Below are positions 1 to 64,000 of a stretch of DNA of 64,000 nucleotides, piece after piece. The stretch's first letter is position 1; every line of letters starts with the position of its first letter. The notes beneath the pieces were generated by a model. The model had not been told where the DNA came from. It was given only the letters and a program-made list of their open reading frames with translations, and did no database searches. Source of the DNA: an uncultured bacterium (GTDB lineage: Bacteria; Krumholzibacteriota; Krumholzibacteriia; Krumholzibacteriales; WJIX01). The stretch spans positions 2,971 through 66,970 of the forward strand of contig CAZKNG010000003.1 in the NCBI GenBank assembly GCA_964554125.1. The letters run 5' to 3'. A program made the translations under genes and the position numbers.

Positions 1-1
1 G

Positions 2-433
2 TGTTGACTTCCATACGGGATTTTTAACGCCAATGGTCCAATGGTACTCACCGTCAATTAATCTCTTAACGAAAATATCCATAAGGGAGATATCTTTAAA
101 AAACAAGTACTTTCTGGTTTGAATTCTTATTATCCGCACCTGTCTTTTTTTGAAAGGTCCGGTGTTTTTTTTATATCTTCTTACATAAAATCTGTAACCC
201 TTTAACCAAAATTTCCACCTGCAGAAAAGTAATTTATTTTCATCTTTTTCGGTAATGGTAATATCCAGGTCATTATCCCAGGGTAACAGTCTGTTTTCAC
301 GCACAATTCCCAAAAGTGTGCCGGCTTCGAGAACATAACTTATATTACTGCTTTCAAGTATCTCCGCAACATCCTTGAGCATTTTTATTGCTTTTTTTGC
401 AATTACGCCTGTTAATTTTTTACTGCCGGCCAT
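2..433 (-). CDS. LicD-family protein (phosphocholine/phospho-alcohol transferase for surface glycans), N-terminal part only; the gene runs off the left window edge
   Basis: Not in the ORF track because it has no in-window stop. The reverse complement from ATG at 433 reads MAGSKKLTGVIAKKAIKMLKDVAEILESSNISYVLEAGTLLGIVRENRLLPWDNDLDITI..., with no stop down to position 2. It matches the LicD hallmark LEGGTLLGAVR...PWDDDIDI. Confidence 0.6.
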   Translation of the reverse strand, partial: MAGSKKLTGVIAKKAIKMLKDVAEILESSNISYVLEAGTLLGIVRENRLLPWDNDLDITITEKDENKLLFCRWKFWLKGYRFYVRRYKKNTGPFKKRQVRIIRIQTRKYLFFKDISLMDIFVKRLIDGEYHWTIGVKNPVWKST

Positions 434-447
434 TTAAAATCCCTATG

Positions 448-1491
448 TTATCTTAAGTAACCTTTTCTAAACCAACTATGATAAATTATCTGCATTTTTC
501 TGAACAGATTTAATGGTTTGCTTATTCTAGGAAGAATACCTCTATTCTTATTAACTTCTTCTAAAAATTGGATTATTCTTTCACTACTTTTCCCGTCAAT
601 ATAGGGATTTACATCATTTATATGTTTTTTGATTTGGTCTTCAAAGTTTTCGGAAAAAGCTCTATCCAGTGCTTTCCTCAATTTATCCGCTGAAGTTATA
701 TTTATGCCCTTATCTTCTCTACTTTTTGTCTTATAGGTTATTACGGGTTTTTGCAGTGTCAAAAATTCATAGATCACCGAGGAAGTATCTGAAATTAATA
801 CATCAGATATGTGAAGAAACGGTGTAATATCATAAGTATCAATTAATTTAATGTTTTTATTTTCAGAACTCTTTATTTTTTCTACCAGTTCTTTATTCAT
901 TAATTCATGAAATTTTATTAATAAAAATTCGTTTTCTTTAATATAAGATCCCAAGACCGGTAAGAGTTCTGTGGCAGATTCCATTTTTATGCTGAACGTT
1001 GGAGCGTAGAGAATGATGTTTTTATCTTCCGGAAGATCGAATTTCTTTTTCAAATTTTTTTCTTTATAATTCATAATGTAATCTATTTTTGGCCAACCTG
1101 TTTCTTTAACCAGAAAATAACCATATTTCTTTTGCATCCGGTTAAACCTCTTAGTTACAAATGGTCCACATGTAAAGTAAATATCAAAAAAATGCCTGAT
1201 TTTATAGTGAGATTCCTTCTCCACCCCCAAACCATGGAACAATTGTACTTTTAATCCCGGTAAACGAAAATCCACAAAATTGCCCGGTGATAAAACAAAA
1301 TCAGAATTGAATTTCTTTGCCTCTTCTAATGAATCCAGATTCTTGTTACTATCCCATTCATCGGGAAAAGAAGATTTTACTTTTTCTGAAGTATAAAAAG
1401 CATAATCAATTGTTTTTGATTTACACACCTTAATTAGGGGATCAACTACAGGTATGGAATACAATTTTGCGATATAGAATAATATTTTCAT
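448..1491 (-). CDS. CDP-glycerol glycerophosphotransferase (TagB/TagF family)
   Basis: 347 aa with the C-terminal motifs typical of the TagF family (…LISDTSSVIYEFLTLQKPVI…, YAPTF…). It lies in a glycan gene cluster. Confidence 0.65.
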   Translation of the reverse strand: MKILFYIAKLYSIPVVDPLIKVCKSKTIDYAFYTSEKVKSSFPDEWDSNKNLDSLEEAKKFNSDFVLSPGNFVDFRLPGLKVQLFHGLGVEKESHYKIRHFFDIYFTCGPFVTKRFNRMQKKYGYFLVKETGWPKIDYIMNYKEKNLKKKFDLPEDKNIILYAPTFSIKMESATELLPVLGSYIKENEFLLIKFHELMNKELVEKIKSSENKNIKLIDTYDITPFLHISDVLISDTSSVIYEFLTLQKPVITYKTKSREDKGINITSADKLRKALDRAFSENFEDQIKKHINDVNPYIDGKSSERIIQFLEEVNKNRGILPRISKPLNLFRKMQIIYHSWFRKGYLR

Positions 1492-2534
1492 AATATATTC
1501 AATAATTCTTTAAATTTGTCAAAAACCATTTCCGGAGTAATTCTAAAGGTGTTATCTCTGTCTTTATAATATTCAGTTAGAGTAAAATCCCAATCTCTAA
1601 TATATGTGTGTATTTTTTTATGCCAGGCAGTCCATTTCTTCGGATTGGTTTTCGGCCCGAATATTGTAACGGTCGGAGTTTCCATTGCTACCGCTAAGTG
1701 GTTAATACCTCCATCATTAGAAATATAAACATTCGTTTCTTTCAAAAGGGCACCGGCTTCATTAAAAGTTGTTGGAATTGCAATTACAGGTTTCTCTTTC
1801 ATATTCTCTTTTATATACTCAACATCCTTTTTTTCTCCGGGTCCCCAAAGTAGTACAACTTTAAACTCAGTATTTTGCATGATCAAATCACCTAATTCTG
1901 CAAAATTATCTAAATCCCATTGTTTTGCCAGAACCGGGGTTCCAGGAGAAAATACAACGAATTTGTTATTCTTAAGTCCTATATCAATCAGCCAATTATT
2001 GATTTTTCTGATTGATTCATTCTTAATCTTATAATAAGTATTATGCGGTACTTCTTCAATTCCCAAAGGTTTCAATAAATCAAATTTTGCACATGCATAA
2101 TAACGAAAATTATCGCGTTTCAATTTATAATTATACACCCAATTCCATCTTTTTTGAAACCATCCCAGTCTATATTTTGCGCCGCTATAAAGAGTTATTT
2201 GTGCTGAACCTGTTCCCCGTAATTGATCAATCAATAAATCATACTTTCTTTTTCTTACTAATCTCATTATCCTGAATCGTTCTAAAAGGTATGAAATAGT
2301 TTTTTTCTTTTTTTTCTTCATTAAAACCAGATTGTCTATATTTGGATTGTCTTCTAATAATGTAACATAGGGACTCTGAATTAAGTAATCTAATTGCGCG
2401 TCGGGAAATTTTTCTCTCAAAGATGGTAAATATCCTGTATTTAATAAAATATCACCAAATGGTTTATATTGAATGATCAAGATCTTTTTTATATGTTGCA
2501 GTTCCTGCTCAGGGATTTTATATTTCGGTTTCAT
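1488..2534 (-). CDS. Glycosyltransferase family 9 (ADP-heptose:LPS heptosyltransferase-like)
   Basis: 348 aa. It has a GT9 N-terminus (KKILIIQYKPFGDILLNTGYLPSL) and a C-terminal G-rich ADP-heptose binding region (YISNDGGINHLAVAM). It overlaps the upstream gene by 4 bp. Confidence 0.75.
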   Translation of the reverse strand: MKPKYKIPEQELQHIKKILIIQYKPFGDILLNTGYLPSLREKFPDAQLDYLIQSPYVTLLEDNPNIDNLVLMKKKKKKTISYLLERFRIMRLVRKRKYDLLIDQLRGTGSAQITLYSGAKYRLGWFQKRWNWVYNYKLKRDNFRYYACAKFDLLKPLGIEEVPHNTYYKIKNESIRKINNWLIDIGLKNNKFVVFSPGTPVLAKQWDLDNFAELGDLIMQNTEFKVVLLWGPGEKKDVEYIKENMKEKPVIAIPTTFNEAGALLKETNVYISNDGGINHLAVAMETPTVTIFGPKTNPKKWTAWHKKIHTYIRDWDFTLTEYYKDRDNTFRITPEMVFDKFKELLNIL

Positions 2535-2547
2535 ATTTCTTTCTTAA

Positions 2548-2931
2548 TTATTTTTTCTTATAATCCACATATTCTTTTTCTTCAACTAGATCAGATTTAA
2601 ATTTTAAATTTATTTCCTTTTTTTTTGCAGCTCTTTCATCATTCTCAATATATACACTTCTTGCTAATTTTATGAATTCTTTATCAAATTCTCTCTTAGC
2701 TTCTTTTATTCTTATATCATCTTCAATTTTCCACAATTTGAGATTAACATTTTTCAATTTTAAAAATTCTTTTGATTTTGAATTAATTCCAATTTTATTC
2801 ATGTAACTATATAATTTTTTGTACTCTTTTTTAACATTTTCCAATTTATCAGGATTTTTAAATTTTTCTTTTTTTATTTCTAAAATGGTCACTTTATCAA
2901 CTAATTCACCAATAGATACATCAATTTTCAT
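2548..2931 (-). CDS. Hypothetical lysine-rich small protein (127 aa) embedded between two heptosyltransferase genes
   Basis: An ORF with a predicted coiled-coil, K/E-rich composition. It is co-directional with and tightly spaced to the flanking GT9 genes. It contains an A9 homopolymer in coding sequence (plus-strand T9 at 2618-2626). Confidence 0.45.
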   Translation of the reverse strand: MKIDVSIGELVDKVTILEIKKEKFKNPDKLENVKKEYKKLYSYMNKIGINSKSKEFLKLKNVNLKLWKIEDDIRIKEAKREFDKEFIKLARSVYIENDERAAKKKEINLKFKSDLVEEKEYVDYKKK

Positions 2932-2960
2932 GATTTTTCTCCTTAGAAATTGTTTTTTAT

Positions 2961-3836
2961 TTAATTCAAATATTTTTTACTTCCAATTTTCTTAAGTAAA
3001 ATAGCAATATTCTCAATTACAACTTCATGAGTAATCTCTTTCATACAAGTCATATGTTCACAATCGCCTATTTTTTTATCCGAGTTATAACAAGGAGAAC
3101 AATATATTTTATTTGTGATGTTAATATTTTCTTGATATCCAGTACTTTCTTCTAAGATAACGCCTCCATAAATAATCACCGCTCTCTTTCCCACTGCTTT
3201 GGCAATATGCATTAATCCCCCTTCTAAACCAAAAAAGAATAATGAATTTTTTATAATTGCACCTGGATATCTTATATTTTTGCCTCTTCGGTCAATTACA
3301 TTATCTAAAAGAGTATCATTTTCTAATCCTATTTGCACAAATTTAATTTGCGGAAATGAATTGACCACTTTTTGAAATTTATCAAAACCCCATTCCTTTC
3401 TATTGCCACAAAATCCCTGTTTTCCGGTAGGACAAACAGCTATATAATCAAAATCAAACTCTTCTCTTACAGAATTAATTTCTTTTTCTGACAAATAGAT
3501 TTCAGGAGTCCCTTCAAAATTGAAACCGAAATATTGCATCATTTGCAAATAAACAGATTCGGTTTTATCGGGCCAGATGTGATATTTGGGACGGATAAAT
3601 TTCTTTGTTGTTTTAATATGTCTACTCGTCACCCAATCAGGATATGGATTATTCAAAAAAAGTTCGGGTTTAGATGTTTTAACAATTATTTTTTTATCAG
3701 GGTATTTCTTTCGCACATGAGGCAAAACTGATGACAGGAGTAAACTATCTCCAATTGCGCTTGAAAAACCCTTTATAAATATCGATCTGGGATGGATTAA
3801 ATAATAAATCAGTTTAATGTATTCAAATATTATCAT
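2961..3836 (-). CDS. Glycosyltransferase family 9 (heptosyltransferase-like)
   Basis: 291 aa with the C-terminal GT9 motif …FFFGLEGGLMHIAKAVGKRAVIIYGG…. Confidence 0.7.
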   Translation of the reverse strand: MIIFEYIKLIYYLIHPRSIFIKGFSSAIGDSLLLSSVLPHVRKKYPDKKIIVKTSKPELFLNNPYPDWVTSRHIKTTKKFIRPKYHIWPDKTESVYLQMMQYFGFNFEGTPEIYLSEKEINSVREEFDFDYIAVCPTGKQGFCGNRKEWGFDKFQKVVNSFPQIKFVQIGLENDTLLDNVIDRRGKNIRYPGAIIKNSLFFFGLEGGLMHIAKAVGKRAVIIYGGVILEESTGYQENINITNKIYCSPCYNSDKKIGDCEHMTCMKEITHEVVIENIAILLKKIGSKKYLN

Positions 3837-4918
3837 TTTATTCTACTCATAAAAAATTCTTCAACATCTTCAATCATTTTAGATTCAGTAAAATTATTTT
3901 TTAACGTATTTAATGCATTCTCTTTGAATTTTAAACGTAAGTCTACACTTTCTATTAGAGTTGATATTTTATCGATAAGGGAGTTAATGTTGCCAAAAGG
4001 ATATAAAAAACCATTTTCACCATCTTTAATAATTTCTCTTACTCCTCCTACATCAGTCGCAACTACAGGATTACCAACTGCAAAATATTCAACAATTGAA
4101 TTCGAAAATCCTTCTAATTTAGAAGTTAAAATTGATATATCATGAAGCGAAGAAATTAACATGGGATTTTCTGTAAACCCGTTGAAAATTACTTTTTCTT
4201 GTAGAGAAAGATTTTCAACCATCTCTTTAAGTTTCCACTTTTCCGTTCCATCACCTGTTATTAAAAGAATCCAATTGGGATATTCTGCCGAAATAGTTTT
4301 AAAAGCTTTTATTAAGTGATTAACATATTTAATTTTATGTAATCTGGTAGTTATTCCAATAATATTTTTATCATCAGAAATATTCAGTCTATTTCTTACT
4401 TCATCCAAAGCCTTTTTTCCAGGAAGAAAAGGTTCCCTCCCATTGTAAATAGTTGTAAATTCATTTTTATTCAGCCAGATATTTCCTTCCAATATTTTAT
4501 CAGAAACATAGTTACAAGGAACAATGCTATGTGAAACCAGGTATTTGTGATTAATTTTAGTTTTAAATCTCCTAAAAAAATCATCTTCTCTGCCTATTCT
4601 TCTTATATTAGGGATTTTACAAATTTTTGCCGCAATCCCTCCGATCCCAATCTCTTTTTCGATGTTAGTAAGGATCAAGTCGATATTATTTTTTTTAACA
4701 AAATAAACTAATTTTAAAATTTTAAGTATATTATAATCAGGACCCAGATTTTCTTTAATAATATTCACTTTATTATGAGAATTTTTGGCAAGGGCTGAAT
4801 TTTTATGAGTTAATATCCAGACGTCATGCCCATTCTTTTGAAGGCCAATGGCGGTCCTCTTCATCCAGGTTACAACACCGCGCCAACTTTTTTTTGAAGA
4901 AATATAAAGTATTCTCAT
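3833..4918 (-). CDS. Glycosyltransferase family 4 (GT-B, RfaG/WbuB-like)
   Basis: 361 aa. It has the GT4 C-terminal motif …GFSNSIVEYFAVGNPVVATDVGGVREIIKDGENGFL…. It overlaps its neighbours by 4 bp and 1 bp, consistent with an operon. Confidence 0.75.
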   Translation of the reverse strand: MRILYISSKKSWRGVVTWMKRTAIGLQKNGHDVWILTHKNSALAKNSHNKVNIIKENLGPDYNILKILKLVYFVKKNNIDLILTNIEKEIGIGGIAAKICKIPNIRRIGREDDFFRRFKTKINHKYLVSHSIVPCNYVSDKILEGNIWLNKNEFTTIYNGREPFLPGKKALDEVRNRLNISDDKNIIGITTRLHKIKYVNHLIKAFKTISAEYPNWILLITGDGTEKWKLKEMVENLSLQEKVIFNGFTENPMLISSLHDISILTSKLEGFSNSIVEYFAVGNPVVATDVGGVREIIKDGENGFLYPFGNINSLIDKISTLIESVDLRLKFKENALNTLKNNFTESKMIEDVEEFFMSRIK

Positions 4919-5751
4919 TATCTTTTCATAAATTCATTTTTAGAATATTCTTTAATTATTTTATTTTCAATTTCTATATATTTGTCTTCATAATCTGCTT
5001 CCCTTGTATTTAGATATTCCCAGTATTTAACATAAATTAAGAAATGGTAAAAACCACGCATTAAACTAATTAATAGTCCGTATATTCCGTCTTTATATCC
5101 CTTATATTTAAAATATCTTCTTCTAAATTCGTAAAACCCGCTTTTCATCATTTTAGGAATTGTGAATTTTTTATCTTTTTTAATCATTTTTTCTACTTCA
5201 AAATCAGTGTATCTATTTAACTTATCTATAAAATCTTTGCTGCCAGTATAACCAAAATGATACATTGAATTTTGCAAACCTTTTAAATAATACTTCCTGC
5301 CCTTCGTTTTAAAGTTCCCATGAACTTTATCTGAAGGTGTAACAAATCCTTTCTTAAAAAATCTCGGATGATAATCAGGATACCAACCTGTATGTTTAAT
5401 CCATTTACCAAAAATATGATTCTTATTTGGAATTTCTATAACATCATACTTATCCTCTTCTACTATTTTTCTTAGAGTGTTTGAAAGAGATAAAGGAATT
5501 CTTTCATCAGCATCCACAATAAGAATCCATTCACCATTGCATTTTTCTATACCGTATTTTCTAGCCGGTTCAACAAATCCTACTCGATTAAAAGAATAAA
5601 TATTCTCTGTATAATCTTCGCATATTTCAACAGTTTTATCATCACTGTTCATATCAATAACCACAATTTCATCAGCCCATTTTAGAGTTTGCAGACATGC
5701 TTTAATATTTCTTTCCTCATTAAAAGTATGTACTAGAGCTGTAATATTCAT
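4918..5751 (-). CDS. Glycosyltransferase family 2
   Basis: 277 aa. The N-terminal GT-A fold motifs are ALVHTFNEERNI…, VVIDMNSDDKT and IVDADERIP (a DxD-like motif). Confidence 0.75.
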   Translation of the reverse strand: MNITALVHTFNEERNIKACLQTLKWADEIVVIDMNSDDKTVEICEDYTENIYSFNRVGFVEPARKYGIEKCNGEWILIVDADERIPLSLSNTLRKIVEEDKYDVIEIPNKNHIFGKWIKHTGWYPDYHPRFFKKGFVTPSDKVHGNFKTKGRKYYLKGLQNSMYHFGYTGSKDFIDKLNRYTDFEVEKMIKKDKKFTIPKMMKSGFYEFRRRYFKYKGYKDGIYGLLISLMRGFYHFLIYVKYWEYLNTREADYEDKYIEIENKIIKEYSKNEFMKR

Positions 5752-6857
5752 ATTAGAAATCCTATACTAAATCTTGATAATAATCACTTTTTCTTCACTC
5801 TTTTTTGATATGACCTTAAAAAGTTTTATTATTTTTCTGTTTTTCAAGAATCTTAATTTCATTCTTTTAATTAATGAAAGATTTCTAACTTCTTTTATAA
5901 AGAAATAAGTATATTTTTTAATCCAGTATTCATAATTTTCTTCATTAATTGAAATTTGTTCATCTTTTATCCAATTAATATTACCATTCATGAATTCAGA
6001 ATTTCCATAAACTCCTATCCTATTTTCCTATCTAATATAAAATATTGGTCTTGAAGAAAATATCCCACATCCATTATAGAATATTTAACATCAACGTACT
6101 TGTATATTTACTTCACACCTTGATAACAATGTTATTCCCCATTTGAAAATAAAAACCGGCAACTTATTGGAATAACTTTAAACCCCCAATTATCTAAATA
6201 TGGACCGGAATAACCAATAGTATTAAATCCATTTTCTTTAAAATAATCAACGAATTTATTAATCCATATAAACTGGCGGTAATTTAAAATAAAGTGAGTA
6301 ATTTTGTTTAAGCGCAAAGAAAGATGGTGTATTCTTTAAAAAACTCTTTAGCAAAAGAAAGGAGAATACACCATGCAAGAATTAAACTTCTCTGGCCACA
6401 ATTTATCAGTGGATTTAAAAGAAGTCAAGAGTATGTTCAGGGATGAACTTAACAATGACTGTAGGTATATGGTAAAACGGGCATTTGAGAAGATTATTAA
6501 ATGTAAAGTAATGGGAATTTTCAAAGCACAAAAAGCTGTAAGAAAATCGTTATGAGCCTTTTCTTTTACTTTAATGGTAATTGGAATAACAGTAGAAGAG
6601 AAAGAATAGATCCTATTGCTCATTACTTTAAACAGGCAGCTTAAATGGAGAAATCGAAGAATGCATTATCTTCTTACAAACAATTCTTTACATTACCTGT
6701 CTCTGGGCATTCGAAAATACTGTTCTTTTCCGCATAGATCTTTCAGAGGGGGTTTAGAACGTCTTGTTGCCAAGATGTCTGGCATAATTTATATAAGAAA
6801 CAGGATTCCGTCCACCCGAATTATTAATAGATTAAGATCATAAAGAAGGAGTGCAAG

Positions 6858-8096
6858 ATGGTAAAAATCAAACCATTTAAAGGTCTCCGACCTTCAAAAG
6901 ACAAGGTTAAGGACGTAGCTTCTCCTCCATATGATGTTTTGAATCTGGAAGAAGCGAGAGTAAAGGTCGAAAACCAGCCACATAGTTTCTTACATGTTGT
7001 AAAACCCGAGATCGACCTGCCTAAAAACGTCGATCTTTACGATGATAAGGTTTATCAGAAAGGACGGGAAAATCTGCAAAATCTAATTAAAGAAAAAATT
7101 ATGGTTCAAGACAGTAAAGATTGTTATTACCTATACAAACTGGTCATGGATAATATTTCCGAGGTCGGTTTGGTTGCGTGTGCTTCAATTGAAGACTACG
7201 AAAAGGATGTAATAAAAAAACATGAGCATACTATAGCTATAAAAGAAGCAGATAGAATCAAACATGTAGATATTTTAAACGCCAACACTGGCCCTGTTTT
7301 TCTAACCTACAAGGCCAGAAAAGAGATAGATGAAATTTTTGAAAATGTTATGAGAGATAATCCCGTTTATGATTTTGAAGCTGAAGATGATGTAAAACAT
7401 ACTTTCTGGAAAATTTCGGATGATTCAACTATTGAAAAAATTACCGGGCAATTCAAAGAGATAAATAATCTCTATGTTGCCGATGGACATCATCGCTCGG
7501 CTTCGGGAACTATTGTTGGTCAAAGAAGACGAAAAGAAAATCCTAACCACACCGGCAATGAAGAATACAACTTCTTTTTGAGTGTAATTTTCCCTCATGA
7601 TCAATTATATATTATGGATTACAATCGAGTGGCTAAAGATTTTAACGGTCTGAAGAAAAATGAATTTTTGAATAAAGTTAGAGAAAAATTTGAACTTGAA
7701 CAATCGAAAGTCCCTCTTAAGCCACAAAAAAAGCATCGATTCGGGATGTATTTAGACGGTCAATGGTATAGATTAATTGCAAAAGAAGATAGTTTTGATT
7801 CGAATGACCCTGTAAAATCATTGGATGTCACTATTTTACAGAATAATCTTCTTACTCCTATCTTAAATATCGTAAACCCAAAAAAAGATAAAAAAATAGA
7901 TTTTATTGGTGGAATTCGAGGTTTAAGTGAACTGGAAAGACGTGTGAACGCTGGTGAATCAGTCGCTTTTTCCATGTTTCCCACTTCAATAGAAGAATTA
8001 ATGGAAATCGCCGATGCAGGAAAAATTATGCCGCCTAAATCCACCTGGTTCGAACCTAAACTACGTTCAGGAATTATTGTTCATCTTTTGGATTAG
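6858..8096 (+). CDS. DUF1015 family protein
   Basis: 412 aa. The N-terminus MVKIKPFKGLRPSKDKVKDVASPPYDVL is the characteristic DUF1015 start. The gene has a good RBS (AAGGAG) 7 nt upstream. Confidence 0.7.
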   Translation: MVKIKPFKGLRPSKDKVKDVASPPYDVLNLEEARVKVENQPHSFLHVVKPEIDLPKNVDLYDDKVYQKGRENLQNLIKEKIMVQDSKDCYYLYKLVMDNISEVGLVACASIEDYEKDVIKKHEHTIAIKEADRIKHVDILNANTGPVFLTYKARKEIDEIFENVMRDNPVYDFEAEDDVKHTFWKISDDSTIEKITGQFKEINNLYVADGHHRSASGTIVGQRRRKENPNHTGNEEYNFFLSVIFPHDQLYIMDYNRVAKDFNGLKKNEFLNKVREKFELEQSKVPLKPQKKHRFGMYLDGQWYRLIAKEDSFDSNDPVKSLDVTILQNNLLTPILNIVNPKKDKKIDFIGGIRGLSELERRVNAGESVAFSMFPTSIEELMEIADAGKIMPPKSTWFEPKLRSGIIVHLLD

Positions 8097-8593
8097 TCTC
8101 ATAACTACCTTCCGGAGAGAATTATATCTGCCTTTGGGTTATCATCCTTCTTTGAATTCTGCCGACGTCATCCCGGCTCTACAGGGTCAAGTGCCTACAG
8201 AAGAATAAGAGAGGCGAGGTCACCTGTGGATTTCCAAAAATGAGTTGTACTTTAAACTGGAATTTTCAGATCGATCAATTAGTCCCATTTGCCGGGTGAG
8301 GTGATAACTCGCCCGGGAATCTGAAACTTCTCTAAATAAACTTAACGCCAGAGCTTGACACAAACTATGCCACCGTCGAAATCGGCATCTACTTTTCTTC
8401 CGGAAATACTTGCAAAGGGATGTTAATTTGATGATTATTAATTGTGGCAGTTTCCTTTTATTAATGTTAGGATTATCTTATAACTATACTATACAGTCGT
8501 TTATAGAAGGGAACTGCTATTCTAATGAATTGTTCTGACTATATCAATTATGAAAATAAATTAAACACTTGAAGGTATTTGGAGTAATTTTTT

Positions 8594-9925
8594 ATGAATA
8601 TATTCTTTTTAACATCTGCAGCACCAAAGAGAGCTGGATTTGCCACATCGGAAAAAAGACCGCCTCTTGGCTTAGGATATCTTATGGCAACTCTCAAGAA
8701 AAAAAATCATAATCTATTTTTCAGCGATGAGTATTTAAGACCTTCAAATATTTTAGAAACAGATTTTTTAGAAAAAAATGATATAAATTTTGTTGGAATA
8801 TACTCAAATACTATATGTTATCCTTCTACTTTAAAAATGTTTGAAATTCTTAATGAGAAAAGGATAAACGAAGAATGGCATGGCAAAATAATGGTTGGCG
8901 GTCCGCATACATCAGTTGCTTATAATAAAATTCCGGAATATGTTGACTATATAGTAATTGGAGAAGGCGAAATTTCCGTTCCAAAGATAATTAATGGAGA
9001 AATTAAAGATAGAATTATCCATGGTGAAAAAGTTGAGGATATGGATGCTTTGCCTTTACCGGCATGGGAAGAATTTATTTACAGACCGTATGATTGGAGC
9101 TCTCCATGGTTTCCGGAAACATATCCAATATACACTTTAAATACAAGTCGTGGCTGCCCTTTTGATTGTACGTTTTGTTCTGTAAAAAAATTCTGGGGAA
9201 ACAAGTATAAATACATGAGTGCTCCCAGAATTGTAAATGATATTGAATATATGATAAAGACTTATGGTGCTAAAGGGATATATTTTAGAGAGGATCATTT
9301 TACATTAAATAAAAACAGGGTTGTGGAATTCTGCAACTTGCTTTTAAAGAAAAATATAAAAATTGATTGGTTTTGCGAATCGAGAGTTGACAATTTGAAT
9401 AACTTGGAATATCAGAAATTGATGTCCAAAGCAGGTTGCAGGGCTTTATACATAGGAGTTGAAAGTGGTAGCCCGAGAATGTTGGAATTTTATAAAAAGG
9501 GTGAAACTGTAGAACAATTTATAGAAAGTTTTAAAATATCAAAAAAAGCGGGAATAAAAACTTATGCAAGTTTTGTCGTGGGATTTCCTACTGAAACAGA
9601 AAAAGATATTAAATTAACAAACGAATTAATAGAAAGAATTAAGCCGGATTTTTATTCAAAGAATATTTTCCTCGGCATTCCCGGTAGCGAATTATACGAT
9701 TATTTAAAAGAAAATAAATTATATGAATATGAAGATAGTTCAGGAATTTTATATCCTAAAGGTTATTTAAAAAATGTAAAAAAATATTATAATAATAGTA
9801 GGTATTATAAAGTTTATGATAGAAATGGAAACAAAATAGATCCTAATAGAAGGAAACCGATATGGAAAAGGTCTTTTAGAAAAGAACTAAAAAGAGTATT
9901 TGGAAAAAGTTCAAAATGCATGTAG
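8594..9925 (+). CDS. B12-binding-domain radical SAM enzyme (class B rSAM)
   Basis: 443 aa. It has an N-terminal Rossmann-like cobalamin-binding region (…VGIYSNT…MVGGPHTS…) followed by a CxxxCxxC cluster (RGCPFDCTFCSV) and radical-SAM core motifs. Confidence 0.75.
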   Translation: MNIFFLTSAAPKRAGFATSEKRPPLGLGYLMATLKKKNHNLFFSDEYLRPSNILETDFLEKNDINFVGIYSNTICYPSTLKMFEILNEKRINEEWHGKIMVGGPHTSVAYNKIPEYVDYIVIGEGEISVPKIINGEIKDRIIHGEKVEDMDALPLPAWEEFIYRPYDWSSPWFPETYPIYTLNTSRGCPFDCTFCSVKKFWGNKYKYMSAPRIVNDIEYMIKTYGAKGIYFREDHFTLNKNRVVEFCNLLLKKNIKIDWFCESRVDNLNNLEYQKLMSKAGCRALYIGVESGSPRMLEFYKKGETVEQFIESFKISKKAGIKTYASFVVGFPTETEKDIKLTNELIERIKPDFYSKNIFLGIPGSELYDYLKENKLYEYEDSSGILYPKGYLKNVKKYYNNSRYYKVYDRNGNKIDPNRRKPIWKRSFRKELKRVFGKSSKCM

Positions 9926-10914
9926 ATGGTAATAATATTGATATTAGCGTTATAATGCCTGTTTATAACGCTCAAAAACACTTGAATGATGCAATAAATA
10001 GCATATTGTCCCAGACTTTAAATAATTTTGAGTTTATAATAATTGACGATTTCTCTACTGATTCAACCAAAGAAATAATTAATTGTTTTTTAAAAAAAGA
10101 TTCCAGAATCAGATATATAGAAAATGAAGAACAATTAGGTGTTACCAGGAGTTTGAATATTGGTATAGAGTTGGCAAAAGGAAAATATATCGCAAGGATG
10201 GATACAGATGACATTAGTTTGCCTGAAAGATTTATAAAACAGTTTGATTTTATGGAAAAAAATCCTGATGTAGGTGTATGCGGGTCTTATTATGAAATAT
10301 TTGGATCTAGAGAGAAAATTTTAAAAAATCCAGTTAATCATGATAAAATAAGAACCAGGTTATTTTTTAAACCATGTATTGGGCATCCAACAGTAATGAT
10401 GAGGTCTGAAATATTAAAGAAAGTAAAATATAATGAGAAATTCACTTCTGCACAAGATTATGATTTATGGGCTAGATTAGGAGAGATCACAAAGTTGTAT
10501 AATTATCCTGAAATCCTGCTTAAATATAGAAGTCACGATAAACAAATAAGCACGAAATCTAATACCCTCCAGACAAATATGGCTAATGAAGTGAGAAAAT
10601 ATTACCTGGAGAAACTGAATATTTCTCCTAATCAGAAGGAGTTGCTGGCATATAACTTCTTGTGCGACAATGAATATGATAAAGTAGATTTGAATAGCTT
10701 AGAGAGTTTTTTTTATGAAGTAATTTTAAAAAATAGAGAAATAATTTATTTTCCTATAAAAGAATTTGAGAAAATGATTATTTTGAAGTATTGGAGAGTG
10801 TGTAAAGAAAAAGGGGGGGAAGGAGTTAAAAGCTTTAGAAATAGTAAGTTATCAAATAATATACCATATCCTTTTTCAATATATATAAAATCACTTCTAT
10901 ATTCGATATTTTAA
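9916..10914 (+). CDS. Glycosyltransferase family 2
   Basis: 332 aa with the motifs ISVIMPVYNAQKHL…, FEFIIIDDFSTDST and ARMDTDDIS. It overlaps the upstream rSAM gene by 10 bp, which suggests translational coupling. Confidence 0.75.
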   Translation: MHVDGNNIDISVIMPVYNAQKHLNDAINSILSQTLNNFEFIIIDDFSTDSTKEIINCFLKKDSRIRYIENEEQLGVTRSLNIGIELAKGKYIARMDTDDISLPERFIKQFDFMEKNPDVGVCGSYYEIFGSREKILKNPVNHDKIRTRLFFKPCIGHPTVMMRSEILKKVKYNEKFTSAQDYDLWARLGEITKLYNYPEILLKYRSHDKQISTKSNTLQTNMANEVRKYYLEKLNISPNQKELLAYNFLCDNEYDKVDLNSLESFFYEVILKNREIIYFPIKEFEKMIILKYWRVCKEKGGEGVKSFRNSKLSNNIPYPFSIYIKSLLYSIF

Positions 10915-11114
10915 AGGGATTTGCTCTTTATGTGTTTGGCAAATTCAACCAATAATTGCAATTGAGTCATTATGCGGCCTTCCTTGAACAATATCCATTG
11001 AAAATCTCATCAGTTGGTTCATAATAAAGACGGCTGACCTTTTTCTCTTTAACCTTTTTTAAATTGCACTTGTTATTTGAAATCAAAAATTTAAAAATTC
11101 AGATTTTATCCGTA

Positions 11115-11148
11115 TAAAAAAGGGGATCCCTTATTGAGGACCCCCTTC
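11115..11148 (-). terminator. Rho-independent terminator downstream of the porin gene
   Basis: The minus strand reads GGAAGGGGGTCC…GGATCCCCTT followed by TTTTTTATACGG. Confidence 0.55.
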
Positions 11149-11178
11149 CTTCGAACTGTTTCCCGGCAGCAGATCTTC

Positions 11179-12447
11179 CTATCTTATTGCCGCTTTAAGC
11201 GCAAACTGCACCCGGAAGCAGTCATATTCATCAGAGTCTGTTGTGGTAGTTACTCCTCCGCTGTTTTCTCTTGTAGTCCACTTTGTCTTCAGATATGAAA
11301 ATTCTAACATACCTGTAATATTATCTGTTATCCCGTACATCGCGTTCGCGAAGATAAGGGAGTTCATATCGCGGAATCCTGTGCTCCCGCCTTTCGGAAG
11401 ATCATATTCATCTTCGTCCGGGTCGTCGAAAGAATAACCTGTGTTAAAAGTCAACCTGGAAGAGGGCTTCACTGAAAGCATCCCCCATCCACCCATTGTG
11501 GGAAGCGGCTCATATATATCGTCTGTGTTCTGAAGGGCGCCTCCGAAATAAGTCTTAAGCGCCTGACCTATAAAGTATTCACCCTTGATCGATATATGTT
11601 TGTTGAATCTGAGCTCTAAATCACCGTTAAATGACCATGAATCGATACTTTCTTCCGTGACTTTTTCCGGTGAAGCTGTCTCATCTGTTCTATTATATTT
11701 CTCCTGTCCGTAATGACCGGATACTCCGAGTGAGAGCTTTCCTTCTTCAGAGAATTCAGATGCGATTCCAACCCTTCCCTGTACTGCGGGCATTGCTGCG
11801 TCGGCGCCGTTGTCAACACCGTCTCCAGCGTTTACATTTATAGTGTCGTTGTAACCAATGCTGAAATCTCCGCCCATATTTCTGGTAACGGCAAGATCCA
11901 GCAAAACCTCAGCTCCTCCGTTAATATCTGTCCATGTAGAGAATCTCACCTGGGGTCTTCTGTATCCGATATTCCCTTCGCCCCATGCCACACTGTAATT
12001 TACTGTCTTCGGCACCAGAGGGGAGATGACATCCCAGGTCTGACCCGCGAGAACAGACCATTTCTTACCTGCCATCTTGAAATAGGCGTGTCTCAGCATA
12101 GGGGTTGCCTTATTCTCAGCGCTTGCCCCGCCTCCGTAGAAATCGAATTCCAGGGTAGCCTGTGTTTTTACACATTCTTCATTCCAGAAAAAGTCGAAAC
12201 CCAACCTGCTCTCCCTGGTACTGAAATAGAGGGCGTTGTCAGCTTCATCATATCTCGGAACGTAGATATGAAAATTACCCGGATAGATCCGGGCGTTGTC
12301 ATAGGCAATGTCGGATTTGAAGTAGCCGTGGAATTTGAATTGATATTTTCCGCATTTCTTAGCGCACTCCCCGCCGCTGACATCCAGCGCAGGAAGGGAC
12401 AAAGCGAAAACGGCTATAAGTAAATAGAGTGTTATTTTATTCCTCAT
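11179..12447 (-). CDS. Outer-membrane beta-barrel protein / putative porin
   Basis: 422 aa. It has a signal peptide (MRNKITLYLLIAVFALSLPALDVSG), alternating amphipathic beta-strand patterns, and an AGGAG RBS. Confidence 0.55.
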   Translation of the reverse strand: MRNKITLYLLIAVFALSLPALDVSGGECAKKCGKYQFKFHGYFKSDIAYDNARIYPGNFHIYVPRYDEADNALYFSTRESRLGFDFFWNEECVKTQATLEFDFYGGGASAENKATPMLRHAYFKMAGKKWSVLAGQTWDVISPLVPKTVNYSVAWGEGNIGYRRPQVRFSTWTDINGGAEVLLDLAVTRNMGGDFSIGYNDTINVNAGDGVDNGADAAMPAVQGRVGIASEFSEEGKLSLGVSGHYGQEKYNRTDETASPEKVTEESIDSWSFNGDLELRFNKHISIKGEYFIGQALKTYFGGALQNTDDIYEPLPTMGGWGMLSVKPSSRLTFNTGYSFDDPDEDEYDLPKGGSTGFRDMNSLIFANAMYGITDNITGMLEFSYLKTKWTTRENSGGVTTTTDSDEYDCFRVQFALKAAIR

Positions 12448-12574
12448 ACTTCTCCTCTCTTTCCGGCAGCTTTAAAACCATCCCCCCGCCTTCGGGGCGC
12501 GATTCAAGAAAGCTGCGCGTAGATAAGTTTTCAGGGTCATAACAAGACCCTGAACAAATAGATTACTTTCCTGT

Positions 12575-12603
12575 TATTTAGAGGATTCAATCCTCTCTGT
12601 CAA
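12575..12603 (-). promoter_or_regulatory. Sigma-70-type promoter of the porin gene with a palindromic operator in the spacer
   Basis: The minus strand reads TTGACA-gaGAGGATTgAATCCTC-TAAATA. The 17-nt spacer is almost entirely a perfect 7-1-7 palindrome, GAGGATT-G-AATCCTC. It is followed in the 5' UTR by a 9-bp perfect hairpin TTCAGGGTC-N7-GACCCTGAA (12530-12554). Confidence 0.5.
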
Positions 12604-12691
12604 CTTTTATTTTAGCGGGTTCTTTCAGCAGATATCTTTTGCGGAACACACCTTATTTCCACCGCTCTCTCTGAAAAGATTAAAAACCCGG

Positions 12692-14302
12692 TTAAAACTT
12701 TTCATCATATTTTGTCCAGAGCATGTCACCTAATTCCCAGGCTTTTTTCACAACACTTCCACCCTGCCGGAGTGTGTAGTCTGTTAAAAACTCCCGCCTT
12801 CTTCTCTTATTCTTAATCATAAGAGCTTCTTTCTCGAACTCCAGCTGATCTGCAAACAACTTCTTCTGAACAGGATCCCAGCAGTTTCGAACGTCATGGC
12901 GCATATCTCCCCAGCGCTGGGCCGCGAGTGTTCCAAGACGGTTAAAAGCCCACCATGCTGATTTTCTTGTATATCCATCAGGTCTTCCCGGAGTCTTATA
13001 CGACTCCGGAAGATCTTCAACCCCGCAATAAACGGGGATATAGACCGAAGTCGCTATATTATCCATCGCGAGCCAGACGACCCCTCCGATATCGTCAGGC
13101 AGCCACTCTCTTGACTGTATAATCGTACCGTACATCGTGTACCACCGCGCGATTGTCCGTTCTCCCAGAAATCTTATATCTCCGTCATCGGATACTTGAA
13201 ACCAGCTTCCAGGTATGTCATCTATTTTCAGCTGATCATAGGGCAGGAATGGATTTGCCAGCGGAGATACTACCTCTTTACCATCTTCGTCTTTTACCGT
13301 TATCTTCCGGGTCATATCGTACGGTGTACCTTCATAATAATCCTTAAAAACATCGATCAGATCCTGAACGGAAACCTTCTCGTCAGGCTTAACGGAAAAT
13401 GGATAGTTCTCCGAGGTGGGACTTAGATTCAGTGAAGGAGCGAGCATATCAAATACCCTCCACTCTCTTCTTCTGCCCGCGATAGATTTTCTGCTGTCGG
13501 GAGCATACACGTAGCAGAACTCGAAAGTTTCCCCCTTCTCCCACCAGCCGTTCTCCTCAGCCACACTGTAGATATTATCAGACGCCATGAAGTGATCGGA
13601 ATCTTCAAGGTCCAGCCCCCTTATCCGGCTGGCATTGGCATTTACAGAAATATGATCGTCGGGAACCCTCTGTGCGGCCCACACAGCTCCGACCTTCCCC
13701 TTTCCCGGTCCTACTATCTCAAAATGCCATACCTCTTTCTTATCTGATATAGTCAGACATTCGCCAGCGTCATTCCAGCCGTATTTACTCGTTAATTCAT
13801 CCGCTATCCTTATAGCTTCACGGGCGCTGGAAGCCCTCTGCAGCATCAACTTGCAAAGCCTCTGACAGTCAATCAGGCAACTATCTGACTGCAGTTCGTC
13901 TCTACCGCCGAATGTGGATTCGCCGATGGCCAGCTGCTTCTCATTTATACACGGATACGCGGTATTGAGATAACCGTATGTCTTTTCAATCTGTGGGATA
14001 CTTCCTATCGGAATATGCTTGTATGCCGGCATAGCCAGCGAATCGTCCGACTCCCTCCTGTACATAGTTACCTTTTCATTCCGGCCGTGCCTCTCTGCCG
14101 GCCTTACATCGATCCAGGAACGGGTTCTGTGGCTGTCGTCGGTGTGTGAAGTGATAACAGACCCGTCCACCGTGGCATCCCTGCCGGCTGTAATAGAGGT
14201 GCAGCCCTCCGGCACTCCTCCCTCCCAATCACTCTTATCCCGCGAAAATAACACCACGGGTATCAATAAAAAGATAAAAATAACAGATATTCTCTTTCGC
14301 AT
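12692..14302 (-). CDS. Secreted C69-family dipeptidase (Ntn hydrolase with Cys nucleophile)
   Basis: 536 aa. A signal peptide is followed by …GCTSITAGRDATVDGSVITSHTDD…, which matches the peptidase C69 N-terminal catalytic Cys context. Confidence 0.65.
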   Translation of the reverse strand: MRKRISVIFIFLLIPVVLFSRDKSDWEGGVPEGCTSITAGRDATVDGSVITSHTDDSHRTRSWIDVRPAERHGRNEKVTMYRRESDDSLAMPAYKHIPIGSIPQIEKTYGYLNTAYPCINEKQLAIGESTFGGRDELQSDSCLIDCQRLCKLMLQRASSAREAIRIADELTSKYGWNDAGECLTISDKKEVWHFEIVGPGKGKVGAVWAAQRVPDDHISVNANASRIRGLDLEDSDHFMASDNIYSVAEENGWWEKGETFEFCYVYAPDSRKSIAGRRREWRVFDMLAPSLNLSPTSENYPFSVKPDEKVSVQDLIDVFKDYYEGTPYDMTRKITVKDEDGKEVVSPLANPFLPYDQLKIDDIPGSWFQVSDDGDIRFLGERTIARWYTMYGTIIQSREWLPDDIGGVVWLAMDNIATSVYIPVYCGVEDLPESYKTPGRPDGYTRKSAWWAFNRLGTLAAQRWGDMRHDVRNCWDPVQKKLFADQLEFEKEALMIKNKRRRREFLTDYTLRQGGSVVKKAWELGDMLWTKYDEKF

Positions 14303-14478
14303 TGCAATCTCCTTATTTAAACCTGAACCTGATATTCCGATCGATTTATGTTCATCCGTAGGATACTAATATTTAATGTGGTAACCTGTCAAAGGATAAA
14401 GGGGTTGGAACTTCTTGCAATTTCACCTGCAGTTTTTATTTCCGGAGTGGTCCCCGGGCCATTCAAAGTGGCGCTGAT

Positions 14479-15414
14479 TTAATAACCTTTTGCAGTATCA
14501 ATGAAGAACTCACTCCTTTGATTCTTTTGAAGTGATTCAAAAACATCTTTGAAACTTACCTCGATGTCACAGGTGTCGGTGAGAGCAGCCTGATGAGGTG
14601 TAATATAAACACTGTCATTCATCCATAGCCTGGATGAAGCCGGCAGGGGCTCTGAGCTGAAGACATCTAATGTCGCTCTGGATATATATCCTTTTTCTAT
14701 AGAATCTAAAATCGTTTTCTCCTCGACCAGCCCGCCTCTTCCGACATTTATAAAATGAAGATTCTTAAAATTCGAGAAGAATTTTCCGCTTAGCATATTC
14801 TCGTTCTTACCCGCGGCCGGCAATGTGGATATCAGAATATCTATCTCCGGAGGTTCTGCAAGGAAATCACAGGCAGGATATACTTCCACAAAACAGGGGG
14901 TCTCTCTTCCGTCCGTATTGACACCGAGAAGCTCAAAACCAAATCCTGAAAGAAGCCTCGCCACTTCGCGACCCATATTTCCCGTTCCAAGTACAGCTAT
15001 TCTATTCTTATTATCTTTCTCATTAACTACCTTTCGCCAGACTCCGGATTTCTGCTGCTTGTAAAGCTCATATAAATTCTGCTTTTCTGCAAGAATATGA
15101 GCCAGGCAGTACTCCGCCATTTTTCTTCCCATATTTCCCACAGTCCGTGATATTATTATATCTTCATTCAGATCATCCCTTTCAAGAAAGGCGTCCGCTC
15201 CGGCGCCGAAAGAGTGGATCCATAAAATATGGGAGATATCGAGGTTTCGGGGCAAAGTGAATGCCGTAAGGGCATTATACTCATTCAGTGTTTCCTGATC
15301 GATACTCTCAAAATAATCTATACAGATATTTTCCGCTTCAGCATATTCTTTTATCCGTTCATGAAAATCCCGGGCGAGTCTTCCGGAAGTTATTATTCTG
15401 TATTTATCTGTCAT
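14479..15414 (-). CDS. D-isomer-specific 2-hydroxyacid dehydrogenase (glyoxylate/hydroxypyruvate reductase-like)
   Basis: 311 aa. It has the NAD-binding motif AVLGTGNMGREVARLL and a catalytic-domain PHQAALT motif. Confidence 0.7.
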   Translation of the reverse strand: MTDKYRIITSGRLARDFHERIKEYAEAENICIDYFESIDQETLNEYNALTAFTLPRNLDISHILWIHSFGAGADAFLERDDLNEDIIISRTVGNMGRKMAEYCLAHILAEKQNLYELYKQQKSGVWRKVVNEKDNKNRIAVLGTGNMGREVARLLSGFGFELLGVNTDGRETPCFVEVYPACDFLAEPPEIDILISTLPAAGKNENMLSGKFFSNFKNLHFINVGRGGLVEEKTILDSIEKGYISRATLDVFSSEPLPASSRLWMNDSVYITPHQAALTDTCDIEVSFKDVFESLQKNQRSEFFIDTAKGY

Positions 15415-15550
15415 GTTGCATCATACCTCAATAAACAGTATGCTTATTCCCGCTTGATATTACCACATCACAAAGAAAGAGAGAAGAAATCATCTGCTTT
15501 GAAAGCCCCCCAAGCAATTTCTCAGTTATCATCTTAAAACACCATATCTT

Positions 15551-16711
15551 CTAACGAATTTCGTACCTGGCAAGGTAGCCTCGCAGCCCGCCGCTGTTAA
15601 TCTCTTTCTTCCAGGATGCTTTGAGAAAAACACTTTTAAGGAGATTTTTTCTGCCGAGATATATATAGGCAACAGCCCCGCCGCACCGTTCCTTCAGGAA
15701 AGTTACAAATTCATCGAGCAGAGCTTTTGCTCCTCCGGTATCACCGGAGCGTATTCCGTACGGAGGGTTACATATAATAACAGTTTTCTCAAGTGAATCT
15801 ATGCTTTGAAAAGGCCTGCAGGTTATATCAACATCCCCCCCTCCGGGAAGGCGTTTAAGATTATTCCCAGCTGCCCTCGCAGCATCTTCAGATAAATCAC
15901 TTCCGGCTATCAGCCCCTCCGGAAGCGTTCTAATCTGCTTTTCATAATCCTTTTTAACCATTTCCCAGATTTCTTCATCAAAATCGGGTAACTGCTCAAA
16001 TCCAAACTTACACCTGAGATAACCCGCAGGAATACGGCAAGCGTACATATATGCTTCGGCCAGCAGTGTTCCTGAACCGCACATTGGATCGTACAGCCGC
16101 CTCTGGCCGCTCCACCCGCTGAACTTTATTATTGCGGCAGCTACTGTTTCCTGCATTGGAGCACTGACCGAATCGAGTCGATACCCCCTTCTGTGGAGTG
16201 AACCGCCTGAAGTGTCAACACTGATGGTAGCCTTGTTATTGTGAACATATAAATTCAGCCATAGATCCGGATCTTTAGGATCAACATCGGGCCTCCGGCC
16301 GCTTATCTCGCGAAAATAATCAACGACTGCGTCTTTGAGCCGCCGCTCAGCGTATTGAGAGTGGCGTATACGGCTTTTCGAGACATTAGCCTTTACGGCA
16401 AAGGTATCGTCAAGAGATAGCAGCCTTTTCCACGGCAGAGATTTAGCCGTTTTATATAGATATTTCTCGCTGTGGCAGTCAAATGTCAGGATCGGCGCGA
16501 GCACGTGCGACGCAAATCTTGAAGTGTAGTTTACCCGGTATAGCGTTTCATGATCGGCTGTGAAATATATTCCACGGTAGGTTGTCCTGACATCAGAGGC
16601 ACCGAGCTTTGATATCTCTTCAGCTTCCAGTTTCTCCAATCCACTGGAGATTTGCGCGAAATATCTATTAGTTTTCTGGTACGCGAACCTATCATCTAAT
16701 GAACGTTTCAT
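15551..16711 (-). CDS. THUMP-domain class I SAM-dependent RNA methyltransferase (RlmL/RlmK-like)
   Basis: 386 aa. It has the DPMCGSGTLL SAM-binding motif and the NPPYG (N-methyl) motif, with an N-terminal THUMP-like region. Confidence 0.7.
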   Translation of the reverse strand: MKRSLDDRFAYQKTNRYFAQISSGLEKLEAEEISKLGASDVRTTYRGIYFTADHETLYRVNYTSRFASHVLAPILTFDCHSEKYLYKTAKSLPWKRLLSLDDTFAVKANVSKSRIRHSQYAERRLKDAVVDYFREISGRRPDVDPKDPDLWLNLYVHNNKATISVDTSGGSLHRRGYRLDSVSAPMQETVAAAIIKFSGWSGQRRLYDPMCGSGTLLAEAYMYACRIPAGYLRCKFGFEQLPDFDEEIWEMVKKDYEKQIRTLPEGLIAGSDLSEDAARAAGNNLKRLPGGGDVDITCRPFQSIDSLEKTVIICNPPYGIRSGDTGGAKALLDEFVTFLKERCGGAVAYIYLGRKNLLKSVFLKASWKKEINSGGLRGYLARYEIR

Positions 16712-16772
16712 CTTTTCTTGCTTGATATAGCATACCCCTTTTTCGAATATCTTAAGCTTAAATAAGTACTTA

Positions 16773-17789
16773 CTATTCTATAAACTCGTTGCCCACTTTA
16801 CGCGCGCGCTCAGGTTTATCTAAATTAATATCCAGCGCTAACCCTATTTCAACAAGCAGGTTCCATCCAGCGGTCAGAAATATGTATGGATTCATATTTC
16901 CTCCTTCCGGAACACGTATAGTTGTAAACGGGGTATCTCTATCCGCGATCGCGATGACTGTCAGTCCAACACCTTCAACCAGGACTTCCTGAAATTTCTC
17001 TATTTCCTCCTCGATTGGATCTATTACAAACACAATATCATTACTTTCCATGACCTCTTCGATACCGTGTACCGCGTAGGTGCCTTCGAGAAAGTCAGAT
17101 TTCTTCCTTGTGATTTCATTCGTTTTCAGAGTAAGTTCTTCAGCTACACCGTCATCATAGCCCGCGAAATAAATTGTCGGCGCCTTTGCGGCTTTTTCAA
17201 CGATACCGGGTTTTATACGCATGGTAAGTGTTTTTTTGATCTTGCCTGCCAGCTCTTTAAGATCGACTGAATTACTATTACCGGCAATATGCCATAATAT
17301 CGATTCGTAAAAAAGAGCCTGTTCGACTACACTCTTTGTAGCCGCTACCGCCTGCTCCCATCCGCAATTTAAAACAAAGGTTTCATTACATGCCTCTTCG
17401 AGAAGTGTTCCCTCGTTGGCGGTAAGAGCAAAACGGAATTCATTGCCTTCATCTGCCAGTTTCTTGGCCAGTAAAACAACCTCCTTGGTCCTCCCCGAGT
17501 TTGAAGCGCAGAAAACCGCGAATTCAGACAGATCGTACTGCGCAGACTGACGTGATCCGTCTGTTGATATTGAAAGATCGAGTCCCATTTTCAACCCCTT
17601 GCGTATCGCATTTTTTGCGGGGTAGATTCTACTTGAACCTTCACCTGTAAGCATAAGCCTGCCAGCATTTTGTATCTTGCAGGCAACCTCTTTCGTCTGG
17701 TCCGGATCAAAGTTCTCAACAACGCTTACAGTATCGATCATCTCCCTTGCTAAAGCGTATTTTGAATACTTCTCCTCTTCTATATTCAT
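16773..17789 (-). CDS. Double SIS-domain sugar-phosphate isomerase/aminotransferase-like protein (GlmS isomerase-domain-like, AgaS/NagB-II-like)
   Basis: 338 aa with two SIS repeats (…LMLTGEGSS…; …FVIDPIEEE…) and no glutaminase domain. Confidence 0.55.
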   Translation of the reverse strand: MNIEEEKYSKYALAREMIDTVSVVENFDPDQTKEVACKIQNAGRLMLTGEGSSRIYPAKNAIRKGLKMGLDLSISTDGSRQSAQYDLSEFAVFCASNSGRTKEVVLLAKKLADEGNEFRFALTANEGTLLEEACNETFVLNCGWEQAVAATKSVVEQALFYESILWHIAGNSNSVDLKELAGKIKKTLTMRIKPGIVEKAAKAPTIYFAGYDDGVAEELTLKTNEITRKKSDFLEGTYAVHGIEEVMESNDIVFVIDPIEEEIEKFQEVLVEGVGLTVIAIADRDTPFTTIRVPEGGNMNPYIFLTAGWNLLVEIGLALDINLDKPERARKVGNEFIE

Positions 17790-17920
17790 TCAATGCTCCT
17801 TCCGAAAAAAAAAAGAATAGAAAAACTCCGGCCGGGATCTATCTTTAAATCCCGATACTGAATCTCAAGTTACATTTATTAATATAGAACAACAGTTATA
17901 ACTTGCCGTTATATCATTTG

Positions 17921-20131
17921 TTAAGAATCCCTCTTACTGATTTCACCTGCCAGCTTCTTAAAATCCTCTGTTTCCCCGCGCACCTGTTTTACAAAACTGT
18001 TGTCTTCGATCGTTCCAATCGCGGCGTTCATCTCCTCAATATTTCTGTATGTATTCTGTCTGAACTTATTATCGAAATCCTTCTTTCTGGATCTATAGAC
18101 GGCCCGGTTAACAAATTCCTGAATCTCAACTGCTCTTTCAAGAGCTCCCAGCCAATCCTCTTTAGTAAACTCCGTATCGGAACCATTTATATCCCGAAGG
18201 GTAGCAAAGGCGTGTTTCTGTTTTTCAAACGGATATTCCTGCCATAGCTGGTCATATCTTTCGTGAATATCCTTCCAGGAAGAAAGTTTCCCCTTAACAA
18301 TATCTCTACGCAGACAGTCAACATCTCCTTCAGCGATAAGCTGTCCTCCTATATTAAGCCATCTCTCTTCGCGCTCACACCCTAGTTTTTCAACCATCGA
18401 TGAAAATCTTAATGAAGGATCAGATGCCATATATTCTATCAGATTCTTTACAGCGTAATAATGAAGCATATCAGAATAGGCCCTGTATGCCTCATAAACT
18501 TTAAAGATGATGACCTTTCTTTTTGACTTTTCCATATTTTCGCCCAGAATTTCCAGTTTATCTATCTTTCCTTTAGAGCCGGTGAGAAGCTCACGCCCCG
18601 CTGCAGCCAGCTTATCTTCGTCTTCATTACCGTCTAATTCACCTCTCTCGCGCAAGCTCGCTTTCGCTGCCGCAATCTCGAGCAGTCTACGGGCCTTTAT
18701 TATTTCTTCCGCTGTATCCGGAGCTAAAGGGTCGAATTCAATATTCTGTATCTTCCTCTCGCGTTTGTCTCTATTCCTGAACTTGGAGGAATTTCTTGCC
18801 AGGGCATACATATTATACAACCACCAGTATGCCGGCAGGACTTCAAGCCTGCCCTTTACGTCATTATTATTAACCAGTGAAAAGGGGAGAGGAATATCGA
18901 GTTCAGCCGGATAATCGGCTTTAGCAAGAAGAACAAAGGAAGCAAAACGGCACGAATGTTTAACGCTGACACATAATCCCGGCCAGAATCCTCTGCCCGC
19001 CTGAATTTCATTGTCGTTGGCGCGGCTGTTGTGATTTGAACCTATCGTAGCGCCCGCGGCCATATTACTCTGGCCCATAACCACAGAGGCTATCAGAAAC
19101 GAATTGTTGTGATGCTGTTCGTGAGCGGGAAATATCAGATTGTTGAGGACTTCACAACATGAAATGGTAGAATTATCCCCCAGGAAGGAGTTTATAAGCC
19201 TCGCTCCGTATTTCAGATTTGAATTATCACCAAGAATAAACCTCACTGCCTTGCAGCCGTAAAAGACATGACAACCGAAACCGATAATACCATTTACGAG
19301 CTCTACACCCTCTCCGATCTGTGTCTTTTCTGTTTCCGATGAATTAATAGTAAGATTCTTTAATTTGTTGACCCCTTTAATATAACAATGGGAACCGATC
19401 TTTACATCTTTTAGAATACGTGAATTCTTGATAACACACTGACTTCCGATAGTACCGTAATATCCTCTGCTTGAATCAAAACTCTCCTGAGTTATCTTCT
19501 TCAATTTTTCCTGCAGCGCCGTGTCATCTCTGTATTTTGCCCATATATAGGCGTCAGCTGTTATTATACCTTCGAAGGGCAACACGCTGCGGCATCCCGC
19601 TTCATTCATCAGGTCGAGCCATATTCGTACTTCCTCCTGCTCACCCTCCTTTATAATTCCATTTCCGAATTTGGCGTGATTTGTAGTATGCATTTCATTG
19701 ATATTTGACAAAATAGTTCTGTCACCCACAATGAAATGTGATAAATAAAATACATCGTGGACCGCTACATCATCTCCTATATCACACGCAATTATCAAAC
19801 TGTTTGTAATTCCGGCAGGCACCTTCAGATCATGGTGGTCAAGGATCACGTTTCTCACGTTTCCTATTCGAACACGGCCGTAGAAATCATTATTCTTTAT
19901 CTGTCCGGGATCAAATTTGTCGGTTACGAATATTTCATCCCAGTTATCGGAAGTATTGTTATTCTTCACAAGCCTGCGCACTTCATCGGAGCTGAGGTTA
20001 CGCCACCTTTTTTCAGGCCATAAAGCCTGGCTATAACGATGGTAGTACTCATCTTTTCCCTTCGGAAGGTACTCCTCCGGAATAAAATTTCTACCTATAA
20101 CACCTGCCGGTAAAATTCTGACACTATCCAA
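17921..20131 (-). CDS. Large left-handed beta-helix (hexapeptide-repeat) protein, DUF4954-like
   Basis: 736 aa. The central region has repeated [LIV]G.. hexapeptide periodicity (…IGEGVELVNGIIGFGCHVFYGCKAVRFILGDNSNL…GARLINSFLGDNSTIS…) and an acidic coiled C-terminus. The family assignment is from memory of DUF4954, not a search. Confidence 0.45.
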   Translation of the reverse strand: MDSVRILPAGVIGRNFIPEEYLPKGKDEYYHRYSQALWPEKRWRNLSSDEVRRLVKNNNTSDNWDEIFVTDKFDPGQIKNNDFYGRVRIGNVRNVILDHHDLKVPAGITNSLIIACDIGDDVAVHDVFYLSHFIVGDRTILSNINEMHTTNHAKFGNGIIKEGEQEEVRIWLDLMNEAGCRSVLPFEGIITADAYIWAKYRDDTALQEKLKKITQESFDSSRGYYGTIGSQCVIKNSRILKDVKIGSHCYIKGVNKLKNLTINSSETEKTQIGEGVELVNGIIGFGCHVFYGCKAVRFILGDNSNLKYGARLINSFLGDNSTISCCEVLNNLIFPAHEQHHNNSFLIASVVMGQSNMAAGATIGSNHNSRANDNEIQAGRGFWPGLCVSVKHSCRFASFVLLAKADYPAELDIPLPFSLVNNNDVKGRLEVLPAYWWLYNMYALARNSSKFRNRDKRERKIQNIEFDPLAPDTAEEIIKARRLLEIAAAKASLRERGELDGNEDEDKLAAAGRELLTGSKGKIDKLEILGENMEKSKRKVIIFKVYEAYRAYSDMLHYYAVKNLIEYMASDPSLRFSSMVEKLGCEREERWLNIGGQLIAEGDVDCLRRDIVKGKLSSWKDIHERYDQLWQEYPFEKQKHAFATLRDINGSDTEFTKEDWLGALERAVEIQEFVNRAVYRSRKKDFDNKFRQNTYRNIEEMNAAIGTIEDNSFVKQVRGETEDFKKLAGEISKRDS

Positions 20132-20379
20132 TTGTTCCTGCTCCCTCTGTCAAATCTCTCATTTTTTATATTATTATTGATTTATTGCCAACTGAAAGTG
20201 TACAATCAAATAGATAAGATTTCAAGATTATTCCCTCTCTCCTTGATATTTTCCACTAAAGATATAAATGATATACAGGATATATCCGATTCTCAGCAAT
20301 TCTTCTAAAAACCACAGAAGTTAAATATTCAGTTACATAACATATATTAGATCTTAAGGTTAGAGTGTACCCCCTAATC

Positions 20380-20408
20380 GTTGACAAAATGGGTGATTTC
20401 CGTTATAT
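20380..20408 (+). promoter_or_regulatory. Sigma-70-type promoter of the lipoprotein/FadL-like operon
   Basis: TTGACA-17 nt-TATATT, ending 22 nt upstream of the ATG. It is followed by a GGAG RBS. Confidence 0.5.
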
Positions 20409-20429
20409 TAAATCAATGGAGACAAGAAG

Positions 20430-20975
20430 ATGAAAAAGATAAATCCCTATTTCCTCAGCTTACTTTCCGCTCTCGCGCTTATCCTTTTTACATCCGGATG
20501 CTATACAATACTGAACCATCCCCGTGTCGAAACTGAACCACAGAATGACTATGAATATTATTCCTGTTCCGACTGCCATGGTCAAAACGCCTATTTTGGT
20601 CACTACTATCCTCCCCTCGCATATCCCGGCATGTGGCATGATTACTACATTCAACCATGGTGGTACGGTGAAATAGACAATACCGGGGAACAGGATATTC
20701 CGGTAAGAAGTATAATTGGAGATAGAGAAATAAGAATCCAGGATAATGATTTTATTACAAACCCCGGCAATATACGCGGCGGGTCTCCAACGGCCAGGGA
20801 AGTCAGAAAGACCGACACAGAGAAAAGTAACACAAACAGCGGTTCAACAAAGGATAATAGAACAAAAAGAATAAAGAGGTCTGAAAGAAAAGCACGGGAA
20901 AGCTCGAAAACAAGAGATAATAACGATTCCAGAGATAACAACAAAGACAGATCAGGTGATGATAATCGCCGATAA
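20430..20975 (+). CDS. Lipoprotein with an aromatic/His-rich Cys-containing motif and a highly charged low-complexity tail
   Basis: 181 aa. It has a signal peptide with a lipobox (…LILFTSGC). It is preceded by a good sigma-70 promoter (TTGACA-17-TATATT at 20380-20408) and a GGAG RBS. Confidence 0.6.
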   Translation: MKKINPYFLSLLSALALILFTSGCYTILNHPRVETEPQNDYEYYSCSDCHGQNAYFGHYYPPLAYPGMWHDYYIQPWWYGEIDNTGEQDIPVRSIIGDREIRIQDNDFITNPGNIRGGSPTAREVRKTDTEKSNTNSGSTKDNRTKRIKRSERKARESSKTRDNNDSRDNNKDRSGDDNRR

Positions 20976-21020
20976 GTTTTATCAGATGTCCATCCACTTC
21001 TTTTCGCTGCGAGGTGAATA

Positions 21021-22370
21021 TTGAATAAAGGAAAAATAGTTATTTTTACTGTAATAATGCTCTTTGCTGCCATTTCTGTTCGTTCACAGATAATAGAGAC
21101 TATTTCTGCTCGTTCACAGATAATAGGAAGTCTGCAGGCTGACAGGCTGGGCTTTCTCAACACATACCAGTCGGGCGGAAGGGCGGCATCTCTTGGCGGA
21201 GCTTATACTGCTGTAAGTAACGACGCGTTCGCTCTGATCTACAACCCCGCGGGTCTGACTCAGATAAAAAAGAAGGAATTATCATTCGGTATACATTACA
21301 GCACGGAAGATCTATCCACTAATTACGACGGACATAATTTTCTGCTTCCTAATTCTTCCGCCGGGATAAGTCACCTCACAACAGTATATCCCTTCCCCAC
21401 TTACCGGGGTAGCCTGGTTCTCGGGTTCGGTGTTTTCAAAGTGGCGGATTCAGATCTGGAATATTTCAAGAGTTCTTACCGGGCTGATCTGAACGGCACT
21501 GTCACGAATACACTCAATCAGACGGGAAATATATATCAGTACCGTTTCGGCGCGGGAGTCGATATTTCACCGAGGATAGCAGCAGGCGCTAATCTCGTGG
21601 TTTGGGACGGATCTTCGGGATTCGTGGAAGATATTTCCTTCGAGCATACAACCTTGGATTCATTCTATGTTTTCAGTGATGACGTTTCTGTCAATCTCGA
21701 CGGGCTGAGTATGGAGATCGGCCTGCTGTTCAGATTGTCCAAGGCACTCAGAGCCGGACTAAAGATAAGCACTCCTGCATGGTTATCGTACGACGGGAAC
21801 GCCGTTGAATACTATGACGGAAGTTATTCAGACGGCGCCGGGTGGACAACAGATCCTTATTACTATTATATCGAAGACGAGTATACACTGCCCATGAAAC
21901 TTAGAGGAGGAGTGTCATACCGATTCAGGAACCTTCTTCTATGCGCGGACGCCGAATATTGTGACTATACTCAGACTGAATATAACGGTAAAAAACTATA
22001 CGTTAACCGTGCTGGTGCTGTCCTGGAGAAAACACTTGATTTTAGTTTTGGAGCAGAGTTTACTCTCCCCTTCTACCCGGCTAAACTCCGGGCGGGTTAT
22101 TCCTATCACCCCTCCAGATTTATTGGAATGGAAGAATTGGCCTATATAGAAGAACCAACACCCGAAACAATTAACATTAAATCTAACTGGTCTCTTTTCG
22201 ACGTTATAAAGAAGCGCCAGCTCTATTCCTTCGGCGTAGGAGGGCTTATAGACAAGGTTCTAAAGCTCGACCTGACTGTTTCAGTAGGAAGTTTCGAAAG
22301 GGAGACAGAATATCTGACAGAAACTGTAGAATTTACTAAAACCTCCCTTTCAACATCTTATCGATTCTAA
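21021..22370 (+). CDS. FadL/TodX/OmpP1-like outer-membrane transport beta-barrel
   Basis: 449 aa. It has a signal peptide, an N-terminal hatch motif (…GGAYTAVSNDAFALIYNPAGL… with NPA), and a C-terminal …SYRF aromatic terminus. It starts 45 bp after the lipoprotein gene, consistent with an operon. Confidence 0.6.
   Translation: MNKGKIVIFTVIMLFAAISVRSQIIETISARSQIIGSLQADRLGFLNTYQSGGRAASLGGAYTAVSNDAFALIYNPAGLTQIKKKELSFGIHYSTEDLSTNYDGHNFLLPNSSAGISHLTTVYPFPTYRGSLVLGFGVFKVADSDLEYFKSSYRADLNGTVTNTLNQTGNIYQYRFGAGVDISPRIAAGANLVVWDGSSGFVEDISFEHTTLDSFYVFSDDVSVNLDGLSMEIGLLFRLSKALRAGLKISTPAWLSYDGNAVEYYDGSYSDGAGWTTDPYYYYIEDEYTLPMKLRGGVSYRFRNLLLCADAEYCDYTQTEYNGKKLYVNRAGAVLEKTLDFSFGAEFTLPFYPAKLRAGYSYHPSRFIGMEELAYIEEPTPETINIKSNWSLFDVIKKRQLYSFGVGGLIDKVLKLDLTVSVGSFERETEYLTETVEFTKTSLSTSYRF
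21072..21125 (+). repeat. Imperfect 30-bp tandem duplication inside the 5' end of the FadL-like gene
   Basis: ATTTCTGTTCGTTCACAGATAATA and ATTTCTGCTCGTTCACAGATAATA lie 30 bp apart. They encode ISVRSQII / ISARSQII at the signal-peptide/mature junction. Confidence 0.7.
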
Positions 22371-22489
22371 TGAGGTCTTATCCTTTTAAGAATATGCCTG
22401 TTTTTTTGCGTTAGGTCTATAGCGGAGGGTGTTTTCCTAAGGGGAAGATATATCGGATCAGATACGCTGGATTCCTGAGGGCTGCTGAA

Positions 22490-23248
22490 TCAGTCCTTTA
22501 CCAGAAGATTAGCGAGAGCTTCCTTTGCGGCCATCTGCTCGGCATCTTTTTTATTTTTGCCTCTTCCTTTTCCGCGAACTCTTCCATCGATATTCACTTC
22601 GATAAAGAATATTTTATCATGTTCAGGACCCCTCGTAGATTTTACTCTGTAGTCAGGATATTCGGCGTATTTCCGCTGTGAGAGTTCCTGAAGTTCACTT
22701 TTGTAGTTTATATGATCCCTGTGCTCAATATCTTCACGCAAGGTGCCCAGAATAAAATTAGAGATAAACTTCCTGGCCGCTCTCAGGCCACCGTCAATAT
22801 ATATTGCTCCGATAATTGCTTCAATAACGTCGGATTGTATTGACTCCTTACTGTGTACACCGTCCCTGTAGGCATTGTCACTGAGAATTATATGCTCCTT
22901 GAGATTGATTATCTCCGCTTTCTTTGCCAGAACATTTTTACTTACCATAAGCGATTTCTTTTTTGTAAGCTCTCCTTCATTTTCATCGGGAAATTTCTTC
23001 ATAAGGTATTCAGCAGTGGCAAGTCCGAGAACAGCGTCACCTAGAAATTCAAGACGCTCATATGTGGTATCCTTATTCCCGTTTAAGGGTTCCCCCAGAA
23101 CTGAACTGTGGGTTAATGCCTCTATAAGATTATCTCTACGGTGAAAGTGGTGCCCTATCTTATTCTCCAGGATGTCAAGATGAGATCCCCCGGTATCGTC
23201 AGAAGCCCCCCTGAAAAAGGACTTTAAACGATTTATAAACCCTCTCAT
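22490..23248 (-). CDS. rnc: Ribonuclease III
   Basis: 252 aa with the RNase III signature ERLEFLGDAVL and a C-terminal dsRBD. Confidence 0.9.
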   Translation of the reverse strand: MRGFINRLKSFFRGASDDTGGSHLDILENKIGHHFHRRDNLIEALTHSSVLGEPLNGNKDTTYERLEFLGDAVLGLATAEYLMKKFPDENEGELTKKKSLMVSKNVLAKKAEIINLKEHIILSDNAYRDGVHSKESIQSDVIEAIIGAIYIDGGLRAARKFISNFILGTLREDIEHRDHINYKSELQELSQRKYAEYPDYRVKSTRGPEHDKIFFIEVNIDGRVRGKGRGKNKKDAEQMAAKEALANLLVKD

Positions 23249-23271
23249 AAGAAATCTCTTCAGTTCAGCAA

Positions 23272-24525
23272 TTAAAACTTTTTCAAAACAAGGCTTACGT
23301 TATGTCCGCCAAATCCAAAGGAGTTACTCAGCACATAATTTAATTTTTTCTCGCGTGCTTCGAATAAATGGTTCAGCCTGCAATCCTCATCAATCTTTTC
23401 AAGATTAGCTGTCGGCGGCATAATATTATTTACGAGCGCCATTGTAGAGATGATAAATTCCACTCCCGCAGCACCTCCGAGAAGATGGCCGGTGCAGGAT
23501 TTAGTTGAACTGACATCTACAGAACTATCTTTTCCGAAAAGAGATAATATAGCCTGCGCTTCAGCCCTGTCGTTATACTGAGTCGATGTGCCGTGTGCAT
23601 TAATATATCCAATCTCTTCCGGTGTAATTCCAGCATCCTTGAGGGCCATACGCATCGAGCTCAGAGCCCCTTCTCCATTTGGAGAGGGAGAAGTTATATG
23701 ATACGCGTCCGCCGTCATACCAACCCCCGCTAACTCGGCAAATATCTCAGCTCCGCGGGCCTTTGCGTGTTCCAGTTCCTCAATAAGTATAATTCCCGCT
23801 CCTTCAGCCATAACAAATCCGTCACGATCCGAGTCAAATGGACGGCTGGATCCTTTTGGATCTTCATTCCGGGTTGAGAGTGCTTTCATCTGACAAAACC
23901 CGCCAAGAGCCATGGGAGAAATAGTGGCTTCAGCTCCGCCGGTTACAACGGCCTCCGCATATCCGCTCTTTATTGCCATCCATGAAGTCGCTAAAGCGTG
24001 TCCGCCTGAAGCACAAGCTGATACTGTAGCGTAATTGGGGCCCTTGAACCCGTATCTGATAGAAACCAGACCTGAAGCCATATCAGAAATCATCATAGGA
24101 ATAAAGAAAGGACTTATCCTTGAAGGTCCACCTTTCAAGTATCTTGCGTGCTGCTTTTCAAAGGTTTTAATCCCACCGATTCCTGAGCCGATTATCACTC
24201 CAAAATTGTCACCATCGGCCTTGTCGACATCCAGAAGACTGACTGTCTCAGCTGAAGCCGCTACAGCCAGCTGGGAAGAACGATCCATCCTCTTCGCGTC
24301 CTTCCTTTCCATATACTCGTTAGGATCAAAGTCTCTTACTTCACCGCCTACCTGTGAACTGTAATCACTAACGTCAAAAGCCTTTATTATATCAATACCG
24401 GGCCTGCCGGCGACGATGTTTTCCCAGTTTTCTTCCACAGTCTTTCCACACGGGCTTATAATCCCCATTCCCGTAACTACTACTCTTCTGCTGCTGGCGG
24501 ACATATTCCCCCCTGTACTAACCAT
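23272..24525 (-). CDS. fabF: Beta-ketoacyl-ACP synthase II
   Basis: 417 aa KAS II with a Cys-His-His active-site context. It is positioned after acpP. Confidence 0.9.
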   Translation of the reverse strand: MVSTGGNMSASSRRVVVTGMGIISPCGKTVEENWENIVAGRPGIDIIKAFDVSDYSSQVGGEVRDFDPNEYMERKDAKRMDRSSQLAVAASAETVSLLDVDKADGDNFGVIIGSGIGGIKTFEKQHARYLKGGPSRISPFFIPMMISDMASGLVSIRYGFKGPNYATVSACASGGHALATSWMAIKSGYAEAVVTGGAEATISPMALGGFCQMKALSTRNEDPKGSSRPFDSDRDGFVMAEGAGIILIEELEHAKARGAEIFAELAGVGMTADAYHITSPSPNGEGALSSMRMALKDAGITPEEIGYINAHGTSTQYNDRAEAQAILSLFGKDSSVDVSSTKSCTGHLLGGAAGVEFIISTMALVNNIMPPTANLEKIDEDCRLNHLFEAREKKLNYVLSNSFGFGGHNVSLVLKKF

Positions 24526-24644
24526 TAAAGATTCCCTTTATAAAGGGCTCTGGTAATACTTCTGAAGTTTTATACCCGTAATCTCCGGTTTCAATCACAT
24601 CTCTTCTCTAACCTTACAGATTCCCGTAGAGAAACGCGCTAATA

Positions 24645-24881
24645 CTACTCCTTTACGTTATCCTTAACATAATTAATCGCTTCCCCTACTTTTGTTATCT
24701 TTTCAGCTTCTTCGTCCGGAATCTCCATACCGAATTCTTCCTCGAGAGCCATAACGAGTTCTACTGTATCGAGAGAATCAGCACCGAGATCATCGATAAA
24801 TGAAGCCTCTTCCTTTATCTGATCCTGATTAACTGAAAGTTGTTCTTCTATAACCTTTTTTACTCTGTCTTCGAGTGCCAT
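24645..24881 (-). CDS. acpP: Acyl carrier protein
   Basis: 78 aa with the DLGADSLD phosphopantetheine attachment motif. Confidence 0.95.
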
Positions 24882-24912
24882 CTAGCTTTTACCTCCTGTT
24901 TCTTTTAAAGCA

Positions 24913-25656
24913 CTAAGCCATCACCATTCCACCATCACAGTTTATAACCTGACCTGTGACATAACTTCCGAGCTCGGAGACGAGGAACAGCACTATACCC
25001 GCCACATCACTTCCGGTTCCAAACCTTCCGAGTGGTATCTGATTAAGCATGCCTTCCCTTATATCATCGGAAAGCTTCGCCGTCATCGCTGTCTTGATAA
25101 ATCCCGGAGCAATCGCGTTTGCTGTTATGCCGCGAGGAGCTAATTCCTTCGCAACCGATTTAGTAAACCCTATGACACCGGCCTTACTGGCGGCATAATT
25201 ACTTTGGCCCGCGTTTCCCATAAGACCTATAACCGATGCTATATTGACTACGCGGCCAAACCTTTTCTTAAGCATATGCTTAGTAACCGCCTTAGTAAAA
25301 TTATACGAGCCGGTCAAATTAACCTTGATAACACTTTCCCATTCTTCATCCTTCATGCGAAGAAGAAGGTTATCCCGGGTAACTCCCGCATTGTTTATCA
25401 AGAAATGAACCTGATCGTGCCATCCCAGAACGCTTGAGACACATTCAGCGACACTGGCTGAATCTGCAATATCACACTCGAGGGCGAGCCCCCCGGCTCC
25501 CTTCTCTTCTATCAGAGAAACCGTTTCAGAGGCACCTTCAGGGTTAACATCAACCACAGCTATATCAACACCTGAACCGGCTAGAGCAAGAGCTATTTCC
25601 CTTCCTATACCCTGACCGGCTCCGGTAACAATCGCCGTTTTACCTTTGAGATCCAT
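24913..25656 (-). CDS. fabG: 3-oxoacyl-ACP reductase
   Basis: 247 aa SDR with TGAGQGIG and YAASKAG motifs. Confidence 0.9.
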   Translation of the reverse strand: MDLKGKTAIVTGAGQGIGREIALALAGSGVDIAVVDVNPEGASETVSLIEEKGAGGLALECDIADSASVAECVSSVLGWHDQVHFLINNAGVTRDNLLLRMKDEEWESVIKVNLTGSYNFTKAVTKHMLKKRFGRVVNIASVIGLMGNAGQSNYAASKAGVIGFTKSVAKELAPRGITANAIAPGFIKTAMTAKLSDDIREGMLNQIPLGRFGTGSDVAGIVLFLVSELGSYVTGQVINCDGGMVMA

Positions 25657-25737
25657 TATAAACTATCCCCTTTTTACATAAATCGATCAAATACAAAAGA
25701 TATCTATCAAAAAACACACATTTAATAAAGCAATACT

Positions 25738-26682
25738 TTATACAAAATCGTTCCCCGAGGCAACAATCTTTTTTATTTCTTCAACAGTGCCGGCTCTTGT
25801 TACTGTCCTTCGGCGGTCAATCCTCCTCATTAGACCTGAGAGCACCCTGCCGGGTCCCGCTTCAATAATATCCCCGTCCCACTTCTTCAGAAGTAAATCC
25901 ATAGAATCAGACCAGAGAACCGGACTGGTAAGCTGCCTTGAAAGAGCGTCTATAACTTCATCTCTGCTTCTTACAACATTTCCATCTACATTAGATATTA
26001 CATCCACTTCGGGGTCACATATTTTAAATTTTTTTATAAAGGATACAAGTTCATCTTCAGCTGAAGAAACAAGAGGAGAATGAAAAGCCCCGCTGACATT
26101 AAGCTCAAGAACCTTCTTAGCTCCCTCTTTCTTCGCCGCTTCCATTGCTCTCTGTACCGCTTCGATATGTCCTGAAATAACTATCTGCCCGGGACAATTA
26201 ATATTTGCCACCACAACAATAGAGTTCTCGGTGGAAGAATTCTCACATATTTTCTTAACGCTGGATCTTTCCATGCCGATAACCGCGGCCATTGTGCCAG
26301 GCTGGCGTAACCCAGCTTCATACATAAGCTCGCCTCGTTTCCTCACTATCTTCAAAGCATCCATAACTTCAACGGCACCGGCAGCTACAAGGGCTGAATA
26401 CTCTCCAAGACTGTGTCCCGCTGTAATTACAGCTTCAATTTGAGTTTCGTTCTTAAGAACGCTCCAGACCGCCATGCTGTGAAGCAATATCGCCGGCTGT
26501 GCGTTTCTGGTTTCAGTAAGAGTAGCTTTATCGCCTTCAAAGCAAATACCCGACAGTGAAAAGCCCAAAGTTTCATCGCCTTCTTCATACAATCTCTCGG
26601 CGGTCTTAAACTCCGCGGCAAGATCCTTGCCCATTCCTACAAACTGTGAACCCTGTCCGGGGAATATTACTGCTTTCTTCAT
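25738..26682 (-). CDS. fabD: Malonyl-CoA:ACP transacylase
   Basis: 314 aa with FPGQGSQ and GHSLGEYSAL motifs. Confidence 0.9.
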   Translation of the reverse strand: MKKAVIFPGQGSQFVGMGKDLAAEFKTAERLYEEGDETLGFSLSGICFEGDKATLTETRNAQPAILLHSMAVWSVLKNETQIEAVITAGHSLGEYSALVAAGAVEVMDALKIVRKRGELMYEAGLRQPGTMAAVIGMERSSVKKICENSSTENSIVVVANINCPGQIVISGHIEAVQRAMEAAKKEGAKKVLELNVSGAFHSPLVSSAEDELVSFIKKFKICDPEVDVISNVDGNVVRSRDEVIDALSRQLTSPVLWSDSMDLLLKKWDGDIIEAGPGRVLSGLMRRIDRRRTVTRAGTVEEIKKIVASGNDFV

Positions 26683-26720
26683 CCTGTACTGCTCCTTCTA
26701 CCTGTTACTTCCAACAAAGA

Positions 26721-27725
26721 TTATTTTCTGAATAAAACAGCCCCCCACGTCAATCCTCCTCCAAAGGCTACAAGAAGGACAATATCACCTTTTTTTATAA
26801 CTTCTTCATCCTGTTCTTCAAGTTCTCCCAGCGCTATGGGTATGCTGGCTGTTGAAGTATTGCCCATTCTATCTATATTAATAACAACCTGTTCCTTCTT
26901 TAACTTCAACATTCTTCGAACACCCTCTATAATCCTGATATTTGCCTGATGAGGTATCAGAAAATCCACATCCTCGGAGCTGAGCCCGGCCGAACTCAGT
27001 GTTTCCTTAGCTGCCTGAGACATTGCTTTTACGGCATATTTAAATAATTCACTGCCCTTCATCTTTAGATATTGCTCCCCTTCTTCAATGCTTTCAGCGG
27101 TAAGGGGACTCCTCGACCCACCTCCCGGAAGATAAAGCAGGTCGGAATATCTGCCGTCCGTCTTTATAAAGGTTGATAAAATACCTTCTTCGGGAGGACA
27201 TGATTCCAAAACAACGGCCCCCGCGCCGTCTCCAAAGAGAACGCATGTCGATCTATCTGTATAATCAGTTATACGGGAGAGAATCTCCACTCCAACTACG
27301 AGGATCTTATCGGCCTTACCTGATGAAATGAAGGCGTCCGCAATTGTTACACCGAAAATAAACCCGGAACACGCGGCTGTCAAATCATAAGCCGCGGCAT
27401 TCTTAGCTCCGAGTCTATCCTGGAGCAAACATGCAGTTGAAGGAAATATCATATCAGAGGTAGCGGTACCGACTATTATCTGATCAAGCTCCTCAGCCTT
27501 GACGCCGGCCTTCTTTAAAGCCTTTACAGAAGCTTCATAACTGATATCACTTGCCGCTTCATCATCTCTTGCGATATGTCTTTCGCGAATACCGGTTCTT
27601 TCGACAATCCATTCATCAGAAGTATCGACAATCTTTTCAAAATCTTCATTAGTAAGTATTTTCTCGGGGATATGGTATCCCACACTTTTAATCTTTGTTC
27701 CCCTTAACTGTCGTCCGCTGCTCAA
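26721..27725 (-). CDS. fabH: Beta-ketoacyl-ACP synthase III
   Basis: 334 aa KAS III. The catalytic Cys context is AACSGF, and His/Asn regions are present. Confidence 0.9.
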   Translation of the reverse strand: MSSGRQLRGTKIKSVGYHIPEKILTNEDFEKIVDTSDEWIVERTGIRERHIARDDEAASDISYEASVKALKKAGVKAEELDQIIVGTATSDMIFPSTACLLQDRLGAKNAAAYDLTAACSGFIFGVTIADAFISSGKADKILVVGVEILSRITDYTDRSTCVLFGDGAGAVVLESCPPEEGILSTFIKTDGRYSDLLYLPGGGSRSPLTAESIEEGEQYLKMKGSELFKYAVKAMSQAAKETLSSAGLSSEDVDFLIPHQANIRIIEGVRRMLKLKKEQVVINIDRMGNTSTASIPIALGELEEQDEEVIKKGDIVLLVAFGGGLTWGAVLFRK

Positions 27726-28741
27726 ATAAGATCCTCCTTCATTCGCGTAATAATTTTCCGGTTTATTTCATTTCTGACAAATCTGCTTATGCTTATTATT
27801 CCATTCTTGACCGCCCTGGATGAACTCCCTCCGTGTCCTATAAAAACCGCCCCCTTTAATCCCAGAAGAGGCATCGCGCCGTATTCAGCGTAATCCAGTT
27901 TTTTCTTAAGGTTTCTAAAAGCCGGTTTCATAAGTAACCCGCCTAATTTGGGCAAAAAGGCATTCTTCATTTCATCTTTGAAGAAAGAACTCAAGTAAGA
28001 TACGATACTTTCAGAAAATTTAAGGATTACATTGCCGACAAAACCGTCCGTAACCACTACATCCACTGTTCCTTCAAATATATCAGTTCCCTCAACATTA
28101 CCAACGAAATTCAATTTGCTGTCTTTGAGAAGGGTGTATGATTCCCTGATAAGTTCATTCCCCTTGGACTCTTCCTTACCGATATTCAATAACCCTACCT
28201 TCGGGTTAGCCGTACCCATAAAGGTCTCAGAGTATATCGATCCCATATAGGCAAACTGTTCGAGATGGTGGGGATAACAGTCAGAATTAGCGCCGCCGTC
28301 GAGCAATACCGTATATTTTCCTCTAGTCGGCATAAGAATGGCGATTGCGGGGCGGCTTATCCCTCTCAGCCTTCCAAGTGATAAAAGCGATGAAGCCACA
28401 ACGGCGCCCGTATTCCCGCTGCTGAAAACCGCGTCAACCCTTCCCTTTTTATGCTCTTTTACGGCAACTGAAATTGAAGAGTCTTTTTTCCTTCTTATAG
28501 CAGTCGCCGGAGCTTCAGACATCCCTATAATTTCTGAAGCGTGCACAATATCAATATGCCCGGTATCATAACCGTTACGTGAAATCTCTTCTTCAATTAA
28601 TTCTCTTTTCCCAACCAGGACTACATCAAACTCGCCTCTGGCAGCCTTCACTGCTTCTACAGCCCCCTTTATCATGGCATCGGGAGCATCATCACCACCC
28701 ATAGCATCAACCGCTATTCTCATTGTTTCTCCATTATACAA
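27722..28741 (-). CDS. plsX: Phosphate acyltransferase PlsX
   Basis: 339 aa with the PlsX N-terminus MRIAVDAMGGD. It overlaps fabH by 4 bp. Confidence 0.9.
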   Translation of the reverse strand: MYNGETMRIAVDAMGGDDAPDAMIKGAVEAVKAARGEFDVVLVGKRELIEEEISRNGYDTGHIDIVHASEIIGMSEAPATAIRRKKDSSISVAVKEHKKGRVDAVFSSGNTGAVVASSLLSLGRLRGISRPAIAILMPTRGKYTVLLDGGANSDCYPHHLEQFAYMGSIYSETFMGTANPKVGLLNIGKEESKGNELIRESYTLLKDSKLNFVGNVEGTDIFEGTVDVVVTDGFVGNVILKFSESIVSYLSSFFKDEMKNAFLPKLGGLLMKPAFRNLKKKLDYAEYGAMPLLGLKGAVFIGHGGSSSRAVKNGIISISRFVRNEINRKIITRMKEDLI

Positions 28742-28800
28742 ATATCCATATTATTACCAGAACTTACTAAGAGGTTAATAATAAGCTTGAAAAACTATCT

Positions 28801-28989
28801 CTAGCTTTTCTCTTCTTCCTGCTTGATAACTTCACGCCCTCCATAGTATCCGCAATTGGGGCATACTACATGAGGCGGTTTCGGTTGGTGACAGTGAGAA
28901 CAGCTGGACACAGTAGGATTTGATATCTTCCAGTGTGTCCTTCGTTTTCTTTTTCTGGCTTTCGAAAGTCTTCTCTTAGGTACTGCCAT
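28801..28989 (-). CDS. rpmF: 50S ribosomal protein L32
   Basis: 62 aa. The N-terminus is MAVPKRRLSKARKRKRR, followed by a zinc-ribbon Cys pair. Confidence 0.9.
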   Translation of the reverse strand: MAVPKRRLSKARKRKRRTHWKISNPTVSSCSHCHQPKPPHVVCPNCGYYGGREVIKQEEEKS

Positions 28990-29018
28990 TTAATCACTCC
29001 TCATCGAACTCTTAAAAA

Positions 29019-29555
29019 TTATCTCTTCCCGCTATTCTTTAATTTATCCAAAGCTACCCACCTGGGATCCGTCTGTTCCCTCTCGCATCCACATTCTTCG
29101 ATATTCAAATCATTTCCGCATACAGGGCAAAGACCTTTGCATTCCTTTCTACACAAGATCTTCATCGGTATATTAAGAAGCACAGATTCCTTTACTCTCG
29201 GAAATATGTCGCAGCAGTATTCCTCCTCACTGCTTAATAACACATAATCACCTTCGCCGCCGGCGCCAGAGGCCTCATCGCCGCCTGAGCGCTGGAATAT
29301 AATATCGAATCCGGTACTTAACTTTGTAACACAATCTTTGAGGCACCTGCTGCATTCTCCGTGGATGTCACATTCCACTTCAGCATCAAGCAAATACCGG
29401 CTGCCCATTGAAGTAACATCCGCCTGTACTCTGATTTCACATTTCAACGGACCAACTTCATGCTCGGGTAATTCAAACAGATCTTCAAACGAAAAAGACT
29501 CACGTCCGTCAATCTGCCCGAGATTCACTTCCATCTTTGGAAACTCATTAACCAT
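29019..29555 (-). CDS. yceD: YceD/DUF177 family protein (large-subunit rRNA accumulation protein)
   Basis: 178 aa with Cys clusters (CSRC…CPVC). It sits immediately upstream of rpmF as in many bacteria. Confidence 0.8.
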   Translation of the reverse strand: MVNEFPKMEVNLGQIDGRESFSFEDLFELPEHEVGPLKCEIRVQADVTSMGSRYLLDAEVECDIHGECSRCLKDCVTKLSTGFDIIFQRSGGDEASGAGGEGDYVLLSSEEEYCCDIFPRVKESVLLNIPMKILCRKECKGLCPVCGNDLNIEECGCEREQTDPRWVALDKLKNSGKR

Positions 29556-29567
29556 AAAGAGCTTATA

Positions 29568-29993
29568 TTAATCCTCATCAAACACGATAGCAAGCTCTTT
29601 TTCCGCCGATTCAGGCGAATCGGAAGCGTGAACCGCGTTTTCCTGAAGATCTGTTCCGTACATGTAGCGGATAGTACCGGGGTTTGCTTCCTTCGGATCT
29701 GTTGCTCCAACAAGTTTTCTTAAAAGCTCGATACTATCCTCTTTTTCAAGTTCAATACCAATAACACTGCCTGAAGTAATATAAGAAATCAGTTCGTTAA
29801 AAAAAGGCTTATCTTTGTGGACAGCGTAAAAACTCTCAGCCTTTTCCCTTTTGAATTTAAACTGTTTCAACTTTGTTATTTCAAAACGGTTCATAATAAG
29901 CAGGTCAATGATCGCCCCCTGGTTGCCGTTTTTTACTGCTTCAGGTTTTATCATCAAAAAGGTCTTAGTCAAAATACTCCTCCATTTCATCAC
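29568..29993 (-). CDS. ndk: Nucleoside diphosphate kinase
   Basis: The core is …KTFLMIKPEAV…YMYGTDLQENAVHASDS… (the active-site His region). The true start may be a few codons internal to the listed ORF. Confidence 0.85.
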   Translation of the reverse strand: MMKWRSILTKTFLMIKPEAVKNGNQGAIIDLLIMNRFEITKLKQFKFKREKAESFYAVHKDKPFFNELISYITSGSVIGIELEKEDSIELLRKLVGATDPKEANPGTIRYMYGTDLQENAVHASDSPESAEKELAIVFDED

Positions 29994-30055
29994 TTTTCAT
30001 CTCAGGCGATTCCATCTTCATAAAATTAGAATTGTCAAAAACGTTATTAAGAGTT

Positions 30056-31372
30056 TTATTTTATAAAGTCCTCCAGAACATCTTTAAGTTCAGGTCTGCC
30101 TATTTCGTCCAGATCGTATGACACTCTCACCGACTGCTGCGGGATATCAATTATTCGTCCCAGGTCTATCGGCGTACCTATCACCACGGTGTCACAGTCA
30201 ACCTTGGAAATAGTTTTTTCCAGATCTTTTATCTGTTCTTCACTGTAACCCATAGCGGGAAGCAGAACACCAATTTCAGGGTAGAGCTCGAATGTTTCAG
30301 CCATACGGCCTGTCGTATAGGGACGCGGGTCTACAAGATCCGATGCTCCGTATTTAAGAGCTGCCATGACACCCGCTCCGTACTTCATCCCGCCGTGAGT
30401 CAGGGTCGGTCCATCTTCCACACAAAGCACTTTCTTACCATTTATAGCTGCCGGATCATCAACTGTAAGCGGAGAAGCCGCGTCAATAACAACGGCGTCC
30501 GGGTTGTAAAAGTTTATATTCTCTCTTACAATTTCCACACCTTCAAGATCAGAGGTGTCGATCTTATTTATAATAATAACATCGGCCATCAAGAGATTGG
30601 TAAATCCCGGATAATAACCAATTTCATCACCCGGCCTGTGAGGATCGGCAACAACTATGTTGAGGTCTGTCTTATAAAAAGGTATGTCGTTATTGCCGCC
30701 GTCCCACAGTATTATATCCGCTTCTTTCTCTGCTTCGCGCAGAATGGCTTCATAATCAACGCCGGAATAGATAATTACACCGTTGACAATGTGAGGTTCA
30801 TACTCTTCCATCTCCTCTATTGTGCAATTGTGTTTCTCAAGATCTTCCAGCGAACCGTATCTCTGAACACTCTGTTTGGCAAGGTCACCATAGGGCATGG
30901 GATGTCTTATAGCTACGACCTTCTTGCCGGCATCGGTTAAAATCCGGGCAATCTTTCTCGTGGTCTGGCTCTTTCCACATCCGGTACGTACGGCACATAC
31001 TGATATTACAGGTTTGCTGCTCTTTATCATAGTCGGTTCCGCGCCGGCTAAAGTAAAGTCAGCGCCGAGTGAATTTACATACTGCGCCTTTTCCATTACA
31101 TACTGGTTTGAAAGATCACTGTATGAAAAGAATACTTCCTCGACCTTCCTTTCCCTGATGAGCTCACCCAGCTTCTCTTCGGGATAGATCGATATACCCT
31201 CCGGATAAAGCTCTCCCGCGAGTTCGGAAGGATATTTTCTATCGTCAATATCCGGAATCTGCGTGGCGGTAAAAGCCACTACTTCATACGATTTATTACC
31301 TCTGAAAAGGGTGTTGAAATTATGAAAATCCCTTCCAGCGGCGCCCATTATCAAAACTTTCTTTCTCTCCAT
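30056..31372 (-). CDS. P-loop NTPase of the COG2403 / cyclic-2,3-diphosphoglycerate-synthetase-like family, function unknown
   Basis: 438 aa with a Walker A motif (AVRTGCGKSQ). The N-terminus is MGAAGRDFHNFN. The assignment to COG2403 is from memory and not verified. Confidence 0.4.
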   Translation of the reverse strand: MERKKVLIMGAAGRDFHNFNTLFRGNKSYEVVAFTATQIPDIDDRKYPSELAGELYPEGISIYPEEKLGELIRERKVEEVFFSYSDLSNQYVMEKAQYVNSLGADFTLAGAEPTMIKSSKPVISVCAVRTGCGKSQTTRKIARILTDAGKKVVAIRHPMPYGDLAKQSVQRYGSLEDLEKHNCTIEEMEEYEPHIVNGVIIYSGVDYEAILREAEKEADIILWDGGNNDIPFYKTDLNIVVADPHRPGDEIGYYPGFTNLLMADVIIINKIDTSDLEGVEIVRENINFYNPDAVVIDAASPLTVDDPAAINGKKVLCVEDGPTLTHGGMKYGAGVMAALKYGASDLVDPRPYTTGRMAETFELYPEIGVLLPAMGYSEEQIKDLEKTISKVDCDTVVIGTPIDLGRIIDIPQQSVRVSYDLDEIGRPELKDVLEDFIK

Positions 31373-31441
31373 ACCTGCCTTCCACCTCCATTGTAATAGA
31401 TTGGGGAAACTTCCCCCGCCTCAAGCCTTATTATATCCCGG

Positions 31442-31942
31442 CTACTTCTTCAATTTATTTATCAGCTTGCTGGTTGAATAACCTTCAACCATTTTTACCC
31501 TCTTAACTTCTCCGCCATTACGGAGCACAAAATCCGCTCCCGCTATCTCCTCCACGGAATACTCATCCCCTTTAACAAGTATATCCGGCTTTAATTTCCT
31601 GATTACTTCAACTGGGGTATCCTCCTCAAAAACAGTTACATAATCAACGCAAACGAGGTTAAGGAGGATAAAAGCTCTGTCATATTCCTTCGTAAGAGGT
31701 CTTCGGTGCCCTTTCAGACGTCTTAGTGAACGGTCACTGTTAATACCTACAACAAGACAGTCACCGAAACTACGCGCTTTAACAAGCAGTTCAACGTGCC
31801 CTCGGTGAAGAATATCAAAACAGCCGTTTGTGAAAACCACTCGGCCGTTCAGCTTATCTTTTCTGAAACCGGAAAGTTCAACCGGGTTTATAATTCTCTC
31901 TGTATACTCATTCATAATATTAAGAAGTAAAGGAAGAAACAA
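31442..31942 (-). CDS. rfaE2: D-glycero-beta-D-manno-heptose-1-phosphate adenylyltransferase (RfaE domain II / HldE C-terminal half, stand-alone)
   Basis: 166 aa cytidylyltransferase fold with VVFTNGCFDILHRGHVELL. Confidence 0.8.
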   Translation of the reverse strand: MFLPLLLNIMNEYTERIINPVELSGFRKDKLNGRVVFTNGCFDILHRGHVELLVKARSFGDCLVVGINSDRSLRRLKGHRRPLTKEYDRAFILLNLVCVDYVTVFEEDTPVEVIRKLKPDILVKGDEYSVEEIAGADFVLRNGGEVKRVKMVEGYSTSKLINKLKK

Positions 31943-32897
31943 GTTCTTTTAAGTCGACAACAGCAGTGCCGAGCTCACGTACAACCAGACCTGCCGCCGC
32001 GTTGGCCAACTCTATCGCTTCATCAAGTTCTGCTTCGGCCGCGAGTGCCGCGGCCAGAACACTGATAACGGTATCCCCCGCGCCCGTAACGTCGTATACC
32101 CCGCTGGCCATCGTTGGAAAATGACTATGCTTTTGTCCTCTCCTGAACAATGTCATCCCCTCCTGGCCCCTCGTAATAAGTACGGCTTCCGCCTCGAGGT
32201 CATCTAAGAGAGACTCTCCTGTTTCCAGAAGATCCTTCTCGGATTTGATCTTTCTGTTATAGAACGCCCCCGCTTCATTCTTGTTAGGTGTAATAATATA
32301 AGAACCATGGTAGAGAGAAAAATGTTTCTCCTTTGGATCAACAAGCATGGGTATTGAATTAGCCCGGCATAAACGACGGACATTTTTCATCAATTCGCCG
32401 GTTACAACACCCTTCCCGTAATCTGAAATAACCACAGAGCCGACATCTTTCAATAGATCTTCCACAATGTCAATTATCTCATTTAAAACATTTCCGTCTA
32501 TATCCCCTTCAGATTCAAAATCGGCTCTTACAACCTGCTGGTTGTGCGCGATAATCCTGATCTTTTCAGTTGTTACCCTTGACTTATCTCTGGCAAGAAA
32601 ATCGGTTGTAACACCAAGTTTACTTATGAGTCTCTCAAGTTCCTCGCCGGCCGGCCCTTCACATAAAAGACCTACAAGAGAACATTCAGAACCCAGCGAG
32701 ATAAGATTCCACGCAACATTTGCCGCCCCGCCGGGTCTTACATCTGTCTTTTCAACTTTTACCACGGGAACAGGCGCCTCAGGGCTTATTCTATCAACAA
32801 GTCCCCAATAGTACCTGTCAAGCATTACATCTCCGATAACAGCGACAGATGAGCTTCTTATCTTTTCTCCTATCTCCTCTAATCTGTCCTTATTCAA
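31920..32897 (-). CDS. rfaE1: D-glycero-beta-D-manno-heptose-7-phosphate kinase (RfaE domain I / HldE N-terminal half, PfkB family)
   Basis: 325 aa PfkB-type kinase (…VAVIGDVMLDRYYWG…; GAGDT). It overlaps rfaE2 by 23 bp. Confidence 0.8.
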   Translation of the reverse strand: MNKDRLEEIGEKIRSSSVAVIGDVMLDRYYWGLVDRISPEAPVPVVKVEKTDVRPGGAANVAWNLISLGSECSLVGLLCEGPAGEELERLISKLGVTTDFLARDKSRVTTEKIRIIAHNQQVVRADFESEGDIDGNVLNEIIDIVEDLLKDVGSVVISDYGKGVVTGELMKNVRRLCRANSIPMLVDPKEKHFSLYHGSYIITPNKNEAGAFYNRKIKSEKDLLETGESLLDDLEAEAVLITRGQEGMTLFRRGQKHSHFPTMASGVYDVTGAGDTVISVLAAALAAEAELDEAIELANAAAGLVVRELGTAVVDLKELVSSFTS

Positions 32898-33252
32898 TCG
32901 TCATCCTCTCTGGTGAAACATTTTGTCCAGAAGATAAAAAAAGATATCAGTTTGAGCATTTAACACTTCAAGTTTAAAAAAATATAGCGTTAAATTGTTT
33001 CTCAATCAAGAAGAAGATAAATTCGTCTGGATAAATCCTGCCATTTAAATCAAAAACAGATGGTCAGAGATGAACCCGCCTGCTGTAATCGTTCATTTGT
33101 TTCATAGCAATTGACTAATCGTACAGTATCGTTTAACCTTAACATAGAAGAATAATAATTCGGTGTTAGCCGATATGCGATTATTTGCCGTCTCCAGTGG
33201 GAGCATTGACAATCAGCAGAATCAGGTTAATTTTTTCAAGGAAGGGATAATT

Positions 33253-33576
33253 ATGAAGAAGAAACAACATCAAATCCCCGTACAGCTCGATGAAAAAGAA
33301 GCTGAAGGAGTATATTCCAATTTTGTTCTTACCTCATTTACACCGGCTGAATTTGTTATAGATTTCGCCAGAATGCTTCCGGGATTAAAGAAAGCCAAGG
33401 TTCATTCGAGAATAGTAATGACCCCTCAATCCGCGAAATCACTTTTAGGATTACTAAGCCAGACAGTGAAAAATTATGAGAGTAAATTCGGAGAGATCGA
33501 AGTTAAAGGGATAAAAGGAAACCAGCCGATTGGATTTCACGCAAATTCAGACCTTGGTTCAGATAAGAAGAACTGA
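33253..33576 (+). CDS. DUF3467 family protein
   Basis: The start is taken at the internal MKKKQHQ (RBS GGAAGGG upstream) rather than the track's 33163. It has the …GVYSNFVLTSFTPAEFVIDF… core typical of DUF3467. Confidence 0.55.
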   Translation: MKKKQHQIPVQLDEKEAEGVYSNFVLTSFTPAEFVIDFARMLPGLKKAKVHSRIVMTPQSAKSLLGLLSQTVKNYESKFGEIEVKGIKGNQPIGFHANSDLGSDKKN

Positions 33577-33621
33577 AAAAGCAGGGCAACAGCACCTGCC
33601 GGGACAAACTATACCCTGCTG

Positions 33622-34539
33622 TTATTTATCGGGTGGTTTTGTTTTCCATCTCTTATGGGCCCAGAAATATTGATCCGGATATTTTATTACGCTCTCTTCG
33701 AGCGCCTTGACGTGAAGAGCGGTTAATCTCTTTATTTCTTCTTCCCTGTCCGCTTCAGGATTCACCTGAATTGGAGGGCAAAATACCGCGTGATGAGTCT
33801 CATCTTCCCCTCTTACAATAAAACAGAAGATTATTGGACAGTTCACGCGACACGCGAATTGGGCGGCACCCGGATATGTCGAAGAAGGTATCCCGAAAAA
33901 ATCCACAAAAATGCCGGCTTTCCTGGCGTCCTGGTCGGAAAGCATCGCGACAACCCTGTTCTTCTTAAGCGAGGTGAAGATACCTCGTATTGAAACACCA
34001 ACCGGTATGGTCCCTATTCCGGCCTTTCTTCTTAGCCGGTTAATGTGGGAATCTACGAATTTGTTCCCTTGCTGTCCAACGAGAAAATCTGTCGGGATTC
34101 CAGTAGCGGCAAAAGCCGCTCCCATAAGCTCCCAGCTTCCTAAATGACCTGTAATCGCGATAACCCCATGACCCTTTTTGAGCGCTTCTTCCATATAATC
34201 CTTACCGGAGAAGGATACAAGCTCCCGCAGGTCATCACCAGACAAGCTCCCGATAGAAGCAAACTCGATCATCGATTTCGCGAAGTTGATATAGGATCTT
34301 CTGCCGGTTCTCAGCCGCTCCCGGCTGCTCATTCTGTCTCCGAAAGCTCTTTTAAGATTATTAAGTGTAACAGACCTTCTTATTCTGAAAATATCGAAAG
34401 CAAGAAAGCCGAGAATTGCGCCGAACCTTACTGAAACCTTAAGTGGCAGAAGTCTGGGCAGAATGGAAAGAATATAAACTCCCATCAGCTCTAAACGGTG
34501 CCGTATTCTCTTCCAGTTATCTATATTTCCCTCCATCAA
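33622..34539 (-). CDS. lpxL: Lipid A biosynthesis lauroyl/myristoyl acyltransferase (LpxL/HtrB family, LPLAT)
   Basis: 305 aa with an N-terminal membrane anchor and the …ITGHLGSWE… (HX4D-like) acyltransferase motif. Confidence 0.7.
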   Translation of the reverse strand: MMEGNIDNWKRIRHRLELMGVYILSILPRLLPLKVSVRFGAILGFLAFDIFRIRRSVTLNNLKRAFGDRMSSRERLRTGRRSYINFAKSMIEFASIGSLSGDDLRELVSFSGKDYMEEALKKGHGVIAITGHLGSWELMGAAFAATGIPTDFLVGQQGNKFVDSHINRLRRKAGIGTIPVGVSIRGIFTSLKKNRVVAMLSDQDARKAGIFVDFFGIPSSTYPGAAQFACRVNCPIIFCFIVRGEDETHHAVFCPPIQVNPEADREEEIKRLTALHVKALEESVIKYPDQYFWAHKRWKTKPPDK

Positions 34540-35723
34540 GTTACAAGTTTTGCCAGACGGCTCATCTTTATTTCAATTGCGTCTTCGGGACATAATTCAT
34601 GACAGCACATACAGGTAATACATTTATCATTATTTATTCTGCACACTCCGTCCTGATAGGATATAGCCTCAACGGGACAGCTTCTCTGGCAAAGACGGCA
34701 TCCGGTACATACCGATGGATCAACTACAAGTTTTAACCATACAAAGGGTGATATCAGACGGGCCAGAGGCCTGGGAATCATCCTTAGTTTTCTGTTTGAC
34801 GGTAGATCAAAGGATACGGGTCTTACATCTTTACCGTCACCGGTTACCTGAATACTCTCAATATCGCCAACCCCCAGTTCAATCTCATCCGCGATCCTCG
34901 TTGTATCAATCGAGCCTGGCTTAAAACCGATTATTCCCGCTGCTACGGCGTCGATAGCCACCGCGTCTTCGCCGGCCATAACCAACCCCAGCTTCTTTGG
35001 ATTCCCTGAACTTGGCCCGTCACCCTCCATCGCCACAACCGCATCGACGATACTCAGAGAGGGCCTCACCTTGCTGTATAGCTCAACCAGCATCCTCGCG
35101 AATTCTCCAGGTTTCGGAAACTCCTTGTGTAACTCTGACTTTCTAAAACCGCATACGGTGCCGAACATATTCTTCAAAGCGCATGTCAAGAGCGTCAATG
35201 TATGTGTCTTGAGCTTAGCGATATTTATTATCACATCGGCATCCATAACAGGTTTCGCTATATAAAAAAGATAATCCCCGCTTTTTACCTCCACTGACCC
35301 TGAAGCTTCAAAGTTTACGAGTTCTACTCCGATTCGGCGGGCCATTTCCTCAATCCCGGTGTTTTCCCATACCCTCTTTACTCCGCGCAACACCCCTCCC
35401 GGACTGTCGCCGATCACCGGATACCCGCCGCACTCTGTTACGATCATTGCCAACGCTTCTATTACAGAGGGATGCGTCGTTATCGCTCTTTCAGGTGCCT
35501 TCGCGGAGAGCATATTCGGTTTGAGAAGAACTCTTTGCCCCGGTTTAACAAAGTGCTCAATGCCGCCCACCTGCTCGATACTTCTGCTTACGGAATCATA
35601 AACATCGGTAATTTCATAGCCGGCGCACTTTGTAATAGAAACAATACTCTTTTTAGTATTCCGTGAACTCATACCTGAATCCTCCGCTGAATTCCCCCTC
35701 ACGGAGAATAAAATATTCTCCAT
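34536..35723 (-). CDS. DUF362 domain protein with a C-terminal 2x[4Fe-4S] ferredoxin domain
   Basis: 395 aa. The C-terminus is CTGCRLCQRSCP…CITCMCCHELCP (two CxxCxxCxxxCP motifs). The stop overlaps the lpxL start by 4 bp. Confidence 0.6.
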   Translation of the reverse strand: MENILFSVRGNSAEDSGMSSRNTKKSIVSITKCAGYEITDVYDSVSRSIEQVGGIEHFVKPGQRVLLKPNMLSAKAPERAITTHPSVIEALAMIVTECGGYPVIGDSPGGVLRGVKRVWENTGIEEMARRIGVELVNFEASGSVEVKSGDYLFYIAKPVMDADVIINIAKLKTHTLTLLTCALKNMFGTVCGFRKSELHKEFPKPGEFARMLVELYSKVRPSLSIVDAVVAMEGDGPSSGNPKKLGLVMAGEDAVAIDAVAAGIIGFKPGSIDTTRIADEIELGVGDIESIQVTGDGKDVRPVSFDLPSNRKLRMIPRPLARLISPFVWLKLVVDPSVCTGCRLCQRSCPVEAISYQDGVCRINNDKCITCMCCHELCPEDAIEIKMSRLAKLVT

Positions 35724-35877
35724 CTCAAAGCAACCGGCAATTACCCGCGGACCATTTATTTGAGAGAAGCGCGTTCAACCTTCTTATTCACTTTTCTAAG
35801 AGGTTTCCTTTCCCGTACCCGGCAAATAGATTTTGAAATTAAGATTATTGTTTTTTATTATCTCATCGTAATTTATT

Positions 35878-36990
35878 CTATAAAGATCGAATCTCTTTTG
35901 CCGCGTAAAGCCCGGCCCCAAAAGACCTGCATAGCCCTTTTATCTCTAACCTCAAAAGTAGAGGCATAAGCGATACCGTTTTAATATTACTTTCCAGCGC
36001 GAGTTCATCGACATGCCTTGGTTCTAACTCAAGGATATCAAGCACCCTTCTTTCATTACCGGTCAATGAAATATTATCATCCTCTGAACTGCTTACTTCT
36101 CCTGTTAAATCGAACAGGGGCATAAGTATCCCGAGTATATCCTCAGCGCTTTCAACAAGCCCCGCTCCCTCTCTAATCAGTTTGTGAGGCCCTCTGCTGC
36201 CTCTGCTTTCAACCGGTCCCGGTACGGCTAACACCTCCCTCCCCTGCTGAGCCGCCCATCCGGCAGTGAGCATCGCCCCACTCCTTATTCCGGCCTCTAC
36301 GACTACTACGCCCACTGAAATACCGCTTAGAATCCTGTTTCTCCGTGGAAAATTATATTTCAACGGCTGTGTTCCTACAGGGAATTCAGTGATAATACAT
36401 CCATTTCTTGATATATCTATCGCCAGCGAAGAATTTTCCCTCGGGTATGCTATATCGATTCCGCATCCAAGAACGGCAACAGTTCCACCCTCATTTTCAA
36501 GGGCTCCTTCATGAACAGATGTATCGATTCCCCTGGCCAGCCCACTGACAACAACCACACCAGCAGCGGATATATCCCTTGCCAGAGTTTTTGCCGTCAC
36601 CCTCCCTCTTCTGCTGCACTTTCTCGAACCCACAATACAGACCTTTCTCTTTCCAAGTCTTTCGATACATCCTCTACAGAAGAGTATTGGCGGAGGATAT
36701 TTAAGCTCTTTTAAAAGAGCTGGATATCCGCCGTCGGATATTGCTATAATCCGGCACAATCCGCTTTCCGCTGCTTCAAGCTGCTCTTCAACAAATCTTC
36801 TGTTAATACCGCTGATTCTTTTTCCAATAAGAGCACCCAGTTCTCTTCTTCCGGTTCGTTTCCGGAGCATTCCTGATATTTCCTCAAGCGTGACCCTGTC
36901 TCTCAACCTTATCCATGTAGGAACACTTACACCTTCGACAGAAAGAAGATTCAGCCATAATGCTGCTTCCCTTGAACACATCATCCACAC
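35878..36990 (-). CDS. dprA: DNA-processing protein DprA (Smf)
   Basis: 370 aa with …IVGSRKCSRRGRVTAKTLARDISAAGVVVVSGLARGIDTSVHEGAL… (Rossmann-like DprA core). Confidence 0.85.
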   Translation of the reverse strand: MWMMCSREAALWLNLLSVEGVSVPTWIRLRDRVTLEEISGMLRKRTGRRELGALIGKRISGINRRFVEEQLEAAESGLCRIIAISDGGYPALLKELKYPPPILFCRGCIERLGKRKVCIVGSRKCSRRGRVTAKTLARDISAAGVVVVSGLARGIDTSVHEGALENEGGTVAVLGCGIDIAYPRENSSLAIDISRNGCIITEFPVGTQPLKYNFPRRNRILSGISVGVVVVEAGIRSGAMLTAGWAAQQGREVLAVPGPVESRGSRGPHKLIREGAGLVESAEDILGILMPLFDLTGEVSSSEDDNISLTGNERRVLDILELEPRHVDELALESNIKTVSLMPLLLRLEIKGLCRSFGAGLYAAKEIRSL

Positions 36991-37146
36991 CTCCGCTTTC
37001 TCAAACGACTCAGCATATTAGTTTTAAATTATTAATAACCGGCGGGTAAAATATATCCCTGCCCGAACCACACTCCAGGGTGCTGCCGTAAGACAGCTCC
37101 CATATCTATTCTAACCGATAATTCTTTTATCCATCAAGGGATTTTA

Positions 37147-38079
37147 TCATTCGCCCGGAGAGGATGGTTTCCCGGGCTTCCGGTCAAAATACTCACTGTA
37201 AATCCTCTGAGTAGGATAGGCAAAATCGATATCCTCATTTTCGCCAAACCGGTTAAGAATATCTTCCCAGATCTCCTGCTCACTTCCCCTCCTCGCGCGG
37301 GGATCGCACATGTAACGGATTGTAAGAATAACCCCGCTGTTCTTAACAGATGTATATACGGTAGGTGTTAATTTCTCGTAATGAATAAGAAACCTCCCCT
37401 TCATTCTGTTAAGCTGACTGCGGGCTGTATTAGCCAGGTGTTCCGCGTGCTTTCCGGCTATTTCCAGGAGGATCTTTTTTGCCTTCTTCCAGTCACTCTC
37501 AAACGTAATAAGAACAGGTATTTCATTCCAGATATACTCGAGCCCCGCACTGTAATTCGCCAGCGCCTCTGTAAAGATCTTGCCGTTGGGTACATGTATA
37601 ATTCTCCCGGTGGACTGGTCCGCGTCAACCCAATTCCCCACCTCTATAAGGGAAAACTGAAACACTCTTATATCAACAACATCCCCCGATGATCCCGCTA
37701 TCTGTATTCGATCTCCGGGTTCGAAAGGACGGCGCCATATAATAAATATCCAGGCGGCGAAATTAACTATCGGATCTTTAAGCGCTAAAACAAGTCCGGC
37801 GGATATAATCCCAATGAAGGTCACTAATGTCTGCAACCCATGTATCCAGATCCTGCCTACGAGCAGTACTGCGACAAAAACCGAAATATAGGCGGACATC
37901 TTCCGCCATTGATACCGTCCCCTTATTTCTCCCACCCGCTTAAAAGCAATTCTCAGGGTAATTCCTCGAATAACCCAGATTAAGATTATAAGCGCAATTG
38001 ATGAAAAGATTTTAAACTGTATAGTCTGGCTGATCCCTAAATTATCATTAATCCACGAAACTATATCTGCAAAATCCAT
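37147..38079 (-). CDS. Small-conductance mechanosensitive channel (MscS family)
   Basis: 310 aa with N-terminal TM helices and the …GDRIQIAGSSGDVVDIRVFQ… beta-domain motif. Confidence 0.8.
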   Translation of the reverse strand: MDFADIVSWINDNLGISQTIQFKIFSSIALIILIWVIRGITLRIAFKRVGEIRGRYQWRKMSAYISVFVAVLLVGRIWIHGLQTLVTFIGIISAGLVLALKDPIVNFAAWIFIIWRRPFEPGDRIQIAGSSGDVVDIRVFQFSLIEVGNWVDADQSTGRIIHVPNGKIFTEALANYSAGLEYIWNEIPVLITFESDWKKAKKILLEIAGKHAEHLANTARSQLNRMKGRFLIHYEKLTPTVYTSVKNSGVILTIRYMCDPRARRGSEQEIWEDILNRFGENEDIDFAYPTQRIYSEYFDRKPGKPSSPGE

Positions 38080-38114
38080 AAGTTTGGCCTCACTCTTCCG
38101 AGGTACAAAAAAAT

Positions 38115-39638
38115 TTAACCGAGGCTTCCAACTTCTTTCTCGACCTCCTGAAGTATCTCGCAGGACCGCACAAGCTCTTTCATCTTTGTATGGTCAGGGT
38201 AAAGCGGCCTGTCAACATCCAGGAAATCAACGTACTTTCTTATCACCTCTTTTGCCTTGGTTACTCCCTTTCCGAACTTGAACTTACGGAAATCGAGAGC
38301 CTGGGCCGCCGCCATAAATTCAATTCCCAGAATACCGTAAGCGTTATCCAGTATCTGAAAATTCTTAATCGCCGTATTCATGCCCATAGATACAAAGTCC
38401 TCCTGATCGGCTGCCGCGGGTATCGACTGAATCGACGCGGGGCTTGAAAGTATCCTCTGCTCAACGATCTGCATATCGGCCGTATACTGGCTTAGCATCA
38501 GCCCGGAAAACATGCCGGCCCCTTCTGTTAGAAATGCCGGAAGCCCCACACTCAAAGCGGGATGGTTCAACCTGTTCATCCTTCTTTCCGACATGACGCT
38601 CACCATCGTAACAGCGGCACCTACCATATCCATTGGAAGGGAAACGGGTGACCCCTGAAAATTCGCGCCGGATATCTGCAAATCATCATCGGGGAAGAAG
38701 ACCGGGTTATCTCCTACTCCGTTAAGTTCAACTTCGACCTGCCCCGCAGCGAATTCAATCGAGTCATGCGCCGCGCCGATAACCTGAGGAGCCGAACGCA
38801 TCGAATAAGCGTCCTGCACCTTGCACTTTATCTTTTCATTCGCGAGGTCTCCCCCTTCGACAAGCTTTCTTATCGACTCGGCACTCCTTACGGCTCCCGC
38901 AAACCCTCTGGCCTCATGAAGTTTCCGGCTGTAAGGCTTCATGTTTGCCTTAAGAGCTTCTAATGACATTGAAGCAGCTATCTCTGCCTGCTTGAGCCAA
39001 TTCCTGGTGTCATAAAGCATAATAGCACTCATAGCGGTCAATACATTGGAACCATTTATCGTCGCGAGCCCGTCTCTGGCCTTCAATCCCGGTATTTCGA
39101 TCCCCGCCCTGTCCATTGCATCTTTCCCATCCAGAAGTTCACCTTTGTAATAGGCCTGCCCCTCTCCAAGCAGAAGGAGAGCAATCTGAGACATAGGCGC
39201 CAGGTCGCCGGACGCGCCTACCGAGCCTTTCTGACATATAAATGGCGTTACACCCTTATTCAACATTTCAACCAGGGTCTGAGTTATTACAGGCCTGCAC
39301 CCGGAGTTGCCATGGGCGTGGACATTTATTCTGCCGGCCATCGCTCCTCTAACATACTCAAGCGGAGCAGGGTCGCCGATTCCCGCCGCGTGGTTATAGA
39401 TAAGATACTTCTGAAACTCCTTTACCTGTTCATCATCTAAAACAACCTCTGAAAATTCGCCTATCCCGGTATTAACACCATACATGATTTCTTTAGCTTC
39501 TATCTTTCTTTCAAGCATAGCACGGCATTTCCTGATCCTGCCTAGAGCTTCATCCGAGAGTTCTACCTTTTCACCATGGCGGGCTATCCTAACTACTTTT
39601 TCAATTGTCAAATCGTTGCCATTCAGTGTAATCGCCAA
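38115..39638 (-). CDS. hutH: Histidine ammonia-lyase (MIO-dependent aromatic amino acid lyase family)
   Basis: 507 aa with the GSVGASGDLAPMSQ motif (the Ala-Ser-Gly triad that forms MIO). No hutU or hutI is adjacent. Confidence 0.8.
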   Translation of the reverse strand: MAITLNGNDLTIEKVVRIARHGEKVELSDEALGRIRKCRAMLERKIEAKEIMYGVNTGIGEFSEVVLDDEQVKEFQKYLIYNHAAGIGDPAPLEYVRGAMAGRINVHAHGNSGCRPVITQTLVEMLNKGVTPFICQKGSVGASGDLAPMSQIALLLLGEGQAYYKGELLDGKDAMDRAGIEIPGLKARDGLATINGSNVLTAMSAIMLYDTRNWLKQAEIAASMSLEALKANMKPYSRKLHEARGFAGAVRSAESIRKLVEGGDLANEKIKCKVQDAYSMRSAPQVIGAAHDSIEFAAGQVEVELNGVGDNPVFFPDDDLQISGANFQGSPVSLPMDMVGAAVTMVSVMSERRMNRLNHPALSVGLPAFLTEGAGMFSGLMLSQYTADMQIVEQRILSSPASIQSIPAAADQEDFVSMGMNTAIKNFQILDNAYGILGIEFMAAAQALDFRKFKFGKGVTKAKEVIRKYVDFLDVDRPLYPDHTKMKELVRSCEILQEVEKEVGSLG

Positions 39639-40082
39639 ATTGACCTCCCTGTTGACCTGTAATCTTTTCTATTCTATTATAAAATAAACGCTGACAAATC
39701 TGACGGCACCAGCATATCTCTACCGGAGTGAACATCTTTCTCACACAACGGTCAATATACTCTATATATTTATCCGAATCAAAATTGATTGTCCATAAAA
39801 AAGATAAAATCGTTACCACTGGATAAGCTTTTTCTTCTTAAAAAATAAATTCCCTTCAAAATGAGACCTTAATATTTATCGATTGTACCCTCATCAGCAA
39901 CTTTGAAGTTTACCCAACATTTTATATTTATCAACATAAATGTAACTACTTTCAGTTAAAAAACTTATATCCTCTTTTCATATCTTATCACTATAAGATT
40001 GATAAAATCACAACTTTGTGTATAATTAATAATGCTTGGGAACTTCTTTTTTACCGGTCTGATTCTAATTCGGGGGTGCAAG

Positions 40083-43681
<3,599 letters not shown>

Positions 43682-43779
43682 GCTCCAAATCTTACTCTTA
43701 CCGATCTTGCCGGATCAGATATAATGTTCCGCAATTAGTTCTTTTATAACCGGTTGATCATACAAAACTCTCAGTATTA

Positions 43780-44970
43780 TCAAGTATAATTCCCGACAAA
43801 CTCTTCAAAGCGGTCAAGCGCTTTATTTAATTCTTCTTCACCCGCCGCGAATGAGAACCTGATTGTATTATCACACCCGAAAGGTCCGCCCGGAATTAAA
43901 AGCAGCCCGTTCTCCTTCAGGAGTTTCTCACAGAATTCCCCGCTGCCGGAAACGCCGCAACTGCCATACATCGAAGATACATCTACCAGAAAATAGAAAG
44001 CTCCGCCGGGATCAGGATATTTTATCCCAGGTATTCTCCCCAGCCTATCTGAGAATAGTTTTTTTCTCTTCTCGAATTCACCGCGCATCATATCTCTGTC
44101 TTCAGCACCTTCTTTAACAGCGGTTAACGCCGCCCACTGGGAAATCGCGTTAGGACATCCGGTAGCGTGCGCCTGATACGCGCTCATTCTGAAAATTACG
44201 TCACTGCCGGACATCGCAAACCCTATCCTCCAGCCCGTCATAGCGTAACTCTTAGAAACACCGGTTATGATAACAGCGCTGTCTTTCAGTTCCGGGACCA
44301 GAGAAACAGGCGAATAGTGCTTATTCCCCTCATATGTCAGAAATTCATATATTTCATCGCTGATAAGAGATATCCCCTCGCGCCGGAGGATTTCACCTAT
44401 AGCTTTAACCTCATCAGCGCTGTAAACAACGCCGGCCGGATTATTGGGTGAATTATACAGAATTGCTTTGGGCTTTGATTTTGCTACCTCGTCCTCAAGT
44501 TTCTCCGGGGTCAGCTTGTAGTCATTGTCCGCGCTGAGCTTTACAACCCTGGGCTTAGCTCCTACTAGTTTTACCATCTCCGGATAACTTACCCAGTAGG
44601 GTGTGAATATCAAAACCTCATCGCCCGGATTAGTCAGAACAAAAAGAGCGTTGAAAATAGAGTGCTTTGCCCCGTTTGATATCATTACTTCCGAGCTCTT
44701 GTAGGGTATGCCGATCCGCTTTGAATATATATCCGCTACAGCTTCTCTCAGTTGTGATATCCCCGCTGCCGGTGTATATCTGGTCTTTCCGGTTCTTATT
44801 GCTTCATAAGCAGCTTCTTTAACAACATCCGGAGTCTCGAAATCGGGCTCGCCAGCCGCCAGCCCCACTACATCCTCTCCAGCTTCACGCAGGTTGTTGG
44901 CTTTTGTATTCAAACTCAGGGTAATTGAAGGTTCTATATTCCTGGCTCTTTCACTTATCACATCACTCAT
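43780..44970 (-). CDS. Class I/II pyridoxal-phosphate aminotransferase (aspartate/aromatic aminotransferase-like)
   Basis: 396 aa with the PLP-lysine region …GVSKSYAMTGWRIGF…. Confidence 0.8.
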   Translation of the reverse strand: MSDVISERARNIEPSITLSLNTKANNLREAGEDVVGLAAGEPDFETPDVVKEAAYEAIRTGKTRYTPAAGISQLREAVADIYSKRIGIPYKSSEVMISNGAKHSIFNALFVLTNPGDEVLIFTPYWVSYPEMVKLVGAKPRVVKLSADNDYKLTPEKLEDEVAKSKPKAILYNSPNNPAGVVYSADEVKAIGEILRREGISLISDEIYEFLTYEGNKHYSPVSLVPELKDSAVIITGVSKSYAMTGWRIGFAMSGSDVIFRMSAYQAHATGCPNAISQWAALTAVKEGAEDRDMMRGEFEKRKKLFSDRLGRIPGIKYPDPGGAFYFLVDVSSMYGSCGVSGSGEFCEKLLKENGLLLIPGGPFGCDNTIRFSFAAGEEELNKALDRFEEFVGNYT

Positions 44971-45001
44971 AAATCTCCTCCTCAGAATAAATCACTGTTA
45001 T

Positions 45002-45490
45002 CTAATCCCGCGGAAACCACTCTCTAAGACTTTTCGCTACCGGTTCCGGCACGAGACTGTCAATTTCACCACCCAGACGATAAATTTCTTTTACAAGGGA
45101 ACTGTGCAGGTAGATATATTTCTCACTGGGCATGAGAAATACAGTTTCAAAGTCCGGGTTGAGCTTCCTGTTCATAAGCCCGATCATAAGTTCATACTCA
45201 AAATCCGATATCGCCCTCAAACCCCTTATAACAACATCCACCTTCCTCTTTCTGAATTCATCGACAAGAAGACCTTCGAAAGTCACGCATTCGATCCCCT
45301 TGCATCCCTCTAAACTCTTACTGGCTATTTCATGCCTCTGCTTGAGCGATAAAAGTGTGTTCTTGTGAGTACCCACTGCCACAGCAACAATGACTTTGTC
45401 AAAAACACGGGCGATCCGCTTAACAAGGTCAACGTGACCGTTTGTTATCGGATCAAAAGTGCCGGGGTAAAGAGCAGTTTTCAAACTCAT
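45002..45490 (-). CDS. coaD: Phosphopantetheine adenylyltransferase
   Basis: 162 aa. The N-terminus …ALYPGTFDPITNGHVDLV… is the HxGH nucleotidyltransferase motif. Confidence 0.9.
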   Translation of the reverse strand: MSLKTALYPGTFDPITNGHVDLVKRIARVFDKVIVAVAVGTHKNTLLSLKQRHEIASKSLEGCKGIECVTFEGLLVDEFRKRKVDVVIRGLRAISDFEYELMIGLMNRKLNPDFETVFLMPSEKYIYLHSSLVKEIYRLGGEIDSLVPEPVAKSLREWFPRD

Positions 45491-45525
45491 GACCTCCCCT
45501 TCCGTAACTCTTAAGAAAGATTCAA

Positions 45526-46158
45526 TCAGCTCTCGATATATCTGAAGTAATTTATACAGGTATTCCCGAACTTTTTAGCTTTATATTTCTCCATAGGCTG
45601 GTCGCTTACAGATTCCAGCTCCTTGCTGCTTTCAATTACAAGAAGCCCGCATATCTTTCTTCCGGCTCCGTTTATGACCTTTAAAATCTCCTCGGCATAG
45701 CTGCTCTTATATGGAGGATCAGCAATTATTATATCGTACCTGTACCCCTTTAAAACAGCCTTCTTGAGAAAACGGACAGAGTCGGTCCTTATAACTTCAG
45801 CGTGATCGGAACTGAATCGGCATTTTTCAATATTTGATCTTATAGCTTTTACGGCGTTTCTGTTAATCTCCACAAAAGTAGATTTCTCAGCGCCCCGGCT
45901 CAAAGCTTCTATACCGAGACCCCCGGAGCCCGAAAAAAGGTCAAGCACAACAGAACCCTCTACTTCATTCTGCAGGTGATCAAAAACAGAACCCTTTACT
46001 AATTGTGTAGTAGGCCGGAAATCCTTCCCCCTTGCTCCTTTAAGCTTGGTTCCACCCTTCTTTCCGGATATTACTTTCAAACTCAGCCTTTCGAGAAAAC
46101 CCAGATTCAGCAGATTGCGCAAACACTTCAGCATAAATAAGATTCTCGGCGCGGGCAA
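45526..46158 (-). CDS. rsmD: 16S rRNA (guanine966-N2)-methyltransferase RsmD
   Basis: The motifs are …RPTTQLVKGSVFDHL…, DLFSGSGGLGIEALSRGA and IIIADPPY. The true start is probably internal to the listed ORF. Confidence 0.75.
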   Translation of the reverse strand: MPAPRILFMLKCLRNLLNLGFLERLSLKVISGKKGGTKLKGARGKDFRPTTQLVKGSVFDHLQNEVEGSVVLDLFSGSGGLGIEALSRGAEKSTFVEINRNAVKAIRSNIEKCRFSSDHAEVIRTDSVRFLKKAVLKGYRYDIIIADPPYKSSYAEEILKVINGAGRKICGLLVIESSKELESVSDQPMEKYKAKKFGNTCINYFRYIES

Positions 46159-46183
46159 GTAAAATCATTTTTCTCCACCGCAT

Positions 46184-46219
46184 AAAAAAACCCCCGAAAG
46201 TTATAATAACTTCCGGGGG
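46184..46219 (-). terminator. Rho-independent terminator downstream of pilQ
   Basis: The minus strand has a 12-bp stem CCCCCGGAAGTT/AACTTTCGGGGG (1 mismatch) followed by TTTTTTTAT. Confidence 0.65.
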
Positions 46220-46244
46220 TACGACGGTAAGTGGAGGGGCAAAA

Positions 46245-48236
46245 TTATTCCACGATCGTCGGAGTAACGAAAATCACAAGTTCCTGTTTTTTCTTCGACT
46301 TTGAGGAGGATGAAAAAAGGGCGCCCAGATAAGGTATATCTTTCAAAAAAGGTATGCCTCTTCTTACACTCGTGTCAAGCTTCTTGATCAATCCGCCGAT
46401 AATTGCCGTTTCTCCGTTTGCAACTTCGACCCTCGTGTCAGCTTCAGCGGTAGCGATTATCACGCCGCCCTGCTGAGTTGACTCGGTCTGAAGCTCACTT
46501 ACCTCGGGATGGAGGTCAAGAGTGATGGTTCTGTCTTTATTTACGTGCGGAATAACTTTAAGCATTATTCCAATCTTTGTAAGCTCTGTTAAAGGGTTTC
46601 CGGCTTCATCCGCGACGATTAGAGGTATCTCTTTTCCAACCAGTATAGTGGCTTCCCTGTTTTCCATAGTGGTAATCCTGGGATTGGAGATTATATTTGC
46701 ATTATTTTTCTCTTCCATCATCTGAAGAATTGAATTAAGTTCTCCCCACGATTGAACACTGCCGATCTTGAGCGTCCCGCTTGTAAGGGGAAGGGCTTCA
46801 TCCACACCGGCACTTCCGATAGCGTTGACATCGGATTTATGAAGGTTCAGCAAATCCCACTTAATTCCAAGCTCGCGTTTCGCTTCAACATCCATCTCAA
46901 CCAGTTTAGCGTTGATATTAACTTGTACATGTTTAGTATCGAGTTCTTTTACAATCGCCGATACTTTATCAAGATTCTCTTCTATATCGTTAATAATCAA
47001 GGTGTTGCTTCCAGGATCAACATCGATTTTACCCCGTTTGCTTACTACATTCTTCAGGGCGTCACCGATCTCTTCCGCGCTTGAATTATCTACAAAAACA
47101 ACCCTCGTTTTCAGGGGAAGGAGATCCTTCTCTTTGTTCTTAGCACTTTTCTGATCAAGTTCTTGACGGAGCAAACGCTTACTTTCACCGACTCTTATCA
47201 TCCCGTACTCTTCCCTGTAACCGTATCCATGGGCTTTCAGAATAACTTCGAGAGCTTCCTGCCAGGGACAATCTTTTATATGAACAAAGACATCTCCCTC
47301 TACATCATCACCCGGAACGATATTAATATCGGCATAATGTGAAATTGTCTGAAGAACCGTTTTAATATCAGCCCCCTGGGCATCCAGAGTTATTCTTTTC
47401 GATCCCATAGGTATACCGGATCCAGCAGCCGGAGCTCCCCTGACATATGATTTTGACCAGGGAAGATTCTCAAACTTCACGCGCGGGGCGGAATTATTAA
47501 CATCTATTTCACTTCCTGAACTCGATATTACGGTTTGGTTTTCCGCGACGCGGCTTATATCCGCGGTATCACCACTGTTTTCTTTTTCGATCCAGGGAGA
47601 ATCAACCTCATCTTCATCCTTTTTGATATTTCTGTCAGCATCACTCCTGTTTTCTATTTTGTCATCGTCTGACAGATTAACCGCTGAATGATTCTCTTCT
47701 ATCACAGGTTTTATATTCTTTTCATTCTTATCTTCTGTTTCGGAAAGTTCCCGGACTTCACTTACGGGATCCGGAGCAGCAACACTATTTTCTGTTTTAC
47801 TGTCATTTAATGAAATATCAGCGTCATCAGCCCCGTTCGTATCAGAAATAAGCAGGACCTGTTTATTATTAATTTCGAAAATACGATGATTTACACTTTT
47901 TTTCAGGTCAAATACAAGTCTGCTTACAGGCACGGGGTCCGTTTTGAACTGGCTCGTTCTCACTCTGTATATCAACCGGGATTCGGTTTGATATGTAGAT
48001 TCATCCAACCTGTTTGCCGCGCCCACACAATCGACAACAAGCCTTTTCGGATCATCGGTAAAGAAAAGTTTGAATTCGATATCACCTGACTTGGCAATCT
48101 CGATTCTCAAATCTCCGTTTGCTTTCATGATCTGGAGGTTCTTAATTTCCCCCGCGGTGTCAGATGCCTCTAAAAGATTAATAGGGACAACAACCATAAC
48201 CAGTAATATCAATGTTAATTTGAGAAACTTCTGCAT
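46245..48236 (-). CDS. pilQ: Type IV pilus secretin PilQ
   Basis: It has a signal peptide, N-terminal AMIN-like domain, a long acidic linker and a C-terminal secretin domain (…RRGIPFLKDIPYLGALFSS…LVIFVTPTIV). The start is taken at MQKFLK (AAGGAG RBS 7 nt upstream) rather than the track's 48260. Confidence 0.85.
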   Translation of the reverse strand: MQKFLKLTLILLVMVVVPINLLEASDTAGEIKNLQIMKANGDLRIEIAKSGDIEFKLFFTDDPKRLVVDCVGAANRLDESTYQTESRLIYRVRTSQFKTDPVPVSRLVFDLKKSVNHRIFEINNKQVLLISDTNGADDADISLNDSKTENSVAAPDPVSEVRELSETEDKNEKNIKPVIEENHSAVNLSDDDKIENRSDADRNIKKDEDEVDSPWIEKENSGDTADISRVAENQTVISSSGSEIDVNNSAPRVKFENLPWSKSYVRGAPAAGSGIPMGSKRITLDAQGADIKTVLQTISHYADINIVPGDDVEGDVFVHIKDCPWQEALEVILKAHGYGYREEYGMIRVGESKRLLRQELDQKSAKNKEKDLLPLKTRVVFVDNSSAEEIGDALKNVVSKRGKIDVDPGSNTLIINDIEENLDKVSAIVKELDTKHVQVNINAKLVEMDVEAKRELGIKWDLLNLHKSDVNAIGSAGVDEALPLTSGTLKIGSVQSWGELNSILQMMEEKNNANIISNPRITTMENREATILVGKEIPLIVADEAGNPLTELTKIGIMLKVIPHVNKDRTITLDLHPEVSELQTESTQQGGVIIATAEADTRVEVANGETAIIGGLIKKLDTSVRRGIPFLKDIPYLGALFSSSSKSKKKQELVIFVTPTIVE

Positions 48237-48237
48237 C

Positions 48238-48711
48238 TTAATCTCCTTTTTCCTTCTCACCCTCTAGGTTCAGAGTTATACTGTTAGTTTGTCCGTACGA
48301 TCTTACTCGCGCTATCAGGGAACGTTCTGAAACGGAAACAATACTCCCATTCCTTATCGGATCCCCTACCTTTAATATATGACCAATTCCATTTCTGTCT
48401 TCGAGCATGGCGTATTTTTCCATTCCTCCGGAAAGCACACCAACCAGGCTGACCTTCTGGATATTAATAAGATCGGAGCTGCCTTCCTCAAAATCGCCGG
48501 ACACAAGGCTCTGAAAGGGGTCTCTGTGGTTAAACGCCTGATAATAATAATGTTTTGTTCTAAGATTATCCTGTCCGTCTCTCTTTTCCGCCGCAAAAGC
48601 TGTCTGGGGCAGCAGTAATCCCAGAAAAATTAAATAAACCGTTAATCTTTCCCATACCACTGAGGTATTATCAGGATTTGTCTTTATTCTTAACATCCGA
48701 AATCTCACCAC
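48238..48711 (-). CDS. pilP: PilP-like pilus assembly lipoprotein/periplasmic protein
   Basis: A ~150 aa signal-peptide protein located between pilO and pilQ. The assignment is by position and size. Confidence 0.5.
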   Translation of the reverse strand: MVRFRMLRIKTNPDNTSVVWERLTVYLIFLGLLLPQTAFAAEKRDGQDNLRTKHYYYQAFNHRDPFQSLVSGDFEEGSSDLINIQKVSLVGVLSGGMEKYAMLEDRNGIGHILKVGDPIRNGSIVSVSERSLIARVRSYGQTNSITLNLEGEKEKGD

Positions 48712-49288
48712 CTTTCAGAAGTGTATAGGCAGTCATCGTCATTTGCGCTTCAATTGTTCTGGTTTTTCCTACTCCACCGTCATCTTTATTATCAAAAGAG
48801 GATATTTCCATATCAGATACATTAACAATACGGTCCAGATTTGCCACTTTCGATAAAAATATGCCCACCTGGTGATATCTCCCCTTTACTCTTATATTTA
48901 TCGGATTTTCGGCAAAAAAGTCCTTTCTTATCCTCCGCTTAGGTTCGAAAAGGGTAAAATTAACACCTGCCTGATTTCCGGCCATCGTTATCTTTCTCAG
49001 CAATCCGGCTATCTCATCCTCTTCGGGCAGTAATTTAAGCGCAGCGACCCATTTCTCGTGCAATCTGTTGTATTCTGTCTCCAGCGCCTCAAGATTACCG
49101 ACAGTTTTTCTGGCTTTTTCGAGTTCTGTGCTTACCTTATCATATTCCCTCTTAAGCGATTCTTCCTTCGCCGCCCGCGGTTTGTATAAGAAAGGCATGA
49201 AAGAAGTAAAGAAATAAACATAGGCGATCATAGCCAGAAACATACCTATCACCATTGATTTTTGTACCTGTGGATCTTTTAAATCCAT
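48671..49288 (-). CDS. pilO: Type IV pilus assembly protein PilO
   Basis: 205 aa with a single N-terminal TM helix, a coiled-coil and a periplasmic domain. It follows pilN. Confidence 0.7.
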   Translation of the reverse strand: MDLKDPQVQKSMVIGMFLAMIAYVYFFTSFMPFLYKPRAAKEESLKREYDKVSTELEKARKTVGNLEALETEYNRLHEKWVAALKLLPEEDEIAGLLRKITMAGNQAGVNFTLFEPKRRIRKDFFAENPINIRVKGRYHQVGIFLSKVANLDRIVNVSDMEISSFDNKDDGGVGKTRTIEAQMTMTAYTLLKGGEISDVKNKDKS

Positions 49289-49306
49289 CGTTTCTACCTC
49301 TTTCCG

Positions 49307-49861
49307 TTATTGCGGTATTGCATTGCCCACTAAAGAAAACTTCATTACTTTATTATTGTGTATCGTCCCTTCCTCCACCACACTCAGATCTACCTTTGTA
49401 AATAAGGAAGATCTCTCCAGATTTGTCATCATATCCGCTACTTTGTAGTTGTTAAAAGTAATGCCGTCAATAGCATACTCTTTCGAAGAAAGCTCAGTTA
49501 TACCGGTAAGCCAGCAGTTTCCGGGGATTTTCATACTGATATCATTCAACAATCTTACCCTGAAGAACCGATATTTATCGAGCGAAGTAATAAGCTGGAG
49601 TCTTTTATTAACCTCTCCGCGCTCCTTTGTGATCTTCTTTATTTTTGCCAGTTGCGGAGCAAGCTTTCTGGATTCCTTACGAGCGGTTTTTATCTTTTCT
49701 TCAAGATCGGCTATCCTGTGGCCCTGTATAAAACTGAAAGCAAGTATGCCCCCTATGACAATTAAAACCACACCAACCATATATACCGACGACATATCGG
49801 GAAGATTGAAACTGCGTTTTTTATCCCTGTCCTCAGGTGGCAGCAGATTTATTCTAATCAT
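49307..49861 (-). CDS. pilN: Type IV pilus assembly protein PilN
   Basis: 184 aa. It begins MIRINLLP (the conserved PilN INLLP motif), followed by one TM helix. Confidence 0.8.
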   Translation of the reverse strand: MIRINLLPPEDRDKKRSFNLPDMSSVYMVGVVLIVIGGILAFSFIQGHRIADLEEKIKTARKESRKLAPQLAKIKKITKERGEVNKRLQLITSLDKYRFFRVRLLNDISMKIPGNCWLTGITELSSKEYAIDGITFNNYKVADMMTNLERSSLFTKVDLSVVEEGTIHNNKVMKFSLVGNAIPQ

Positions 49862-50934
49862 TATTCCCCCGCCTTTCTCAGAGCGAGACCAATGCCCACT
49901 GTAAGTAATGGCGCTATCTCGTTCAAATCCTCTCCATATTCAGTGAAAATCCCTTCATCAAAATCGATCTGGGAAAGAGGATTATGTATTAAAAATTCAA
50001 TGTCATGTTTATCCGAAAGTATTTCCTGTAAGAACGGAAGCCTCGCGCCCCCGCCGCTTAGAATAATTTTATCAATTTTATCCGCGTCACCGGCAGCCTT
50101 GAGGAAGGAAATACTCCGCTCTATTCCCAGAGACAGTTCTTTTGCCTTCTTTCTGAATATTTCCTTTACGGATTCCTCGTCTATATCACCGAGGTCACCT
50201 CTTACGACTCGCAACGCCTCTTCATAGTCGAGACCTTGTTCCTTCTGAAGCTCCTCGATAAAACTGCTGGTTCCCACACTGATATCTCTGGTAAAATGGG
50301 GGCTGTCGTTTTGAATTATATTTATATTGGTTACATCACTGCCGATATTTACAAGCCCTACAACTTCATCTTCCTCTTCTTCGCTTGAAGTGTAGTTTTC
50401 TTCAAAACTGTTCTGCAGGGCAAAAGAGTCAACATCAATAATCTCCGGGTTTAACCCAGCGTCTCTGATAAGTTCAGCGTAATCTGTAACCATATCTTTT
50501 TTAGCCGCAACCAGCAAAACTTCCATCTGATTGGCGCCGATATCTTCATCAAGTATTTGAAAATCAAGACATACATCGTCAATATCAAAAGGAACGTGCT
50601 GCTCAGCTTCCCAGAATATTGCTTCCGCGGCGTCTTCAGCTGTCATTTTGTCCATAACAATTTTTTTAACTATAACCGCGCGTCCTGATACGGCGGAGAC
50701 AACATTCTTCCCCGTGATCCCGGACTTATCGACGCATTCCGAAATAGTTTCTACCACGAGGTTCCTGTCCATAATTTCATCTTCCACGATTGCTTCCGGC
50801 AGGAGTTTGCTTATACCAAAATGGACTATCCTCGGTATCTGTTCAGAATGTTCTATTTCAACAACCTTAATCAAACTGGAACCAACATCAATACTGATCG
50901 TTGAAGGTTTTTTCTTAAATGGTAAAGATATCAT
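49861..50934 (-). CDS. pilM: Type IV pilus assembly protein PilM (actin-like ATPase fold)
   Basis: It has …IDVGSSLIKVVEIE… and an actin/FtsA-like fold. The start is taken at ATG 50934 (MISLPF, AAGGA RBS) rather than the track's TTG at 50976. Confidence 0.8.
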   Translation of the reverse strand: MISLPFKKKPSTISIDVGSSLIKVVEIEHSEQIPRIVHFGISKLLPEAIVEDEIMDRNLVVETISECVDKSGITGKNVVSAVSGRAVIVKKIVMDKMTAEDAAEAIFWEAEQHVPFDIDDVCLDFQILDEDIGANQMEVLLVAAKKDMVTDYAELIRDAGLNPEIIDVDSFALQNSFEENYTSSEEEEDEVVGLVNIGSDVTNINIIQNDSPHFTRDISVGTSSFIEELQKEQGLDYEEALRVVRGDLGDIDEESVKEIFRKKAKELSLGIERSISFLKAAGDADKIDKIILSGGGARLPFLQEILSDKHDIEFLIHNPLSQIDFDEGIFTEYGEDLNEIAPLLTVGIGLALRKAGE

Positions 50935-51040
50935 TCGCGCACCATCCTTTTTATACAAGGAAACTGTGCTTTCCAATACTGAATTTTTTCTTACATCTTT
51001 TGACTAACTGCACTTTTTAAATTCCAATCAAGTAGTGGTC

Positions 51041-51055
51041 GCAACATATGTGCCA
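51041..51055 (-). promoter_or_regulatory. Sigma-54 -24/-12 promoter upstream of pilM
   Basis: The minus strand reads TGGCAC-ATATG-TTGC, a perfect match to the consensus TGGCAC-N5-TTGC. It lies ~100 nt upstream of the pilM ATG. Confidence 0.6.
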
Positions 51056-51172
51056 AAGTTCTGAAATTAAAGTCTTCGTAAGGGTTTGAATTGCCGAGGG
51101 TTATCAAACAGGGCCTCTTAACCCTCAGTGAGAGAATTACACAATTGCAAGGTTTTTGTGCAAAGTGATAAA

Positions 51173-51946
51173 TTAATAAAAATTCAGAAAGTACCAGCTG
51201 ATAAAAAAATCCCCCAGTAGCAGACAGAGAATCCCCGCGGGCGCGAGGAACGATCCAAAAGGAACAGCTGTCCTGCCGGTCCCCCCTTTGCGTAAGAGGA
51301 AAATGCCATAAAGAGCTCCAAAGAATGAAGCGACAAGTATAACGGGTAACACAAGTCTTATTCCAAGAAACGCCCCTATCATGGCCATAAGTTTAACGTC
51401 CCCTCCACCCATACCCTCAGTCTTTCTAAAAGATTTATAAGTTAAACCCACAAGATAGAGAGAACCGCCTCCTGCTAAAGCGCCGTAGAAAGAACTCGAT
51501 AAAGCGATATCTGTACTTAAATAAGCCCATATGAAACCGATCAGTATAAACGGCAGACTGATCGAATCGGGTATGATTTTGTGCTCCCAGTCTATCAATG
51601 TAACGGCGATAAGGGACATAATAAACGGATATATAAATAATAGATCCAGGGTGAATCCCGAATAATAAAAACAGAGTAGGGCCAGAATCCCGCCAGAAAG
51701 CTCAATAAACGGATACCTCGGAGATATTTTCTTCCCGCAGCCGGCGCACTTCCCCTTAAGAAATATATAGCTTAAAAGGGGAATATTCTCGTACCACCTT
51801 AATACGCGCCGGCAGGCAGGGCAGGAAGACCTGGGGCGTATAACAGATCCGCCTCTGGGTACCCTGTATATAATCACGTTAAGAAAACTTCCGGCCGCGA
51901 GACCGGCGGTGAAAATGAATATTAACGCTACGGGATTCGTATTCAA
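51173..51946 (-). CDS. pilD: Prepilin peptidase (A24 family)
   Basis: 257 aa with the Cys-tetrad zinc region (SSCPACRRVL…CAGCGKKIS) and a polytopic membrane core. Confidence 0.85.
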   Translation of the reverse strand: MNTNPVALIFIFTAGLAAGSFLNVIIYRVPRGGSVIRPRSSCPACRRVLRWYENIPLLSYIFLKGKCAGCGKKISPRYPFIELSGGILALLCFYYSGFTLDLLFIYPFIMSLIAVTLIDWEHKIIPDSISLPFILIGFIWAYLSTDIALSSSFYGALAGGGSLYLVGLTYKSFRKTEGMGGGDVKLMAMIGAFLGIRLVLPVILVASFFGALYGIFLLRKGGTGRTAVPFGSFLAPAGILCLLLGDFFISWYFLNFY

Positions 51947-52614
51947 TCTTTTTCTTTCTTTGAAAGTTTCTTTTCAAGTTTTTCAATATAACCCGCTGCC
52001 AGATCATCCATGAAGGGATCGTTCGAGCTATCGGCCAGTCTTCTCCACATATTTATACTTGTTTCGACATCTCCGCCCCTGGCCGCGGCGCTCGCCGCGA
52101 AACGCATTGCCCGTTCATCGGCGCCGGGCATATCCGCGGCAAGTCTGAAATAGCGCTGAGATTCCTTATAATCATTCCCGTCGAGGTAATAGAGAAATCC
52201 TGCTTCGAAGGCCAGCGACCACTCCGCGGGATTATTTTCAATCCCTTTCCTTAGAATCTCAATCCCTTCCTCTAACTCCCCGAGGTCCTGAGCCATAATG
52301 ACAGCACTGAGTTTGTAAGCAAAGATAAACCGTGGATCGAGATCTGTTATTACATCGGCAAGATGGCGAAAGAGTCTCAAGCTGTTCTTTCCCATCCTGT
52401 AACCGCCGTAATACTGCACCGTCTTAAACCATAAAATATCTGAAACAATATTTCTGTAACCCAGAGAGAACATTCTTACCGCTTCACTCGAGGGAAGGTA
52501 CATGATATCGGCTTTTCTATTCCTGCCGCTTATTCCTTCCACACTCTTAGATACCCCCACAAGCAGCAGGGCAGCCGCTATTATAAACAGAGTATTTCTA
52601 AATAGTCCCTTCAT
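51943..52614 (-). CDS. TPR-repeat protein with signal peptide
   Basis: It has TPR-like helical repeats (…AFEAGFLYYLDGNDYKESQRYFRLAADM…). The start is taken at MKGLF. Confidence 0.6.
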   Translation of the reverse strand: MKGLFRNTLFIIAAALLLVGVSKSVEGISGRNRKADIMYLPSSEAVRMFSLGYRNIVSDILWFKTVQYYGGYRMGKNSLRLFRHLADVITDLDPRFIFAYKLSAVIMAQDLGELEEGIEILRKGIENNPAEWSLAFEAGFLYYLDGNDYKESQRYFRLAADMPGADERAMRFAASAAARGGDVETSINMWRRLADSSNDPFMDDLAAGYIEKLEKKLSKKEKD

Positions 52615-52621
52615 ATCCTCT

Positions 52622-53392
52622 TTACACAAACTCTCTTTTTCGGAAAATAAAACAGGAGAAATATATAATAACAGAGCAATAAACGATCGCGTAACCTACT
52701 GTGATCATAATATCTGAATACTGAAAATTCATTCCGTGGACCGCTTCATGACGCAGATTGAAAAGATTGAGATTCGGCAGGATATAATAGAAAGCATCTA
52801 CGATAAATTTCATCGCCTGTGAACCGAATTTCTCAGCGAAAACACGCAGATCGCCGCTCAAACTTCCGGCGACAAAGATACACAGAGTGAAAAAGAATGT
52901 CAGAATAGGGGACGTAAATGTGCTGAATAATATTACAATCGAAGTTATAACGGCCATTTCAAGAAGAGAAAGGAAGATGGCGGCGAGTATCCCCGCCGTT
53001 ATACTGCCTCCGCTTAGTACAACAACAACAACCGTTACCGCGGCCATAATGATAACCATCATTGTAAGAGCGGCCATTATACCAGAAAACTTCCCGATAA
53101 GATATTCCAGCCGCGTGACAGGTCTTGTAAAAATCATATATACAGCTCTTTTGTCTACTTCCTTGTGCAGAAGTGTGCTTCCGGAGACAACCGCTGTAAA
53201 AATGCCGAAAAGTGAAATAAACGCCAACGCCACGTCTGTTATTATCTTATCCTTTGCCGCGCCGACAGAAAGGGGAGAAAGTATATATGTGCTGATAATC
53301 AGGATCACTCCGAAAAAAAGGACTATATAGAGGAGTTTGCCCCTGATTAATTCGCGGAATGTATTAAACGCTATATTTGCTATTCTTTCCAT
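52622..53392 (-). CDS. ABC-2 type transporter permease (PilI-like position in the pilus cluster)
   Basis: It is polytopic with 6 predicted TM segments. The start is taken at MERIANIAF, which has a perfect GGAGG RBS 6 nt upstream. Confidence 0.7.
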   Translation of the reverse strand: MERIANIAFNTFRELIRGKLLYIVLFFGVILIISTYILSPLSVGAAKDKIITDVALAFISLFGIFTAVVSGSTLLHKEVDKRAVYMIFTRPVTRLEYLIGKFSGIMAALTMMVIIMAAVTVVVVVLSGGSITAGILAAIFLSLLEMAVITSIVILFSTFTSPILTFFFTLCIFVAGSLSGDLRVFAEKFGSQAMKFIVDAFYYILPNLNLFNLRHEAVHGMNFQYSDIMITVGYAIVYCSVIIYFSCFIFRKREFV

Positions 53393-53420
53393 AACTTTCC
53401 TCCGCGTTTCCATAGAGATA

Positions 53421-54401
53421 CTAAATCGAACTTTCAACCCGGGCTTTATCAGAGTCAACCGCGGATTTTATCTCCTTATCCTGTTCTGTGATCTCATTTA
53501 CAAAGATCTCTTCCAGAGAGTATTTAACGGAAGCAACCTTGATTATCTCAGAGCCTTTATTTAATAAATACTGCAGGACACTCCGTGTATATTCCTGCTT
53601 TTTTACAACCAGAAAGATCTTATCGCCCACTCTCTTTACAGAATCCGTATATTGAGCCACAATCTTCTCCCCGTCACGCGGAAACGCTTGCGCTGTTATA
53701 TCAAGCTTTCCCTTCCCAATCCTGAAAAGTTCATCGAGCCCGGCATCTTTTACTATCTTCCCCTTACGGATAATACAAACCCTGTCGCAAAGAGTCTCCA
53801 TATCGGAGAGTATATGCGATGAGAAAAATATCGTTTTACCCTTCTTTTTAAGCTCAAGAAGAAAATCCCTGGTCATTTTTCTTCCCATGGGATCAAGTCC
53901 GGAGAATGGTTCGTCAAGTATCAGCAGATCCGGATCATGAATTACAGCCTGAGCAAGCCCGGCTCGCTGCAGCATACCCTTTGAAAAACCGCTCAATCTT
54001 TTTTTCCCGTCTCCCGCCAGACCTACCCTGCTTATGACCTTCATTATGCTGTCATTTAATTCTTCTCCGCCGATACCGCTCATCTTCCCGCAAAACTTAA
54101 GGAATTCCTCGAGCGTGAGGTGCGGATAAAAGAATGGGTTTTCAGGTAGAAAACCTACCGCTCTTTTCGTATGAGTATCCGAGATAGATCTGCCTAGCAC
54201 ACTGACATTTCCCGAATCAGGTTTTATGAGCCCGAGAATAATCTTTATCGTGGTTGTTTTTCCCGCTCCGTTAGGTCCAAGAAATCCGAGAATCTCTCCC
54301 TCGCCGGCGGAAAAGGAGATGCCACGTAGAACCCTGCTCTTCTTGAGCATAAAATTACCCCGGAAGGTTTTTACTATATCTTCGACACTTAGAATCTTCA
54401 T
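53421..54401 (-). CDS. ABC transporter ATP-binding protein (PilH-like position in the pilus cluster)
   Basis: It has Walker A (GPNGAGKTT), an ABC signature (LSGFSKGMLQR) and Walker B (LLILDEP). The start is taken at MKILSVEDIV (AGGTGG RBS) rather than the track's 54449. Confidence 0.85.
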   Translation of the reverse strand: MKILSVEDIVKTFRGNFMLKKSRVLRGISFSAGEGEILGFLGPNGAGKTTTIKIILGLIKPDSGNVSVLGRSISDTHTKRAVGFLPENPFFYPHLTLEEFLKFCGKMSGIGGEELNDSIMKVISRVGLAGDGKKRLSGFSKGMLQRAGLAQAVIHDPDLLILDEPFSGLDPMGRKMTRDFLLELKKKGKTIFFSSHILSDMETLCDRVCIIRKGKIVKDAGLDELFRIGKGKLDITAQAFPRDGEKIVAQYTDSVKRVGDKIFLVVKKQEYTRSVLQYLLNKGSEIIKVASVKYSLEEIFVNEITEQDKEIKSAVDSDKARVESSI

Positions 54402-54565
54402 AAATTTAAACCACCTGTAGATCTCTCTTCCGGATGGCCCCGGAGCCATATTAAACTCTAAATAAATACCTGACGCATAAAATCTTTACATCCACAATTA
54501 AAACCCGGCAAATATTCTGCCTTTAAGAGGTACTTTCTTAACATTTTTTTCTCTATTGCATTTAT

Positions 54566-54581
54566 TGCAGATATTATGCCA
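54566..54581 (-). promoter_or_regulatory. Sigma-54-like -24/-12 promoter upstream of the ABC transporter genes
   Basis: The minus strand reads TGGCAT-AATAT-CTGCA (GG-N10-GC spacing is correct, but the -12 element is CTGC rather than TTGC). Confidence 0.4.
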
Positions 54582-54712
54582 AAGTGGGCCTATAGTGTAA
54601 AGGGGTGTCACCTTATGAAAAGGGGCACCCTTGTTAGTTTATATTTCTTCCTGTAAGTTCCGGTAACCAAACTATTTTAAGGCTGAAGGTGTGTAAAATT
54701 CGTTAATAGAAT

Positions 54713-55891
54713 TTACAAAAAGCGATTCTGTACTTTTTCAACAGCACCCCGGAGAGTACAGACTGATACACCGCCTGCAATTGGATATCCCTCATCTACA
54801 GGAGAAACAATCAAGCACTCATCCAGTTTAAGATCTTTCTTTGCATTCCAGAATCCCCTGGTGACCTGCGGCGAAGTTGACGCCTTACACTCTATGCCTA
54901 TAGTACGATTTTGCCTCGAAACAACCAGATCAATCTCCGCTCCGGCTGAAGTACGATAAAACCCGAAACTACAGTTTTTTATGTTTGAGAGAATATTTTC
55001 TATGACAATCCCTTCCCAGGATGCGCCGAACACGGGATGCCCGAGTAATTGATTGAAATCACATATTTCAAGAAGTGAATTCAGTATCCCGGAATCTCTT
55101 ATATAAACTTTCGGCGATTTTACCAGACGTTTTTTTACATTGCTGATAAACGGGGGAAGGACTCGAATCATAAATGATTTTGTCAGTATATCAAGATAAC
55201 GTTTCACTGTCGTGTGGCTCATCCCCAAAGATTGTCCAAGTTTGCTGGTATTTAGAATATGACCGTGATAATGCGCCAGCATTTGCCATAGACGCTCCAT
55301 GGTAGTTGAAGGAATCTTAAATCCGAGTTGAGGTATATCTCTTTCCAGAAAAGTACGGATGAATTCTTCTCGCCACCTTAACGAAGCGTCCTCGGTCTGC
55401 CTGAGGAAACTTAGCGGAAATCCTCCCCTTAACCAGAGAGGTTGCAATGAGTTGTAACTGGCGTTGGCGGTAACCTCCCAGCATAGAAAAGGTGTTAATT
55501 CCAAATAGGCAATTCGTCCGGCGAGGGTTTCAGATGACTGCCGAATAAGATCCCGCGAGGCAGACCCCAGGATAAGGAACTGCCCGGTTGTATCATTTTC
55601 ATCAATAATACTCCTCAGAAAGGGGAACAGCTCTGGGGTCCGTTGAATTTCATCCAGGCAGAATACTTTTTCCGGATTCGATTTGAAGAATAATTCGGGA
55701 TCAGATAATTTACGCAGATCGGAAGGCCTTTCCAGATCCAGGTAATATGCCCCGGGATCTGTTCTAAGAAAATGTTTGGCCAGAGTAGATTTTCCAACCT
55801 GCCTGGGTCCCAGAATAACAACAGCCGGAAATTCTTTCATATAGCGCCCAAGATCCGACTGGAGTTGCCGTGGTATATATTTACCTTGCAT
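54713..55891 (-). CDS. AAA+ superfamily ATPase with DUF4143-type C-terminal domain (COG1373-like)
   Basis: 392 aa with Walker A (LGPRQVGKST) and a C-terminal restriction-endonuclease-like fold region that is typical of DUF4143 proteins. Confidence 0.65.
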   Translation of the reverse strand: MQGKYIPRQLQSDLGRYMKEFPAVVILGPRQVGKSTLAKHFLRTDPGAYYLDLERPSDLRKLSDPELFFKSNPEKVFCLDEIQRTPELFPFLRSIIDENDTTGQFLILGSASRDLIRQSSETLAGRIAYLELTPFLCWEVTANASYNSLQPLWLRGGFPLSFLRQTEDASLRWREEFIRTFLERDIPQLGFKIPSTTMERLWQMLAHYHGHILNTSKLGQSLGMSHTTVKRYLDILTKSFMIRVLPPFISNVKKRLVKSPKVYIRDSGILNSLLEICDFNQLLGHPVFGASWEGIVIENILSNIKNCSFGFYRTSAGAEIDLVVSRQNRTIGIECKASTSPQVTRGFWNAKKDLKLDECLIVSPVDEGYPIAGGVSVCTLRGAVEKVQNRFL

Positions 55892-56174
55892 ATTGAATAC
55901 CTCGCGTTCATATTACATGATAGAATACAATATACTTACTTGAAAAGCAAACTTTATTTTAGGGGCGGGCATGGATTTCTGATCCGCCCCGAACAGAACG
56001 ATCAGAAAGAACGAATCATAGGCTTATAAAACGCAGTTTTTCCGCGGTGGAAAGAGGCCGCGCCTCTGACAATGCCGGTCAGCGGATAGAAACCCTGCCG
56101 ATTTTATGGGATCATTAGAAGTCTTTTTGTAAAGTGCTGACAAACAGGCATGCTGCCGGCTTTGTAGCCATAAA

Positions 56175-56204
56175 TCAAAAACGGGCGGCCCGTGTGAGCC
56201 GCCC
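56175..56204 (-). terminator. Rho-independent terminator downstream of pilA
   Basis: The minus strand reads GGGCGGC-TCACACG-GCCGCCC followed by TTTTTGATTT. It lies ~30 nt after the pilA stop. Confidence 0.65.
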
Positions 56205-56230
56205 GCAGCAATGCTAAACTTTGCTCTTTC

Positions 56231-56665
56231 TTACTGTCCGCTCGTTAATGTAATTACCAGTTCTCCGGCATCTTCACCGCAGCCGGTAATAGTATAACCC
56301 ATTGAAGTTCCTGAAGCGTTTGTGGTATCATCGTAACCTGTCTGGCCAGCTGTGGCGGCAGTTCCATCCACCGGTTCCGTGGCAGCGTTGGTAAATGGAT
56401 TTGACAGGCTAGTACCGCCGGGCAACAAATCAACCAAATCTTCGCCATTCGAAAGGGTAGTTGATAGATCTGCAGCATATACTCCGTTATTCTGTACGGC
56501 AAAATCTTCGGCCGCCAGCTGAACTGTATGGCAGTTTGACTTAACCGAAGCCTCTTTCGCTCTCGACTGCATACTGATAAAGTTAGGAATAGCAATCGCG
56601 GCTAAAATACCGATAATCACAACAACGATCATAAGCTCAATCAGCGTAAAACCCTTGTTATTCAT
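56231..56665 (-). CDS. pilA: Type IVa major pilin PilA
   Basis: 144 aa. The N-terminus MNNKGFTLIELMIVVVIIGILAAIAIPNF is the class III signal peptide (G|FTLIE), with C-terminal Cys residues. It has a GGAGG RBS. Confidence 0.9.
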   Translation of the reverse strand: MNNKGFTLIELMIVVVIIGILAAIAIPNFISMQSRAKEASVKSNCHTVQLAAEDFAVQNNGVYAADLSTTLSNGEDLVDLLPGGTSLSNPFTNAATEPVDGTAATAGQTGYDDTTNASGTSMGYTITGCGEDAGELVITLTSGQ

Positions 56666-56785
56666 TCTGCACCTCCTTTAGGTACTTAAACTCAAAGCTT
56701 ACACTTTGAAAATCAAAACCTTACGGCTGTTAAAACCGTCGAAACTCTTTTTTCTAAGACCTCTTACGGTCTCCTTTTTAGTAAT

Positions 56786-56801
56786 GGGCAATTTATATGC
56801 C
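56786..56801 (-). promoter_or_regulatory. Sigma-54 (RpoN) -24/-12 promoter upstream of pilA
   Basis: The minus strand reads TGGCAT-ATAAA-TTGCC (GG-N10-GC). It lies ~120 nt upstream of the pilA ATG and downstream of a palindrome AACGTTA-N15-TAACGTT (56821-56849). PilR next door is a sigma-54 activator. Confidence 0.6.
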
Positions 56802-56927
56802 AAAGAGCACGCGGGATCCATAAACGTTAATCCTTTGTCTCATATAACGTTATACCAGCACCGCGGTTAATACGTATTACCGTGGATTGTAAATTGCCAT
56901 TTCGCACTCCAGCTATGCAACGGTTCA

Positions 56928-58310
56928 TTATTCCGACCCCACCTTCTGTCCTTCACGGCTCAGTCCGTAACGCTGGATTTTCCGGTAAAGTGTTGACGCG
57001 TTGATCCCTAATATCTCACTGGCCTTCTTCTTCTGCCATCCCGTTTCATCGAGAACTGAGATGACATACTCCTTTTCAAGCTCCTCGAGAGTTATCTTCT
57101 CCCTGTCTAAACTCAGCTTCCTTTTACTTCTCGAATGAAAACGTATCTTGTCCGGCAGGTCATGGGGTTTTATTGTATCACCCTCCTGGAGTACAATGGC
57201 CCGTTCAATTATATTTTCCAGTTCACGTACATTCCCGGGCCAATCGTAATTTACCATCAGTTCCAGCGCTTTGTCTGAAATTGTCTTTTTTCTTTTTGAT
57301 TTTTCAGATGCCATCTTAAGAAAATGTTCGACAAGAAGAGGTATGTCACTCGACCTGTGCTTGAGCAGAGGAATCTTTATAGGTATAACGTTCAAACGGT
57401 AATAAAGATCCGGACGGAAATTGCCCGCACGCACCTCTTCTTCGAGATCCGCGTTGGTTGCCGCGATTAAACGCACATTTACTTTTATGGGACTTGTCCC
57501 GCCAACAGGTACTATTTCTCTTTCCTGAAGAACCCTCAGCAGCTTAACCTGAATCGCAGGTGATGTTTCCCCGACTTCATCGAGAAAAAATGTCCCCCCG
57601 CATGCCACCCTGAACAATCCATCCTTGTCTCTGATCGCTCCGGTAAAGCTCCCCTTGACATGTCCGAAAAGCTCACTTTCAAGAAGATTCTCCGGCAGAG
57701 CCCCGCAGTTAATGGAAACAAAGGGTTTATCAGACCTGTTGCTTTCATGGTGAATTGACTTTGCTACAAGCTCCTTTCCCGTTCCACTCCTCCCTCTTAT
57801 AAGAATAGTACTGTCGGTGGCGGCAACCTTTTTTACCCTCTGAAAAACCTTCTGCATCGGTTCACTCTCACCTATAATATTCTTATAACTGTCCTTTTTT
57901 CTCTGCTTCTTATTTATATAGGCATTTTCATTACTGGTTCTACGCGCCTCAACCGCGTTATGAACTATCATCTTTATTTCATCATTCTTTGCCGCCCTTT
58001 TAACCATATAGTGAAAAGCGCCTTTATTAAGAGCGTCAATCGCTGTCTTCTGTGAAGCGTAAGCGGTCATAATTATGACGGGAAGGTTCGGCTTGTGGCT
58101 TTTCACAGCTGAGAGAACTTCAATGCCGTCAATCCCCTTCATTTTTATATCGGTCATAACGGCGTCATATTCCGCCTTCTTTATCTCCGATATGGCTTGC
58201 TTACCGCTGCTGACCGTTTTAACCTTATACCCTTCCTTCTTGAGCATTATTGAAAGGTATTTACACATACTCTTTTCATCATCAACTATTAATACTCTCT
58301 CGCCTGCCAT
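56928..58310 (-). CDS. pilR: Sigma-54-dependent response regulator PilR (NtrC family)
   Basis: 460 aa with a receiver domain (LIVDDE…D), an AAA+ sigma-54 activation domain (GESGTGKE-like GRSGTGKELVA; ESELFGH; GAFTGA-like GSFTGA) and a C-terminal HTH. Confidence 0.85.
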   Translation of the reverse strand: MAGERVLIVDDEKSMCKYLSIMLKKEGYKVKTVSSGKQAISEIKKAEYDAVMTDIKMKGIDGIEVLSAVKSHKPNLPVIIMTAYASQKTAIDALNKGAFHYMVKRAAKNDEIKMIVHNAVEARRTSNENAYINKKQRKKDSYKNIIGESEPMQKVFQRVKKVAATDSTILIRGRSGTGKELVAKSIHHESNRSDKPFVSINCGALPENLLESELFGHVKGSFTGAIRDKDGLFRVACGGTFFLDEVGETSPAIQVKLLRVLQEREIVPVGGTSPIKVNVRLIAATNADLEEEVRAGNFRPDLYYRLNVIPIKIPLLKHRSSDIPLLVEHFLKMASEKSKRKKTISDKALELMVNYDWPGNVRELENIIERAIVLQEGDTIKPHDLPDKIRFHSRSKRKLSLDREKITLEELEKEYVISVLDETGWQKKKASEILGINASTLYRKIQRYGLSREGQKVGSE

Positions 58311-58313
58311 TAA

Positions 58314-60056
58314 TCAAAACCTCCCGCATTCTATGCTGCTAAGTTCATGTTTAACCTCTTCGATTCCTATTCTTCCTCTTTTATCCTCAACCGGAATCAG
58401 AATCCTGAACGTTACTCCTTCTTTCAAATTTTCAGCACTTATCGATCCTGAATGACTTTCGATAATCCTCCCGGCAGTAGCAAGACCTAATCCCGTGCCG
58501 CCGTCCTTAGTTGTAAAGAAAGGTTCAAAGATATGTTCCAGTACATCATCGGGTATTCGCGGACCGTCATTTGTAAATTCTATTTCCGCGTACCTGGTTT
58601 TATCACTGCCTTCTTCGAGCACGTCTTCAACTACTCTGACTCTGATATAGATACTGCCGTCTCTTCGAACAGCTTCACACGCGTTGAGTCCCAGATTGAG
58701 AAAGACCTGCCTGATCTGTTCATCATCGGCATAAATCCTCACTCCTTCAACATCGCTTTCGAAGGTGATATCAGCTCCTCTGTGGAGATAGGATCCGTGC
58801 TTTAAAAGAAGAATTGTTTCTTTCAGACAGTTCTCTATATCTATAGAGTCAAATTCCGGTTTCCGGAGTCTCGCGTATTCAAGAAAATCGGTAATCATTC
58901 CATCGAGCCTGTCTGACTCGCGAATAATCAGATCCATAAGTTCACCGTTCTCTCCGGTAACATCGAGTTCATCCTTGAGCATTTCGGTCGACCCGCATAT
59001 AGACGCGAGAGGCGCCCGGATCTCATGCGCGATTGCCGCAGAAAGCTCTCCAACAGCAGCCATTCTGTCTGATCTTCTTATTTTATCTCTCATCCTGTTT
59101 ACTTCGGTTAAATCCTGAAACAGGGCTACAACACCTTTCTTCTCGTCGACTTCATTTTTCAGAAGTGAAATATTTATACCTATGGGCAATCTTCTCCCAT
59201 CACTCCCTGAAAGTGTTATTTCACCCCTGTTTCGCTGAACTCCGGTTTCCATAACAAGCATCAACTGCTTGAATAGAGGAGTCATTCCCGGAACGATCTC
59301 TTCAAAATGCTTACCCTCGGCAACCACGTTTTTCTCAACTTCCAGGATCCTCCTGGCCGCCGGGTTCATCGAAACAATACAGCCGTCTAAATCTATGACA
59401 ACCAGACCGCTGCTCATATTATTTACAATAGAATCATTATTCAGCTGTATCCTCTTTATCTCTTTTTCCCTGTCGGCCAGTTCCTTTCCGCTTCTTTTTA
59501 CTCTTTTAGAAAAATATCCGCTTATCAGCCCAGTGGAAACGAATACCCCCATATGTATGTATCCTCTAAGTAATGAATCAAAAAGATTCTGCCGCGTAAA
59601 GATGAGCGCCCCCTCCGGAGATCTTACATGACCGCTGATTTCGAGAAGACTGTAGACAATATAAGCCGAGGCCGCTACGAGCGAAGTAACCAATCCTCCC
59701 GAGACGCCAAAATACAACCCGCCTACAAAAATTGGAAGTATATAAAGTATAGAGAAGATTGAGCCGGAACCGCCGCTGTAGTGAACAATAAGTGTCAGAA
59801 CAGCAAGATCAATACCTATCAGAAGACGAATCAGTTTGTTGAATGAAACTCCCTTTCCATGCGCAATATAAACCGCTCCCGTACCCAGATATACCACACC
59901 GAGAAGGCTGTAAAGGGCAATGGCTGACAGTTCTCTGCTTTGAAACTGCAGGGCAATAATAGCCGCTCCTACTATCAGTGTTGCCACAACAATTCTGATA
60001 TAGACTATGTTTCTTATCTTTTCATCATCCCGGTAAGCACGCGGTATAAAATTCAT
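58314..60056 (-). CDS. pilS: Sensor histidine kinase PilS
   Basis: 580 aa with an N-terminal multi-TM domain, a PAS-like region, a HisKA domain (AAIAHEIRAPL) and a HATPase_c domain (GTGLGLA). Confidence 0.8.
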   Translation of the reverse strand: MNFIPRAYRDDEKIRNIVYIRIVVATLIVGAAIIALQFQSRELSAIALYSLLGVVYLGTGAVYIAHGKGVSFNKLIRLLIGIDLAVLTLIVHYSGGSGSIFSILYILPIFVGGLYFGVSGGLVTSLVAASAYIVYSLLEISGHVRSPEGALIFTRQNLFDSLLRGYIHMGVFVSTGLISGYFSKRVKRSGKELADREKEIKRIQLNNDSIVNNMSSGLVVIDLDGCIVSMNPAARRILEVEKNVVAEGKHFEEIVPGMTPLFKQLMLVMETGVQRNRGEITLSGSDGRRLPIGINISLLKNEVDEKKGVVALFQDLTEVNRMRDKIRRSDRMAAVGELSAAIAHEIRAPLASICGSTEMLKDELDVTGENGELMDLIIRESDRLDGMITDFLEYARLRKPEFDSIDIENCLKETILLLKHGSYLHRGADITFESDVEGVRIYADDEQIRQVFLNLGLNACEAVRRDGSIYIRVRVVEDVLEEGSDKTRYAEIEFTNDGPRIPDDVLEHIFEPFFTTKDGGTGLGLATAGRIIESHSGSISAENLKEGVTFRILIPVEDKRGRIGIEEVKHELSSIECGRF

Positions 60057-60079
60057 GGTTTCCTTCCCCGGAAAGAGAC

Positions 60080-61291
60080 CTAACCTCCGGAAACAACAGA
60101 AATCAATTTAAACATAGGCAGATACATCGATATCAACATTCCTCCAACAATAACTCCCATTACAACAATCATAATAGGTTCTATAGCGGCGGTAAGAGCA
60201 TCTACAGCACTATCTACTTCTTCATCGTAAAAATCGGCTATCTTCTCCAGCATTTCATCGAGAGCACCCGTCTGTTCACCAACACTGATCATTTGAACCA
60301 CCATGGGAGGGAAAACTCCACTCCGTTTAAGCGGTTCGGCGATAGTATTACCCTCGCTGATACTTTCTTTCGTCTTGACAACCGCACTTTCTATGACCTT
60401 GTTGCCGGCTGTTTTAGCGGTTATATCAAGCCCGTCAATAATAGGCACACCGCTGGCAGTGAGAGTACCGAGAGTCCTGGTAAACATCGCAACCGCGCCC
60501 TTTCTTATCACTGCCCCGAGTATGGGTAAATTCAGCAGAAACCGGTCAATTCTCATTTTCCCCTTTTCTGTGCTGTTATATTTCTTAATACCAAAATATA
60601 GTCCAATTCCCGCCCCCAGAAGCAGATACCAGTTAACTCTGAGAAAATCGCTCAACCCCATTACAATTTGTGTCGGCAGAGGGAGAGCACCTCCAAAATC
60701 AACGAACATCTTGGCAAAGGTCGGAATAATAAACATAAGCATAAAAATCGTTGCGCCACCCGCGACAATCATAACTATTGTCGGATATGTCAAAGCTCCT
60801 TTTATTTTACGCCTCAGCGAATCCTGCTTTTCAAGGAAAAGGGCTAATCTATTAAGAATAAGATCCAGGATTCCTCCCGATTCACCGGCGTCTACCATAT
60901 TCACAAACAACTCACTGAAACATTTATGTTTTGACAGAGCCTCGGCTAACGTGGAACCCGATTCAACATCTTCCATAACTTCTGTTACAATTTCTCTGAA
61001 ATTATCCTTTTCCAGCTGGCTTGATAGAATATCGAGGCATTGAACGAGGGGCAGTCCGGCATTAATCATGGTCGCGAACTGACGGGTAAAAATTCCAAGG
61101 TCTTTAATTCCGATCTTCTTCTTGAACCCGAAATCAATATTCAGATCTTTGGGTTTCTGCCTGACCTGAGTAAGAATGATCTTCTTTTTCCGAAGATGAC
61201 TGGTAAGCTCGATCTTGTTTTCAGCTTGATACTCTCCGGAAACATCCTCACCGGCGGGTGTCCTTCCCTTCCATAAATAAGTTGTAGCCAT
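60080..61291 (-). CDS. pilC: Type IV pilus inner-membrane platform protein PilC (GspF family)
   Basis: 403 aa with two GspF-type repeats and 3 TM segments. Confidence 0.85.
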   Translation of the reverse strand: MATTYLWKGRTPAGEDVSGEYQAENKIELTSHLRKKKIILTQVRQKPKDLNIDFGFKKKIGIKDLGIFTRQFATMINAGLPLVQCLDILSSQLEKDNFREIVTEVMEDVESGSTLAEALSKHKCFSELFVNMVDAGESGGILDLILNRLALFLEKQDSLRRKIKGALTYPTIVMIVAGGATIFMLMFIIPTFAKMFVDFGGALPLPTQIVMGLSDFLRVNWYLLLGAGIGLYFGIKKYNSTEKGKMRIDRFLLNLPILGAVIRKGAVAMFTRTLGTLTASGVPIIDGLDITAKTAGNKVIESAVVKTKESISEGNTIAEPLKRSGVFPPMVVQMISVGEQTGALDEMLEKIADFYDEEVDSAVDALTAAIEPIMIVVMGVIVGGMLISMYLPMFKLISVVSGG

Positions 61292-61312
61292 TTACTTCCC
61301 CCTTTGTCTGAA

Positions 61313-62401
61313 TTATTTCCTCATCTGATAGTTTCTTCTTGTATTCTTCTCTCCAAACATCTGTTTAAGCTCTATCGTATCGGGGCTTCTCCTCAGGGCT
61401 TCATTTCTGGCTATTTTCCGGGCAACAGCCGCTCTGTAAAGCGCCTGATTCATTGTCTGCATTCCATGCTTCTGCCCCGCCTGCATAAGCCCGTATATCT
61501 GATGAACCTTGTCATCTCTGATTGTCGCGCTTATTGCCGGAGTGCAAACCATAACTTCAGCCACAAGTACTCTTCCCCTTCCGGATATATGAGGAATAAG
61601 CTGCTGTGTAACAACACCTTTTAAGACAAAAGCCAACTGAGCTCTTACCTGTGACTGCTGAGTCGGAGGGAAATTATCAATTATTCTATTAATAGATTCG
61701 AAGGTGGAGTTTGTATGCAGGGTCGCGAAAGCAAGATGTCCCGTTTCAGCTATTGTCAAAGCGGCCTGCATCGTTTCCCGGTCTCTCATCTCTCCTATTA
61801 GTATTACATCCGGATCCTGACGCAGCACATGCTTAAGTGCCTGAGCAAATGTCTCAGTATCCGCTTTTACTTCCCTCTGATTAACTATACATTTTTTATG
61901 TTTATGTATATATTCGATTGGATCTTCTATTGTAATTACATGCTCTGAGCGTTCACTGTTTATCTTATCAATTATACTGGCAAGGGATGTTGATTTTCCG
62001 CTTCCCGTCGGACCTGTTACCAGAATTAATCCTTTCCTCGATTCAGCAAAATCCTTTACTACGGGCGGAAGACCCAGAGTTTTAAAATCAAGTATTTCAT
62101 ATGGGATTTTCCTGATGGCAATACTTGTTACTCCCCGCTGCTGGTAGACATTCGCCCTAAACCGTGAGAGTCCCTGAATACCAAACGAGAAGTCGAGTTC
62201 CTTGTTATTTTCATATCTCTTCTGTTGATCTTCAGTTAACACACTGTACGCGATCTGTTTGGAAATATCCGGAGTAACAGCATCATACGCGGACGGCACA
62301 ATCTTACCGTCTATTCTGAGAACAGGCGGAGCGCCCGCCGTAATGTGCAGGTCGCTTGCTTTCTTTTCGATCATTTCCTGAAGCAGTGTTCTGAGATTCA
62401 A
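61313..62401 (-). CDS. pilT: Twitching motility retraction ATPase PilT
   Basis: 362 aa with Walker A (GPTGSGKST) and the PilT-type AIRKIPYE and GMQTMNQ motifs. Confidence 0.85.
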   Translation of the reverse strand: MNLRTLLQEMIEKKASDLHITAGAPPVLRIDGKIVPSAYDAVTPDISKQIAYSVLTEDQQKRYENNKELDFSFGIQGLSRFRANVYQQRGVTSIAIRKIPYEILDFKTLGLPPVVKDFAESRKGLILVTGPTGSGKSTSLASIIDKINSERSEHVITIEDPIEYIHKHKKCIVNQREVKADTETFAQALKHVLRQDPDVILIGEMRDRETMQAALTIAETGHLAFATLHTNSTFESINRIIDNFPPTQQSQVRAQLAFVLKGVVTQQLIPHISGRGRVLVAEVMVCTPAISATIRDDKVHQIYGLMQAGQKHGMQTMNQALYRAAVARKIARNEALRRSPDTIELKQMFGEKNTRRNYQMRK

Positions 62402-62428
62402 AATATCCCCTTCTCTTTAAAAATATTT

Positions 62429-63985
62429 TTAATCATCACTTGTTTCCTTCAAAACTTCTTCGACAGAAGTAATACCACTTTTTATTTTATCTACACCGTC
62501 TCTTCTCAAAGTGAACATGCCTTCCTTAACAGCCTGGGTCTTAATCTCAGCGTTTGAAGACCTGTCTAAGATCATTTCCTTTATCCTCCCAGACACAAGC
62601 ATAACTTCATATAATCCTGCTCTTCCTTTGTAGCCTGTGTTGTTGCATCTGGGACATCCAACCGGCTGATAGATCTCAAAATTCGCTTCCTCTTTTTTCA
62701 ACCCGAGCTCTTTGGCCATCTCCGGATGCATTTCAGCTTTTTCCTTGCACTCATTGCATAAACGGCGTACAAGCCTTTGAGCTAATATAAGATTCGTAGA
62801 GCTTGCAACCAGGAAAGGCTCAATCCCCATGTCTATCATTCTGTTTACAGTGCTCGGAGCGTCGTTTGTGTGTAATGTGCTCAGCACAAGGTGCCCGGTA
62901 AGAGCCGCTTTTACCGCTATTGAGCCTGTTTCATGATCTCTTATCTCACCAACCATAACAATATTAGGATCCTGACGCAGAAAAGCCCTCAGAGCTGCAG
63001 CGAAAGTAAGCCCTATCTCCTGATGAACATTAACCTGGTTTATACCATCGAGGTTGTATTCAACCGGATTCTCGGCGGTCATAATATTATGATGCGGTTC
63101 ATTTATTGTGCTTAGAGCGGAATAAAGGGTCGTCGTCTTACCGCTTCCTGTCGGACCGGTTACAAGAACCATCCCGTACGGCGATTTTATCGCTTTAATG
63201 AATTTCTTGTACGAGTTCGGATTAAACCCAAGTTTAGTTAAATCAATCTCAAGGTTGCTCTTATCAAGAATTCTCATTACAATTTTTTCTCCGAATATTG
63301 TCGGAAGTGTACTAACACGAAGATCGATCTTCTTTGACGCGATACGAATCTTTATACGGCCGTCCTGAGGTACTCTTTTCTCCGCAATATCGAGTTCCGC
63401 CATAATTTTCAGCCTGGATGTGATAGCATTCTTCATCCTGTAGGGTGGAGACATCACTTCATGAAGAACGCCGTCAATTCTGAACCTGACCCTCACTTTC
63501 TTTTCGAAGGGCTCTATATGAATATCACTTGCGTTCTTGTTAACCGCGTCTGCAATAAGGGAATTGACCAATTTAACAACAGGAGCATTGGCATTCTGCG
63601 CGTCTTCCAGCCCCAGATCCTCATCCTCTTGTTCTTCGACAATCTCAAAATCTTCTTCCATGTCGCGCATCACTTCATCAAGCGAATCAGCTGAATCATA
63701 GAAGCGGTCTATAGTCTTTTTTATTGAACTCTCTGTTGCTACCACCGGACGAACTTCAAGTCCGGTAATAAATTTAATATCATCTATCGCGAAAATATTA
63801 TCAGGGTTGGACATCGCGACTGTTAACGTTCTTCCATCGCGCCTTACGGGTACAACCTGAAATTTAGTGGCAACCTCGGCAGGGATCAATTCCACAGCCT
63901 GTTCATCCGCCTCGATATCTTCCAGAGCAATTGCCTCTACCTGATAAAGCTGTGAAAGAAATTCTGAGAGCATTTTTTCCGACAA
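62429..63985 (-). CDS. pilB: Type IV pilus assembly (extension) ATPase PilB (GspE family)
   Basis: It has the GspE N1 domain (…LIPAEVATKFQVVPVRRDGRTLTVAMSNPDN…), Walker A (GPTGSGKTT) and a tetra-Cys zinc motif (CNEC…CPRC). The track's start is a TTG at 63985. The frame stays open to the window edge, so the N-terminus may be truncated by the window. Confidence 0.85.
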   Translation of the reverse strand: MSEKMLSEFLSQLYQVEAIALEDIEADEQAVELIPAEVATKFQVVPVRRDGRTLTVAMSNPDNIFAIDDIKFITGLEVRPVVATESSIKKTIDRFYDSADSLDEVMRDMEEDFEIVEEQEDEDLGLEDAQNANAPVVKLVNSLIADAVNKNASDIHIEPFEKKVRVRFRIDGVLHEVMSPPYRMKNAITSRLKIMAELDIAEKRVPQDGRIKIRIASKKIDLRVSTLPTIFGEKIVMRILDKSNLEIDLTKLGFNPNSYKKFIKAIKSPYGMVLVTGPTGSGKTTTLYSALSTINEPHHNIMTAENPVEYNLDGINQVNVHQEIGLTFAAALRAFLRQDPNIVMVGEIRDHETGSIAVKAALTGHLVLSTLHTNDAPSTVNRMIDMGIEPFLVASSTNLILAQRLVRRLCNECKEKAEMHPEMAKELGLKKEEANFEIYQPVGCPRCNNTGYKGRAGLYEVMLVSGRIKEMILDRSSNAEIKTQAVKEGMFTLRRDGVDKIKSGITSVEEVLKETSDD

Positions 63986-64000
63986 CGCGCCTATTTTTAC

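Follow-up and report, generated by a model that had tools for sequence, protein, structure and literature searches.

The reference for the gene arrangement described here is the pil locus of Myxococcus xanthus, which carries the genes for PilG, PilH and PilI (Wu et al. 1998; TCDB 3.A.1.144.5; UniProt O30384-6). In M. xanthus, pilA, pilG, pilH and pilI form a single operon, with PilG annotated as an ABC transporter accessory factor (PMC3546991), and PilGHI is listed as required to assemble pili and export PilA (TCDB 3.A.1.144.5; PMC3924187). In the pilB-WA suppression test, loss of pilG, pilH or pilI has an outcome like that of losing pilA (PMC3724824). Myxococcus-like type IVa pilus (T4aP) clusters have also been described in Desulfuromonadales, Bdellovibrionales and Deferrisoma (Sharma et al. 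2018, PMC6060248), and among the 66 outgroup genomes surveyed there, the arrangement was found only in 'Deltaproteobacteria' (PMC6060248).

We analysed a stretch of 64,000 nucleotides (the window), in which positions 46245-64000 of the minus strand read pilB-T-C-S-R-A, an AAA_14/DUF4143 ATPase gene, an ABC ATPase, an ABC-2 permease, a TPR protein, pilD and pilM-N-O-P-Q. All sixteen open reading frames named by a sequence-only reading of this DNA are present where it had placed them, every one on the minus strand. Two protein records named Candidatus Krumholzibacteriaceae are 100% identical to products of this DNA, which comes from a MAG of that group. We consider it probable that three claims hold together: that this is a chromosomal T4aP locus; that the ABC ATPase, permease and TPR protein would be the counterparts of Myxococcus PilH, PilI and PilG, as homology to Anaeromyxobacter proteins and synteny indicate; and that the DUF4143 gene is an unrelated insertion, acquired recently by this species and not part of the pilus. 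The pilus genes are as follows.

62429..64000, minus strand: pilB, pilus extension ATPase (T2SSE, E 1e-147, plus MshEN)
61313..62401, minus strand: pilT, retraction ATPase (T2SSE, E 5.6e-49)
60080..61291, minus strand: pilC, platform protein (two T2SSF domains, E 2e-68)
58314..60056, minus strand: pilS, sensor histidine kinase (PAS, HisKA, HATPase_c; weak 6TM_PilS match)
56928..58310, minus strand: pilR, sigma-54-dependent response regulator (Response_reg, Sigma54_activat, HTH_8)
56231..56665, minus strand: pilA, major pilin, 144 aa (N_methyl)
51173..51946, minus strand: pilD, prepilin peptidase (A24_N_bact and Peptidase_A24)
49861..50934, minus strand: pilM (PilM_2, E 1.9e-63)
49307..49861, minus strand: pilN (PilN, E 1.5e-14)
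48671..49288, minus strand: pilO (PilO, E 1e-36)
48238..48696, minus strand: gene for a pilP-like protein, between pilO and pilQ, conserved in relatives
46245..48248, minus strand: pilQ, secretin (AMIN, Secretin_N, Secretin)

Pfam profiles bear out the proposed complete T4aP cluster, with ten core T4aP genes and pilSR in a Myxococcus/Geobacter-type order, and the pilus cluster itself is ordinary but complete. The 5′ end of pilB is lost at the window edge; because the frame stays open as far as base 64000 and the closest relative (L084) has a homologue of 564 aa, position 63985 is an internal TTG and not the start of the gene. PilT is 60-82% identical across most related loci, and PilQ scores above the TIGR02515 cut-off (301.6 bits vs 284), while the N-terminal 55 residues of PilA match NF041775 (typeIV_PilA_Myxo) with a score below the cut-off of that model. 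The name PilP stands on weaker evidence, namely position, conservation in relatives and a sub-threshold profile match (PilP, E 0.011), and the predicted protein has a signal peptide with no lipobox cysteine. Gene calls in relatives back the starts of pilM (50934), pilP (48696) and pilQ (48248), as well as those of the ABC ATPase (54401), the permease (53392) and the TPR protein (52614).

Between pilA and pilD, the locus holds an ABC ATPase and an ABC-2 permease, as had been proposed, together with the TPR protein, whose stop overlaps pilD by 4 nt.

53421..54401, minus strand: ABC ATPase, PilH-type, 326 aa (ABC_tran)
52622..53392, minus strand: ABC-2 permease, PilI-type, 256 aa (ABC2_membrane_2)
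51943..52614, minus strand: TPR protein of 223 aa, probably membrane-anchored and periplasmic (short form of a PilG-type accessory)

Walker A, signature, Walker B and H-loop are all visible when the ATPase is aligned with the pil-linked ATPase of Anaeromyxobacter, to which it is 37% identical over its whole length (E 3e-68), and the permease is 30% identical over its full length to the corresponding Anaeromyxobacter permease (E 2e-36). In pairwise comparisons, homology to the trio of Anaeromyxobacter (Myxococcota) spans the full length of each of the three proteins; in Anaeromyxobacter the trio is found with pilA, pilD, pilS2R2, pilMNOPQ and minor pilins. Therefore the TPR protein is not the extra occupant of the slot that the sequence-only reading took it for, and turns out to accompany the ABC pair as a conserved third member, most likely a PilG-type component, which would give the order H-I-G. 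In Myxococcota-like loci the TPR gene lies directly after pilA; because its homologue occupies the PilG position in Myxococcota, the locus would hold a full PilGHI-type set. The protein had also been called secreted, but its TPR fold comes with a membrane helix at the N-terminus, which is more likely a membrane anchor than a signal peptide. It lacks the C-terminal GspG-like module of its Myxococcota counterparts, and its mode of action may therefore differ from theirs.

The sequence-only reading had named a failure of the arrangement to recur in relatives as part of what would refute it, but the arrangement does recur: when the TPR protein was used to find related loci, each of the 80 had the ATPase, permease and TPR genes together between pilA and pilD or pilM, so the ABC pair is no chance neighbour of the pilus genes. 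The TPR gene adjoins the permease gene in 80 of 80 loci, and the ATPase gene wherever the locus is long enough. Downstream of it lies pilD in ~50 of these loci and pilM in ~23, and the entire pilB-to-pilQ set is kept in unchanged order in 25 loci.

Candidate promoters and terminators suggest how the locus is divided.

56788..56802, minus strand: sigma-54-type -24/-12 element before pilA, TGGCATATAAATTGC (pattern match)
54567..54581, minus strand: sigma-54-type -24/-12 element before the ABC operon, TGGCATAATATCTGC (pattern match)
51041..51055, minus strand: sigma-54-type -24/-12 element before pilM, TGGCACATATGTTGC (pattern match)
56181..56206, minus strand: predicted intrinsic terminator after pilA (11-pair stem with 9 G-C pairs, T run)
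46190..46220, minus strand: predicted intrinsic terminator after pilQ (14-pair stem, T run)

The pattern TGGCAY-N5-YTGC occurs three times in the 64 kb against 0.2 expected, and a count of at least three was reached in 0 of 100 shuffles. All three sites are intergenic, lie among the pil genes and are on the coding strand. A sigma-54-type element is present in the pilR-pilA interval of 38 of 45 related loci and upstream of pilM in 42 of 67; the element of the ABC operon is kept in L084 as TGGCATAATTTCTGC, and just 11 of 60 related loci have an equivalent. The pilA terminator is also conserved in L084. From these pattern matches, sigma-54-type promoters are predicted to mark the pilA, ABC-pilD and pilM units, and the locus appears to comprise four putative transcription units: pilBTC-pilSR; pilA; ABC ATPase-permease-TPR-pilD; and pilMNOPQ.

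Tentatively, a PilH2-PilI2 core of type V (ABC-2) would hydrolyse ATP in the cytoplasm and, via its bitopic TPR partner, would act on the pilin or the assembly platform, either in the inner membrane or in the periplasm. The trio would act at the step served by PilD, the prepilin peptidase with which it is predicted to be co-transcribed. We regard this specific mechanism as possible rather than probable. An alternative that we consider unlikely is that the exported substrate is something other than a protein, for instance an exopolysaccharide, a lipid-linked glycan or a sugar that modifies pilin, with the TPR protein as periplasmic adaptor and an indirect dependence of the pilus on export. The usual cargo of ABC-2 transporters, to which the permease belongs, is glycans or lipids. 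Among curated families the ATPase matches GldA and DrrA best, with neither score reaching the cut-off, and its nearest solved structures are NosF and the nucleotide-binding domains of the lipid-handling ABCA proteins. Polysaccharide synthesis genes follow the trio in one related locus (L090), and a pil-adjacent ABC ATPase of Geobacter, xapD, has been described as a sugar exporter tied to exopolysaccharide (PMC5585712). However, no glycosyltransferase or flippase is conserved beside the trio in the 80 loci, where the only constant neighbours are pil genes, and the pseudopilin-like module of long-form PilG points to a pilin and not to a glycan. Moreover, the EPS defect of M. xanthus pilG, pilH or pilI deletions is suppressed by pilB-WA (PMC3724824), and the transporter is therefore dispensable for EPS export itself.

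Between pilA and the PilGHI-type trio lies a gene that the closest relative lacks at this place.

54713..55891, minus strand: AAA_14 + DUF4143 ATPase, 392 aa (Pfam)
54425..56176, minus strand: block unmatched in L084, including the DUF4143 gene (blastn breakpoints)

L084 has ~90% DNA identity to this locus and its remaining pil genes are collinear, but its pilA is separated from the ABC ATPase gene by 629 bp that contain no gene. The unmatched block stands in place of ~550 bp of unrelated spacer in L084; by eye, similarity picks up near 54590, at the sigma-54 element. In 58 relatives the gap between pilA and the ATPase gene never exceeds 750 bp, with a median of 130 bp; here it is ~1830 bp. 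No direct or inverted repeats of note flank the block, and its GC content does not stand out. The DUF4143 gene had been listed as a further occupant of the slot, and its presence at the equivalent position in related genomes was proposed as a check; the gene is indeed here, but among 96 comparison loci we found it only in four independent assemblies of the same species (L092-L095), and tblastn for a homologue gave zero matches in the comparison loci apart from these re-assemblies.

It is improbable that the pilus of this lineage has gained the DUF4143 protein as a working component, such as a regulator or chaperone for the pilin or the ABC machine. Its gene lies on the same strand between pilA and the ABC operon, is fixed in the four assemblies and has a GC content that matches the host. 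Against such a role, it is missing from every other-species locus, the collinear L084 included, and it sits behind the strong pilA terminator and before the sigma-54-type promoter of the ABC operon, with no sigma-54-type element of its own found. Its family is huge (at least 8000 matches), and the nearest homologues outside the species, among the matches listed, share ~60% identity with it and belong to unrelated phyla (Brocadiaceae, Thermodesulfobacteriota, Syntrophaceae and Thermoanaerobaculia). The gene also matches the PADLOC PDC-S01 models (E 1.3e-89), with faint PD-(D/E)XK-type matches at the protein's C-terminus, which places it in a candidate anti-phage family and makes it a candidate defence gene. 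The remaining alternative, that the ABC pair is a generic DrrAB-like efflux pump placed in the pilus cluster by chance and with no pilus function, is disfavoured as very improbable: ABC homologues occur in almost all bacteria (Sharma et al., PMC6060248), NCBIfam has no PilH- or PilI-specific model and the ATPase falls below the cut-off for every named family, but the neighbourhood is kept in all 80 loci, across at least four candidate phyla by label and in Myxococcota as well, an obligatory third partner accompanies pilins in every context examined, the pair shares a putative operon with pilD under a predicted sigma-54-type promoter resembling those of pilA and pilM, and M. xanthus genetics agrees with a pilus role (PMC3724824, PMC3546991).

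Compared with the M. xanthus pil locus, to which the sequence-only reading had likened the gene order, the likeness stands for the backbone, pilB-T-C-S-R-A followed by pilD and pilMNOPQ, for the placement of an ABC ATPase, an ABC-2 permease and a non-ABC accessory protein between pilA and pilD, and for the sigma-54/PilR-type promoter on pilA. The three proteins are likened to those of M. xanthus via their Anaeromyxobacter versions, with which homology extends end to end. The parallel does not extend to the order of the trio, which is G-H-I in M. xanthus and H-I-G here, nor to the pilS2R2 pair between pilD and pilM, which is missing. Whereas the M. xanthus ABC genes belong to the pilA operon (PMC3546991), those described here lie behind the pilA terminator with a predicted promoter of their own. 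The accessory protein differs in its short form, and the phylum is a different one.

NosDFY is an ABC-2 type complex whose periplasmic partner serves the maturation of N2O reductase. It resembles the trio in that NosF is among the nearest solved relatives of the ATPase (E 8e-45), and in combining an ABC-2 permease that lacks large periplasmic loops with an obligatory periplasmic partner. This likeness suggests that the trio may perform an ATP-driven action on a periplasmic client, as opposed to classical export. Unlike the β-helix NosD, however, the partner here is a TPR protein, and no solved chain, not even NosY, matches the permease in sequence; neither copper nor N2O reductase genes turned up in the pil cluster or among those open reading frames of the window that were scanned. 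The inserted gene, for its part, shares both AAA_14 and DUF4143 with the PADLOC PDC-S01 / COG1373-type ATPases; PDC-S01 is a candidate system only, and no further defence genes flank the insertion.

Like the clusters of Sharma et al., the locus is a single large cluster of Cystobacterineae-like order that includes pilGHI homologues (PMC6060248). Some Desulfuromonadales clusters contain a 14-kb insert (PMC6060248), which was absent from 91 loci screened by blastp or tblastn. The only insert in the window is the single DUF4143 gene. With carriers among MAGs labelled Krumholzibacteriota, Latescibacterota, Eisenbacteria and Fibrobacteraceae, and one labelled Vicinamibacterales, the pilGHI-type arrangement extends beyond the 'Deltaproteobacteria'.

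Sixteen consecutive minus-strand ORFs, running from 46245 to the end of the window, make up the pilus cluster. In transcription order, with domain assignments from Pfam unless marked otherwise, they encode:

PilB (62429–64000), PilT and PilC, minus strand, the first three: T2SSE with MshEN; T2SSE; two T2SSF domains
PilS, minus strand: PAS-HisKA-HATPase
PilR, minus strand: receiver, sigma-54 activator and HTH_8
PilA, minus strand, after PilR: 144-aa pilin, N_methyl (E 9.5e-10)
54713–55891, minus strand, after the pilin: ATPase with AAA_14 (E 7.8e-27) and DUF4143 (E 5.2e-44)
53421–54401, minus strand: ABC ATPase
52622–53392, minus strand: ABC2_membrane_2 permease
51943–52614, minus strand: 223-aa protein without a Pfam match
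PilD, minus strand, after the 223-aa protein: A24_N_bact and Peptidase_A24
PilM, PilN and PilO, minus strand: PilM_2, PilN and PilO
PilP-like protein, minus strand, between PilO and PilQ: 152 aa, signal peptide, no significant domain match
PilQ secretin, minus strand, the last: Secretin, and TIGR02515 of NCBIfam

The cluster had been described from the sequence alone as a complete type IVa pilus (T4aP) set, and it does contain all ten core genes as defined by Sharma et al. (PMC6060248). The signal of the pilin (MNNKGFTLIELMIVV...) is of class III (N-methyl) and its alpha1-N segment is hydrophobic, extension (PilB) and retraction (PilT) ATPases are separate and accompanied by a PilC platform, and PilD provides the prepilin peptidase. 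A PilMNOP alignment subcomplex precedes the PilQ secretin; the match to PilP is sub-threshold (E 0.011), and the PilP-like protein is kept in the same position among relatives. PilA is the sole N_methyl protein of the cluster, and no minor pilins, PilY1 or pilotin were detected in the cluster or the scanned flanking ORFs; these flanks hold housekeeping genes. Such components must be encoded at other sites of the genome, as is the case in many species, and T4aP membership is unaffected. The frame of pilB reaches base 64000 without a stop, and in the nearest relative the homologue has 564 aa, so that pilB is cut by the window edge, with about 46 codons missing beyond it; the start previously placed at 63985 is an internal TTG. 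The upstream neighbour of pilB in Myxococcus-type clusters is ribF (PMC6060248).

Between pilA and pilD lies a trio, conserved in relatives, that consists of an ABC ATPase, an ABC-2 permease and a non-ABC extracytoplasmic accessory protein. This last component, the 223-aa protein, forms a TPR superhelix of stacked helix-turn-helix repeats. At its N-terminus basic residues precede a hydrophobic stretch and a lipobox cysteine is lacking; we read the protein as a probable bitopic inner-membrane protein with a periplasmic TPR domain, the alternative being a cleaved signal peptide. The family alignment shows sharply conserved W..AVQYYG and TDLDPRF motifs, and the family is large: among representatives clustered at 50% identity, 2,723 match with E up to 1e-3 and 1,132 of these with E up to 1e-10.

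All three components are homologous, end to end, to pil-linked proteins of the Myxococcota, as judged against an Anaeromyxobacter locus (L083): identities are 37% for the ATPase (E 3e-68), 30% for the permease (E 2e-36) and 33% for the TPR protein (P0128; E 7e-30). Anaeromyxobacteraceae are among the names on distant TPR-family members. The homologues listed for the Anaeromyxobacter protein were all Anaeromyxobacter-like, and Myxococcus was absent from the clusters of the 30 representatives checked among the 150 listed. On an 826-kb Anaeromyxobacter contig the TPR gene comes directly after pilA and before an ABC2_membrane_2 permease gene, with an ABC ATPase gene, pilD, pilS2/R2 and pilMNOPQ on one side and minor pilins and PilY1 on the other. 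Two more metagenomic loci share this layout, and one MAG (L090) carries pilins, TPR gene, a small insert, ABC ATPase and permease, which is the G-H-I order of M. xanthus. In M. xanthus itself, pilA, pilG, pilH and pilI form one operon, and the annotation given to PilG is 'efflux ABC transporter accessory factor' (PMC3546991). In TCDB, PilGHI are entered as a receptor, an ATPase and a membrane component that are required to assemble pili and export PilA (PMC3924187). Anaeromyxobacter pil clusters are organised as in M. xanthus (PMC6060248). Because of the homology and synteny with Anaeromyxobacter, together with this literature, we consider it likely that the TPR protein is of PilG type and the ABC pair of PilH/PilI type, the step to M. 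xanthus being made by way of Anaeromyxobacter.

One genome per species was scanned with the TPR alignment, giving 151 confirmed loci, and all ORFs of the best 80 of these were compared with sixteen window proteins by blastp. The 80 are MAGs titled Krumholzibacteriota, Latescibacterota and Eisenbacteria, with a few Fibrobacteraceae, Vicinamibacterales and other names; Myxococcus is not among them. In every one of these 80 loci the TPR gene adjoins a permease homologue, and wherever the locus extends that far it also adjoins an ATPase homologue. The arrangement thus recurs in relatives, one of the points that the sequence-only reading had named as a test, and the TPR protein, which that reading had taken for an extra occupant of the slot, is instead most likely the PilG-type component. 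The complete series pilB-T-C-S-R-A-ATPase-permease-TPR-(D)-M-N-O-P-Q was found in window order in 25 of the best 80 loci, and pilD directly follows the TPR gene in about 50. Eisenbacteria-type loci (L055–L078) have no pilD in the slot and pass from the TPR gene to pilM; two or three tandem pilin genes precede their ABC genes, and their TPR proteins end in another short conserved tail (...L.TP.V...). Two loci (L035, L044) gave fragmentary blastp matches, such as five pilB pieces, which look like frameshift-ridden assembly and not biology. The same architecture is the rule in several candidate phyla of FCB type (Krumholzibacteriota-, Latescibacterota- and Eisenbacteria-like MAGs), a modest new observation.

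The window protein is a short form of the TPR family. Anaeromyxobacter, one locus titled Vicinamibacterales and many metagenomic representatives have long forms of about 300 aa (for example L083:10001-10909, L002 and L081). These end in a conserved C-terminal module of about 60 residues, in which the AlphaFold2 model has a long and a short helix and a beta-hairpin. Searched against the PDB, a profile of the module gave as its eight best matches only the major pseudopilin of the type II secretion system, GspG (E 4e-5 to 0.01), the match spanning the alpha1-C helix and the 'P-DPWG-Y' strand. Three module-bearing members match Pfam T2SSG at E about 1e-3; a Pfam scan of full-length long-form proteins did not detect T2SSG, and only the profile of the isolated module found GspG. 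In the long-form accessory protein, then, a module resembling a pilin head is joined to the TPR domain. The module is missing from all Krumholzibacteriota-, Latescibacterota- and Eisenbacteria-type loci and from the window protein; as a tail outside the window, it lends indirect support to a pilin-directed function of the family. PilG-type proteins are one TPR family with short and long forms, which is likewise new here in a modest way.

The pattern TGGCAY-N5-YTGC, the −24/−12 core of sigma-54 promoters, has three matches in the 64-kb window against 0.2 expected, and none of 100 shuffles reached three. All three fall in pil intergenic regions and, as predicted promoters, fit the sigma-54 consensus (TGGCAC-N5-TTGC), with GG at −24, GC at −12 and 10-nt spacing:

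56788–56802, minus strand: sigma-54-type element upstream of pilA
54567–54581, minus strand: sigma-54-type element upstream of the ABC ATPase gene
51041–51055, minus strand: sigma-54-type element upstream of pilM

The cluster also encodes PilR, and the elements are most simply read as marking a PilSR/sigma-54 regulon of three units. Related loci have such an element between pilR and pilA in 38 of 45 cases, upstream of pilM in 42 of 67 and upstream of the ABC ATPase gene in only 11 of 60; of the 132 plus-strand pattern matches in 1.2 Mb of related loci, 91 fall at these three positions. The ABC genes of most relatives lie about 130 bp behind pilA, and their transcription probably comes by read-through from its promoter, as it does in M. 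xanthus. A 4-nt overlap between the TPR gene and pilD of the window suggests translational coupling.

The gene between pilA and the ABC ATPase gene encodes AAA_14 followed by DUF4143 and matches the PADLOC candidate system PDC-S01 (E 1.3e-89), with faint PD-(D/E)XK-type matches at its C-terminus; PDC-S01 is a candidate anti-phage family. The check proposed from the sequence alone, whether relatives carry the gene at the equivalent position, came out negative: blastp and tblastn found homologues in none of the comparison loci except four re-assemblies of the same species, and the window holds no second copy. The closest relative, GCA_034520215.1, whose pil genes on either side are about 90% identical in DNA, has pilA, a 629 bp spacer and then the ABC ATPase gene. 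Against it, the blastn breakpoints fall at 56177, just past the conserved pilA terminator, and at 54424, similarity resuming by eye near 54590, at the sigma-54 element. The pilA-DUF4143-ABC arrangement is present in four independent assemblies, which rules out mis-assembly as its source. Its protein, like the 223-aa TPR protein, is 100% identical to one that NCBI names Candidatus Krumholzibacteriaceae bacterium; this identical protein aside, the best homologues are only 57–63% identical and carry the names Brocadiaceae, Thermodesulfobacteriota, Syntrophaceae, Desulfomonilia and Thermoanaerobaculia. The block has no GC or GC3 deviation, and we found no convincing direct or inverted repeats, terminal repeats or target duplication as a mobile-element signature. 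Judged by these comparisons, the DUF4143 gene is a recent, species-specific and incidental insertion. With a terminator before it and the predicted ABC promoter after it, it would form an independent unit that leaves the pil operons uninterrupted, and it matters only as a candidate defence gene that landed in a variable spacer beside the pilin gene. A second example of foreign genes landing in the pilA–pilD slot is the insert of L090 (11023-11382), a small 23S_rRNA_IVP-family gene between the PilG-type gene and the ABC ATPase gene.

In the window ATPase, alignment shows the Walker A, signature, Walker B and H-loop motifs intact; its nearest solved relatives are ABCA nucleotide-binding domains and NosF, and the permease gave no match among solved chains. 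The make-up of the trio and its constant company of T4aP genes across phyla were observed in the best 80 of 151 loci and in Myxococcota-type loci. Loss of any of pilG, pilH or pilI abolishes pili in M. xanthus, and when tested for suppression with the allele pilB-WA the mutants behave like a pilA deletion (PMC3724824); it is the one species from which genetics show that piliation requires PilGHI (PMC3724824, PMC3546991). We propose that a PilH2-PilI2 core, with PilG as bitopic periplasmic partner, would act on the pilin or the assembly platform at the stage of prepilin processing by PilD, and that it would more probably do conformational work, driven by ATP, on a client in the periplasm or membrane than carry out classical export; NosDFY offers a comparison for work of this kind. 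Taken as a whole, this mechanism is put forward tentatively, at somewhat less than an even chance.

Its main rival is that the trio exports a glycan or lipid, as might be expected of a permease of ABC-2 fold with a GldA/DrrA-like ATPase; polysaccharide synthesis genes follow the trio in one MAG (L090), and the literature on Geobacter xapD points the same way. However, no glycan genes are conserved beside the trio in the best 80 of 151 loci. Moreover, suppression by the M. xanthus allele pilB-WA shows that EPS can be exported without PilGHI (PMC3724824). Beyond the proposed ATP-driven work on a pilus client lies a broader reading, which we regard as unlikely: PilH-PilI-PilG would be a widespread, overlooked, near-core module of a T4aP class spanning Myxococcus, Geobacter and FCB candidate phyla (about 2,700 clusters at 50% identity), an ATP-driven mechanotransducer and not an exporter, whose bitopic TPR partner handles pilin at the membrane. 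If this were true, the GspG-like pseudopilin head of the long form could mimic a pilin by docking into the site of assembly, and the short form of the window would show that the TPR part alone suffices.

Downstream of the pilus cluster lie an rsmD-like gene, coaD and an aminotransferase gene, and further on a fab cluster, rnc, dprA and others. The dprA gene (DNA_processg_A and DprA_WH, 35878–36990), about 9 kb from the cluster, could matter if DNA uptake is among the tasks of the pilus. At 40032–41315 the window encodes a full-length bacterial serpin, and at 17921–20131 a 736-aa protein with DUF4954 and DUF6819 domains. Positions 1–11000 form a low-GC block (0.28–0.36 against about 0.44 elsewhere) encoding two GT9 heptosyltransferase-like proteins, one GT1, two GT2 and a Glyphos_transf protein, as well as a DUF1015 protein and a B12-binding radical SAM enzyme; this is probably a variable LPS or surface-polysaccharide island.

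A literature search found nothing on pili of Krumholzibacteriota. The pilus cluster itself is ordinary and the basic picture is unchanged. The trio is no myxobacterial or deltaproteobacterial peculiarity; it travels with such pilus clusters in several candidate phyla. PilG, its 'novel' component, is by our reading a TPR protein anchored in the membrane, whose motifs are strongly conserved and which has a pseudopilin-like tail in many lineages. The trio is tied to the prepilin peptidase by operon structure and to the PilR regulon by promoter type. Together, these points make a pilin-handling role testable.

A T4aP cluster with a PilGHI-type ABC system is already known, as is its spread in the former Deltaproteobacteria (PMC6060248). 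The likeness to the Myxococcus locus holds for the trio in the pilA–pilD slot, homologous to that of Anaeromyxobacter, but not for the gene order, which is H-I-G in the window and G-H-I in M. xanthus. Unlike the M. xanthus locus, the window has no second pilSR pair, its TPR protein is of the short form and its pilA ends in a strong terminator (56181–56206); its ABC genes have their own promoter-like element, whereas pilG, pilH and pilI of M. xanthus lie within the pilA operon.

Follow-up and report, generated by a model that had tools for sequence, protein, structure and literature searches.

Conserved sigma-54-type promoters before pilA, ABC-pilD and pilMNOPQ in the type IVa pilus cluster of an uncultured bacterium

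The type IVa pilus cluster of an uncultured Krumholzibacteriota/Latescibacterota bacterium contained three sigma-54-type (-24/-12) motifs, located before pilA, the ABC-pilD genes, and pilMNOPQ. In dozens of divergent genomes, the motifs recur with unchanged position, strand, and GG-N10-GC register amid flanking intergenic DNA that is not conserved. This pattern supports the view that all three behave as genuine sigma-54 promoters, as far as can be judged from sequence. We consider it probable that each of the three downstream units is transcribed from its own sigma-54 promoter, with PilR as the most likely activator and conserved upstream blocks as its likely sites.

Organization of the pilus cluster

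Based on Pfam assignments, the genes in the 64-kb window (the whole stretch of DNA analyzed) were arranged contiguously in the order pilB-T-C-S-R, pilA, ABC-ABC-TPR-pilD, and pilM-N-O-P-Q, with every pil gene coded on the - strand (Table 1). The region represents a type IVa pilus cluster of the Myxococcus/Geobacter type. PilP was recognized by a weak profile match only, and the ABC ATPase is a generic ABC-2/GldA-like protein, its best NCBIfam match being GldA-like and under the family cutoff. The genes of the ABC-pilD operon (51173..54401, - strand) overlap or abut, and their order is kept in all related loci. The AAA_14/DUF4143 gene lies outside the conserved cluster and was found among related loci only in L069, a contig with the same sequence as the window.

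Strong terminators 3' of pilA and pilQ mark unit boundaries, and none was found 3' of pilR or pilD in the window; therefore, read-through could add to the expression of pilA and pilM. The downstream half of the cluster would thus comprise three enhancer-dependent units, namely pilA alone, the ABC genes with pilD, and pilMNOPQ. In the window, pilT, pilC, pilS, and pilR follow pilB with gaps of 3-27 nt, and no sigma-54 motif was found before any of them; the pilB promoter is outside the window. An earlier note on this DNA, which had suggested RpoN and PilR/PilS control of the whole machinery, therefore overstated the reach of these promoters.

Table 1. Features of the pilus cluster, listed in the direction of transcription
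Feature	Position	Strand	Remarks
pilS	58314-60056	-	PAS-HisKA-HATPase; weak match to PilS-type membrane domain
pilR	56928-58310	-	REC + sigma-54 AAA+ with GSFTGA + HTH_8
pilA candidate enhancer (UAS), TTGCAT-N16-GGCAATTTACA	56888..56920	-	conserved island in A2
Perfect inverted repeat, AACGTTA-N15-TAACGTT	56823..56851	.	spacer between upstream block and pilA promoter
pilA sigma-54-type promoter, TGGCAT-ATAAA-TTGCC	56787..56802	-	inferred start near 56776
pilA	56231-56665	-	N-methyl pilin
Strong intrinsic terminator 3' of pilA	56206-56181	-	terminator prediction; element pilA + terminator, 56181..56665
AAA_14/DUF4143 ATPase gene	54713..55891	-	inserted between pilA terminator and ABC promoter
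ABC-pilD sigma-54-type promoter, TGGCAT-AATAT-CTGCA	54566..54581	-	inferred start near 54555
ABC ATPase	53421-54401	-	first gene of ABC-pilD operon; likely start codon 54401
ABC-2 permease	52622-53458	-	ABC-pilD operon
Membrane-anchored weak-TPR protein	51943-52629	-	ABC-pilD operon
Prepilin peptidase pilD	51173-51946	-	last gene of ABC-pilD operon
pilM candidate enhancer, ATCACTTTGCAC-N7-TTGCAAT	51143..51170	-	sole conserved island in A1 besides promoter
Inverted repeat, GAGGGTTA-N15-TAACCCTC	51096..51126	.	40 nt upstream of pilM -24 element
pilM sigma-54-type promoter, TGGCAC-ATATG-TTGC	51041..51055	-	inferred start near 51029
pilM-pilN-pilO-pilP-pilQ operon	46190..50934	-	pilM ATG at 50934; strong terminator 46220-46190 at end

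Putative promoters and their conservation

The three motifs are intergenic, lie on the coding (-) strand, and precede the start codons of pilM, the ABC ATPase gene, and pilA by ~95, 154, and 111 nt, respectively (overall range, 95-155 nt). In all of them, GG and GC are exactly 10 nt apart in a TGGCAC-N5-TTGCW-like context, and the sites TGGCACATATGTTGC, TGGCATATAAATTGC, and TGGCATAATATCTGC match 10, 9, and 9 of 11 consensus positions, in that order. At pilA, the -24 GG occupies 56801-56800 and the -12 GC 56789-56788, and the predicted start gives a 5'UTR of ~111 nt. The earlier note had read the pilM and ABC motifs exactly as we found them; its pilA motif is also present, at the position in Table 1 rather than at 56786-56801.

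The strict pattern TGGCAY-N5-YTGC, which was generalised only after the sites had been seen, had exactly three matches on both strands of the 64 kb vs 0.20 expected, a number reached in 0/100 shuffles. When the score was loosened (GG and GC fixed, 9 or more of the 11 consensus positions matched), the window showed no enrichment, with 4 observed vs ~4 expected. Therefore, the stronger evidence comes from position, strand, and conservation in other genomes.

For this comparison, 68 syntenic loci from related MAGs were used (1.03 Mb; GC 42-73%; PilM identity 45-79%). The strict motif was present upstream of pilM in all 66 loci with upstream sequence (66/66), between pilR and the first pilin gene in 43/44 genome loci, and before the ABC gene in 44/53 loci, with the relaxed GG-N10-GC form covering most of the remaining ABC loci. 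Strict matches numbered 160 in the 1.03 Mb, including 159 on the coding strand and 153 at the three promoter places. An independent set of metagenome loci gave the same picture, with the strict pilA motif in most of them. Spacer and flanks are conserved within each promoter class in a form of its own, the consensus of the pilM class being TGGCAYRCATGTTGCG. The pilM promoter was invariant in the pilD-pilM intergenic alignment (A1), as was the pilA promoter in the alignment of pilA upstream regions (A2), and the main conserved islands in both alignments were the promoter and one upstream block.

Activator and candidate enhancers

The order pilS-pilR-promoter-pilA is common to the window and its relatives. 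PilR contained REC, Sigma54_activat (E=1.6e-71), AAA_lid, and HTH_8 domains, and its GAFTGA-type loop is present as GSFTGA, in ELFGHVKGSFTGA. Neither the window nor 1.5 Mb of related loci encoded an RpoN-box protein, and we infer sigma-54 in the host only from the sigma-54 interaction domain of PilR. At these sites, sigma-54 RNA polymerase would form a closed complex that could not open the DNA alone; an AAA+ activator bound upstream would touch the polymerase via the GSFTGA loop and hydrolyse ATP, and transcription would start. The activator would most likely be PilR, which the membrane kinase PilS would phosphorylate. The presence, directly upstream of pilA, of genes for PilS and for a PilR with a sigma-54 activator domain agrees with the PilR/PilS control proposed earlier, and we deduce PilR to be the activator at pilA; this role is plausible at pilM and unsupported for the ABC operon.

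The most likely candidate PilR sites, as predicted from conservation, are blocks with GGCA/TGCA half-sites located 86-118 nt upstream of the TGG in the pilA and pilM promoters. The pilA block (-118 to -86 from TGG) begins 8 nt past the pilR stop codon and shows invariant TTGC and GC.A columns in A2, and upstream of pilA in most of the more distant loci, a related core, GGCA-N3-TGCA, is present at -107 to -113. The pilM block (~-114 to -87 from TGG), which reads GGCAYTTTGCAY-N7-TTGCAW in relatives, begins 2 nt past the pilD stop codon. Upstream of pilM, TGCA-N9-TGCA was found in 8/11 close relatives vs a background of 0.02, and GGCA-N3-TGCA at -113 to -116 in 6/11. Among the 88 copies of GGCA-N3-TGCA in 1.09 Mb, 22 fell between -120 and -101 relative to pilA promoters, and another 6 between -120 and -111 relative to pilM promoters. 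The window itself has imperfect copies of this core, namely GGCAATTTACA upstream of pilA and ATCACTTTGCA upstream of pilM.

The three promoters might instead respond to different activators, with PilR acting only at pilA and enhancer-binding proteins encoded elsewhere acting at ABC-pilD and pilMNOPQ. This reading is doubtful but carries some weight: the promoter classes differ in spacer and flanks, no PilR-like block was found upstream of the ABC promoter, and more distant relatives have GGCA-N5-TGCC upstream of pilM vs GGCA-N3-TGCA at pilA, which leaves a single activator for pilA and pilM unproven. However, in the subclade of the window the GGCA-N3-TGCA core is present in the pilM block, nearly as far upstream as in the pilA blocks elsewhere, both motif forms show some cross-occurrence at both promoter classes, and no second activator gene was found within the cluster in any related locus.

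Inverted repeats in the promoter spacers

The perfect palindrome AACGTTA-N15-TAACGTT is located upstream of the pilA promoter as described in the earlier note, although at the position in Table 1 and not at 56821-56849. It lies 20 nt upstream of the -24 element and spans -49 to -21 from TGG, with its centre ~35 nt upstream of the TGG, corresponding to ~-75 to -47 from the predicted start, in what would be the looping spacer. Perfect arms of at least 7 bp with a loop of 9-23 nt occurred in ~3% of shuffled 68-nt spacer regions, so that the palindrome is unusual and not extreme. A second inverted repeat upstream of the pilM promoter has the same GTTA-N15-TAAC core and spacing, and this core occurred three times in the 64 kb vs 0.69 expected.

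These observations would fit a PilR enhancer, in which PilR dimers on the palindrome activate the pilA promoter and the matching repeat does likewise at pilM, and Pseudomonas PilR, according to Jin et al. in 1994, reportedly binds as close as ~-40. Nevertheless, the palindrome sequence was absent from the relatives compared (L003, L006, L008, L071-L073, L079, L080, and others), with only the identical contig L069 containing it, and the pilM-upstream repeat was absent from L001-L008, even though PilR is 64-80% identical in those relatives. The third GTTA-N15-TAAC copy is inside the ABC permease coding sequence, and pilM spacers as a class showed no excess of inverted repeats. NtrC-family enhancers are typically located ~80-150 nt upstream of the start site. 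The palindrome thus shows neither sequence conservation at orthologous promoters nor the typical distance from the start, and its centre is closer to the TGG than typical enhancers, with the conserved blocks further upstream at ~-90 to -120. A PilR enhancer at the palindrome, as the earlier note had proposed, is thus quite improbable; the look-alike before pilM in the window is likewise not conserved in relatives. The conserved blocks at ~-90 to -120 are better enhancer candidates, and for the palindrome, a role as the site of an architectural factor, or of a secondary one specific to the lineage, is more likely than a role as the main PilR enhancer.

At the position of the palindrome, inverted repeats recur whose sequences differ, with arms of at least 7 bp in 20% of 70 pilA promoters vs 3% of shuffles. 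These sequence-variable repeats could be operators co-evolving with a lineage-specific second regulator, or cruciform/bend elements replacing IHF in this phylum.

The ABC-pilD promoter

In the subclade of the window, a conserved nGG(C/T)AYGAAATCTGCA immediately follows the pilA terminator, and many ABC -24 elements there read GGTAC, having T in place of C. The -12 element of the ABC site is weaker (CTGC), and no conserved upstream block or enhancer of its own was found for this promoter in the related loci compared. In most relatives, the ABC-pilD promoter is within a few tens of nt of the pilin stop codon or terminator; in this genome, the DUF4143 insertion puts it 2.3 kb from the pilA candidate enhancer. 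Activation of the ABC promoter may come from the remote pilA enhancer or through another activator. In the former case, a PilR oligomer bound upstream of pilA could fire the ABC-pilD promoter across the pilin gene and its terminator. A combined arrangement, with one PilR enhancer serving the tandem sigma-54 promoters of pilA and ABC-pilD and the variable pilA-spacer repeats serving as operators or cruciform/bend elements, is a speculative and rather unlikely proposal.

That the ABC motif is instead a chance match or a sigma-70 promoter (TTTACA-17-TGgCATAAT) from which the housekeeping polymerase transcribes ABC-pilD is highly improbable: the motif does overlap a sigma-70-like TTTACA-17-CATAAT (10/12, with extended TG), has CTGC rather than TTGC and no upstream activator block, and the looser sigma-54 score is unenriched, but GG-N10-GC and not the sigma-70 hexamers is conserved across loci (e.g., L002 TGGCATGATTTCTGC and L005 TGGCACAGTTTCTGC), ~40 more distant loci have TGGCAY-N5-TTGCAA and other members of the subclade GGTACGAAATCTGCA upstream of the ABC gene, and sigma-70-like matches in the region are no more frequent than expected by chance (32 vs 31.8 expected).

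Comparison with known systems

In both this bacterium and M. xanthus, a gene for a PilR-type sigma-54 activator is directly upstream of pilA, and the M. xanthus pilA is reportedly sigma-54 dependent, as found by Wu and Kaiser in 1997. A difference is that the ABC-pilD and pilMNOPQ units here also carry conserved -24/-12 motifs, for which we know of no report in M. xanthus; in addition, no second pilS2/pilR2 pair is present here. The cluster layout is similar, with one contiguous T4aP cluster including pilB-T-C-S-R-A, an embedded ABC transporter, pilD, and pilMNOPQ (PMC6060248). The ABC genes here, which are PilGHI-like by layout, run in another order than in M. xanthus, namely ATPase, permease, and TPR-like protein.

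Geobacter sulfurreducens shares the location of pilR directly upstream of a sigma-54-dependent pilA (PMC2725144). A genome-wide in silico survey of Geobacter, as reviewed in PMC6058289, predicted PilR sites with sigma-54 promoters at 54 loci, many of them upstream of T4P biosynthesis genes, and multi-target sigma-54/PilR control of pilus biogenesis has therefore already been proposed there. Our case differs in concerning another phylum and in being supported by cross-genome conservation rather than expression.

In Xanthomonas oryzae, RpoN2-PilRX affects the transcription of several T4P units, including pilMNOPQ, and GG-N10-GC motifs are located upstream of most T4P units; direct RpoN2 binding was found only at the promoters of pilA, pilC, and pilR, with pilM regarded as indirectly affected (PMC7170775). 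The T4P genes of X. oryzae are scattered in 13 units, whereas those here form one cluster with a near-consensus pilM site conserved in 66/66 genomes.

In P. aeruginosa, as proposed here, the major pilin gene is governed by a two-component kinase together with a sigma-54 activator that acts from upstream sites, although pilA was the sole direct PilR target known there until 2018. The hallmarks of its PilR sites, TGT-N11-AGA and GTCT elements (PMC6058289), are unlike both the GGCA/TGCA blocks and the AACGTT palindrome. LuxO, an NtrC-family activator, uses one or two copies of TTGCAW3TGCAA ~90-120 nt upstream of the start of the qrr sigma-54 promoters (PMC11443567). The GGCA-N3-TGCA core has the same GCA-N3-TGC form at a similar distance, a likeness of form only; the activator here is PilR-like by gene context, and the cores of the window deviate (GGCAATTTACA and ATCACTTTGCA).

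The view of the earlier note that most models confine such control to pilA is outdated, given that sigma-54/PilR control beyond pilA has already been reported in Xanthomonas (PMC7170775) or predicted in Geobacter (as reviewed in PMC6058289). Taken together, the proposed three-promoter control of the pilus in this bacterium is well supported as an ordinary extension of a known regulatory design.

Organization of the pilus cluster

All genes between 42 and 64 kb of the window are on the minus strand, and those for the type IV pilus form one uninterrupted T4aP cluster of the Myxococcus/Geobacter type, in which an ABC transporter is embedded (PMC6060248). The pilB-T-C-S-R genes are spaced 3-27 nt apart, no -24/-12 motif was found before any of them in the in-window sequence, and they are presumably transcribed from a point 5' of pilB, beyond the window edge. 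The ABC ATPase, ABC-2 permease, TPR-like and pilD genes overlap or abut. Strong intrinsic terminators were identified 3' of pilA (56206-56181) and pilQ (46220-46190), and none was found 3' of pilR or pilD. PilR has the full NtrC-family architecture, including the sigma-54 contact loop GSFTGA. Pfam analysis of the window's large ORFs revealed no rpoN gene, and six-frame translations of 1.5 Mb of loci contained no RpoN box; both negatives are uninformative.

A few kb from the pilus genes, a full-length serpin gene (Pfam Serpin, E=5e-109; 40032-41315, plus strand) lies beside one for an aromatic amino acid lyase. Bacterial serpins are uncommon.

Features of the pilus cluster and its candidate regulatory sites in the window
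Feature	Coordinates	Strand	Description	Basis
pilB	62429-63985	-		Pfam
pilT	61313-62401	-		Pfam
pilC	60080-61291	-		Pfam
pilS	58314-60056	-	PAS-HisKA-HATPase sensor kinase	Pfam
pilR	56928-58310	-	REC + sigma-54 AAA+ + HTH_8 response regulator	Pfam
Candidate enhancer, pilA	56888-56920		TTGCAT-N16-GGCAATTTACA; -118 to -86	A2 conservation
Palindrome	56823-56851		AACGTTA-N15-TAACGTT, perfect arms; -49 to -21 from pilA TGG	
pilA promoter	56802->56787	-	TGGCAT-ATAAA-TTGCC	read from sequence
pilA	56231-56665	-	pilin	Pfam
AAA_14/DUF4143 gene	54713-55891	-	ATPase; also a weak HTH_11 match	Pfam
ABC promoter	54581->54566	-	TGGCAT-AATAT-CTGCA	read from sequence
ABC ATPase	53421-54401	-		Pfam
ABC-2 permease	52622-53458	-		Pfam
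TPR-like protein	51943-52629	-	228 aa, membrane-anchored, weak TPR matches	Pfam
pilD	51173-51946	-	prepilin peptidase	Pfam
Candidate enhancer, pilM	51143-51170		GGCAYTTTGCAY-N7-TTGCAW; ~-114 to -87	A1 conservation
Second repeat	51096-51126		GAGGGTTA-N15-TAACCCTC, 8-bp arms; 40 nt 5' of pilM promoter	
pilM promoter	51055->51041	-	TGGCAC-ATATG-TTGC	read from sequence
pilM	to 50934	-		Pfam
pilN, pilO	between pilM and pilP	-		Pfam
pilP	between pilO and pilQ	-		weak Pfam match
pilQ	to 46245	-		Pfam
Positions with a minus sign are counted from the TGG of the -24 element. A1 and A2, intergenic alignments for pilD-pilM and pilR-pilA, respectively.

Conserved sigma-54-type promoters

An earlier note had read three sigma-54 promoters and a palindrome from the sequence. 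The pilM and ABC motifs lie exactly where it placed them; the pilA motif and the palindrome are present, with coordinates that had been given 1 and 2 nt too low, respectively. The strict motif TGGCAY-N5-YTGC, a pattern fitted after the sites had been seen, matches the window exactly three times against 0.20 expected, a number reached in 0 of 100 shuffles. A looser consensus score showed no enrichment (4 observed, ~4 expected). The window by itself therefore gives moderate statistical support only, and the case for the promoters rests on position, strand, and comparative data.

A PilM-based scan with one genome per species yielded 68 loci, all from MAGs labelled Latescibacterota, Krumholzibacteriota, or "uncultured" (GC 42-73%, PilM identity 45-79%). 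Among the PilM matches listed (n=120, 59-98% identity), none was named from outside Krumholzibacteria/Krumholzibacteriota or unclassified "bacterium", and all seem to belong to this one clade. Gene order, determined by tblastn with the window proteins, was constant: pilT-C-S-R, at least one pilin, ABC-ABC-TPR-pilD, pilM-N-O-P-Q, rsmD, and coaD. The strict motif occurred 160 times in the 1.03 Mb of these loci, 159 times on the coding strand, and 153 of the 160 matches were upstream of pilM, the first pilin gene, or the ABC ATPase gene. It preceded pilM in every locus with upstream sequence (66/66), was present in the gap separating pilR from the first pilin in 43 of 44, and preceded the ABC ATPase gene in 44 of 53. 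Most of the loci without a strict ABC motif, which are closer relatives of the window, have a conserved nGG(C/T)AYGAAATCTGCA directly 3' of the pilA terminator that retains the GG-N10-GC register. The class consensus was TGGCAcggcCATTGCa for pilA, TGGCAYc..c.TTGCAa for ABC, and TGGCAYrCATGTTGCg for pilM. In A1 and A2, the promoter forms an island of invariant columns amid diverged intergenic DNA, and the same pilA and pilM promoters were found in an independent second set of metagenome contigs identified with PilA, one of which (L069, Ga0102934_1005709) has the same sequence as the window.

With the sites kept at the same places in relatives, we regard all three motifs as genuine sigma-54-type promoters on this comparative evidence. 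Those of pilM and pilA are very well supported; that of the ABC operon has somewhat less support, given a weaker -12 element, a variable -24 element, and an overlap here with a sigma-70-like site. The latter (TTTACA-17-CATAAT with extended TG, 10/12 matches, 54573-54601, minus strand) shares sequence with the -24 half of the ABC motif and is restricted to the window genome, not being kept in relatives.

The 5-nt spacer RCATG of the pilM promoter is nearly invariant over 42-73% GC, and in the higher-GC loci (L010-L068) strongly conserved CTCAAG (~-33) and CCGA (~-14) precede its TGGCA. This constraint exceeds what would be expected from sigma-54 recognition alone. In the same loci, the ABC ATPase start seems to be farther upstream, at a conserved GGAGGTGGACGTTGA..., 85-100 nt 3' of the ABC promoter, and the protein would thereby carry an N-terminal extension absent from the window protein.

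Insertion upstream of the ABC operon and 5'UTR features

The AAA_14/DUF4143 gene (flanks ~54600-56180) is an insertion that separates the pilA terminator from the ABC promoter. In relatives, only a few tens of nucleotides lie between terminator and promoter, and the gene had no match in the 68 loci or other related loci except the identical L069. An inverted repeat, TGTAAA-N14-TTTACA (54692-54717), lies 111-136 nt 5' of the ABC promoter, a typical enhancer distance; it cannot be ancestral, as it overlaps the inserted gene at its stop codon. In the ABC operon 5'UTR, a terminator-like hairpin, GGCAGAATATTTGCC followed by GGGTTTTAAT (54507-54521, minus strand), is not obviously conserved in the relative L002 and could act in transcription attenuation.

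The pilA 5'UTR (~56666-56776, minus strand) has an invariant GCTTTG ~20 nt 5' of an invariant ribosome-binding site, AAGGAGGTG, in alignments A2 and A3. CAAAGC precedes GCTTTG in most relatives and could form a hairpin with it; farther upstream there is an ACGG...CCGT hairpin. RNAalifold on this 5'UTR recovered only the invariant GCUUU/GGAGG pairing, without covariation, so the hairpins seen by eye were not established, and a translational switch is only a guess. An Rfam scan of 50800-57000 at E<=1 gave zero matches.

Candidate activator sites and the palindrome

Conserved blocks upstream of the pilA and pilM promoters lie farther out than the palindrome, immediately past the preceding gene's stop codon. 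At pilM, TGCA-N9-TGCA is found in 8 of 11 close relatives against a background of 0.02, and it was the only motif recovered by a 4-mer dyad search for inverted repeats. In the wider clade, the core GGCA-N3-TGCA has 88 copies in 1.09 Mb, of which pilA promoters have 22 (-120 to -101) and pilM promoters 6 (-120 to -111). This core, common to both blocks, is the main argument for a single activator, most simply PilR, of pilA and pilM. The window's own copies are imperfect, and more distant relatives have GGCA-N5-TGCC 5' of pilM instead. The LuxO site TTGCAW3TGCAA at qrr sigma-54 promoters has the same form as the GCA-N3-TGC palindrome here, at a similar distance (PMC11443567). No GGCA/TGCA block was found within 260 nt of the ABC promoter, since this promoter abuts the pilin stop codon or terminator in most genomes.

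Two other leads were discarded: gapped-pair enrichment mostly reflected conserved coding sequence where pilR, pilD, and the pilin gene end, and TTGCA-N9-TGCRAARTG, common to the pilA and pilM blocks of the window, has a second half not conserved at relatives' pilA.

From their conservation, the upstream blocks are better enhancer candidates than the palindrome, which the earlier note had proposed as the PilR site. The palindrome spans -49 to -21, and its sequence was not found in any relative save the identical L069. As a class, inverted repeats with perfect arms of >=7 bp and loops of 9-23 nt were present in the -80 to -12 interval of 20% of 70 non-redundant pilA promoters, compared with ~3% of shuffled spacers and 6% of adjacent 5'UTR; pilM spacers show no such enrichment. 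The arms vary by lineage: AACGTTA/TAACGTT in the window, TTTACAGGG/CCCTGTAAA in the metagenome contigs L071-L073, and GTAACC/GGTTAC, GTAAGT/ACTTAC, or ATAACG/CGTTAT elsewhere. These repeats lie in the looping spacer, the region in which other sigma-54 promoters are acted on by architectural proteins, and our best guess is that the palindrome would be the site of an architectural or secondary, lineage-specific factor. The IHF consensus WATCAANNNNTTR was not significant in pilA and pilM spacers, with CAA-N4-TTR cores in a few relatives and not in the window, as read off A2. It seems unlikely that one well-conserved PilR HTH reads such different arms. A pilR terminator can be dismissed: the genuine terminators in this region have GC-rich stems and T-runs, but the palindrome has an AT-rich 7-bp stem around a 15-nt loop and lacks a T-run.

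The second repeat, 5' of the pilM promoter, has the GTTA-N15-TAAC core and loop length of the pilA palindrome, and this core matches the window three times against 0.69 expected. It is absent from the nearest relatives (L001-L008) and specific to the window genome, being either a coincidence or the site of a genome-specific factor.

Proposed regulation and significance

From the motifs, their conservation, and the domain content observed, we infer three enhancer-dependent units: pilA alone to its terminator, ABC-ABC-TPR-pilD, and pilMNOPQ to its terminator. Sigma-54 holoenzyme would wait in closed complex at all three sites until PilR, phosphorylated by PilS and bound to the upstream blocks, loops to it and drives open complex formation, with predicted starts near 56776 (pilA), 54555 (ABC), and 51029 (pilM). 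The suggestion that the whole machinery is under RpoN/PilR control was overstated, given the absence of the motif from the in-window pilB-T-C-S-R sequence.

Control of pilA by sigma-54 and PilR is a classical case. The Geobacter pilA gene has a sigma-54 promoter preceded by pilR (PMC2725144), and an in silico survey predicted PilR sites and sigma-54 promoters at 54 loci, many 5' of T4P biosynthesis genes (summarised in PMC6058289). In Xanthomonas oryzae, RpoN2-PilRX alters expression of pilMNOPQ and other units, with direct binding demonstrated for pilA, pilC, and pilR only (PMC7170775). In P. aeruginosa, pilA was long the sole known direct PilR target, and the hallmarks of its PilR sites (TGT-N11-AGA, GTCT) are unlike the motifs found here (PMC6058289). 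Since studies of Xanthomonas and Geobacter have already reported or predicted enhancer-dependent control of pilus biogenesis genes other than pilA, the general picture is unchanged. Our finding adds a new, well-conserved case from an uncultured phylum to a known design and is not a new type of regulation.

The ~150 aligned natural sigma-54 promoters, spanning 42-73% GC, are useful for promoter models outside Proteobacteria. If the promoters work as proposed, they would define a simple testable regulon for Krumholzibacteriota and Latescibacterota, for which, to our knowledge, no genetics exist. Pilus production in this uncultured phylum would then be fully conditional, with pilin, prepilin peptidase, accessory ABC transporter, alignment complex, and secretin all awaiting an enhancer-binding protein.
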